From Candidatus Aenigmatarchaeota archaeon (GTDB taxonomy: Archaea > Aenigmatarchaeota > Aenigmatarchaeia > CG10238-14 > SCSR01): DNA of 28,143 nucleotides. Each line of letters starts with the position of its first letter. Within the stretch, counting starts at the first letter, position 1. The translations under genes were made by a program, and so were the position numbers. Below are positions 1 through 28,143 of this stretch, one piece after another. The notes under the pieces were generated by a model that was given only the letters and a program-made list of their open reading frames with translations, was not told the DNA's origin and did no database searches. The stretch spans positions 4,228-32,370 of the forward strand of contig JAWBTW010000004.1 of NCBI GenBank assembly GCA_039000165.1, given 5' to 3'.

Positions 1-1
1 G

Positions 2-160
2 GCTAAGGAAGAACTTGTAAGAGAAAAAGAAAAGCTCTTGAGAACTCTAGAAATTCTTGAAAAGGAAAGAAAAGAAGGAATAATAAGCCTTGCCTCTTAT
101 ACTGAAATGAAGAAGAGTATAGAGGAAAGACTACAAAAGATAGAGAAAAAACTCAAGTAG
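2..160 (+). CDS. 3' end of a gene entering the window; coiled-coil/SHOCT-like C-terminus
   Basis: Open frame 2..160 reads AKEELVREKEKLLRTLEILEKERKEGIISLASYTEMKKSIEERLQKIEKKLK*; LE..RKEGIIS...Y.E.K resembles SHOCT-type tails; converges on the 153 ORF with an 8-nt overlap. Confidence 0.75.
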   Translation, partial: AKEELVREKEKLLRTLEILEKERKEGIISLASYTEMKKSIEERLQKIEKKLK

Positions 161-2447
161 ATTCCTTTTCATTTCTCTCGATTAAATTGTTAAAAGCTTG
201 CATAGGACTTTCTTTCTTCCTTTTCATTTCCATCTTTATGTCTGAGAGCAGGTTTTTAATTCTTTCCCTTTCTCTAACTTTTTTCTTCGTTTTCTTGAGT
301 ATAAAGGCTAAGGAAAAACAGAAAAAAGCAAAAATCGAAATGTAGATTAAATCAGATTTTGTTAAAGGTAATTCAGGTAAGCTGAAAGCAGCAGAAGGCA
401 TGCTTATGTTTTGAGTTATATTTTCGCTCAGAATTGTTAAACCAATAACTTCTTCCCTGGAAAAATCTCCTGAATAAACTTTGAAAGTTAGGCTTAAAGT
501 TTCTTCTTTTGCATCGCTTGGAATAATAAAAATAACAGGAATGTCAACCTTTTCCCCTATTCCAATCTTATCTACTTTTTCTTGAAGCTTAAAGTAGTTT
601 TCAGGCAAACCTGTCAAGCTCAAAAATAAGTTTAAAATTTCAGCTTGACCTGTGTTTACCAAGGAAAATATTATCGTTCTATTTTCTCCTTTTAAAATTC
701 TTATAGTATCTGGAACTACTATCGAAACTTCTTTCTTCTTGAAAACTTGAAAAGTTAAAGACTTGTTTGAGCTTAGGTAAGAGCCTTTTTCTGCAGTTAT
801 AAAAACTTTATAAATTCCCTCGCTTTCTGGAGCCAAAAACTCGAAGTAAAATATTCCAGAAGAGTCAGAATAAGTTGAAAGATTGAGCCCAAAATCTGAG
901 CTAACTTTTATTAAAGCGTTTGAAACCAAGTTATTAGTTTCATCTTTAACCAAACCTCTAACCTTAACAACTTCTTTCAAGCTATAAGAATTTTTGTCAA
1001 AAGAAAAATCTATAACTAAAAATTTTCTTGTCCCCACTGCATAAGCTGATAAACTCTTTGTCTCTATAATAGCTAAGTTGCTAACTGTATCTATGGTTGC
1101 TACTTCTTTCTTCCATTCTGAGTTGCAAAGCTTGTTTGAGGGATTAAAGTCGCTACACTTGTAAACAACTAAATCCTTTTCGTTAGCAACCTTTCTTTCA
1201 TCATACTTCATCAAAATTTTAGCACTCGAATAAGGAAGTTTGAACTCAAAAACAAAAAGTCCTGCAACTTTTATTCCTTCCACATCGCTATCAAAGAAAT
1301 AATACTTTATAGGATCTTCAAAGCTGCTAACAGCTACGTTATAAAGGTAAAGAGTTGCTTGAGGGAAGATTACCTGCAAATCATAATTTCCAGGAACCAG
1401 AAAGCCAGAATAAGAGCCTGAAGAATCTGTAACAAACCTTTTTTCCTGCCCATCTTTTAAAAACTTTATTTCAGTGGGAATTCCTTGGTTATTAATATCA
1501 ACAATTTTCCCAAAAGCTTGAAAAACATAAGCTATTGTTTTTTTCTGTGCTACAGAATAATTTTTGTAGTTCATGGTAACTGTTAAATCATATTCTCCTG
1601 GACTCAGTTCAGGGGCTTGAAACTCTAGCTTAAAAGCATTCCCTGAAGAATACAAGTTTATCTTATCTTTTTCTATTTCTTCTGAACCCACTTTAATCGA
1701 CAAATAATCTTTTGTCAATAAAACTGGTTCCCCTCTTTCTAGAGCAGAAATCGTTAGGGTAATAGAATCTCCTGCTCTTACTTCCTTTTTATCTAAGAAA
1801 AAGCTTAACTCTAAGGGTTGCTTAACTTCAAGAGTTTTTTCAAGTTTTATTTGCTTGTTTCTGTAGCCTTGGACAGAAACGTTGACTAAAACTTCAAGGT
1901 TGTAAGTTCCTAATGTTTTTGGAACTTCTATCAGTAAAGTATAGGAAGGAGAAGAATAATACCAACCTTTTAAGTTTAACGGTTTGGTAGAAAAACTAAC
2001 CTGAGCTTCGGTTAAAGGCAAATTATCTTTTTTGATCGAAAGAACAAGCTTTGCCACTTCATCCCCCAAATAACCTTGGCTTAAAGATTCTATACTTGCC
2101 TCAAGAGTAGAGACATAAAAGTTGGAAAGAGAAGAGAATTCTCCTGAAGAATTCTTGCAAGTTAGGTTAATCGTATAAAGAAAAGGTTTCAAAGTATTTT
2201 CAAAAACATAACTAGGAATTTCTGCTCTAAAAACATCTTCTTTTGTAAAGGGGAAATCCATTTTTATAGGTTGTTCTATTCTTCCAGAAACTTGTGAAGC
2301 GTTGCTACAGTTAACTAAAATTTCAATTTTTTCGCATTCATCAGCTAAGCAAAAAACGTTTTCTGGACTAAGCCTAACTTCAAAAGCATAAGCTTTGCTT
2401 AGAATAAAGAAAAAGACAAAAGCTGAAAGAAAAAAGAGCTTTTTCAT
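153..2447 (-). CDS. Large membrane-anchored multi-Ig-domain surface protein (carboxypeptidase-regulatory-like, PGF-pre-PGF-like and NPCBM-associated/COG1470-like modules)
   Basis: Start moved to ATG 2447 (MKKLFFLSAF..., ATGA overlap with the MinD stop). Signal peptide ending AYA; beta-rich repeats (TDSSGSYSG, SDSSGIFYF, LVNTGQAEILNL); C-terminal TM helix and basic cytoplasmic tail. Confidence 0.8.
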   Translation of the reverse strand: MKKLFFLSAFVFFFILSKAYAFEVRLSPENVFCLADECEKIEILVNCSNASQVSGRIEQPIKMDFPFTKEDVFRAEIPSYVFENTLKPFLYTINLTCKNSSGEFSSLSNFYVSTLEASIESLSQGYLGDEVAKLVLSIKKDNLPLTEAQVSFSTKPLNLKGWYYSSPSYTLLIEVPKTLGTYNLEVLVNVSVQGYRNKQIKLEKTLEVKQPLELSFFLDKKEVRAGDSITLTISALERGEPVLLTKDYLSIKVGSEEIEKDKINLYSSGNAFKLEFQAPELSPGEYDLTVTMNYKNYSVAQKKTIAYVFQAFGKIVDINNQGIPTEIKFLKDGQEKRFVTDSSGSYSGFLVPGNYDLQVIFPQATLYLYNVAVSSFEDPIKYYFFDSDVEGIKVAGLFVFEFKLPYSSAKILMKYDERKVANEKDLVVYKCSDFNPSNKLCNSEWKKEVATIDTVSNLAIIETKSLSAYAVGTRKFLVIDFSFDKNSYSLKEVVKVRGLVKDETNNLVSNALIKVSSDFGLNLSTYSDSSGIFYFEFLAPESEGIYKVFITAEKGSYLSSNKSLTFQVFKKKEVSIVVPDTIRILKGENRTIIFSLVNTGQAEILNLFLSLTGLPENYFKLQEKVDKIGIGEKVDIPVIFIIPSDAKEETLSLTFKVYSGDFSREEVIGLTILSENITQNISMPSAAFSLPELPLTKSDLIYISIFAFFCFSLAFILKKTKKKVRERERIKNLLSDIKMEMKRKKESPMQAFNNLIERNEKEST

Positions 2448-3391
2448 TTCCTTAACCCCCATAAAATGCTTTTAATCCTTTCTGAAAGTGAGGAAGAGTA
2501 GGTAAAGCCTAAAAGCTTTGCAGCTATTCTTTTAAATTCCAAAGAAGCCTTAGAATAAGGGTTGAGGAAAAAGGCTGGGAACTGTTTGTGAATGCTTTTT
2601 CTTATCGTTTTATCCTCTGGTATAACTCCAAGAACAGGAAGCTCACAAGCACTTTCTATTTCTTTATAGTTTAGCTGCTCTTTTTCTTTCCTGTAGCGAT
2701 TGACTATTATTCCCAAAGGTTTTGCACCAATTTCTTTACAAACCTCTATTGTTTTTATGGCATCTATAACAGAAGGAAGCTCAGGCAAGGTTACTACTAT
2801 CACTTCCTTACAAGCTTTTATTACTTCAACGCTACTCGAATCTAAACCAGGAGGAGAATCCACTAATACAATAGAATTTTCAAAAAAGTTCGAGCTCAAA
2901 ACTTTTGAAAGGTTGGAAATTTTTGCCTCTTCAAGGGAAAGAGAGGCAGGAATTATTCTTAACCCTGAAGGATGAATGTAAATCGCGCTAAGTATGTCTG
3001 CATTATCGTTTAAAACATCGTTAAGCGTTGTAGAGAAATAGTACATACCAAGCTGCAAACCTAAGCCAGACATCTTTAAATCAGAATCCAAAGCTATTAC
3101 TTCTTTCCCAAAACTCATTAGGGCGCAAGCCAAGTTTATGGTAACTACAGTTTTGCCTACTCCACCTTTTCCAGAAATTATACCTATTGTTTTTGAGTTT
3201 TTTTCTTGTTTTAGAGTGTAAACGTTTGATTTGCCTACGACAAAAAGGTTAAGTTTGCCTTGCTGCCTTAAGCTTTCTAGGTAGCCTGAAGCTTTGTCTT
3301 TGCTTATTCCTAGAGAATTTGCTACTTGCGTTACTGACATCAAATTTGAACTTAGTAAAGATAGAATTCTTCTTTCGATATTCTCTTCCAC
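2444..3391 (-). CDS. minD: wHTH-MinD/ParA family ATPase fusion
   Basis: N-terminal ~60 aa HTH (MSVTQVANSLGISKDKASGYLESL); deviant Walker A SGKGGVGKT; DSDL; Walker B LVDSPPG; C-terminal amphipathic helix LSERIKSILWGL. Confidence 0.88.
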   Translation of the reverse strand: MEENIERRILSLLSSNLMSVTQVANSLGISKDKASGYLESLRQQGKLNLFVVGKSNVYTLKQEKNSKTIGIISGKGGVGKTVVTINLACALMSFGKEVIALDSDLKMSGLGLQLGMYYFSTTLNDVLNDNADILSAIYIHPSGLRIIPASLSLEEAKISNLSKVLSSNFFENSIVLVDSPPGLDSSSVEVIKACKEVIVVTLPELPSVIDAIKTIEVCKEIGAKPLGIIVNRYRKEKEQLNYKEIESACELPVLGVIPEDKTIRKSIHKQFPAFFLNPYSKASLEFKRIAAKLLGFTYSSSLSERIKSILWGLRK

Positions 3392-3465
3392 AATTATAAT
3401 TTGTTTTTTGGCAATATTATTTCTTTCACATGTCAGCCATATAGCGAGAAAAAGGCTTTATATAG

Positions 3466-4203
3466 CTAAAGGTTAAGGGCAACGCTTAGCTTGTCTTTTA
3501 TTTGGTTAATGTACTTAATCAAACCCTCTTCCTTTTCTAAATAAAATAAGTTTGAGTAATAGTAGTTTCCGTCCTCGCTAACTATTTCCAATTTAATCTC
3601 ATGGGGGAACCAAACCTGGTAGCTAAAGGGAATAACAACTTCTGTGTTCTTGTTTTCCTTAATTTCAAGCTTCTTTTGTTCAAAAACCCATCCTGGTAAG
3701 AAGTTGCTAGGAATAACAAAAACTTTTAGCGATTGGTTAGCTTTAACTTCAAACCTTATGTAATTATCGTAAACCCTAAAGTTCTTTACTTGAAAAATGT
3801 TTTCAGGTTTTTTCTGGTTTTCCAAGGTTATGTTTAAATATTTTTCAAGCATTTCGTTCGCGTAGTAGACCCTTAACCTTAAGGTTAGATTTTCTGTTTC
3901 TGGAGAGTAGTAAAATAGTTCAAAATTTTTCGCTTCACCTGGCATTAATGTTTCTTCTTTGCTCCAGCCGGTAAAAAGAATTTCACTAGAGTTTAAAACG
4001 TCAAGCCTGACTCTTGCTTTGTAGGCAACGCTTCCTGTGTTGAAAAATTCTAAGTTAAGCTTTAAAATTCCATCTTTTGCTTCATAAAAAATTGCTGAAA
4101 AGTTTCCTTTGAGCTCAGGTTTAATCCCAACTTTTAAAATAGATGCTGAGCTTAGGAAGAAAAATAAGAGAAAAACGACTAAGAGTAAAATAAGTGATTT
4201 CAT
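3466..4203 (-). CDS. Secreted/membrane-tethered two-Ig-domain protein
   Basis: Hydrophobic N-terminus; LEFFNTGSV...LMPGEAKNF CARDB-like motif shared with the neighbouring proteins. Confidence 0.7.
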   Translation of the reverse strand: MKSLILLLVVFLLFFFLSSASILKVGIKPELKGNFSAIFYEAKDGILKLNLEFFNTGSVAYKARVRLDVLNSSEILFTGWSKEETLMPGEAKNFELFYYSPETENLTLRLRVYYANEMLEKYLNITLENQKKPENIFQVKNFRVYDNYIRFEVKANQSLKVFVIPSNFLPGWVFEQKKLEIKENKNTEVVIPFSYQVWFPHEIKLEIVSEDGNYYYSNLFYLEKEEGLIKYINQIKDKLSVALNL

Positions 4204-4206
4204 TTT

Positions 4207-4707
4207 TCACACCAAGCTTTCAAGAAAAGTAAAGTTTGGCTTCTTAACTATAACATCTATTTGCCCTGAAAAATTTCCTATTTTTTGGTCTTTAGAAGTG
4301 TTAAGAAAAACTACTATCGTTTCAGACTGGTTTGGGTAGAGAATAAAATTGTCCTTGCTAAAGCTAACAAAAGGTTTGATCTCGCCGTAAACTTTAAAAT
4401 AAACTCTCACTCTACTTTTTTCAAAGTTTGAGATAACAACCTGCCTTCTTCCGTAACCTGATAAAGGAATTACCCCAAAGTTAAGGTTCCATGGATCTGT
4501 AGCCAAGCCTACTGTTATGTTTTTTTCCTCAAAAGGAATTATCTCTACTCTTGAAGGATAGCTTGTTACTTCAAAAGTGAAGAAAAAGTTTGAAGATTTT
4601 TGAAAGCTCATGTTTTCTGCTAACCTTTTTGGTTCAGAGTACCCTGGAAATAAGGCCATAAGCACTGCTAGAAAAATTAAAAATAAGATAAAAATTTTAC
4701 TCTTCAT
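4207..4707 (-). CDS. Secreted/anchored single-Ig-domain protein
   Basis: Start likely ATG 4707 (MKSKIFILF). N-terminal hydrophobic helix; LNFGVIP...FSKDNFILYPNQ...GNFSGQIDV Ig-like pattern; overlaps the upstream gene stop. Confidence 0.7.
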   Translation of the reverse strand: MKSKIFILFLIFLAVLMALFPGYSEPKRLAENMSFQKSSNFFFTFEVTSYPSRVEIIPFEEKNITVGLATDPWNLNFGVIPLSGYGRRQVVISNFEKSRVRVYFKVYGEIKPFVSFSKDNFILYPNQSETIVVFLNTSKDQKIGNFSGQIDVIVKKPNFTFLESLV

Positions 4708-5644
4708 GCCAAAACCTGTAAGCAACTATTATGATAATAATTATTGCTACAATAAGTATTAAAAGCCAAAATGGAAACTCGAAAGGCTTTTCAGGTTTAA
4801 CTAAAGCTAAGGCAGGAAGAATTTTTATCGTTGAGTTTTTCTCCACGCTACCTGAAATATAATTAACTCTTGCGTAAACTTTGTATTCTCCTTCTTTTAT
4901 TCCATCTAAAGGTAAAAAAGCAGTTAAAGCCTTTTTCTCCTTAGGCTTAACCTTTTCTTGAGAAGAAGATAAAGTTTTAACTAAGTTTCCTTGAGGATCA
5001 AAAATTTTTATTTCTTCTGCTCTTGCTGAAATCGTTACTGTTCCTGTGTTGAGAAAATGGATTAATAGTTGCAAGCTATTTCCTGAATAGCTTCCTGTTG
5101 TTATATCAAGAATTTTGCCTTCTCTTATAGCAGTGCCAGGAATTTTAAAAAGGATAATAACAGGAGTTATGGTTGCTATTCCTATCCCTACTTGACCAAA
5201 AGAAGATTGTGGCAAGCTAGGCTTAGGAATTATTTCAACCAGATGATAGCCAGGTTCTGCGTTTTCTGGAACGTTTAGCAAAAAGTTTATTTCTCTCCAA
5301 CCTTTTATTGCTCCGCCAAGAGTTGGTAGTTCGCCAGAAGGTTTAAGCTCAACAGGATTTGAAAAAGTTTGAACCCATGAAGAAGTTTGCTCTTCAGAAT
5401 AGTTAAAAATATAGCTTTGATAACTTGGTGTGTTAAAAAAATCTATTAAAGGTTGGGAAGGTTGAAGGTAAACTACTATGGTTTCGTCTGAGGGAGAAAC
5501 TATAAAAAAACTTACTGGTTTTGATGAACTTTTTTGAAGCTCTCCTAAATCGATAAAAGAAGGTGAAACTCCTACTGAAAAATCTTTTGCGTAAGCTGAA
5601 GAAAAAAGAATTAAACAAAAAATTGAAACCATAAGCTTTTTCAT
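4697..5644 (-). CDS. Two-Ig-domain membrane-anchored protein, DUF916/DUF3324 (WxL-interacting)/pilus-chaperone-like architecture
   Basis: Start likely ATG 5644 (MKKLM). Signal peptide AYA; FSVGVSPSFIDL start; LNVPENAEPGYH; second domain FLNTGTV...GEYKVYARVNY; C-terminal TM helix. Confidence 0.65.
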   Translation of the reverse strand: MKKLMVSIFCLILFSSAYAKDFSVGVSPSFIDLGELQKSSSKPVSFFIVSPSDETIVVYLQPSQPLIDFFNTPSYQSYIFNYSEEQTSSWVQTFSNPVELKPSGELPTLGGAIKGWREINFLLNVPENAEPGYHLVEIIPKPSLPQSSFGQVGIGIATITPVIILFKIPGTAIREGKILDITTGSYSGNSLQLLIHFLNTGTVTISARAEEIKIFDPQGNLVKTLSSSQEKVKPKEKKALTAFLPLDGIKEGEYKVYARVNYISGSVEKNSTIKILPALALVKPEKPFEFPFWLLILIVAIIIIIIVAYRFWHEE

Positions 5645-5740
5645 ATTATTAATTTGAAGTTTCAAAATTTTATTCTTGAAAAAATTATCTTTAATATTTA
5701 ACAATAATGTTTAAATATCAAGGTAAACAAAATTTTATAT
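5645..5740. promoter_or_regulatory. Divergent promoter region; TATA box TTTAAATA (5710-5717) for the 291-aa gene
   Basis: Very AT-rich intergenic gap between divergent ATGs; TATA ends about 24 nt before ATG 5741, consistent with a leaderless archaeal transcript. Confidence 0.55.
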
Positions 5741-6616
5741 ATGAAGATTGAAAAATTGGCTCTTTTAATCAGTTTAGCAAGTTTGCTGGGAGTAGCTTTT
5801 ACAGTAAGCTTAACTAAGCCAGCTTTTTCAGAAACTTCAAACCAGACAAACGTTACTGTAGAAGTAAAAGGAGTTTGCCAGATAACAGTTGCACCAACAA
5901 ACCATACCTGGTTTAGCGTTACTCCAGGCTCAGAAGGAGGAGTAAAAACATTAAACATAAGAAATAGTGGCTCAAAAAACCTTACAAATATTTATGGCTA
6001 TGTTGACACACTCACAGTAGAAACCACTAACCCAATTCCTACAGGTGATCCTTCAAGATATGCTTCCGGTGGAGTTCTTGTTTTAAACGCAGGAAGTGGC
6101 TTTTATTATGTAGGAAGGTTGGAATGGAATGTGAGTAAACCAGCAGGAGCAGGTAGTAGTTATTGTGATGCAACATGGTCAACTTGGGGTTGGTACAGAA
6201 ACGCTACTGTAGGGAATTATCTTTGGTGTATGGTTAACGCAAGCGACGGAACTTGTAATGCAAGTAACGCAAAAATCTATATAGAATCTGATGTTGACAC
6301 AGGTGACCCAAGTACAAGAGACCCAGATAAAGGTGGCAACGTTGAAAGCCAAGGTCCAGATTGGGCAATATTTGGTTTTAGTGATGGACCTTTGGCTGGA
6401 CACTGTGTAGCCTTATACAAAGACTGCACAAAAATATACATATATAAATATGATCCAACCTTTGGCGACTGCGATATGGAAAGTTTCATAAGAACAGAAG
6501 CCTTGACACCAAGCTCAGAGTTTTCAGTTAGCTTAGACGTTTGGGTACCAAAGGGAATTCCAGCAGGATGGTTAGCTTCTAATTGGCTAACTATTGAAGG
6601 AAGCTGCCCACCATAA
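5741..6616 (+). CDS. Secreted 291-aa protein, candidate major filament/surface subunit
   Basis: Sec signal peptide (AFS); N-terminal alternating strand QTNVTVEVKGVCQITV; VTPG; LNIRNSGS; C-terminal LDVWVPKGIPAG...LTIEG; 8 Cys; no membrane anchor; several N-x-S/T sequons. Confidence 0.65.
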   Translation: MKIEKLALLISLASLLGVAFTVSLTKPAFSETSNQTNVTVEVKGVCQITVAPTNHTWFSVTPGSEGGVKTLNIRNSGSKNLTNIYGYVDTLTVETTNPIPTGDPSRYASGGVLVLNAGSGFYYVGRLEWNVSKPAGAGSSYCDATWSTWGWYRNATVGNYLWCMVNASDGTCNASNAKIYIESDVDTGDPSTRDPDKGGNVESQGPDWAIFGFSDGPLAGHCVALYKDCTKIYIYKYDPTFGDCDMESFIRTEALTPSSEFSVSLDVWVPKGIPAGWLASNWLTIEGSCPP

Positions 6617-6659
6617 ACCTAAGTAAAAACCCAGAAAAACTTGGCTTCTTTTTAGGTTT
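6615..6659 (+). terminator. Imperfect hairpin with T-rich tract after the candidate major subunit gene
   Basis: AAACCTAA (6615-6622) pairs with TTAGGTTT (6652-6659); inner CCAG/TTGG; TTCTTTTT tract. Confidence 0.4.
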
Positions 6660-6700
6660 CATTCTTTTGAAATTTATTGTTAAAATTACAATTTGATATT

Positions 6701-7963
6701 ATGAAAAAGTTTCTTTACCTCTTTATCATCTCAATTGTAGCAATTCTTATTTTTAACTTCATTTCTACCTTTTTTTCTTTAAGAATTACAGGCTTTGTTG
6801 GAGCTAATTTTTCCGTTAACATTTCAGAAGTTTTGAAAGGAGAGCTTTTGATTGGCTATAAAGAGCAGTTAAACTGGGGTGAGTTTCAAAACATAACAGT
6901 AGATTTTTTAAACGTAGGAAGCGTTCCTTTTCAAGAAAAGATTGAAGTTAGAATATATTACAACTACGGTGGAAAGCTTCAACCTTTAGCTTATTATTAT
7001 GATTCCATAGTAACTTTAAAGCCAGGAGAAAGAAGAAGTTATAGAGTTAACTATCTTCCGCCTACCATAGGAACCTATTATATAAAAGTAAGGGTTCCTT
7101 ATGACGGAAAAACTGTAGAAACATGGAAAGCCTTTATAGTAATCTATATTCCTCCTCCACCTCCTGTTCAAATAATAACCCTGCCTCCCCCTGAAGTTCC
7201 TGCTCCACCTGTTGAAGTAGTTGAAACTGGAAAACCTGGAATGGAAATAGATTATCCAGAAAAAATAACTTTAGCTCAAGGAGAATCAAAACTTTTTAGT
7301 GTTATAGTTAAAAATACAGGACAAGTTTCTTTAAGGAACATGAGGCTAGCGATTTCCCTTCCTAGCTCTTTTAGCATAGAGGTGAACCCAAAAGAAATCT
7401 TTAAAGTTATACCGAACGAAACAGCAGTTTTTCTTGTTTATCTAACAATTCCGAACCAAACTTTGCCTGGAACCTATCCTTTAGATTTTGAAGTGATAAC
7501 CGACAAGATAAAGGAAGGAAGAAGAATAAGCGTAGAAGTTGTTTCGGGTTTACCAGATATAGAAAAAGAAGTAAAGGAAACGATTGAATACTATGAGTAC
7601 TTGATTTCAGAAATCCAGAATCAAATAGATGCTGCTTTTTTGAAAGGAATTGACGTAAGCAAAGCCCAAGAAAGCTTGGATAAAGCAAAAATAGCCTTAG
7701 AGCAAGCAAAAACCTATTATAACCTAGGAAAATACTTAGACACTAAGAAAAAGTTAGATGAAGTTAAAGATCACTTACAGGAAACAGTTTTCCAGCTTTC
7801 CTTAGCTTTAATTCCTGTTTATTATCCTGCTTTTCCTTTCTTACCTCTTATCCTTCTTCTGATAATAATTTTAGCAATAATCATAGCAATAATTCTTTCT
7901 AGAAGAAGAAAGAAAAAAGAAGAGCTTAAGAGACCAAAGCTTTTGAGAGGAATAGAAACTTAA
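6701..7963 (+). CDS. Membrane protein: Ig domain, Pro-rich linker, NPCBM-associated/COG1470-like Ig domain, helical stalk, TM helix
   Basis: Start likely ATG 6701 (MKKFLY). FLNVGSV...LKPGERR; IPPPPPVQIITLPPPEVPAPP; VKNTGQVSL...PGTYPL; coiled-coil; TM followed by RRRKKK. Confidence 0.75.
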   Translation: MKKFLYLFIISIVAILIFNFISTFFSLRITGFVGANFSVNISEVLKGELLIGYKEQLNWGEFQNITVDFLNVGSVPFQEKIEVRIYYNYGGKLQPLAYYYDSIVTLKPGERRSYRVNYLPPTIGTYYIKVRVPYDGKTVETWKAFIVIYIPPPPPVQIITLPPPEVPAPPVEVVETGKPGMEIDYPEKITLAQGESKLFSVIVKNTGQVSLRNMRLAISLPSSFSIEVNPKEIFKVIPNETAVFLVYLTIPNQTLPGTYPLDFEVITDKIKEGRRISVEVVSGLPDIEKEVKETIEYYEYLISEIQNQIDAAFLKGIDVSKAQESLDKAKIALEQAKTYYNLGKYLDTKKKLDEVKDHLQETVFQLSLALIPVYYPAFPFLPLILLLIIILAIIIAIILSRRRKKKEELKRPKLLRGIET

Positions 7964-7987
7964 GTTAAAAAATCAATAAAAAAATTT

Positions 7988-8242
7988 ATGGGACTTTTTT
8001 CACCTTTTGTCTACACAAACAAACAAGGAAAAAAGTTTTGGCTTCATGTTAGAGAAAAGGGAAAACAAAAAATCTATTATTTTTCAAAAGATCCTACAGG
8101 AGCTCTAAGAGATTTGCCAAAAGGTTATGAAGTAGTGGAAAACCCAGTAACAGGAATGCCTTTTCTAAAGAAAAAAGAAGCAAAGGGCTTTCTCTCAGTT
8201 TTGAAACCAAAGAAAGAAGAAAAACAAGAACAACAAGCTTAA
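7988..8242 (+). CDS. Small conserved hypothetical protein (YTNKxGKxFxLH...LPxGYEVVENxxTGxPFLKK type)
   Basis: Clean ORF with ATG; motif pattern recalled from a small uncharacterised prokaryotic family; amphipathic ends MGLFSPF and KGFLSVLK. Confidence 0.75.
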   Translation: MGLFSPFVYTNKQGKKFWLHVREKGKQKIYYFSKDPTGALRDLPKGYEVVENPVTGMPFLKKKEAKGFLSVLKPKKEEKQEQQA

Positions 8243-8267
8243 ATAGTTTGCTGTTTATCAGTATTTC

Positions 8268-8744
8268 ATGGAATTTAGCAACCATTCAGTAGTAACACTT
8301 CAAATACTTTTGAAAATGATTATAGTTAATATAATAGTCCTACTAGCACTTGTTTGTGTGCATGAGTTTGGCCATTTAACTATTGGCTTACTTACAGGCT
8401 GCTCAAGCGCAAGAATTGTTCTTTTTGACACAAGTAGAGAAGGCCCTTATACTGAGCTTTTTTGCAATTCTTCTAATTCATTAACTTATTCAGGAGGAAT
8501 TTTGTTTAGCTTGGCTTTTTCTTCGCTTTTCCTTTTTTTAAAAGAAGCTGAAGACAAAAAGCTTTTTTTTGTAGCTGTTGGTTTATCCTTAATGCTTTCT
8601 GGCCTTGACATAATAGCTTTAACTTCCACTTACTTTTCCTTTTATTTTACAACAATTTTTGGTTTTTGTCTTACAATCTTTGGAGAGTACAACATAACTT
8701 TAAACTATGTAAAAAAAGAAGAGCTTTTAAAGTACTACCTTTGA
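8268..8744 (+). CDS. Small HExxH integral membrane protein (M50/site-2-protease-like)
   Basis: TM helix ending VCVHEFGH, about 4 hydrophobic segments, candidate third ligand in SGLD. Confidence 0.6.
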   Translation: MEFSNHSVVTLQILLKMIIVNIIVLLALVCVHEFGHLTIGLLTGCSSARIVLFDTSREGPYTELFCNSSNSLTYSGGILFSLAFSSLFLFLKEAEDKKLFFVAVGLSLMLSGLDIIALTSTYFSFYFTTIFGFCLTIFGEYNITLNYVKKEELLKYYL

Positions 8745-8815
8745 AACTTAAGATTATCTTGAAAGACAAAGCTACAAGATTATTAATTTAGAATACAATT
8801 TTATATTGTGAGAAA

Positions 8816-9577
8816 TTGGCAAGGGTAATAGGGATAATTTCTGGAAAAGGAGGAGTTGGAAAAACAACTTTGACCGCAAACTTAGGAGCTTCTTTAGCAC
8901 ACTTTTTCAAAAAAAACGTTACTGTTATAGATTGCAACATAACAACTTCCCACTTAAGCCTTTACTTGGGAATTCACTTTTGTCCAACTAGCTTGAACAA
9001 AGTTTTAAGGAATGAAATCTCCATAGAAGAAGCGCTTTACAAGCATTATAGCGGAGCCAACATTGTTCCTGCCTCTTTATCCTGGAAGGATTTGGAAGGC
9101 GTGGATGTAATTCAAATTAAAGATAGTATAAAAAAGCTTTTTGACAAAACTGATATAATATTGCTCGATGCTGCTCCTGGTCTAGGAAGGGAAGCTTTAG
9201 CTGCTATAAAAGCTTGTGATGAAGTTATTTTTGTTACCACTCCTTATGTTCCTTGCGTTATGGATGTTATAAGATGCTTAGAAGTTGTGAACGAAATTGG
9301 AGTTAAGCCCTTAGGAATTGTTTTAAACATGGTTGGGAATGAAAGATATGAGATGAAAAAAAAGGAAATAGAGCAGCTTACTGGTTTGCCAGTAATTGCT
9401 TCAATTCCTTCAGACAAAAATGTTTTAAAAAGCTTAGCTTTAAGGACTCCTGTTGTTCTTTTTAACAAAAAATCAAAAGCAAGCAGAGAAATAATAAAAC
9501 TTGCTGGCAATTTGATAGGAGAAACCTATAGAGAAGAAGGATTTTTCTCAAGAATTTTCAAAAAGCTTAGGTTATAA
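8816..9577 (+). CDS. minD: MinD family ATPase
   Basis: TTG start; ISGKGGVGKTT; LLDAAPGLG; C-terminal membrane-targeting helix GFFSRIFKKLRL. Confidence 0.9.
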   Translation: MARVIGIISGKGGVGKTTLTANLGASLAHFFKKNVTVIDCNITTSHLSLYLGIHFCPTSLNKVLRNEISIEEALYKHYSGANIVPASLSWKDLEGVDVIQIKDSIKKLFDKTDIILLDAAPGLGREALAAIKACDEVIFVTTPYVPCVMDVIRCLEVVNEIGVKPLGIVLNMVGNERYEMKKKEIEQLTGLPVIASIPSDKNVLKSLALRTPVVLFNKKSKASREIIKLAGNLIGETYREEGFFSRIFKKLRL

Positions 9578-10186
9578 GAATTTGTAAATTAGGAAAGAGA
9601 TTAATAAAATTAAAACTATTGCTGAAGCTAAAATTGCAAACCTTAGGTCAAAGCTTGGCAAAGAGATTCTTGAACTTATTTTTTCTTCTTCACTTACTTG
9701 CTTGCTCTTTTCTTTCTCTTGGGCCTCTGAAGAAAAATGTTCAAGAATTTTTATCTTGAAAACAAAAGTTTTTTCTTGAGCAACTTTAATTCCTGAGTCT
9801 AAGCTTTCTGCTCTTGTTTTTATTCTTATTTCATTCTCTCCTTTTGCAGAATCTAAGGCTTTAATCAAAACTTTTACTGGAAATGCTTTAACATCACCTA
9901 CTGAAAGCTTAACGTATTCTCCTTCCTCGTAAGGAGGACCAATTTTAGAAGCGTTTAACAAAAATTCTTTTGGCTCAACTATTACAACAAAACTTTCTGG
10001 TGAAAAAGGTTCAAGAGTAACGAAACAAGAAGAGTTTTCAAGATTCCAGAAAAGAAGAGTAAATTCTTTCGTTTCTCCTTTTACCATTTCTGCATAATTG
10101 CCTTTTTGCAAGCTTCCAAAGCTTAAAGCTTTAGCAAAAGGAATAAATAAAAGGAAAAATATTGCAATCAAAATTTTCTCTTTCAT
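9572..10186 (-). CDS. Signal peptide + Ig-like domain + C-terminal TM anchor
   Basis: Start likely ATG 10186 (MKEKILIAIF), just after the adhesin stop; AKA cleavage site; KGETKEFTLLFWN; charged linker; C-terminal TM. Confidence 0.7.
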   Translation of the reverse strand: MKEKILIAIFFLLFIPFAKALSFGSLQKGNYAEMVKGETKEFTLLFWNLENSSCFVTLEPFSPESFVVIVEPKEFLLNASKIGPPYEEGEYVKLSVGDVKAFPVKVLIKALDSAKGENEIRIKTRAESLDSGIKVAQEKTFVFKIKILEHFSSEAQEKEKSKQVSEEEKISSRISLPSFDLRFAILASAIVLILLISFLIYKFL

Positions 10187-10187
10187 T

Positions 10188-12941
10188 TCAATCACACAAC
10201 GAAGAGCAATTTCCACATATCGTTATGGTTCCTTTATAAATTCCTGCATAAACGCTTGGTACAGAAAGCCAGTAGTAGAGTGTTAAGTTTGAGTTTGGTG
10301 GAAGAGCAGAATAAAGAAGCTTGTAATAATAGTCAAGAGGATAAACTGTGCTTGGGTTGTAAATATTGCTTGAATTGCTCCAGCTTAAATTGCCAACAGC
10401 TATAAAGGAATTGTAAGTTGAATTTGTAAGGTCTGTTCCTTTAATCCAAATGTTCGGACTGCATGCTCCTATAACTGTTATGTTGTATAAATTGTTTTCA
10501 TTTCCAGGGGCAGGGTTGTTTTCTGCTGGAGTGCTTGGAGTTAAAAAGCCAAAGTCTATAAAGTCCCAAGACAAAATCAAGCTTTCTATTTCTATTCCAG
10601 AAACAATAGTTATTGTTGAATTTTGAGTGTGGTTTTGCTGAACTTCTGTTAAAGAAGAATTAAAAAGTACACCAATTTTCCAGACCGAATTAACATCACC
10701 ACTTGCATTAACAACCCAAGTTAGATTGCAGAATTCATTCTCATCTAAAGGATTTGTTGGGCAAGCTTTCGTTGCTAAAGCAAAAGCTTCTTGAATAAAA
10801 AATGGTTTATCTCCTTCAGTTGTGCTTATTGGTGTATCTGGAAAAGGAGAAGAAGCGTTATATCTTACGGTTCCGTAAACGTTGCCACAACTTCCAGCTT
10901 TACAGTAAACTGTTGCATTTATAATAAAGGTAGAATTCTGAGGAACGTTGTAGCTTAAAGGCGGTGATGAAAGCCAAGCTTCCAAATAAGGGGGTGAAGG
11001 AAATGGACATACTGTTAGGTTGTTGTAAATTATGTTGTAAGGTGAAGAAGTTCCTTTTCTATAGATAAACTCTACACAATCTTTTGACTGATACTTTGAA
11101 TTTGGATAAACGTTATCTCCTGCGATATCTGTAGTAATCCAGACAGGATTTTCCCAACTTCCAGAATTATTCCTGTAAATTATGTTCCATCTTTTATTAT
11201 TAGTTGTGTCGTTTTGCTGCCATAAAACAAGAGGATAGCCTAAGGAATTGGTTGTTACACTCGGATATCGAGCTTTGCTTGTATCTATTATAGTATCAAT
11301 TCTTTCTCCGGTCCAGGTTGAACCATAATCAGAGCTTGAGTTAAAGTATATTTTATTATCTGAAGAATAATAGGTAACATAAACTTTGCTTCCATTATAA
11401 GTTATGCTTGGGGTAAAGAATTCAGTTTGGTCTGAAAAAATTACATTTCTGTACGGAGACCAGCTGACTCCTGAATTAGAAGAATTTTTATAAGTGATAA
11501 AATAGTAAAGGATACCAGTATCGTAACTTTTTTCCCTGGCAACAATATGTATTCTATCGTTTGAGCTTCCGTTTCCGTCAACAGCAATAGAAGGCTCGTA
11601 ATAATAAAAAGCAAACTGAAGTATTTGTCCTACATATGTTTCATACCCATCAAATACAACTTTTATTGGACCCCATGTATTCCCAGCATCGCTCGAATTA
11701 AAAAACTCTATATCAGTTGCATCTTCATTATCTTGATAAACAACATAAATTCTTTGCCCCCTTCTTTCAACGCTAACGTATTCTCCTATCCCACTTGAAT
11801 AAGGAACTTTCTCTTCAAAGCTTTCTCCGTTGTTTTCTGAGATATAAATTACAACTCCTGAAGTTCCATTTCTATAAGCTATAGTTATATTATTACCATC
11901 GCAAGAAATTGAAGGCAAGCCTTTTGAGCCAGTTGAATTAACTATCGTGTTATTAATTATCCAAGTTTTACCGTTATCTATGCTTCTAGCATAACTTATA
12001 GTATTAGCATCGTATTTCCAAACAATATGTATATAATTTTTCCCATCTCTACAAATTGCTCTTTGGTTTGGAGAAAAAGGGACTGTTGTGGTTGTTGGAA
12101 AATAGGGTGTAGTTGTATAGCTGAAAGGATTTTGACAAGAACTTCCATTCCAGTTATTATTAGTGTCATTGACATAAACGCACCACCTTATAGTACACCC
12201 AACAGTTGAGTTTATTACTACACTAAAGTTACTCCATGCTTCAGTTCCAGACAAGCTCATACCTGAAATATTTTGTAACCTCCCTGTACAATTATCAAAG
12301 CTGAAAATGGCATAGCTTAACCCAACATCATCAGTCCATTTCAAAGAATGTTGTACTACACTTCCTGCTACAGTTGAGTTCGTTGAATTAAGAGAATATT
12401 GAGGTGGTTGTATGTCTTGAACTGCTATTATTCTTTCTTGTGATACGTTTATCTCGCCTGCTGAATCGTTAGCATACTGCTTCCATACAATTTTTTTCCC
12501 TGCACAAGCTGTCGGAATGATTTGAGTTTCGTTGTGCCAAATAGAATTAACATTATTTCTTGGTGTAAAAGAGATGTTTACCCAGGTATCACAATTTACT
12601 CCTGAAGCATTCCAAGAAAACCAAGTATAGTTTATTCCTAAGCCTTTTCCTGCTGCACCAACAACATCAGTCCAGTTAACACTAAACTTTACTGCATCTC
12701 CTGGGTTTGGGTTTGTACTATTTTCAGAAGGGGTAAACCATTTTGGGGCTTGGTTCTCGCAGCCATTAGTTACTATTCCATCATCGTTGAACCAGCCGGG
12801 ATTGCAAGTATAAGTGCAACTTCCTGTAGAAGAGCAAGTACAACTTCCTCCACTTCCTAAACAGCACCAGGCAGCCAAAACATTTTTTATACTAATAAAG
12901 AAAAGGACAAAAAAAATGAATGCAAGCCATTTTTTTCTCAT
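10188..12941 (-). CDS. 917-aa secreted adhesin-like protein: Cys-rich N-terminus, Ig-like repeats, Asp-box (BNR) beta-propeller, C-terminal pilin/WxL-like domain
   Basis: ATG 12941 with GTGGTG SD; signal peptide VLA; Asp boxes SIDNGKTW, SENNGESF, SSDAGNTW, SSNSGVSW, SSDYGSTW; C-terminal IDFGFLTP...YWLSVPSVYAGIYKGTITI; no TM anchor; many sequons. Confidence 0.8.
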   Translation of the reverse strand: MRKKWLAFIFFVLFFISIKNVLAAWCCLGSGGSCTCSSTGSCTYTCNPGWFNDDGIVTNGCENQAPKWFTPSENSTNPNPGDAVKFSVNWTDVVGAAGKGLGINYTWFSWNASGVNCDTWVNISFTPRNNVNSIWHNETQIIPTACAGKKIVWKQYANDSAGEINVSQERIIAVQDIQPPQYSLNSTNSTVAGSVVQHSLKWTDDVGLSYAIFSFDNCTGRLQNISGMSLSGTEAWSNFSVVINSTVGCTIRWCVYVNDTNNNWNGSSCQNPFSYTTTPYFPTTTTVPFSPNQRAICRDGKNYIHIVWKYDANTISYARSIDNGKTWIINNTIVNSTGSKGLPSISCDGNNITIAYRNGTSGVVIYISENNGESFEEKVPYSSGIGEYVSVERRGQRIYVVYQDNEDATDIEFFNSSDAGNTWGPIKVVFDGYETYVGQILQFAFYYYEPSIAVDGNGSSNDRIHIVAREKSYDTGILYYFITYKNSSNSGVSWSPYRNVIFSDQTEFFTPSITYNGSKVYVTYYSSDNKIYFNSSSDYGSTWTGERIDTIIDTSKARYPSVTTNSLGYPLVLWQQNDTTNNKRWNIIYRNNSGSWENPVWITTDIAGDNVYPNSKYQSKDCVEFIYRKGTSSPYNIIYNNLTVCPFPSPPYLEAWLSSPPLSYNVPQNSTFIINATVYCKAGSCGNVYGTVRYNASSPFPDTPISTTEGDKPFFIQEAFALATKACPTNPLDENEFCNLTWVVNASGDVNSVWKIGVLFNSSLTEVQQNHTQNSTITIVSGIEIESLILSWDFIDFGFLTPSTPAENNPAPGNENNLYNITVIGACSPNIWIKGTDLTNSTYNSFIAVGNLSWSNSSNIYNPSTVYPLDYYYKLLYSALPPNSNLTLYYWLSVPSVYAGIYKGTITICGNCSSLCD

Positions 12942-12951
12942 AACACCACTT

Positions 12952-14025
12952 TCATCCAAAGCAAGCAATAAAAGTTCCACAACAACTACTTGAAGAAGCA
13001 GGAACTGCTTGGCATGTGTTTGAGCTTAAGTAAGAGTTTGGATAAGGAGAAGGACAGCTTACTGTACAAGATGTTAAAATGTAGCAATTTCCTACGGTAC
13101 ATTCAAGCAAATAATTATTGTAGTTGCAAGAGCAAGTCCCTCCAACATTGCAAGCTAAAGTATAGCCAGATGCGTCTTCCCAATAAAATTCTGAATTTTT
13201 CTCTTCACCAGGAGCAACGCTTCCTATATGCTGCTTCAAAGTTATTACTGAATTGTACTGCCCCTCGTCACTAACATTTAACTCATAATCATAATCACTT
13301 AGCCAATCAAGCCTTATTCTCCATAAAACCAAATCCTTGTAATTCCTTTTGTGAACTTCGTACTTCTTTTCTTTCAAATAAGTTGAGTTGAAAATAGCAT
13401 CTAAACCATGCAAATCATAGACTTCAACTTCATTCAAAGTTGAGTTTATAACAAAAGCATTATCTTCATAAGAATTGTTTATTTTTATCTCAGTAGTTTT
13501 CCACCAAAACCAAAGGTCATCAATAGCTTTTGAACCAGTATTATAGCCATAAAAACTTACGCTAAGCTTTCTGTCATGATCTTTAAGGAAATACCTAACC
13601 TTAAAGTAAAACTTATAACCTCCAGGTGCAGTATATTCCTTTGAAGTACCGTTGAGTTCAACCCATGTTGCTTCTTCGTTTGTTGCGTTAGTCCATGTTA
13701 ATTCAAAAGAATCTGTGCAAATTCCTTCGAATTTAAAATTTCCTGCAGTTGCATTAATGCAAATCCAATTTTTGCTCCACCAGTTTGGTAAGTCTTGAGT
13801 AATTTGAAGGCCTGAAGTTTTATTTATCCAGTAAACCTCTTGATCGTTCCAAATTTTAAAGGTTTGTGTTGTTGAATTGTACTCAAGAAAAGTAGAATTT
13901 CTTGGTTTACATTGAGCTTTAACTAAAGTAAAATTGCTTTCAACTAATTTATCTTTTTTCATCTCTATTAAATTCAAAGCCAAAGCCAAAACGAACACAA
14001 GTACTATTATTTTTGATATTTTCAT
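12952..14025 (-). CDS. Secreted/N-anchored beta-rich protein with Cys-rich C-terminal tail
   Basis: Hydrophobic N-terminus; Trp/Asn-rich beta-sandwich-like core; 11 Cys in the last ~70 aa; 10 nt upstream of the adhesin ATG. Confidence 0.7.
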   Translation of the reverse strand: MKISKIIVLVFVLALALNLIEMKKDKLVESNFTLVKAQCKPRNSTFLEYNSTTQTFKIWNDQEVYWINKTSGLQITQDLPNWWSKNWICINATAGNFKFEGICTDSFELTWTNATNEEATWVELNGTSKEYTAPGGYKFYFKVRYFLKDHDRKLSVSFYGYNTGSKAIDDLWFWWKTTEIKINNSYEDNAFVINSTLNEVEVYDLHGLDAIFNSTYLKEKKYEVHKRNYKDLVLWRIRLDWLSDYDYELNVSDEGQYNSVITLKQHIGSVAPGEEKNSEFYWEDASGYTLACNVGGTCSCNYNNYLLECTVGNCYILTSCTVSCPSPYPNSYLSSNTCQAVPASSSSCCGTFIACFG

Positions 14026-14088
14026 CTACTATTATTTCTTGATTTAAACTATAAATTTAATTCAAAAGAAAAGAAAAAAGAAAAAAAC

Positions 14089-14370
14089 CTACTTCTCAAA
14101 TAGAACTTCATAGGCTATAAGAAGTGTTCCTATAAGTGCTAGAATCCAACCTAGTGCTGCAAATATTGTGTCTAGACCTATATTTCCAAAGGTTAAGTAG
14201 CTAAGAACCACTTGAGGGAATACTCCTGCAAACAGGAAGAATACTCCTGCTGTTGCCAGGAAACCAAAACCTTTTTCTGATTTCTTCGTAAACTTTGCGT
14301 ACTCAGCTAAGGCTATTCCTAGGAGTAAAGCTATTCCCCATTCAATATAGGTTGCTTCAAACAAAGCCAT
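14089..14370 (-). CDS. Small 3-TM membrane protein
   Basis: ATG with AGGTGGA SD; three hydrophobic helices; downstream T-rich terminator-like run. Confidence 0.75.
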   Translation of the reverse strand: MALFEATYIEWGIALLLGIALAEYAKFTKKSEKGFGFLATAGVFFLFAGVFPQVVLSYLTFGNIGLDTIFAALGWILALIGTLLIAYEVLFEK

Positions 14371-14488
14371 TTTTCCACCTAATTTTCATTTTAAAGAAAA
14401 GAAATATAAACTCTTCTCTTGCCTATTTAAACATTACTTTCGAAAAGTGGTAACATACTTTTATGCTTAAGAAAAAGAAAAATTAATT

Positions 14489-15040
14489 ATGAAATATCCC
14501 TTAGAAAAAGCCTACCGTTTAATCTCCCCTCGCTTGGTAATTTTAGTTACAACAGTAAACTCTAAGCAGGGAGTAAACGCTGCACCGATAAGCTTTTGCT
14601 CACCAATAAGCTTTTCTCCTCCAATAGTTATGATTTCCTTAACTCCAGAAATAAGAACTCACAAAAATATTCAAGAAACAAAAGAGTTTGTTATAAACAT
14701 TTTGTCAAAGCAATATGCTGATCAAGTTTTGAGATGCGCAGCAAGGTATCCTGAAGGGGTAAACAAGCTTGAGGTTGTGGGCCTAAAAAAATTTTCCTCC
14801 ATTCTTGTAAAGCCACCAAGAGTAAAAGAAGCCTTTGCTTGGTTAGAATGTAAGCTAATAGAAGAGAAAAAGTTTGGCGATCACTTTGCAATATTCGGCG
14901 AAGTCCTAACTGCAGAAATAAAAGATGAAATAGCAAAAGAAGGTGAAATAGACTTTTCTAAGGTAAGTCCGATACTGCATTTATTCAAGGAATACTTTGC
15001 CTTTGATTTTAAAGTTGTGAAACAAAAGAGGTATGATTAA
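14489..15040 (+). CDS. Flavin reductase-like / flavoredoxin family protein
   Basis: PRLVILVTT...NAAPISF...SPP; T..NI.ETKEFVIN; PPRVKEA.AWLEC; GDH...FGEV. Confidence 0.9.
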   Translation: MKYPLEKAYRLISPRLVILVTTVNSKQGVNAAPISFCSPISFSPPIVMISLTPEIRTHKNIQETKEFVINILSKQYADQVLRCAARYPEGVNKLEVVGLKKFSSILVKPPRVKEAFAWLECKLIEEKKFGDHFAIFGEVLTAEIKDEIAKEGEIDFSKVSPILHLFKEYFAFDFKVVKQKRYD

Positions 15041-15213
15041 TGCTTTGTCCAAATTGTTCTAGCGAAATAATGGAACTAGTTGCTTGTGATAGATGCAAAA
15101 GAATAGGTTGTATAAGGTGTGTAGTGAAAAAAGGAAAAGAGTGGCTTTGTGATACATGCAGAAAAGAAGAAAAACAAGAGCCAGAAAGTGCTTTAGCTTC
15201 TCTTTTTGGTTAA
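15040..15213 (+). CDS. 57-aa zinc-finger protein with four CxxC pairs (not in ORF track)
   Basis: TAATG overlap with the upstream stop; MLCPNCSSEIMELVACDRCKRIGCIRCVVKKGKEWLCDTCRKEEKQEPESALASLFG*. Confidence 0.85.
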   Translation: MLCPNCSSEIMELVACDRCKRIGCIRCVVKKGKEWLCDTCRKEEKQEPESALASLFG

Positions 15214-15800
15214 AAAACTCTTATAACTTTACCCTCAGGTTCTTCTTCCTTAAAAGCCTCTACTCTAAACCTAAAAATTTTTGCTCCTTTTTCTTTCCAT
15301 GCATTAGCATTTAAACCAGCTTTTAAGCAAAGTGATTCTAAGAATTTTTCTTTTTCTGGGATTATTTCCCAGACTTGAGGCAAGTAAAGGGCGCTAAAAC
15401 CTCCATACTCTAAAATTAATCCATCCTTACCTTCTTCTATTTTTTCCAAGTACTCTTCTGCTTTTCTTACTTTTATTAGCTGAGGTTTTGTTAAAATTGA
15501 AACTTCAAAAACAACTTTTTTCAATTCTTCTTTTCTTAAAGGCTCAAACCTGTAATCCTCAAAAGCAGACGATATCGCAGCTCTTTGAACTGCTTCATAC
15601 AAAGAAAAATAGGGTAAAGGGAAGCCTACACAACCTCGCAAATCATTTTCAGGATAAGTTTCTATCGTTACAAAAACTCCTCTTCTTTCTTTAAAATCTT
15701 TTTCTTCAGTCTCTTCTATTTCTAATTTATTCTTCTCAAAAAATTTTTCCACACTTCTTCTTGCAAGTTTAACTAAGATTTTTCCTTTTTCAAGCTCCAT
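15210..15800 (-). CDS. AMMECR1 domain protein (TIGR00296 / AmmeMemoRadiSam protein A-like)
   Basis: RGVFVT, LRGCVG, AFEDYRF.PL..EEL, EVSILT, G.DGL, LPQV, LCLKAGL. Confidence 0.93.
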   Translation of the reverse strand: MELEKGKILVKLARRSVEKFFEKNKLEIEETEEKDFKERRGVFVTIETYPENDLRGCVGFPLPYFSLYEAVQRAAISSAFEDYRFEPLRKEELKKVVFEVSILTKPQLIKVRKAEEYLEKIEEGKDGLILEYGGFSALYLPQVWEIIPEKEKFLESLCLKAGLNANAWKEKGAKIFRFRVEAFKEEEPEGKVIRVF

Positions 15801-15857
15801 AAGTTAAATAAAGAGTTAAAAAAATAAAAAAGAAAAGAGTGAAAGAAGCGTTACTAG

Positions 15858-15947
15858 CTACCACTCTTCTTCTGGAATTTCCTCTTCTTCTTCCTCTTCT
15901 TCTACTTCTTCTTCCTCTTCTTCTTCAGCCCATTCTTCTTCTGCCAT
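15858..15947 (-). CDS. 29-aa poly-glutamate micropeptide (not in ORF track)
   Basis: MAEEEWAEEEEEEEVEEEEEEEEIPEEEW*; AGGTGA SD 7 nt before ATG; upstream GAAAAC-TATAAATA BRE/TATA-like element; T-rich tract after the stop. Confidence 0.75.
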   Translation of the reverse strand: MAEEEWAEEEEEEEVEEEEEEEEIPEEEW

Positions 15948-16043
15948 TCACTTTTCACCTACTCACTATAAAAGAATTTAACAAATATTTATAGTTTTCT
16001 GTTTCCGTTGTAAATAATTTTTATCCAAAATAAATTATAATTT

Positions 16044-17984
16044 ATGAAGTTTGTGATAAAAAAAGGAAATTTGTTCTTTCCTTCAAAGGAAATGAAAAAG
16101 ATTGCTTGGGTTAAGGACAAAAGAATTTACAAGCAAGTTGAAAAGAATCCTTTAAAATTTTGGGAAAACTTAGCAAAAGAACTTTTTTGGTTTGAAAAAT
16201 GGAAAAAAACTTTTCAACATGAAGCACCTTACTTCAAATGGTTCTTAGGAGGAAAAATCAACATAACTTCCAACATTTTTGAAAAAAACTTGCTTGGTTG
16301 GGAAAAAATTAAAGACAAAGTTGCGTTGATTTGGGAACCAGAACCTTTGGAAGAGAGACCAAGAGTTTTGACTTATGAAGAACTTTTTAAGGAAGTTTGT
16401 AAGCTAGCTAACGCTTTAAAAAAACTGGGAGTAAAAAAAGGCGATATAGTTGGAATTTATTTACCAATGATTCCAGAAACAATAATTTCTATGCTTGCTT
16501 GTGCAAGGATAGGAGCAGTTCATACAGTAATATTTTCTGCTTTTTCTCCTGAAGCCTTAAGGATAAGGTTGCAAATAACCGAAGCAAAATTTTTGATTAC
16601 TGCTGATGGCTATTACAGAAGAGGAAAAGTGATAAACCTAAAGCAAAGTGCTGATGAAGGAATAAAAGAAACTAAGGTTGAAAAGGTTATTGTTGTTAAA
16701 AGAGCAAAAAACGAAATTCCTTGGAACCCTGAAAAAGATGTTTGGCTTGAGGATTTGATTAAAGAAGCAAGCGATGAATGCGAACCAGAAAAAATGGACT
16801 CCGAAGACTTACTTTTTATCTTGTTTACTTCAGGAACTACTGGTACTCCAAAAGGAATAATTCATACTTGCGGAGGCTATACAGTACAAGCTTATTGGAC
16901 TGGTAAATGGATTTTTGACTTTCATGAAAAAGATATTTTATGGTGCACTTCAGACTTTGGTTGGATTACAGGTCATACTTATACTTGCTATTCTCCCTTG
17001 CTTAACGGGATAACAACTTTGATTTTCGAGGGAGCTCCGGATTATCCTACTCCTGACAGATGGGCCCAAATAATAGAAAAGCATAAAGTAACGATTTTTT
17101 ACACAGCACCAACTGCCATAAGAATGTTTGAGAAAATGAATGGAAGTATTGCTCAGAAGTATAAGTTTAAAACCCTTCGCTTATTAGGATCAGTGGGCGA
17201 AACTATAGATGAAGCAACATGGCTTTGGTACTTTAAGAATGTTGGTAAAGAAAAATGTCCAATAGTCGATACTTGGTGGCAAACGGAAACTGGCGGAGTT
17301 TTAATTTCATCCTTGCCAGGAATTGGCCCTTTCAAGCCTGGTTTTGTTGGCTTGCCTTTTCCAGGAGTAAAAGTTGAAATTCTTGATGAAAAGGGTAAAG
17401 TTTGCAAAAAAGGCCAGAAAGGAAATTTGGTAATTCTTTCACCATTTCCTCCTGGTATGTTAAGAGGAATTTATAAGGATGAAAAAAAGTACTTGGAAAC
17501 TTACTGGAGCAAGTATGGAAGTAAAATTTATTTTACAAGCGATGGTGCTTTTAAAGATGAAAACGGTTTAATAAGAATTATTGGAAGGGTTGACGATGTA
17601 ATAAAAGTTGCTGGTCATAGGATTACAACAGGAGAAATAGAAAATGCTTTAAACTCGCATGGTAGCGTGGTTGAGTCTGCTGTCGTTGGAGTACCTGATG
17701 AAATTAAAGGTGAAGTTCCTTTTGCTTTTGTTGTTCTTAAGCAGGGCTTTAAAGGCTCAAAAGAATTAGAAGAAGAACTAATAAAGCAAGTTGACAAAAA
17801 AATCGGGCCAATAGCAAAACCTGCAAGAATTGCTTTTGTTGAAGATTTACCAAAAACGAGAAGTGGAAAAATTGTTAGAAGAATTTTGAGAAATATTTTA
17901 AGAAATGAAGCCTTAGGAGACTTGTCAACTGTTGCAAACCCCGAAGCCATAGAAAAAATAAAAAAAGAATTGAAAGGAAGCTAA
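16044..17984 (+). CDS. acs: Acetate--CoA ligase (AMP-forming acetyl-CoA synthetase)
   Basis: FTSGTTGTPKG, GWITGHTY, DTWWQTETGG, GRVDDVIKVAGHR, LPKTRSGKIVRR; 646 aa. Confidence 0.95.
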   Translation: MKFVIKKGNLFFPSKEMKKIAWVKDKRIYKQVEKNPLKFWENLAKELFWFEKWKKTFQHEAPYFKWFLGGKINITSNIFEKNLLGWEKIKDKVALIWEPEPLEERPRVLTYEELFKEVCKLANALKKLGVKKGDIVGIYLPMIPETIISMLACARIGAVHTVIFSAFSPEALRIRLQITEAKFLITADGYYRRGKVINLKQSADEGIKETKVEKVIVVKRAKNEIPWNPEKDVWLEDLIKEASDECEPEKMDSEDLLFILFTSGTTGTPKGIIHTCGGYTVQAYWTGKWIFDFHEKDILWCTSDFGWITGHTYTCYSPLLNGITTLIFEGAPDYPTPDRWAQIIEKHKVTIFYTAPTAIRMFEKMNGSIAQKYKFKTLRLLGSVGETIDEATWLWYFKNVGKEKCPIVDTWWQTETGGVLISSLPGIGPFKPGFVGLPFPGVKVEILDEKGKVCKKGQKGNLVILSPFPPGMLRGIYKDEKKYLETYWSKYGSKIYFTSDGAFKDENGLIRIIGRVDDVIKVAGHRITTGEIENALNSHGSVVESAVVGVPDEIKGEVPFAFVVLKQGFKGSKELEEELIKQVDKKIGPIAKPARIAFVEDLPKTRSGKIVRRILRNILRNEALGDLSTVANPEAIEKIKKELKGS

Positions 17985-17985
17985 G

Positions 17986-18426
17986 CTATTTTTCTTTAAG
18001 CGTTAGAAAGGCGATTGCTGCAAGCAAATAGCCAATTGGTGGAATAATTATTGAAAGAATGCTTGCTGCTTTTAGCAAACCAGAGTTAAACTTTGTTCCT
18101 GCTTTCCATAGACCTATTAACTGAAGAATCGCATAAACTAGGGATAATAGTAACACCGGTGCAAGAACTAAAAAGTTCGAAAGTACTGCTGAAACATCCA
18201 AAATTCCAGCTGCCATTGCAAATATACTTCCCATTAGTGTTGCAAAAGCTAGAATCGAAGCTATTATAGCTAATATTGCAGAATAACCGACCCATTTCCA
18301 AAGGTTTTCGTTGTACTTATTCCCTAGTTTTATCCAACCTAATATCAAAAGAATTAAACCCACTATGTTCAACACTGGTATTATTGAAAGGATATATGCT
18401 ATCCCAAGAAGTTTCTTTTCTTCCAT
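17986..18426 (-). CDS. Membrane protein (DUF996/DUF973-like)
   Basis: Four to five hydrophobic helices; IVGLILLILG..KL...Y pattern; ends IAFLTLKE. Confidence 0.65.
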   Translation of the reverse strand: MEEKKLLGIAYILSIIPVLNIVGLILLILGWIKLGNKYNENLWKWVGYSAILAIIASILAFATLMGSIFAMAAGILDVSAVLSNFLVLAPVLLLSLVYAILQLIGLWKAGTKFNSGLLKAASILSIIIPPIGYLLAAIAFLTLKEK

Positions 18427-18463
18427 AATTATTTTTTTTGCTTCTATTTAAAAATTGCTAACC

Positions 18464-18471
18464 TTTAAATA
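18464..18471 (+). promoter_or_regulatory. TATA box of the SRP RNA gene
   Basis: TTTAAATA about 23 nt upstream of the RNA 5' end. Confidence 0.55.
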
Positions 18472-18494
18472 TTCCTTTGGGAAAATCAATTAAT

Positions 18495-18781
18495 GCAGGA
18501 GGCTAGGTCGCGGAGCTAGGCCTTCCGTGCTGCTGAAAAAAGCAGTGGCAAATGGTCTATATGGCCGACCGAAGCCTGAGGGCGGCATAAGTTTTCAGAG
18601 AGGTCCAAGCTTCCGACTGAGAAGCCTCGCCTTTCAGGGTGGGTAGCCTAACGAAACCGAGGAGGTCCGGAAGGAAGCACTCGTAAGTTAGGCTGTCTCA
18701 TGCTTGAAAGATACGGGGTGGAGAAGGAAGTTTGGAGCAACCTTTCTGGAAGCTTATGCCCACCGAAGGCGTGCCTCCTGC
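18495..18781 (+). ncRNA. ffs: Signal recognition particle (7S/SRP) RNA
   Basis: GC-rich island; terminal helix GCAGGAGGC/GCCTCCTGC; long helix 5 (GGCATAAG/CTTATGCC, TCCAAGCTTCC/GGAAGTTTGGA, AGCCTAAC/GTTAGGCT); helix 8 signature AGG-TCC-GGAA-GGA-AGCA. Confidence 0.93.
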
Positions 18782-18821
18782 AATTTCTAAAAATTTAAAT
18801 TTTAAAAAGGAATTAAGTGAT

Positions 18822-19571
18822 ATGGAAGACAGTCTAAAAATCATTTTAATCGCTATAGCTTTGCTCATTGTCTTTTCCGTTGCTTCAAACATCACTCTCA
18901 AATCAATAATCTTACCAAACATAACAGTAGGGGAAAGAACAAAAATAATATTAAGTAATGAGAGCGTTCTTAAAAGCTGGATGTACATACCTGCTGTTGA
19001 TTCTGAAGGAAACGGTGTTGTTACAAAGCTAATAGTTGAAGCAAAACCTGGAACAGGAAGAGTTTTGGTTGACATAAATCAGCTACTTTTCTGGGTTGAT
19101 ACTCAACACTCTATAAGAGTTGCTCAAAAAGTTGCTCAAAACTACACTAAGATAGATTTGTCTAACATAGATTTAATATATGCTATAGAAACAAATGCTT
19201 CTGTCATAGGTGGGCCATCAGCAGGAGCTGCTATGACGATTGCTACAATAGCTTTAATCGAAAATAAAACCTTAAATCAAAGTGTTATGATAACAGGGAC
19301 TATAAACTCTGATGGAAGTATTGGACCAGTAGGGGAAATAGTTGCAAAGGCTAAGGCTGCAAAAGACATAGGAGCCAAACTGTTTTTAGTTCCTTTAGGC
19401 CAAGCAATTCAAACTTATTACAAGCCGATAGAGCACTGCGAAAGGTTCGGACCAGTAACTTACTGTTCTACTGAATACAGACCAGAAAAAATAGATGTAA
19501 GCAAAGAAGTTGGAATTAGTGTTAAAGAAGTTAGTAATATTCAAGAAGCTTTACAATACTTTTTAATCTAG
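18822..19571 (+). CDS. Membrane-anchored S16 (Lon C-terminal) serine protease lacking an ATPase domain
   Basis: Start moved to ATG 18822 because the track start lies inside the SRP RNA; N-terminal TM; GGPSAGAA catalytic Ser; TGTINSDGSIGPVGEIVAKAKAA with dyad Lys. Confidence 0.88.
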   Translation: MEDSLKIILIAIALLIVFSVASNITLKSIILPNITVGERTKIILSNESVLKSWMYIPAVDSEGNGVVTKLIVEAKPGTGRVLVDINQLLFWVDTQHSIRVAQKVAQNYTKIDLSNIDLIYAIETNASVIGGPSAGAAMTIATIALIENKTLNQSVMITGTINSDGSIGPVGEIVAKAKAAKDIGAKLFLVPLGQAIQTYYKPIEHCERFGPVTYCSTEYRPEKIDVSKEVGISVKEVSNIQEALQYFLI

Positions 19572-19579
19572 GTGATACC

Positions 19580-20179
19580 ATGCAATACTTTTCGAAGGAA
19601 GAAATAAAAGATATAATAATTTCTGTCTTAGTTGTTTCGCTAATTTTCTCTTATAACGTTCGCGATCCAAAAAGAACTTTTGAGCTTTTTCCCTTTTATT
19701 TGATAATAGTTGTTCTTACTTTCCTTCTTCATGAACTGGCTCACAAAAGTGTTGCGAGGAAATTTGGCTGTTTATCCTTTTATAAAATGTGGACAACAGG
19801 GCTTTTAATCAGTTTAATTTTCATGCTTTTAGGTTTCAAATTCATAGTTCCTGGTGCTGTTGTAATCTATCCTTTCACTTTTGGAAGATGGGGGTTTAGA
19901 AGAATAAGGTTAACTGCTCAGGAAATTGGTTTAATATCGGTTAGTGGAATCTTGGTAAACATTTTTATCGCTTTAATTTCTAGACCTCTAGTTGGTTTGT
20001 TTTTTGTACAAAATTTTGATTTTTTCTTCGCTCTATCTTCTATCAACTCTTTCCTTGCTTTCTTCAACCTTTTACCAATTCCTCCCCTGGACGGAAGTAA
20101 AGTTATAGTATGGAAACTTTGGCTTTGGTTCTTCCTGTTTGTTATTTCTATAGGTTTATTTTTATCCTTCGCTTTCTAA
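19580..20179 (+). CDS. Site-2 protease (M50) zinc metalloprotease
   Basis: AGGTGA SD; LHELAHK; FNLLPIPPLDGSKV; multiple TM helices. Confidence 0.92.
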   Translation: MQYFSKEEIKDIIISVLVVSLIFSYNVRDPKRTFELFPFYLIIVVLTFLLHELAHKSVARKFGCLSFYKMWTTGLLISLIFMLLGFKFIVPGAVVIYPFTFGRWGFRRIRLTAQEIGLISVSGILVNIFIALISRPLVGLFFVQNFDFFFALSSINSFLAFFNLLPIPPLDGSKVIVWKLWLWFFLFVISIGLFLSFAF

Positions 20180-20216
20180 AGGTTATTATGTAGTGATGAA
20201 AGAATCAAGTGAGAAA

Positions 20217-21479
20217 ATGATTGTTATAGCAGACTTTCACCTTCATTCTCTTTATAGCAGAGCAACCAGCAAGCAAATGAACTTGGAAGGAATAAGTAAT
20301 GGTGCAAAAATAAAAGGTTTAAATCTTGTTGGAACCGGAGATTTTACTTTTAAAAAATGGTTTGATGAATTAAAGAAAAAGTTAAAACCAGTAGAAGACT
20401 CTGGACTGTTCGAGTATAACAAAACTCTTTTTATGTTAACAAGTGAAGTTGCGACATATTTTGAATTTGAAAGAATGATAAAGAGAGTACATCATGTAAT
20501 TCATGCACCAACCTTTGATGTTGTTGAACAAATAAATGAAGCTCTTTCAAAATTTGGCAGTTTAGCTTCTGATGGTAGACCTATTTTAAACTTGACTGCA
20601 GCAGAGCTTGTTGAAATTTTAATGCAAATTAGTAAGGATATTTTGATTTATCCTGCCCATGCTTGGACTCCTTGGATGTCTTGCTTAGGAAGTAGGTCTG
20701 GGTTTGATTCAATAGAAGAATGTTATCAGGATCAAACAAAAAATATCTTTGCTTTAGAAACAGGGTTAAGCAGCGATCCTGCTATGAACTGGAGGTTAAG
20801 CTCTTTAGATAAGTTTACTTTACTTAGCAACTCAGATTCGCATAGTCCGCATCCTTGGCGTTTAGGAAGAGAAGCGAATGTTTTTGATTTAGAAAAAGTA
20901 ACTTATTGGGAAATTCTTGACGCGATAAAGAAAAAAGATAAGAAAAGGTTTTTATATACTGTAGAGGTTGACCCAAACTATGGAAAATACCATTTCGACG
21001 GACATCGTAATTGCAGCATAAGTTTGCATCCTAAGGATGCTATAAAGTTAAATAACATTTGCCCAAAATGCAAAAGAAAATTAACTGTAGGAGTATTGCA
21101 TAGAGTTGAGGAATTGGCAGATAGGCCAGAAGGTTTTATTCCAAAAGATGCTATTCCTTTTAAAACTTTGTTGCCTTTGTATGAAATAATTTCTTTTGCT
21201 TGGGGCTCTGGAGAGCTTTATTCAAAAAAAGTTTTGGAAGAACATGATAAGCTAATAGAAAAATTTGGAAACGAGCTAAACGTTTTGCTTAACGTTCCAA
21301 AGGAAGAATTGTTAAAAGTTACTAACGAAAAGATTGCTGAAGCGATAATAAAAGTAAGAGAAGGGAAAATCAAGTATATTCCTGGATATGATGGAAATTA
21401 TGGAAAACCAATATTTGACGAAGGGGTTGAAATTAAAAGAGAAAAATTTCCTGTTCAGAAAAACCTTAAACAGTTTTAA
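20217..21479 (+). CDS. Endonuclease Q family PHP-domain protein
   Basis: ADFHLHSLYSRATS, GTGDFT, PAHAWTPW, ETGLSSD, SNSDSHS, GKYHFDGHRNC...CPKC...TVGV, PGYDGNYG; start likely ATG 20217. Confidence 0.88.
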   Translation: MIVIADFHLHSLYSRATSKQMNLEGISNGAKIKGLNLVGTGDFTFKKWFDELKKKLKPVEDSGLFEYNKTLFMLTSEVATYFEFERMIKRVHHVIHAPTFDVVEQINEALSKFGSLASDGRPILNLTAAELVEILMQISKDILIYPAHAWTPWMSCLGSRSGFDSIEECYQDQTKNIFALETGLSSDPAMNWRLSSLDKFTLLSNSDSHSPHPWRLGREANVFDLEKVTYWEILDAIKKKDKKRFLYTVEVDPNYGKYHFDGHRNCSISLHPKDAIKLNNICPKCKRKLTVGVLHRVEELADRPEGFIPKDAIPFKTLLPLYEIISFAWGSGELYSKKVLEEHDKLIEKFGNELNVLLNVPKEELLKVTNEKIAEAIIKVREGKIKYIPGYDGNYGKPIFDEGVEIKREKFPVQKNLKQF

Positions 21480-21575
21480 TTGTTTTCAAACAATAGAACA
21501 AACTCTTTTGTTTATGGTTTTTTTCGCATAAAAAATAATTAAATATAAAGTCAAAAAATATTATAGCAGGTTTAT

Positions 21576-22298
21576 ATGAAAAAAGGTATTTCAGTGGCAC
21601 TAGAAATTATTTTTATAGTTGTAATCTTGATAGTTGTTACTTTTATCATCATTAGATTTTTCACAGGAGTTGTTGGTCCATCTAGTTTACCGAACATACA
21701 AGATTTCAGAGAGGCTTATTATTATGAGAACCAAAAAAATTATTGCGAAAACCTATGTAATAGGTATATTCAAGGTGGTTGTAAAGATCAAGGCGCTGCA
21801 GCATCATATTGTTTACAACATGTTTCACTCAGCATAGATGGTAATAATGTTCTAGCAGAAAGAGGACATTATGGAATGATCACAAACTTACCCTACTGTG
21901 AAGATGGGTTGTATTGTTTCCACATATATGAGTGTAGTTGTGGATACTATAAGCTTGACGCAAGAGGTTGTCTTTTCCTCCTTCAGACCTATTATATGGA
22001 AGAAAATGGTTTTAACGAAACTATCACAAAATCTTTAATTTGTTCTAGCATTACTCCAGGTTCTTGTTGTCCTGAACCAACAACGTGCAACCCAAAAAAA
22101 TGGAAAATAAAACCAGAAGGTTTTAACGCAACAACTTATCCAGAAATAGACGCAACTCATTGGTGGGCAAATGCAGGATATAAAGAATATTGTGGCGAAA
22201 CCACATCTTCGGAAGGCTCAAGCAGCAGTCTTTCACTTCAGTGTAACGGTGGTGCTGGTACTATAGAATGCACGTGGGATGGTTGCTTGATGAGTTAG
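21576..22298 (+). CDS. Cys-rich protein with class III (archaeal pilin-type) signal peptide; C-terminus apparently interrupted
   Basis: MKKG|ISVALEIIFIVVILIVV; many Cys; Ser linker followed by the start of a further domain cut by TAG. Confidence 0.7.
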   Translation: MKKGISVALEIIFIVVILIVVTFIIIRFFTGVVGPSSLPNIQDFREAYYYENQKNYCENLCNRYIQGGCKDQGAAASYCLQHVSLSIDGNNVLAERGHYGMITNLPYCEDGLYCFHIYECSCGYYKLDARGCLFLLQTYYMEENGFNETITKSLICSSITPGSCCPEPTTCNPKKWKIKPEGFNATTYPEIDATHWWANAGYKEYCGETTSSEGSSSSLSLQCNGGAGTIECTWDGCLMS

Positions 22299-22491
22299 AG
22301 CGTACGTAAACTAGTTGCAATTAATGCAAATACAGGAGAAGAAAGAAGAATATATCCCTGCTACTGAGTTTGCCTCTACTCCTACTTTGGTTTTTTCAAA
22401 TTTAGCTCCTGGTACATATAATGTAGTACTTGTATGTTTTGAACCACCAGACCAACAATTTAAATCTGTTTTTGGCGTGAGTGTATCTTAA
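22299..22491 (+). pseudogene. Probable disrupted 3' remainder of the 21576 gene
   Basis: In frame after TAG: SVRKLVAINANTGEE; +1 frame continues EYIPATEFASTPTLVFSNLAPGTYNVVLVCFEPPDQQFKSVFGVSVS* (TAA 22489-22491). Confidence 0.55.
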
Positions 22492-22568
22492 AAAGCGACT
22501 TTTGTATCATTTGAGGTTATACATTCTCAATTTTATTTTTAAATACCATTAAGAATAGTAAAATTAGA

Positions 22569-22642
22569 GGGCCTGTAGTCTAACGGTAGGACGCCACCCT
22601 CACACGGTGGAGAAAGGAGTTCGACTCTCCTCAGGCCCACCA
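22569..22642 (+). tRNA. tRNA-Val(CAC), intronless, CCA encoded
   Basis: Acceptor GGGCCTG/CAGGCCC; anticodon arm CCACC-CTCACAC-GGTGG; T arm AGGAG-TTCGACT-CTCCT; ACCA end; TTTAAATA at 22538-22545. Confidence 0.97.
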
Positions 22643-22660
22643 TAACTTTTTGAAAAAATC

Positions 22661-22954
22661 TTAGACTTTCTTTCTTAACTCTTTTATAAAGCAGTACAGC
22701 AAAAACAAGAACAAGGCTGTTGAAGAAAAAAGAAAAGGTAACATAGGAACTGCTGGATAGAGCAAGAGATAAAATAAATCAGAATTAGATAAGAAAATTG
22801 CATACTCAAACAGAGACCAGGATGAAAAACCAAAAATAATTGAAAAAATCAGAAAAAATCTTCTATAATTCTTTGATAAAAAACTAAGTAAAAGAAGAGA
22901 GGCAGAAAATATAGATGAAGTTAAAGCCATACAAGCTATAACAATACTAAGCAT
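22661..22954 (-). CDS. Small 3-TM membrane protein
   Basis: Three hydrophobic segments; starts 2 nt after the upstream lipoprotein stop. Confidence 0.6.
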   Translation of the reverse strand: MLSIVIACMALTSSIFSASLLLLSFLSKNYRRFFLIFSIIFGFSSWSLFEYAIFLSNSDLFYLLLYPAVPMLPFLFSSTALFLFLLYCFIKELRKKV

Positions 22955-22956
22955 TT

Positions 22957-23805
22957 CTATCTCTCTGTTATCGTAATTGTTGGTGTTGTTTTTTCTTGAT
23001 AGTAATTGTACCTTACCGTTACTGTAACTAGGTAATCATTAAGTATTTCAATTTCATCAGGTTGAATTGCTGCCTCGCAGATTATTATTCCCATAGTTTT
23101 GCCAACTAAATCAACTGTTGGGTTAGTACCTTTACAAGCATCGTCGCTACTTTCAGAAAAAGTAAGACCTGGAGCTGAAATGTAAACGTCAACTTGATCC
23201 AAACCTTTCTCTTGCTCTGGGGTTCCACCTACTTTATAAGCTCTTCCGTCTCCTCTATTAGTTAGTATTATCTTGATATTCACCCTTCCTTCCTCATCTG
23301 GATAAACGTAAGAAGCGTCGCCTTCAAATTCTATCCTTATTGGCCCGCCTAAATCATTTGTTATTGATGACGAAACTAAACCTGGTTTTTCGTTAGTTGG
23401 TGTTCCATATTTTACAACTCTGTAACTCGCACTTCTATTGGTCTCTACCATATAATTAACTCTTGCGTGAATATTAGCACTTCTAGGTACAGAAGTTCTA
23501 ATATTCCATGTGAATATTCTTTCTCCATTAGGCTCTATCCTAGGTGCACTTTTTTCCCCGCCTAAATCCCATTCCACCGGACCGAAGAGTGCTGCTTTCA
23601 CGTCTCTTATAGGAAAGAGGGCTTTATTTGAAACAGTTAAAACAACTGAAATTGGTGTGTTTTTAGGAGCAGTAAGTGGAGTTACGTTCAAACTAACAGA
23701 AATTCTACCTCCAGTGACTGTTACATTCTGTGGAGGTTGACCGATACATCCTGAAAGAAATACGACAGTTAAAAGAGCGATTCCAACAATAATGTACTCT
23801 TTCAT
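22957..23805 (-). CDS. Lipoprotein with CARDB-like Ig domains
   Basis: Lipobox FLSGC; VLTVSNKA...IEPNGE; LTNRGDG; ends V.YNYYQ; paralogue of the upstream gene. Confidence 0.75.
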   Translation of the reverse strand: MKEYIIVGIALLTVVFLSGCIGQPPQNVTVTGGRISVSLNVTPLTAPKNTPISVVLTVSNKALFPIRDVKAALFGPVEWDLGGEKSAPRIEPNGERIFTWNIRTSVPRSANIHARVNYMVETNRSASYRVVKYGTPTNEKPGLVSSSITNDLGGPIRIEFEGDASYVYPDEEGRVNIKIILTNRGDGRAYKVGGTPEQEKGLDQVDVYISAPGLTFSESSDDACKGTNPTVDLVGKTMGIIICEAAIQPDEIEILNDYLVTVTVRYNYYQEKTTPTITITER

Positions 23806-23847
23806 TATCTCTCTATTTTCTAATTTGAAAAATTAATAATATAAAGT

Positions 23848-24723
23848 TTAACCCATAGGTTTAATCGTAAAGCTCTGAGTTCTAAAGAAAGTGTAAGTAT
23901 AGTTATAAGTTGCTTCGATTAAAACATCTAATTCCGAACCTTCAAAATCCTCTGATTTAAAGAAACAGTAAAGAGAATCAGAAGGATTGAGAAATAGTTC
24001 TTTAGTTGACTTATAAGAGTCATCAAAATGCGGACAAGGTGATGTTTTAGACAGTTTGTATACTGTTAAAACAATGTTACCTGCCGGAATTTTGGGAGTT
24101 TTTTTGTTCGTATAGGTTCCGATGTCAGTTAGTAACATCTCTACTTTGAATGGTATGGCTTTTTCTCCGTAACTTGCTTCTGCTAATTTAAATTCAAACT
24201 TAATAGGACCATCACCAAATTGAGTTGAAGAAAAACTAGCTAAAGGTTTTGTTAAAAGAGTTTTATCTATTATTGGAATTACAGCTTGCGCTTTTCTTGA
24301 AACATCATACTCAACAAAAAAGTTCACAGGTATTCCAGCTCCTGATGGTGGAACTATATCAGGAGCAAAAACTTCAAGTTTGACTTCTCTATCCTCTCCT
24401 GATTTCAAATTATAGAAAATGCATTCTGAATCTTTAATTTCAGCTTTATAACACTTTAAATTGTAATTTTTAAAGCCACCTAAGTTGAAAAATGTTAATT
24501 TTACTTTTTCGACAGTTTCTTTTCCCTTGTTTTTAACGGTAAACCTTAAAGTAGCTGAAGAGCCGTTATAGATTGTTGAATCTGAAATTTCATAATTCTC
24601 GATAACTATTATGTCTTTTACGTAAGGTGCTGTTTGATTAGTGGGTTGATTTATACATCCTGAAAGGAACACAGCTAAAAATAGAAAAAGTATTATAAAA
24701 ATTAATTCCACCATTTCTTTCAT
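23848..24723 (-). CDS. Lipoprotein with CARDB-like Ig domains
   Basis: Lipobox FLSGC; FTVKNKG...LKSGEDREV; GPIKFEF; ends ATYNYTY. Confidence 0.75.
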   Translation of the reverse strand: MKEMVELIFIILFLFLAVFLSGCINQPTNQTAPYVKDIIVIENYEISDSTIYNGSSATLRFTVKNKGKETVEKVKLTFFNLGGFKNYNLKCYKAEIKDSECIFYNLKSGEDREVKLEVFAPDIVPPSGAGIPVNFFVEYDVSRKAQAVIPIIDKTLLTKPLASFSSTQFGDGPIKFEFKLAEASYGEKAIPFKVEMLLTDIGTYTNKKTPKIPAGNIVLTVYKLSKTSPCPHFDDSYKSTKELFLNPSDSLYCFFKSEDFEGSELDVLIEATYNYTYTFFRTQSFTIKPMG

Positions 24724-24754
24724 AATTATTAATTTGTATCTCGATTTATTATTT

Positions 24755-25534
24755 ATGAATAGCTTTAACGAGTACCTTAAATTTCTTCTTAAGCCAGCAA
24801 TAGAAACAGGCTATACTTGGGATAAAACTTTGCTCTATGGTATAATTCTGATTGTAGCAGTCTTACTGATTTTTAAAATGCTTAAAAAACTTAAGGTTAA
24901 AGTTGATGGAAAATTTTCTTTAGCAATATTTCCTTTTGTAATTTTTGGTGGAGTTTTAAGAGTTTTGAGAGATTTAGGAATTCTAACTTCCTTTCTCTTT
25001 GCTACTCCTTACATTTATTTTTTAGTTGCTTTCATTACCATTTTAACTCTTCTCATTTCCTTACTTATAGAGAAAAAGTTCGGAATTTCTTACAGTAAAA
25101 TTGTTTTTTTAACTGGTTTTATTCTTTTTTCCTTAGCAATAGCGAAAATTCCCCAACTGGACTTAACTAGGGTATTTTATGTCCTAACTTTTTTCTTTCC
25201 ATTTCTTGCTCTTATTCTTGTTGTAAAATGGAAAAAAGAAAATAAGGCAGTAACTTTAATCCAAACTTTTGACGGAATCGTAACTTTTGTTTCTATAAAC
25301 TTTTTTGGCTACTCTGAACAACATGTTTTCCCAACTCTTTTAATTCAAACTTTTGGAAGTTTTACTTTTCCACTAATTAAAATAATAGCAGTAGTTATTG
25401 CTTTGGTTTTAATCGATAAATTTTTTGAAGATAATGAGTTAAAAAATTTTGTCAAGCTTTGCATAGCAATCTTGGCAGGAGGGACAAGCACAAGAGATTT
25501 TACTTGCCTACTTTCTTCTTGTTCACCTTCTTAA
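24755..25534 (+). CDS. DUF63 family archaeal membrane protein
   Basis: GYTWDKTLLYG, PFVIFGGVLRVL.D, TPYIYF, DG..TF, GYSEQHV.P, RD; start likely ATG 24755. Confidence 0.82.
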   Translation: MNSFNEYLKFLLKPAIETGYTWDKTLLYGIILIVAVLLIFKMLKKLKVKVDGKFSLAIFPFVIFGGVLRVLRDLGILTSFLFATPYIYFLVAFITILTLLISLLIEKKFGISYSKIVFLTGFILFSLAIAKIPQLDLTRVFYVLTFFFPFLALILVVKWKKENKAVTLIQTFDGIVTFVSINFFGYSEQHVFPTLLIQTFGSFTFPLIKIIAVVIALVLIDKFFEDNELKNFVKLCIAILAGGTSTRDFTCLLSSCSPS

Positions 25535-26643
25535 CCCATATAACTGATAATTAGAGTAACATCAGCCAAATTATAGAAACCGTCAGGAGGTTCTGTAGAA
25601 AAGGATATAAGGTTCATTCCTTTTCTTAAAGCTATTTCACCAGGATAAAGTGTTTTGCTTATAATTTCACCAGCTTTTTTATTAACCTTATAAGCTTCTT
25701 TTTCGTTTATTTTTACTATCAAATCTTTTGTTGGGTTAGAGTCTTTAACTCTTGCACTAAGTAAAGCGTACTTAAAATTGTTAACTTCCTTATCGCTAAG
25801 CTCAAAATTAAAACTTTTCTCACTAACTCCATAGTAAAATATTCCAAACTTTGCACTAGAGATTTTGTAAACAGTGCTCATCCAGAACTTCCATCCAGGC
25901 AAACCTGCTTTTATTGTAACATAGTTTGATTTCTCTATTTTAGAAGCATTTAGTGGGATAACTACTTCTCCAGGTTTTACGTTTTGGTTGTAAACTTCTT
26001 CGCCGTTAAACTCAACTATCAAATTTCCTGCGTTGTTTGTATCTTCTACCAAAATACTGATAAAACCACCGTTGATCATTCGAAACATTTCCTCGCTTAT
26101 TGATTCATGTGTTAGAGTTGAGGAATACTCTGAAAAATAACCTTTAGAAACCTCAAAACTGTACTTTGAAGCTAAAACTTCTGAACCAACTGAATGACTT
26201 ACAGAAAAGTCTCCAAAGTAAAAGTTTCTCTGGAGTTGCTGAACTAGAACTCTTGTTACGTTTATGGTTACAGGAATCGAGACATTTCCACCAGTAAAAG
26301 CTATTTGAATCTTTCCTCTGTATACTTTTTCGACTGTCATTTCTGGCACAAATATAGTAACAGTAACAACTTCTGAACCAGAAACGTCAAAATTTTCTTT
26401 ATCAAAACTTAAGAAAGACCTTACTTCTCCTGTTACTATAAAAGTAACGTTTGTTGCAGTACCGTTTAAATTTAACTCTAAAGTTTGATAATTTCCTGGT
26501 TCAATTTTTACTGAAATGGAAGAAGGAGTAACATTCAAAAATTCTGATGGAGCAGAAGTCCAAGCTACCATCATAACTATTATTAAAACAAGCCCTGCGA
26601 GTAAAACAAAGGCAAATTCGTCTATTCTTGCCTGTGCTTTCAA
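25531..26643 (-). CDS. Surface protein with class III-like signal peptide and Ig/beta-sandwich domains
   Basis: TTG start with AGGTG SD; MKA|QARIDEF followed by a hydrophobic helix; beta-rich body. Confidence 0.65.
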   Translation of the reverse strand: MKAQARIDEFAFVLLAGLVLIIVMMVAWTSAPSEFLNVTPSSISVKIEPGNYQTLELNLNGTATNVTFIVTGEVRSFLSFDKENFDVSGSEVVTVTIFVPEMTVEKVYRGKIQIAFTGGNVSIPVTINVTRVLVQQLQRNFYFGDFSVSHSVGSEVLASKYSFEVSKGYFSEYSSTLTHESISEEMFRMINGGFISILVEDTNNAGNLIVEFNGEEVYNQNVKPGEVVIPLNASKIEKSNYVTIKAGLPGWKFWMSTVYKISSAKFGIFYYGVSEKSFNFELSDKEVNNFKYALLSARVKDSNPTKDLIVKINEKEAYKVNKKAGEIISKTLYPGEIALRKGMNLISFSTEPPDGFYNLADVTLIISYMG

Positions 26644-26696
26644 AAAAACACCTAATTTAACTTTGTTTTTTTAACAATTAATTTTTATTTATTATT

Positions 26697-27356
26697 ATGA
26701 AAATTCTTGAAAAAGACTTTAAAAAAGGCTTTGTCAGGCTTATCCCTGAGAATTTTCTAGACTTATGGCATCTTTCTAAAATAATTGAAGCTAAAGATAA
26801 GATAACAGCCAAAACAGTAAGAAACATTTTTGTTGAGAGAGAAGGGAAAAAAGTAAAATCAAGAAAAGTTGCTTTGGTCCTTTCTCTTGAAGTAGAAAAA
26901 GTTGGAATAGAAAAAAACAAGTTGAGAATAAAAGGGAAGATATTAGAAGCCCCAAAAGAAATTCAAAAAGGAAGCTACCACACGATTGAGATTCTTGCAG
27001 GAAATAGTTTTATCCTAGAGAAAAAAGAATGGAGAAAAGAGCAGATGGAAAAAATAGAAAAACTGACAAGAAGAATTAAAAAAGCTTACTCGCTTAAAGA
27101 ATTTTTTGCTCATATAAACAAGCTTGACGGTTTGGCAATTTATGGTTTGGAAGAAGTTAGAAATGCGGCCTTATTTGGAGCAATTAAAATTCTTTTTGTT
27201 CCTTTAGAAGGTTTAAATGAAAAAACTGAAGAAGTAATAGAAGAGGTTGAGAAAAAAGGTGGAGAAATAGAATTTGTTAGCGAAAAGGAAGAGTTGGGTA
27301 AAAAATTTTTGAAAGAATATGGAATCGGAGCAATCCTTAGGTTTAAAATTAGCTAG
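26697..27356 (+). CDS. pelA: Pelota/Dom34 homologue, shortened (domains 1 and 3 only)
   Basis: PENFLDLWHL..II...D, LRIKGKI, GSYHTIEI (eRF1_1-like); AIYGLEEV..A..FGAI, GIGAILRF (eRF1_3-like); only 219 aa. Confidence 0.85.
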   Translation: MKILEKDFKKGFVRLIPENFLDLWHLSKIIEAKDKITAKTVRNIFVEREGKKVKSRKVALVLSLEVEKVGIEKNKLRIKGKILEAPKEIQKGSYHTIEILAGNSFILEKKEWRKEQMEKIEKLTRRIKKAYSLKEFFAHINKLDGLAIYGLEEVRNAALFGAIKILFVPLEGLNEKTEEVIEEVEKKGGEIEFVSEKEELGKKFLKEYGIGAILRFKIS

Positions 27357-27537
27357 CTCTTTTCTTTAAAGATGTTATGTAGCCTGCTATCATATTTCTT
27401 AACTTTTTCGATTTTATTTCTACAAGTTGCTTAACAACTTCTTTATTCTTTGAAAAATCGCTAGAAAACTTATCGGGATACTTTTCCACAAGCTCTAAAG
27501 CGATTGTCTTGACAAAAGAAGTTTTAATTCTTCCCAT
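27349..27537 (-). CDS. rps17e: 30S ribosomal protein S17e
   Basis: MGRIKTSFVK...FSSDFSKNK...SKKLRNMIAGYIT. Confidence 0.96.
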   Translation of the reverse strand: MGRIKTSFVKTIALELVEKYPDKFSSDFSKNKEVVKQLVEIKSKKLRNMIAGYITSLKKRAS

Positions 27538-27573
27538 GTAAACCACTCGCCTTCCTGAAATACATAGAAATCA

Positions 27574-28140
27574 CTAAGGTGTAACTCTTGATAAGGAATA
27601 ATAAGTTACATCTCCTTCTTTATCTACAACAGCCCACCACATAGTAGCCCTTATGTTATGAGCAAGTCTAACTGCGCGAGACATCTCAGGTAAGGAAAAA
27701 GCAGCCTCTTCAGCAACTGCATGAACTATTGCTTTTGTATGTTCATGAGGCGCTTTTGGTCCTCTTTTCAATTTTACTCCTCTTTCATAAAGTCTAAAGT
27801 GGGCACCAAACTTAAAACCAGTCTTAACCAAATAACCTCTATTCCTTAAATCACGATAAACTATAAATTGAGGATGAAATTGATTAACATTTTTTGTTCC
27901 AATTTCCATTAGTTCAGGTAATTCAATTTTTCTTTTTTTATCGTCTTCTTTAACAAAAACTTTTATCTTTCCTTTTTCAAGCAAATAGGCAGCTTCTATT
28001 AAGTCAAGCTCAAGCCTATTCGGGCTTTCCTCAGGTAAAGGCTTTCCATAGCCAGATTCATCATAAAGAATTACTGCTTCAGGATCCCAAATTATTACTC
28101 TATTCTCTAATAGTTCGCCTTCCCAAACTTTTTCGCTCAT
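27574..28140 (-). CDS. endA: tRNA-splicing endonuclease (single-unit size)
   Basis: LDLIEAAYL, VYRDLRNRGYLVKTGFKFGAHFRLYERG, EH, AVVDKEGDVTYY. Confidence 0.93.
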   Translation of the reverse strand: MSEKVWEGELLENRVIIWDPEAVILYDESGYGKPLPEESPNRLELDLIEAAYLLEKGKIKVFVKEDDKKRKIELPELMEIGTKNVNQFHPQFIVYRDLRNRGYLVKTGFKFGAHFRLYERGVKLKRGPKAPHEHTKAIVHAVAEEAAFSLPEMSRAVRLAHNIRATMWWAVVDKEGDVTYYSLSRVTP

Positions 28141-28143
28141 AAC

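Follow-up and report, generated by a model that had tools for sequence, protein, structure and literature searches.

A cluster of tightly packed genes in a very small, uncultured archaeon of the Candidatus Aenigmatarchaeota, contained in a stretch of 28,143 nucleotides referred to here as the window, probably specifies a donor-strand assembly system, Sec-dependent and assisted by a chaperone, that would build a surface fibre or display adhesins, a reading that we hold with moderate confidence. By analogy, the locus appears to be an archaeal counterpart of the chaperone-guided pili that were described in two preprints of 2026. If this is true, chaperone-assisted assembly of surface fibres, so far demonstrated only in bacteria, also takes place in an archaeon.

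The ORF listing contains 13 complete, tightly packed ORFs (g01 to g13) within 153-14025, with short gaps or overlaps between them throughout 1-14025. A previous reading made from the sequence only had counted 12, and its own parts also sum to 13. The ORFs fall into the three transcription blocks that it had described: g05-g04-g03-g02-g01 on the minus strand (5704 to 153), g06-g07-g08-g09-g10 on the plus strand (5741-9577) and g13-g12-g11 on the minus strand (14025 to 9572). The cluster continues beyond the left window edge, since 2-157 (plus strand) encodes the last 52 residues of a surface protein of ~1950 aa, the remainder of which lies upstream. Hydropathy analysis found an N-terminal hydrophobic signal in g01, g03, g04, g06, g07, g11, g12 and g13, and in g05 after a conserved internal Met21. 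C-terminal transmembrane (TM) helices were found in exactly four proteins, g01, g05, g07 and g11, and were absent from g06, g12 and g13, in agreement with the signal peptides and four anchors noted before. The recurring F/L-x-N-x-G-S/T/Q motif was recovered as [FLIVY]-x-N-x-G-[STQ] in g01, g03 and g05, and twice each in g06 and g07. None of the 29 window ORFs that were scanned matched a type IV pilus or archaellum family, consistent with the claimed lack of PilB, PilC and archaellum genes; six matches to T2SSE-type ATPases in the genome lie outside the locus.

The protein g05 (335 aa, 4697-5704, minus strand; probable start Met21) begins with a signal peptide and ends with a TM helix, with two beta-sandwich domains between them. 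Its AF2 model (pLDDT 85.7) was subjected to the Foldseek comparison that had been suggested for this protein, and the best matches were WxLIP structures (9i25_C, E 3.4e-11; 9i1y_A, E 2.8e-10), followed by the classical chaperones of chaperone-usher pili at E about 1e-7. In Gram-positive bacteria, WxLIP acts as the chaperone of WxL/Elr pili and has a DUF916-DUF3324 architecture (Sleutel et al., bioRxiv 10.64898/2026.10.17.759780). In structural comparison by VIA, WxLIP scored Z 13.2 (9i1y_A; 228 residues aligned, rmsd 6.1) and Z 13.0, the next match Z 10.9 and Caf1M Z 9.6 (184 aligned, rmsd 6.2), with Caf1M, DraB, CfaA and FimC all matching at Z about 9. At the sequence level, g05 matches nothing in Pfam at E <= 0.1, and WxLIP was not recovered when PDB sequences were searched with g05 profiles. 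Of 130 family members, seven give sub-threshold matches to PF11797, the best at E 9.9e-5; PF06030 does not appear in the list of Pfam families. As modelled, the fold of g05 is closest to WxLIP, and we propose that g05 is a membrane-tethered donor-strand chaperone with its donor strand at ~174-179.

Multimer prediction of g05 with g06, the product of the gene at 5741 and a pairing that had likewise been suggested, gave a score of 0.87 versus 0.00 for the best of three controls; 116 of 157 solved complexes attain the score mark, as do 2 of 215 mismatched pairs, counts that apply only roughly here because in-house alignments were used. At least 95% of contacts are shared between the runs, the partner pLDDT is at least 87, and the interface is large, with 241-260 contacts that engage both g05 domains. 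The lowest-error contacts pair g05 175-178 with g06 282-285 in parallel, the indices rising together, and g05 174-178 with g06 55-48 in antiparallel, the indices running opposite; g06 would therefore hold the g05 strand between its first core strand and its C-terminal one. In the model this arrangement is a donor-strand-complementation geometry, and the same strand geometry has been described for chaperone-usher chaperones and for ElrE (bioRxiv 10.64898/2026.10.17.759780). At the level of a prediction, the model supports binding of g05 to g06. Because the WxLIP-WxL complex 9i25 is in the PDB, part of the score could come from fold-level memory, although sequence likeness is absent.

The protein g06 (291 aa, 5741-6616, plus strand) is secreted and unanchored and contains 8 Cys and 8 N-glycosylation sequons. 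Its AF2 monomer model is compact and confident (pLDDT 87.4), with a pilin-like Ig core at ~46-131 plus 260-291, an inserted domain at ~132-258 and a conserved alternating N-terminal strand at 36-45. The pattern T-x-T-[VI]-x-V-x-[VI] of this strand, directly after the signal peptide, is kept in all 16 aligned g06 homologues. No known pilin family was detected by sequence (Pfam, NCBIfam, PDB sequence searches), and the model had no Foldseek match at E <= 0.001. By VIA, it matched self-complemented FimA 6r74 with Z 8.1 (124 of 157 residues aligned, model range 33-290) and the self-complemented FimA monomers 2m5g and 6erj with Z 7.8 and 6.9, all above TasA (Z 5.7), AbpA (Z 5.3) and CanA (Z 5.3); values up to Z 8.1 are in the range that the comparison tool regards as common for unrelated beta-sandwiches. 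The monomer model thus most resembles self-complemented FimA, and g06 is proposed as the fibre subunit. In the proposed pathway, g05 would capture g06 with the strand at ~174-179, where its first domain ends, placed in the groove of g06, the N-terminal strand of g06 would replace this chaperone strand in the next g06, and the product would be a thin, glycosylated, disulfide-stabilised fibre.

The same data could be read as static display, in which g05 is a permanent anchor that holds a single g06, and perhaps the adhesin, by strand complementation, and no fibre forms. The large interface involving both g05 domains fits this arrangement, as does the compact monomer model, because of which a stable, non-polymerising g06 held by g05 may be conceived. 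Anchoring of WxL proteins by WxLIP has also been proposed (Hassan et al. 2023, PMC10599100), but according to Sleutel et al. this view is superseded by a demonstrated pilus. Moreover, it is hard to see what the conserved alternating strand of g06 would do if the pair were static, and the g06 model is nearest to a polymerising pilin in its self-complemented state. We therefore regard static display as rather unlikely and prefer chaperone-assisted assembly.

Downstream of g05 are g04 (172 aa, 4207-4725, minus strand) and g03 (245 aa, 3466-4203, minus strand). The former has an N-terminal hydrophobic anchor (TM at 11-29 by hydropathy) and one PapD/ASH-like Ig domain with a weak TMEM131_like_N match (E 0.025). 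The latter combines a signal peptide with two beta-sandwich regions and ends in an amphipathic segment; its N-domain and the C-domain of g05 are paralogous (hhalign of alignments A2 and A4: probability 93%, E 2.9e-7). Encoded behind g05, both might serve as further chaperone, adaptor or anchoring subunits; g04 is proposed as an accessory protein within the g05-g04-g03 triad, and g03 likewise as an accessory protein, possibly an anchor or terminator. No terminator or anchor subunit was identified in the cluster.

The cluster is kept across Aenigmatarchaeota-type genomes and its synteny in several families places it far beyond chance, so that the survey of related genomes proposed in the sequence-only reading did reveal a shared gene order. 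Homologues of g06 are present in 29 and strong homologues of g05 (E < 1e-20) in 27 of the same 61 related genomes; 25 genomes have both, and in 21 of these 25 the two genes are at most ~1.7 kb apart. The triad is nearly invariant and usually adjoined by g06, as in 11 of 14 fetched loci. Among 80 loci found via the g05 motif, g03 lies downstream of g05 in 76, g04 is present in 75 and g06 in 55. Of the 60 loci that have at least 1200 nt of flank, 51 encode one or more of the winged helix, MinD and g01 after g03.

Both MinD ATPases claimed for the locus, g02 (315 aa, 2444-3391, minus strand) and g10 (253 aa, 8816-9577, plus strand), pass the NCBIfam archaeal MinD model TIGR01969 (225.2 bits versus a cut-off of 201.75). 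The translation of g02 shows a deviant Walker A motif (GKGGVGKT) and an amphipathic C-terminus, and Pfam places an additional winged-helix domain at its N-terminus (HTH_5, E 7.6e-5); the C-terminus of g10 is amphipathic as well. The stop of g02 overlaps the start of g01 (769 aa, 153-2462, minus strand), which combines several Ig-like and CarboxypepD_reg domains (PF13620, E 9e-15) with TM helices at 9-27 and 704-722 and a basic cytoplasmic tail of ~47 aa after the latter. In 46 of the 60 sufficiently flanked loci, a g01 homologue is encoded downstream of g03. The winged helix, fused to MinD in the source locus, is N-terminal on the g01 homologue in L016, joined through a TM helix, and likewise in L011 (BLASTP), and is a free small ORF in L009, L013, L020 and L022. 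From this conserved linkage and the domain fusion we infer that MinD controls or positions the system. If the fibre is assembled outside the membrane, MinD would have to be connected to it across the membrane, and g01 and the winged helix are candidates for this connection; we propose g01 as a membrane platform linked to MinD, in which the winged helix, the two membrane-binding MinDs and bitopic g01 would together set the location or number of assembly sites.

Alternatively, the secreted proteins and the MinD/winged-helix/g01 genes could be unrelated neighbours, for instance a MinD-based division or partition module beside surface-protein genes. The 783-kb source genome has six MinD paralogues, and archaeal MinD genes often lie beside unrelated membrane proteins (Makarova et al. 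2016, PMC4858521). Against such a coincidence stand the group-wide linkage to g03 in 51 of 60 loci, the overlap of g02 and g01, and the fusion of the winged helix to MinD or to a surface-exposed g01 homologue, which together make it very improbable. Functional coupling of MinD to the assembly system would have a parallel in archaeal type IV pili and archaella, which are encoded with FleN/MinD-family ATPases thought to control assembly or position (PMC4858521); studies of Haloferax MinD4 and MinD2 provide a further link of this family to surface filaments. As described, those systems use a cytoplasmic ATPase motor and a platform, whereas assembly here would take place outside the membrane.

The third block encodes the adhesin candidate g12 (930 aa, 10188-12980, minus strand), secreted and unanchored, with 25 Cys and 42 sequons, a Cys-rich N-terminus, Ig-like repeats, an Asp-box-like propeller region and a conserved C-terminal module at ~660-930 (alignment A5). 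The claim of a beta-propeller is only partly confirmed, because g12 has no Pfam family match; in its favour are S-x-D-x-G-x-T-W Asp-box-like repeats, seen by eye in the translation, and one relative that carries the source name 'sialidase family protein'. The view of g12 as a large adhesin with a shared C-terminal module fared better. The module occurs in 131 proteins of 479-2000 aa, with PQQ propeller, FG-GAP/VCBS, discoidin, beta-helix and LamG payloads. Its position was read for 120 listed proteins of the 131; it is near-full in 105 of the 120 and C-terminal in all of these 105, within 15 aa of the end, so that at least 105 are C-terminal. Adhesins of this family would join the fibre via the invariant module, with g11 (214 aa, 9572-10216, minus strand; probable start Met11, alignment A6) as a dedicated membrane-anchored partner. 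In this protein a signal peptide is combined with a single Ig-like domain, an acidic linker and a TM helix at the C-terminus, and its gene follows the adhesin gene wherever the adhesin module had flank (L013, L014, L017, L020). Among the 80 loci, g11 and the g12 module were each found in 5 and together in 3 (L047, L078, L101). Profile comparison of g06 with the g12 module gave no similarity (hhalign probability 0.4%), so that a groove in g12 able to accept a strand is assumed.

Two proteins could equally fit an envelope locus. g07 (428 aa, 6677-7963, plus strand) starts with a signal or anchor and contains NEW3 (PF10633, E 1.1e-9) and Ig domains, a Pro-rich linker, a coiled-coil-like stretch and a basic tail, with TM helices at 12-30 and 389-407. 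The ~1950-aa protein, whose end at 2-157 is 100% identical to a close relative's 1954-aa protein by tblastn, has three NEW3 as well as MG2 domains according to Pfam on that relative's protein; its C-terminal part resembles g07, and its gene adjoins the g06 homologue in several relatives. Both look like generic envelope stalk proteins, and presumably they resemble membrane-anchored S-layer stalk proteins such as SlaB. In an S-layer-type envelope locus, g06 would form a lattice or coat, g07, g01 and the ~1950-aa protein would be stalks and the small Ig proteins assembly factors, in line with the combination of Ig/NEW3, coiled-coil-like stretch and C-terminal TM, the 8 sequons of g06 and the single copy of the cluster in the source genome. 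However, the cluster was found in 29 and 31 of the 61 related genomes (13 and 15 of the 25 high-quality ones), about half, whereas an essential envelope layer would be expected in more. Both the strand-insertion geometry and the chaperone-like fold of g05 are hallmarks of a fibre system, and interchangeable adhesin payloads on one module suit fibre display over a lattice. An envelope locus is therefore improbable. Nor was any of three outcomes that the sequence-only reading had set against itself (no synteny, a monomeric or S-layer 5741 product, a known system) found outright.

The likeness to donor-strand systems, above all WxL loci, that had been proposed is borne out by the g05 fold, the g05-g06 geometry and the adhesin module. 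The Elr/WxL pilus of Enterococcus faecalis and other Bacillota, a demonstrated pilus reported solely in this phylum, comprises the WxLIP ElrE (DUF916-DUF3324-TM chaperone), the WxL pilins ElrD and ElrC, the tip adhesin ElrA with a C-terminal WxL module and the LPxTG terminator ElrB (bioRxiv 10.64898/2026.10.17.759780). In both systems the chaperone starts with a signal peptide, continues with two beta-sandwich domains and is anchored by a TM helix at the C-terminus, and a strand at the end of its domain 1 occupies the subunit groove, for g05 as modelled, running parallel to the final strand of the subunit. Further common features are a small secreted subunit whose N-terminus carries an amphipathic strand, large adhesins that differ in payload but keep one C-terminal module, and the lack of an usher. 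They differ in that the host here is an archaeon, g05 and g06 have no match to PF06030, PF11797 or PF13731 at threshold, the g06 core is PapD/FimA-like with a ~125-residue insert and not WxL-like, the adhesin module has no detectable relation to g06, and inspection of the cluster translations revealed no LPxTG protein; the g04-g03 pair and the MinD/winged-helix/g01 module are not among the Elr components described.

The Pam pili of CPR bacteria, according to their description, consist of the pilins PamA and PamB, membrane-anchored PapD-like chaperones PamC and PamD, an RbmA-like anchor PamR and the tip PamT (Troman et al., bioRxiv 10.64898/2026.03.03.709456, PMC13278184). As described, they too are Sec-dependent donor-strand pili, made by an ultra-small organism that depends on a host and has no outer membrane, with C-terminal TM helices on the chaperones, several chaperone/anchor Ig proteins in one operon and paired cysteines in the pilins, and their two-domain, TM-anchored proposed terminator is a possible analogue of g03 or g11. 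Homologues are reported only in CPR bacteria, and MinD genes are not named in the described neighbourhood. Because the Bacillota and CPR pilus systems with membrane-anchored chaperones are mechanistically equivalent to the one proposed here, the mechanism class is already described; the term 'undescribed' holds for the archaeal system and its MinD module as far as the two preprints describe theirs.

In chaperone-usher pili (Fim, Pap, Caf1, CFA/I, Csu), a two-domain chaperone likewise donates a strand parallel to the subunit's last; g05 is similar to Caf1M, DraB, CfaA and FimC (Z about 9) and g06 to self-complemented FimA. Unlike in those systems, no PapD_N Pfam match and no usher were found in the window, g05 is membrane-anchored instead of periplasmic, and the host is a monoderm archaeon. 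Archaeal donor-strand filaments, namely Sulfolobus threads, bundling pili (including AbpA and a Tat-dependent haloarchaeal form) and Pyrodictium cannulae (subunit CanA), are described as chaperone-free (PMC12518558; bioRxiv 10.64898/2026.10.17.759780). They share Sec- or Tat-exported beta-sandwich subunits and strand donation and are not type IV pili, whereas the present locus has a dedicated chaperone-like protein, g05, and its g06 is nearer to FimA than to TasA, AbpA or CanA.

g13 (357 aa, 12952-14025, minus strand) is secreted and Cys-rich (14 Cys), and among the loci examined its homologue was found only in the close relative (L017). The small, basic, cytoplasmic g08 (84 aa, 7988-8242, plus strand) has no Pfam or NCBIfam match; its homologues occur in L014 and L017, and in L010 directly after a stand-alone g06 copy. 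g09 (158 aa, 8268-8744, plus strand), noted before as an HExxH membrane protein, passes the Peptidase_M50B cut-off (PF13398; 28.0 bits versus 26) as an M50B-like (site-2-protease-like) mini-peptidase, and its homologues, present in 6 of the 14 fetched loci, adjoin a MinD gene in 4 of the 6.

The window is AT-rich, with a GC content of 0.30-0.39, and the ORF listing gave 13 complete ORFs, g01 to g13, within 153-14025, arranged in three blocks. The first block reads on the minus strand from 5704 down to 153 and holds g05, g04, g03, g02 and g01, the second reads on the plus strand from 5741 to 9577 with g06, g07, g08, g09 and g10, and the third returns to the minus strand from 14025 down to 9572 with g13, g12 and g11. 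The sequence-only reading had recognized this three-block cluster but had given it 12 genes, although its own parts list sums to 13. A hydropathy script found an N-terminal hydrophobic signal in g01, g03, g04, g06, g07, g11, g12 and g13, and in g05 the signal sits after a conserved Met21. C-terminal TM helices were confined, among the cluster proteins, to g01, g05, g07 and g11, which agrees with the signal peptides and four C-terminal anchors proposed at first sight. Both g01 and g07 have a basic cytoplasmic tail, and the motif [FLIVY]-x-N-x-G-[STQ] was found in g01, g03, g05, g06 and g07. Family scans matched g01 to CarboxypepD_reg, g07 to NEW3 and g09 to Peptidase_M50B; in the Pfam and NCBIfam scans g03, g04, g05, g06, g11, g12 and g13 gave no family match at a meaningful level, and the NCBIfam scan of the cluster gave none beyond the two MinDs. 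The remaining window (14.4-28.1 kb) holds housekeeping genes, among them flavin reductase, AMMECR1, acetyl-CoA synthetase, eRF1, tRNA-intron endonuclease and tRNA-Val. In the 3-5% sampled of each of three metatranscriptome runs from the same study, no read matched window 1-15900, a depth that says nothing about expression. If g05, the proposed membrane-tethered chaperone, begins at Met21, about 96 very AT-rich bases (5645-5740) lie between its start and the divergent start of g06, the proposed fibre subunit, and therefore the two promoters must share this short stretch.

The source genome comprises 783 kb in 25 contigs and is 91.6% complete. Among 61 related genomes, g06 homologues were present in 29, spread over several families of one order, and a g05 profile matched 31 of the same set, 27 of them strongly. 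Both genes occurred in 25 genomes and were separated by at most about 1.7 kb in 21 of these; in the other four they were either on one contig with about 20 kb between them (two genomes) or on different contigs (two genomes). Fourteen loci were fetched around g06 homologues. The g05-g04-g03 genes stood beside g06 in 11 of them, and the three loci lacking them are stand-alone g06 copies, two being second copies within their genomes. A g01 homologue was found in 9 of the 14, and so was at least one MinD. A scan for the g05 motif, based on a 12-row alignment and taking one genome per species, yielded 102 confirmed loci, of which 80, overlapping the 14 g06-centred loci, were kept. Downstream of g05, g03 was present in 76 and g04 in 75 of the 80, and g06 lay within 4 kb in 55, about half of the 25 misses being located at contig ends. 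Beyond g03, a winged helix, MinD or g01 homologue appeared in 51 of the 60 loci having at least 1200 nt of flank (g01 in 46, MinD in 33). The taxon labels of the g05-motif loci, all of them the submitters', were mostly Candidatus Aenigmatarchaeota, with many 'uncultured archaeon' and some Nanohalarchaeota/Nanohaloarchaea, while single records were titled Altiarchaeales, Euryarchaeota, Nanobdellati or 'uncultured bacterium'. As the genomes are related, the locus counts are not independent observations; they describe the group, with no statistical test attached. Across the 61 genomes and the sets of 14 and 80 loci the cluster is thus syntenic in relatives; a loss of synteny had been named beforehand as a result that would speak against a common system. 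Two unrelated functions that are merely co-located would be another way to read such a neighbourhood, and one that we hold to be very improbable.

The AlphaFold2 model of g05, built from a 12-sequence alignment (mean pLDDT 85.7), has strands over residues 40-295 forming beta-sandwich domains at about 40-188 and 196-295, followed by a C-terminal helix at 312-334. The top Foldseek match in the PDB was 9i25_C, the WxLIP of Enterococcus faecium locus A with long WxL (E 3.4e-11, TM 0.57 on the target), and the WxLIP 9i1y_A matched at E 2.8e-10; CfaA, DraB, FimC, CupB2, CsuC and SfaE came next, at about 1e-7, amid other two-domain Ig proteins. VIA aligned g05 to WxLIP with Z 13.2 (228 residues, rmsd 6.1) and Z 13.0 (219 residues, rmsd 5.3). 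Its third-ranking match (Z 10.9), about 2 Z below WxLIP, covered one domain only, and the best two-domain matches at comparable rmsd were Caf1M (Z 9.6), DraB, CfaA and FimC. A signal peptide, two beta-sandwich domains, a C-terminal TM helix and a WxLIP-like fold therefore bear out the comparison with the anchor protein of WxL loci that the sequence-only reading had drawn.

The sequence of g05 gave a different picture from its fold. No Pfam family matched g05 at E <= 0.1. PF11797 (WxLIP_HBD) was matched by 7 of 130 family members with a best E of 9.9e-5, and the score of one member, P0260, was sub-threshold (22 bits, where the cut-off is 28.9). Among the 25 Pfam families listed for the 130 members, PF06030 was absent. 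Neither the 12-sequence nor the 130-sequence profile of g05 found a WxLIP or a chaperone among PDB sequences. A word-based search returned 222 homologues; the 120 listed had no Pfam domain, and the names shown were 'hypothetical protein' of Aenigmatarchaeota, save one record labelled Methanomethylicia. An exhaustive profile search reached 3844 representatives at E <= 0.001, of which the best 150 were viewed; a link to DUF916/DUF3324 might be found among the more distant ones. In Atlas feature searches WxL clusters scored 0.77 and 0.78, DUF1102 0.76 and SCPU 0.76, all of them no more than leads, as the tool itself rates the WxL matches.

In the monomer model of g06 (pLDDT 87.4) an Ig core at 48-131 and 260-288 is preceded by a strand at 36-45 and carries an inserted beta domain at about 132-258, in which most of the eight cysteines lie. 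Against PDB sequences the best E was 1.8, and Foldseek found nothing in the PDB at E <= 0.001, with FimA at a probability of only 0.54. A wide VIA search was non-discriminating, returning generic PapD/MSP-type Ig domains at Z 6-7.8 and WxLIP at Z 6.6. An envelope or S-layer locus would be a further reading of the cluster, and we regard it as improbable. In a second look with VIA the top matches were self-complemented FimA monomers, at a Z level that the tool calls common: 6r74 (Z 8.1, 124 of 157 residues, model range 33-290), 2m5g (Z 7.8), 6r7e (Z 7.5) and 5lp9, 5nkt and 6erj (Z 6.9-7.1). These FimA alignments take in the N-terminal strand. TasA (Z 5.7), AbpA (Z 5.3) and CanA (Z 5.3), likewise within the common range, ranked below FimA, and a TasA-like bundling pilus was dropped as the weaker structural match. 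The likeness of the g06 model to FimA is a resemblance and not membership; neither g06 nor the adhesin candidate g12 had a Pfam match, including to the WxL domain PF13731 and to the Peptidase_M73 type of TasA-like jelly-roll subunits. An alternating T-x-T-[VI]-x-V-x-[VI] strand, a few residues past the signal peptide, is kept in all 16 aligned g06 homologues, and from its sequence the segment at 36-45 would look like a donor strand. Monomer models of strand-exchange pilins put the N-terminal strand into their own groove, and a monomer model of g06 is thus no measure of whether the protein folds as a complete monomer, which had been named beforehand as a contrary result.

To predict the complex, g05 40-305 and g06 31-291 were modelled together, each with its own alignment, in three runs and with three controls. 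The complex scored 0.87 (runs 0.88, 0.86 and 0.87) against 0.00 for the best control; 116 of 157 solved complexes attain the mark for this score, as do 2 of 215 mismatched pairs, counts that apply roughly here since own alignments were used. Contact agreement across runs was at least 95% and partner pLDDT at least 87. According to the tool, such a model supports binding of g05 to g06 without demonstrating it. In the complex model a g05 strand, instead of the N-terminal strand of g06, occupies the g06 groove. Residues 175-178 of g05 were paired with 282-285 of g06 with indices rising together, residues 174-178 with g06 55-48 with indices running opposite, and g05 45-47 contacted g06 46. By this contact pattern a strand closing domain 1 of g05 is flanked by the first core strand of g06 (48-60) and its C-terminal strand (281-288) and runs parallel to the latter, a geometry that we read as predicted donor-strand complementation. 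The inserting g05 segment is hydrophobic, alternating and conserved in the family. Donor-strand complementation, including the parallel orientation, is described for chaperone-usher chaperones and for ElrE (Sleutel et al., bioRxiv 10.64898/2026.10.17.759780). The score may partly reflect fold-level memory, for the PDB holds a WxLIP-WxL complex, though g05 and g06 have no sequence likeness to it. The pairing of these two proteins in a multimer model had been proposed as a check of the first reading, and on the resulting model g05 probably binds g06 through strand complementation. That g06 goes on to form a fibre is an evenly balanced proposition. Static display, with an anchor holding its cargo at the surface, would be an alternative for a membrane-anchored g05 bound to g06, and appears rather unlikely to us. 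The explanation that we favour, and consider on balance somewhat probable, is chaperone-assisted donor-strand assembly, leading to a surface fibre or to adhesin display.

Conservation of the last approximately 270 residues of g12 extends to homologues with unlike N-terminal parts, 492, 919, 1619 and 1880 aa in length, in which this region is 48-97% identical to that of the window. This C-module was found in 131 longer proteins, and all source names that state a taxon were Aenigmatarchaeota or Aenigmarchaeota. A near-full module was present in 105 of the 120 proteins listed, ending at most 15 residues from the C-terminus in all 105. The Pfam payloads that accompany it include PQQ propellers, FG-GAP/VCBS, discoidin, parallel beta-helix, LamG, DUF2341 and WD40, as well as nucleoporin-autopeptidase and Hint domains. 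An invariant attachment module with a variable payload is described for WxL tip adhesins (Sleutel et al.), and the likeness to the large adhesin of WxL loci noticed at the outset holds for g12 in that its module is invariant in position and its payloads vary. The module and g06 showed no profile similarity (hhalign probability 0.4%), and BLASTP of g06 against g12 gave no match; because of the missing profile similarity, action of the module as a strand acceptor is here an assumption. Three proteins, P0288, P0300 and P0330, join the module to nucleoporin-autopeptidase (PF04096) or Hint (PF07591, PF14890), which suggests self-cleaving adhesin payloads. The membrane-anchored partner candidate g11 has a signal, a single Ig-like domain and a TM; in each of the four fetched loci where the adhesin gene is present with flank, g11 comes after it. 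Of the two accessory proteins behind g05, g03 has an N-domain paralogous to the g05 C-domain (hhalign probability 93%), and g04 is a PapD/ASH-like domain anchored N-terminally, with an hhalign probability of only 38% against g05. For the Pam operon of CPR, two chaperones, both anchored, and an anchored terminator with two domains are described (Troman et al., bioRxiv 10.64898/2026.03.03.709456, PMC13278184). For the roles of g03, g04 and g11 this parts list would be a lead by analogy and no evidence.

Compared with the Elr/WxL pilus, g05 shares the chaperone architecture and the WxLIP-like fold, and the predicted strand donation is likewise parallel to the strand at the C-terminus of g06. In contrast, PF06030 and PF11797 of the Elr/WxL chaperone are not matched at threshold by g05, and PF13731 is absent from g06 and g12; g12 has the same arrangement of a C-terminal module with variable payload, but its module is not WxL. 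No LPxTG protein, the Elr/WxL type of terminator, was found in the cluster translations, and an archaeon without murein would need an anchor other than sortase and peptidoglycan. For the chaperone-usher pathway, Pfam scans of the 29 window ORFs gave no PapD_N (PF00345) and no usher family, and the chaperone of that pathway is periplasmic whereas g05 is membrane-anchored. The same 29 ORFs contained, by Pfam, no class III signal peptide pilin, no PilB/FlaI ATPase and no PilC/TadC platform, as had been read from the sequence for the cluster. The cluster N-termini are ordinary hydrophobic signal sequences, and T2SSE-type ATPases lie elsewhere in the genome; a type IV pilus was dropped as a reading for a locus without the machinery. 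The Elr/WxL pilus is presented as confined to Bacillota (Sleutel et al.) and the Pam pilus as CPR-specific (Troman et al.), and for archaeal strand-donation filaments (threads, bundling pili, cannulae) assembly without a chaperone is described. Literature searches found no archaeal chaperone-assisted donor-strand system, and preprint supplements may have wider taxonomic screens. The locus would thus work like a membrane-anchored-chaperone donor-strand system, and by sequence-family tests it does not belong to WxL, DUF916/DUF3324 or PapD. What it adds is the conserved g04-g03 pair and a conserved module of MinD, winged helix and g01, which was not found among the components described in the Elr and Pam preprints. 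A pair of tandem g06 paralogues lies at 9973-10842 (-) and 11186-12076 (-) of the related locus L009, and seven genomes (G012, G015, G024, G039, G047, G055 and G059) have two g06 matches each, some partial; these paralogue pairs recall the major and minor pilin pairs of Elr and Pam.

The presence of two archaeal MinD ATPases, as proposed from the sequence, was confirmed, since g02 and g10 each scored 225.2 bits on TIGR01969 (NCBIfam cut-off 201.75) and carry the deviant Walker A GKGGVGKT; both C-termini are amphipathic. In the source genome a winged helix is fused to MinD as the N-terminus of g02. A free winged-helix ORF of 63-90 aa occurs in loci L009, L013, L020 and L022, and at L016:4712-7108 (-) the homologue of g01, the bitopic multi-Ig protein, carries the winged helix at its N-terminus, with a TM helix as the connection. 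BLASTP placed a winged helix at the same position of the g01 homologue at L011:2993-5386 (-). These alternative fusions argue for a joint action of winged helix, MinD and g01 at the membrane. The winged helix-TM-g01 fusion of one family would have cytoplasmic ends and a large outside domain. A plain transcription-factor role of the winged helix was considered less likely given its fusion to a membrane protein in L016. Archaeal type IV pilus loci are described as being accompanied by FleN/MinD ATPases (PMC4858521), and our literature searches found no report of a MinD-type ATPase with a donor-strand system. Tentatively, MinD may position or count assembly sites or otherwise control placement. 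Six MinD-family paralogues were located by tblastn on contigs C4, C5, C9, C13 and C15 of the 783-kb genome, many for its size.

Chaperone-guided donor-strand exchange was long regarded as a Gram-negative speciality. Two 2026 preprints widened it to Bacillota and to CPR bacteria, each describing a system confined to its group (Sleutel et al.; Troman et al.). It is possible, though we would sooner doubt it, that Aenigmatarchaeota and related DPANN archaea hold a third pilus lineage of this kind, independent in sequence of chaperone-usher and WxL, wired to the cytoplasm and used to seize hosts. In such a lineage the winged-helix adaptor and the two MinD ATPases would dock on a g01 platform, so that an extracellular, Sec-dependent fibre would, uniquely, be placed and counted from the cell interior, and the fibre, equipped with interchangeable adhesins, would serve these ultra-small archaea as the organ for seizing hosts. 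If true, a structurally matching chaperone-subunit pair in archaea would mean that the principle spans both prokaryotic domains, and it would offer a concrete, testable candidate for DPANN host attachment, a question with few molecular handles. With the MinD/winged-helix/g01 module comes the question by what route an ATPase in the cytoplasm could govern assembly on the outer side of the membrane, and the g12 family, in which a single attachment module is combined with many payloads, is a catalogue of candidate host-binding domains.

Several smaller features accompany the cluster. The g09 gene (8268-8744, plus strand) encodes a 158-aa M50B-like HExxH membrane mini-peptidase, which is kept in 6 of the 14 fetched loci and adjoins a MinD gene in 4 of those 6; its substrates might be anchors or signal peptides of cluster proteins. 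The stretch 18732-20179 contains another M50-like ORF together with a Lon_C-like one. The small basic protein g08 (7988-8242, plus strand) has a homologue at L010:10489-10680 (+) that follows a stand-alone second g06 copy, which hints that g08 is linked with g06 rather than with MinD. At the left edge, the 52 C-terminal residues of a surface protein of about 1950 aa are encoded by 2-157 (+), and its gene extends past the window; the copy in a 95%-identical relative has three NEW3 and MG2 domains. This protein has a C-terminal TM helix and a coiled-coil-like cytoplasmic tail. Its gene is convergent with g01 and is split by contig ends, running upstream on the window's contig and onward onto another contig of the assembly, and a homologue directly adjoins the g06 homologue in L009, L011, L015 and L016.

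Follow-up and report, generated by a model that had tools for sequence, protein, structure and literature searches.

Which kind of surface protein does the gene at 5741..6616 (+) encode, and could the strand behind its signal peptide join one copy of the protein to the next? The window, that is, the whole stretch of 28,143 nucleotides that was analysed, carries at this position an ATG-started open reading frame of 291 codons (P0001, hereafter the target), which is real and well conserved. Three ORFs inside the gene on the opposite strand (5698..5958, 6179..6403 and 6277..6489, all minus) were set aside as mechanical, because the plus frame is the frame conserved across all relatives.

The target belongs to a large, sharply delimited, phylum-specific family without annotation. 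One sequence search returned 97 clusters, and at 50% identity the family counts at least 150 representatives (E ≤ 1e-3); every named source is either an Aenigmatarchaeota genome or an unclassified archaeon. At the DNA level, where the distribution covers GTDB species representatives, 28 loci were collected with a profile built from 16 closer family sequences, and all lie in Aenigmatarchaeota or unclassified archaeal MAGs. Tandem paralogs occur in two of these loci (L012 and L018), while L006–L009 hold lone second copies of the gene outside the gene module described below. Alignment of 193 full-length relatives reveals near-invariant columns at P52, N75, G77, S78, P98, G150, P270, G272 and G276. 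The target has zero matches in Pfam and NCBIfam, searches of the PDB by phmmer and by profile were empty, and none of 76 family members reaches a Pfam gathering score. A profile search with 142 sequences returned the family itself only, or nothing; a search for fused or tandem longer forms gave three matches, each covering 12–13% of the query. The literature that we searched holds no account of the family or of the locus. Features of the gene and its neighbours are collected in Table 1.

Table 1. Features of the target gene and of the surrounding module, in window coordinates.
Feature	Positions	Strand	Basis or remark
A769: large multi-domain surface protein, signal peptide, C-terminal TM anchor	153..2462	-	CarboxypepD_reg 9e-15
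wHTH fused to archaeal MinD-type ATPase	2444..3391	-	TIGR01969 7.2e-67 + HTH_5
B245: secreted tandem Ig/FnIII-like protein, C-terminal helix	3466..4203	-	AF2
C172: N-terminal TM tether and single ASH/PapD-like-clan Ig domain	4207..4707	-	Pfam, Atlas
D335: signal peptide, two Ig-like domains, C-terminal TM anchor	4697..5644	-	hydropathy
TATA-box-like element TTTAAATA	5710..5717	+	24 nt before ATG
Target gene P0001, predicted secreted all-beta glycoprotein	5741..6616	+	founding member of unannotated family
Predicted signal peptide, residues 1-30	5741..5830	+	hydropathy, -3/-1 columns, helix in model
N-terminal extension strand TNVTVEVKGV, residues 36-45, candidate donor strand	5846..5875	+	
First core strands, residues 46-88, CQITVAP..W..PG..LNIRNSGS.N..IYGYV	5876..6004	+	
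All-beta insertion, residues 89-255	6005..6505	+	motifs, Cys pairs, conserved sequons
C-terminal strands, residues 256-291, LTPS..LDVWVPKGIPAGWLASNWLTIEGSC	6506..6613	+	AF2 strands
E428: N-terminal hydrophobic segment, two Ig-like domains, Pro-rich linker, C-terminal TM anchor	6698..7963	+	NPCBM_assoc 1.1e-9
Small M50B-like membrane metalloprotease, HEFGH motif	8268..8744	+	PF13398 2.1e-6
Second archaeal MinD-type ATPase	8816..9577	+	TIGR01969 7.2e-67

Several features support secretion of the target via a Sec-type signal peptide, without a membrane anchor. Hydropathy identifies a hydrophobic segment at residues 2–26, ending in PAFS followed by ETS, and the AF2 model is helical at residues 3–22. 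Across 193 relatives the -3 column holds V, A or S and the -1 column A or S; the predicted signal-peptidase-I site is A28-F-S30 before E31, with cleavage probably after S30. By the same hydropathy analysis the target lacks an anchor, whereas TM segments lie at the C-termini of A769, D335 and E428. The strand begins five to seven residues behind the predicted site and is conserved in 193 sequences, and it was seen in every N-terminus of the family that was sampled. Column entropies of V38, V40 and V42 are 1.0–1.1 bits against 2.5–3.5 bits in neighbouring columns (193 relatives), and the three rank among the most conserved hydrophobic columns of the target.

The AF2 monomer model, built on an alignment of 76 sequences, is all-beta (pLDDT 91.8, pTM 0.83). 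Strands of the N-terminal core lie at residues 48–51, 69–75 and 81–88 and those of the C-terminus at 260–269 and 283–288; the model confidently predicts that the first and last strands bracket an insertion of ~165 residues in an Ig/ASH-like manner. The pattern of residues 46–88 looks like that of ASH/CARDB Ig domains, and bacterial ASH/DUF1573/CARDB repeat proteins give segment matches over 12–13% of the target as query. The insertion carries the motifs GRLEWN, WG.YRN, EY.W and C.KIYIYKYD. Two disulfides, C172-C229 and C222-C244, are predicted family-wide, and two more, C142-C163 and C46-C289, are predicted in the clade of the window; among 221 sequences compared for C46 and the C-terminal Cys, both are present in 10, one only in 3 and 2, and neither in 206. 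At least five sequons are conserved in the family, and N-glycosylation is likely at N80, N130, N154, N173, the N116 column and the N-terminal tail.

What the initial annotation had read from the letters is borne out in part by this analysis: the signal peptide (segment 2–26, then PAFS and ETS), the alternating hydrophobic strand TNVTVEV at residues 36–42, which is conserved beyond chance, the CQITVAP, TW and VTPG that follow it, the C-terminus, which reads LDVWVPKGIPAGWLASNWLTIEGSCPP, and the Cys/Trp-rich middle (eight Cys in all; Trp at 129, 146, 149, 151, 162 and 208). Its statement that such a bracket is typical of Csu/spore-coat-U, WxL or TasA-like pilins, however, finds support in no family library. 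The donor role that it assigned to the strand stands in part: the strand is conserved, directly behind the cleavage site and outside the ladders of its own AF2 model, whereas membership of the Csu, WxL or TasA families was not found.

Does the model place the strand within its own domain? Residues 23–47 of the target take part in no DSSP ladder, the first strand being 48–51. The same result is given by B245 (AF2 pLDDT 92.7), in which residues 19–32 are in no ladder and the 21–30 block has a pLDDT of 64, and we count both observations for a fibre. We note that the pLDDT of the target's strand region, 79 for residues 31–40 and 96 for residues 41–50, exceeds what is expected of a free tail, so that AF2 may pack the strand on its own domain, irregularly. 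The shortness of the linker (K43-G44-V45) and the conserved hydrophobicity at V45 fit the kinked A/A' strand of a single Ig domain. Neighbouring Ig proteins also have N-terminal xVxVxV strands, and an ordinary strand in cis is therefore possible for the target.

In a direct-coupling analysis of the family the strongest signal comes from the disulfides, a recovery that validates the analysis. The best ladder partner of the N-terminal strand is residues 277–282 (z 4.2, rank 81 of 61,256), in an ambiguous orientation (antiparallel z 4.2 versus parallel z 3.8). Within this ladder, the E41-W277 coupling reaches 1.44 against a 99.9th percentile of 1.13; it tracks clade-specific residue pairs and may be of phylogenetic origin. 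A further coupling, I48-G287, scores 1.26. Together with the predicted C46-C289 pair, it would put residue 46 at the C-terminal pole, which would make a 41–277 contact in cis geometrically awkward. The coupling analysis does not separate contacts in cis from those in trans.

Foldseek with the target model gave no PDB match at E ≤ 1e-3, and the only structural leads are sub-significant matches to protomers of donor-strand fibres: the TasA fibre 8aur_A has the highest homology probability among the matches listed (prob 0.77, E 1e-2, TM 0.25/0.30), and TLP-1a (9ikj) stands at rank 19 and the cannula subunit 9h8b at rank 41 (E 0.13, prob 0.35). Two of 75 family members show co-linear sub-threshold matches to PF12389 (Peptidase_M73, the TasA family) over the signal peptide and first strands; its gathering score of 22.5 bits is reached by none of 76, P0087 scoring 15.7 bits (E 0.013) and P0066 14.8 bits (E 0.026). 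Pfam and NCBIfam give the target no match to the Csu, spore-coat-U or type 1 pilin families, and Pfam no match of the family to WxL (PF13731), of which there is a trace in the Atlas feature score (0.77, below the lead level of 0.9). NPCBM_assoc appears in 5 of 76 members, over the last two strands only and at best with 21.7 bits against a cut-off of 24.4. By hhalign, the family aligns to E428 with 54% probability (residues 3–83, on the N-domain of E428) and to B245 with 13.8%; both values are insignificant, and we thus do not claim paralogy with either. In a separate BFVD search, the sole match at E ≤ 1e-3, Pyrobaculum spherical virus VP3, was rejected as a fold match (TM 0.14/0.15) and so provides no evidence for a viral capsid relationship.

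The target sits in a conserved cell-surface module of 7–10 genes, nearly all of which encode exported Ig-like proteins, together with a positioning ATPase. The module comprises three C-terminally (type-I) anchored multi-Ig proteins (A769, D335 and E428), C172, B245, the MinD ATPases and the wHTH regulator. Profile comparison by hhalign links two pairs of domains among the anchored proteins: the C-domain of D335 with the N-domain of E428 (95.5% probability), and residues 577–738 of A769 with residues 187–426 of E428 (97.5%). D335 is transcribed divergently from the target and adjoins it (<1 kb) in 18 of 28 loci. E428 lies directly 3' of the target, adjacent and co-oriented in the clade of the window, an E-family gene adjoins the target in 20 of 28 loci, and a stretch of ~90 aa in E428 was judged to be coiled coil by eye. 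A769 was found in 14 loci, and the M50B-like protease in or near the module in 8. At distant loci a small gene of its own encodes the wHTH, and the second MinD gene closes the A769 operon.

Among the smaller neighbours, C172 belongs to a family of which 14 members were compared with Pfam: 7 match ASH (best E 4.1e-5), 4 HYDIN_VesB_CFA65-like_Ig and 3 PapD-like PF14874. Foldseek matches of B245 are transglutaminase beta-barrel pairs and RbmA (4kkp_A, E 6.1e-7). Profile searches of the PDB with D335, C172 and B245 returned nothing relevant. The module lacks a polytopic membrane platform and a dedicated signal peptidase, and no usher-like protein was found near the target. An assignment of the locus to the 'putative secretion system' of MoxR/vWA type (Makarova et al. 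2015, PMC5898192) was considered and rejected, since the signature genes of that system are absent.

The initial annotation had also given the gene its own TATA box and a downstream hairpin, and from these a higher expression than its neighbours. The first of these holds: the element is present, and its distance to the ATG is the same in 6 of 7 aligned upstream regions (the window and L001–L005, not L010), with indels in the flanks. Its position implies a leaderless or near-leaderless mRNA. In this AT-rich window the TTTAAATA octamer is no rarity, with 6 matches observed and 8.3 expected; four of the six precede the start of a gene or tRNA by 19–54 nt. The hairpin, at -9.9 kcal/mol, is indistinguishable from shuffled sequence (z = -0.45; 77 of 200 shuffles fold equally well or better), and a terminator scan past the target stop codon found nothing. 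A T5 run is the sole terminator-like feature after the stop. The codon bias of the target (Nc 39.3), taken as a proxy for expression, equals that of its neighbours (36.9–49.0).

We tentatively take the target to be an anchor-less secreted building block of an Aenigmatarchaeota-specific surface assembly for which donor-strand polymerisation is plausible, a reading that we consider possible but short of probable. Cleavage after S30 would free the strand T36-V45, which has an invariantly hydrophobic face and a polar one, the latter often with a sequon. The free strand would exit the domain at its C-terminal pole and, as a beta-strand, would join the 274–283 edge region of the following copy, at the pole opposite to the exit, so that a head-to-tail fibre of the donor-strand type would result. 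B245 and E428, with the same kind of N-terminal strand, may (I) cap the fibre or (II) tether it to the membrane, E428 through its C-terminal TM helix; D335 and/or C172 could keep subunits membrane-bound until they assemble, and MinD could position the assembly site.

The same strand may, however, belong to a protein that does not polymerise. The target could be a surface glycoprotein, either a lectin-like adhesin or an accessory subunit on the anchored Ig proteins, in which the strand is its own A strand or an arm in cis and GRLEWN, WG.YRN and EY.W form a ligand or glycan site for host contact; we regard this as rather unlikely. Jelly rolls of ConA-like lectins or glucanases (CBM66, GH16, ERGIC-53/LMAN1 and the SraP, SasG and YwfG lectin modules) make up most of the Foldseek matches listed for the target, although no lectin-like match does better than E 1.6e-2, prob 0.15 or TM 0.18, and no carbohydrate-binding family was matched in Pfam. 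An adhesin would also be consistent with the N-terminal pattern common to the ordinary Ig domains of the neighbours, including the 54% hhalign value to the E428 N-domain, with the defined position in the monomer suggested by the strand's pLDDT, with the lone paralogs outside the module and with one B245 subgroup, which carries an equivalent Cys pair most simply explained in cis. Against it, AF2 leaves the strand unpaired in cis despite 76 sequences and the high overall pLDDT, and several conserved Asn of the target lie in N-x-S/T sequons and hence need not be ligand residues. Glycoside-hydrolase entries among the same matches (GH16, GH32-type and GH38) and the conserved acidic residues E94 and E128 would suit a secreted ConA-like glucanase-type enzyme acting on host or environmental glycans. 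This we consider highly improbable: these matches are non-significant (TM 0.05–0.18), glycoside-hydrolase families are absent from the Pfam and NCBIfam matches, and the conserved context is one of structural surface proteins, with no transport or catabolism genes.

The adjacency and co-orientation of the target and E428 allow yet another assembly, namely a two-component S-layer in the manner of SlaA/SlaB, in which the target would be the outer lattice (canopy) subunit, E428 the membrane stalk, and the strand would make lattice or stalk contacts. The recurrence of an E-family neighbour, the build of E428 (signal segment, two beta-sandwich domains, ~90 putatively helical aa, C-terminal TM) and the secreted, anchor-less target with its many conserved sequons agree with it. 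Known archaeal lattice proteins are, however, far larger than 291 aa, the window offers better candidates, in particular G930 with 42 sequons and 25 Cys, and at least two divergent copies per genome plus tandem paralogs are more typical of pilins. Neither SlaA nor SlaB is among the Foldseek matches listed for the target, and we consider a lattice role distinctly unlikely.

A life attached to other cells is assumed for DPANN archaea. To our knowledge, their contact molecules are almost unknown, and we know of none described for Aenigmatarchaeota. Should the target be a strand-exchanged fibre subunit, donor-strand filaments would extend to DPANN, ultrasmall symbionts would have a second, independent usher-less, chaperone-tethered pilus assembly, and cryo-EM as well as work on host attachment would gain a concrete target. 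Otherwise, it still serves as a marker for the phylum's main surface module yet to be characterised.

How does this system compare with known ones? In Sulfolobales, as at this locus, the gene of an unanchored secreted glycoprotein (SlaA) lies directly upstream of a stalk gene (SlaB), and E428 would resemble SlaB in its beta-sandwich domains, putative helical region and C-terminal TM, a layout that we take to be the SlaB architecture. SlaA is ~5x larger than the target, no similarity was detected among the matches listed for the target, and the target has several paralogs per genome.

Closer in general plan is the TasA superfamily (B. subtilis TasA, archaeal AbpA/AbpX, cannula CanX), with which the target shares a Sec/SPase-I signal directly followed by an N-terminal strand, a body modelled as an all-beta sandwich or jelly roll, the lack of an anchor and, as proposed here, extracellular assembly. 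Its body differs in being larger, owing to the insertion of ~165 residues, and in the two conserved disulfides within it; no SipW-type peptidase or TapA-like gene was recognised near the target, where MinD, wHTH and anchored Ig proteins are found instead. In the portions of the literature available to us, donor-strand protomers are described as heavily glycosylated and as carrying an extended N-terminal strand right after the SPase-I site (PMC11494351, PMC12518558, PMC9715654), and Fig. 6b of PMC12518558 maps TasA-like proteins on a tree that includes Aenigmatarchaeota. As far as the available text of PMC9715654 describes it, the Saci_0406 thread shares with the target SPase-I processing with the strand directly behind and heavy N-glycosylation (both predicted for the target), an N-terminal strand unpaired with its own domain in the AF2 monomer (in Saci_0406, an extended tail) and a second subunit nearby, paralogous or minor. 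By contrast, 7PNB is not among the Foldseek matches listed for the target, the target gives no evidence of an isopeptide bond and has the clade-specific Cys46-Cys289 pair instead, and the two lie in different phyla and gene neighbourhoods.

The Pam pilus of CPR bacteria (PMC13278184, a preprint from which we draw on some sections) is usher-less and uses membrane-anchored two-domain chaperones; its terminator is RbmA-like, with an extra N-terminal strand and a TM helix. Our system differs in that the target is one domain with an insertion, whereas PamA/B are two-domain proteins, and in its MinD and wHTH genes, which are undescribed in the pam-operon section of that preprint. The likeness is one of architecture only. 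Both belong to ultrasmall, presumed episymbiotic cells without an outer membrane, and every component carries a Sec signal. D335, with two domains and a C-terminal TM helix, has the PamC/PamD architecture, its PapD-like fold being putative, and C172, of the PapD/ASH clan, is counted as a further Pam-like trait. B245 is RbmA-like, B245 and E428 have an extra N-terminal strand as PamR does, and E428 has a TM helix as well. Taken to its full extent, the comparison would make the locus encode a hitherto unseen, usher-less Aenigmatarchaeota surface fibre, an archaeal counterpart of the Pam pilus, in which the target polymerises head-to-tail by strand donation, D335 and C172 act as tethered chaperones, B245 and E428 cap and anchor the fibre via their N-terminal strands, MinD sets the site and Cys46-Cys289 covalently locks the strand region in the clade of the window. 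We consider this complete scheme unlikely as it stands; if true, the fibre could hold hosts and thus be the host-holding organ of these ultrasmall archaea.

The window has a G+C content of ~33% and is marked as archaeal by its housekeeping genes, which encode a tRNA-intron endonuclease, a Pelota-like protein, AMMECR1 and two archaeal MinD-type ATPases. We note that the Pelota-like protein has just 219 aa, with eRF1 domains 1 and 3 matched and the middle domain not. The target ORF, with an ATG start, codes for 291 residues; three opposite-strand ORFs within the gene were rejected, since the conserved frame is the plus frame. Hydropathy places a hydrophobic leader at residues 2-26, which ends in PAFS before ETS. 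All sequence features quoted in the initial annotation are present, namely TNVTVEV (36-42), CQITVAP (46-52) and the C-terminal motif LDVWVPKGIPAGWLASNWLTIEGSCPP, as is the Cys/Trp-rich middle.

Higher expression than that of the neighbouring genes had also been proposed, from a TATA box and a downstream hairpin. The TATA box, TTTAAATA, is kept in six of seven close loci and is well placed for a leaderless transcript. The hairpin folds no better than shuffled sequence, and the codon bias of the gene is the same as that of its neighbours. Other copies of the box have spacings consistent with leaders that are short or absent in this organism.

Coordinates and residue positions of the features discussed
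Feature	Sequence or locus	Position	Remark
Target gene	window	5741..6616 (+)	
A769 gene	window	153..2462 (-)	
wHTH-MinD gene	window	2444..3391 (-)	
B245 gene	window	3466..4203 (-)	
C172 gene	window	4207..4707 (-)	
D335 gene	window	4697..5644 (-)	
E428 gene	window	6698..7963 (+)	
M50-type protease-like gene	window	8268..8744 (+)	M50B-like
M50-type protease-like gene	window	19580..20179 (+)	
Lon_C-like gene	window	18732..19571 (+)	
F214 gene	window	9572..10216 (-)	
G930 gene	window	10188..12980 (-)	
Prepilin-like gene	window	21576..22298 (+)	
LSGC-leader gene	window	22957..23805 (-)	FLSGCIGQ or FLSGCINQ
LSGC-leader gene	window	23848..24723 (-)	FLSGCIGQ or FLSGCINQ
Pelota-like gene	window	26697..27356 (+)	
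TTTAAATA	window	5710-5717	target gene
TTTAAATA	window	22538..22545 (+)	24-31 nt before tRNA-Val (22569)
TTTAAATA	window	18445..18452 (-)	19-26 nt before start of 17986..18426 gene
TTTAAATA	window	14424..14431 (-)	54-61 nt before 14089..14370 gene
D335-target gap	L012	8150..8613	both small genes
D335-target gap	L013	9254..9833	both small genes
D335-target gap	L014	2549..3015	both small genes
D335-target gap	L017	9259..9725	both small genes
D335-target gap	L020	9371..9903	both small genes
D335-target gap	L025	7639..8234	both small genes
D335-target gap	L026	9368..9963	both small genes
D335-target gap	L022	9625..9915	wHTH gene only
D335-target gap	L024	9644..9901	wHTH gene only
Strands, AlphaFold2 model	target protein	48-51, 69-75, 81-88, ten within 113-235, 260-269, 283-288	
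Cys pair	target family	172 / 229	both in 195/221 sequences
Cys pair	target family	222 / 244	both in 162/221 sequences
Cys pair	target family	near 142 / 163	both in 22/221 sequences
Cys pair	target family	46 / C-terminal Cys	both in 10/221; one only in 3 and 2; neither in 206

A single-sequence search with the target returned, among 2157 candidates, 97 clusters at E<=0.01, all of 215-332 aa and, where a name is given, called 'hypothetical protein'; the named sources are Aenigmatarchaeota or an unclassified archaeon, and a single nr label reads Nanoarchaeota. An exhaustive representative search gave at least 150 representative proteins at E<=1e-3, and among those listed 95 lie at E<=1e-10 and 42 at E<=1e-30. 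The profile of 142 diverse members retrieved 93 proteins, all of them family members (weakest 8.4e-42) and none with a Pfam domain. A search for longer proteins found no fused or tandem form; its sole returns were three multi-Ig proteins of bacteria (ASH/DUF1573/CARDB), with 12-13% of the query covered in each case. The ESM Atlas cluster that contains the target has 539 members (99% Archaea, most commonly Aenigmatarchaeota) and lacks a structure for the target sequence, and sequence and profile searches of the PDB yielded nothing below E = 1. Genome scanning revealed 28 loci, each from a record whose title gives an Aenigmatarchaeota or uncultured archaeon MAG; L001 is the best of them, with a protein 95% identical to the target. 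The target family is new to annotation, as is its module, and our literature search found no paper describing the family or the locus.

Analysis of 193 aligned full-length members reveals V/A/S at -3 and A/S at -1 of the predicted cleavage site; 5-7 polar residues come next, ahead of [VI]-x-[VI]-x-[VI] at positions 38, 40 and 42 (entropies 1.0-1.1 bits), with intervening positions that are polar and frequently part of N-x-S/T sequons. Further sequons are conserved at N80, N130, N154, N173 and the N116 column, the last being lost in the target itself, which carries eight sequons. The AlphaFold2 model of the target (76 sequences; pLDDT 91.8, pTM 0.83) is all-beta and leaves residues 23-47 in no ladder. 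In sequence pattern, its first strands and last two strands are those of ASH/CARDB/NPCBM_assoc Ig domains; NPCBM_assoc is detected in 5 of 76 members (best 21.7 bits, under the cut-off of 24.4). The intervening ~165 residues form a family-specific insertion. In direct-coupling analysis (221 sequences, Meff 186) the residue pair C222-C244 is the top coupling (3.50), and C172-C229 reaches 1.20. The pair formed by C46 and a C-terminal Cys also occurs in the distant member P0137; its co-occurrence, together with the I48-G287 coupling (1.26), places residue 46 beside the C-terminus. Separately, nine stretches of a 1552-aa protein (P0192) match query segment 226-264, the C.KIYIYKYD..C region (E 7.1e-10), which suggests that this small disulfide-bearing unit also exists as a repeat in other proteins.

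Set against the 28 loci, the proteins of the window reveal a conserved module. Distant loci have, in this order, MinD, A769, a small wHTH gene, B245, C172 and D335, then the target on the opposite strand and an E-family gene (E428 in the window); in L018 and L023 all module genes share one strand. D335 lies <1 kb from the target in 18/28 loci and <9 kb away in L021; it does not adjoin the target in five (L006-L009, L019), and four of the 28 end at the target and are hence uninformative. The E-family gene adjoins the target in 20/28. The target has tandem paralogs in L012 and L018, and lone second copies lie amid housekeeping genes in L006-L009, beside a 149-aa membrane protein in L006-L008. 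In the window clade the wHTH domain is fused to MinD; in distant loci L012-L026 the wHTH part (~19% of the protein) occupies this place alone, and MinD has a gene of its own behind A769. The D335-target gap of distant loci holds small genes absent from the window, one for a protein of ~90 aa, PqqD/RRE-like by eye, and one for a wHTH protein of 65-106 aa.

Hydropathy places hydrophobic segments at both termini of A769, D335 and E428 and at the N-terminus only of the target, B245 and C172. In profile-profile comparison the Ig domains of B245, D335, E428 and A769 are interlinked at 90-98% probability, and the target is not linked to them (E428 54%, B245 13.8%). Members of the C172 family match the ASH/PapD-like clan at the sequence level (ASH in 7/14, best 4.1e-5; HYDIN_VesB_CFA65-like_Ig in 4/14; PapD-like in 3/14), a clan to which the ESM Atlas also gave a lead, and the predicted fold of B245 resembles tandem beta-barrel or FnIII pairs, with matches to transglutaminase C-terminal barrels (3.4e-8) and the Vibrio biofilm scaffold RbmA (4kkp_A, 6.1e-7). 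In Pfam and NCBIfam searches the locus showed two MinD ATPases plus one small M50B-like protease, and neither an usher nor a polytopic platform nor a dedicated signal peptidase. The window contains two small M50-type membrane metalloprotease-like genes and one for a membrane protein with a Lon_C-like domain, and L012, L017, L025, L026 and L028 likewise carry an M50B-like gene at 5-7 kb from the target. Other products of the window include a 240-aa protein with 17 Cys, no Pfam match and an N-terminus like a type IV prepilin signal (MKKGIS and a long hydrophobic stretch), a candidate archaeal type IV pilin-like protein, and two adjoining exported proteins whose leaders end in what looks like a lipobox (LSGC), one with a weak NPCBM_assoc match.

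The observation in the initial annotation was largely right; its donor-strand interpretation, in which the N-terminal strand would insert into the next subunit, is plausible and unproven, with some indirect support. The strand (I) directly follows the predicted cleavage site, (II) has one invariantly hydrophobic face, (III) is not paired within its own domain in the monomer model, and (IV) resembles that at the start of the secreted neighbour B245, whose orthologs read xVKVEVKDxC versus NVTVEVKGVC in the target. The B245 model (pLDDT 92.7) leaves residues 19-32 unpaired, with block 21-30 at pLDDT 64. The proposed likeness to known pilins found no significant similarity behind it, and Foldseek of the target model against the PDB gave no match at E<=1e-3. 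The highest homology probability belongs to the TasA fibre protomer 8aur_A (0.77, E 1e-2, TM 0.25/0.30), and two further donor-strand protomers as described in PMC11494351 and PMC12518558, TLP-1a (9ikj) and a cannula subunit (9h8b), rank 19 and 41. Peptidase_M73, the TasA family, matches 2/75 members below threshold, co-linearly across the signal peptide and first strands. The best coevolution ladder of the N-terminal strand is with residues 277-282 (z 4.2, rank 81 of 61,256); the E41-W277 coupling scores 1.44 (99.9th percentile 1.13), and segment 274-283 precedes the last strand. Since residue 46 sits at the C-terminal pole and 274-283 at the opposite one, we infer that a strand-277 contact in cis seems awkward.

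However, the strand region is predicted with a confidence above that expected of a free tail (pLDDT 79 for 31-40, 96 for 41-50), the linker is short with a conserved hydrophobic residue, and ordinary Ig domains of E428 and B245 start with the same pattern. A Cys pair at positions equivalent to the target's also occurs in one subgroup of B245, where it is most simply taken as lying in cis. The E41-W277 signal tracks clade-specific residue pairs, and the ladder's orientation is ambiguous. On balance, a subunit of a strand-exchanged fibre or tethered array is a serious candidate held at somewhat under even chances, and a non-polymerising surface adhesin or accessory protein with its strand in cis is rather unlikely. 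We consider it improbable that the target forms an S-layer canopy with E428 as its stalk; for an S-layer or adhesin role G930 is the better candidate. This exported 930-aa protein has 42 N-x-S/T sequons, 25 Cys and a weak match to a BNR-type glycosylhydrolase family; elsewhere only its C-terminal 26-35% is conserved, and the F214 gene always comes after it. That the target, which matches nothing in Pfam or NCBIfam, is a secreted enzyme we regard as very improbable.

Donor-strand filaments are established in archaea as threads (PMC9715654), AbpA bundling pili (PMC9245690), and cannulae and AbpX (PMC12518558), which according to these reports carry an SPase-I signal and an N-terminal strand, are glycosylated and need no usher; Aenigmatarchaeota appear once in PMC12518558, as a tree label. 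Pam pili of CPR bacteria, described in a 2026 preprint (PMC13278184), are assembled by two-domain chaperones with a C-terminal TM helix; their terminator is RbmA-like and has a TM helix and, at its N-terminus, an additional strand. D335 is like these chaperones in its two domains and TM helix; B245 and E428 are like the terminator in being RbmA-like or Ig-type with an extra N-terminal strand, E428 also with a TM helix; and C172, of the PapD clan, can be counted in the same set. We regard this as a likeness in architecture rather than as evidence of homology. The window contains none of the signature genes of the MoxR/vWA 'secretion system' outlined in PMC5898192, which therefore does not fit the module. 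Set among the known kinds of archaeal surface structures, the target family with its module would be a new variant.
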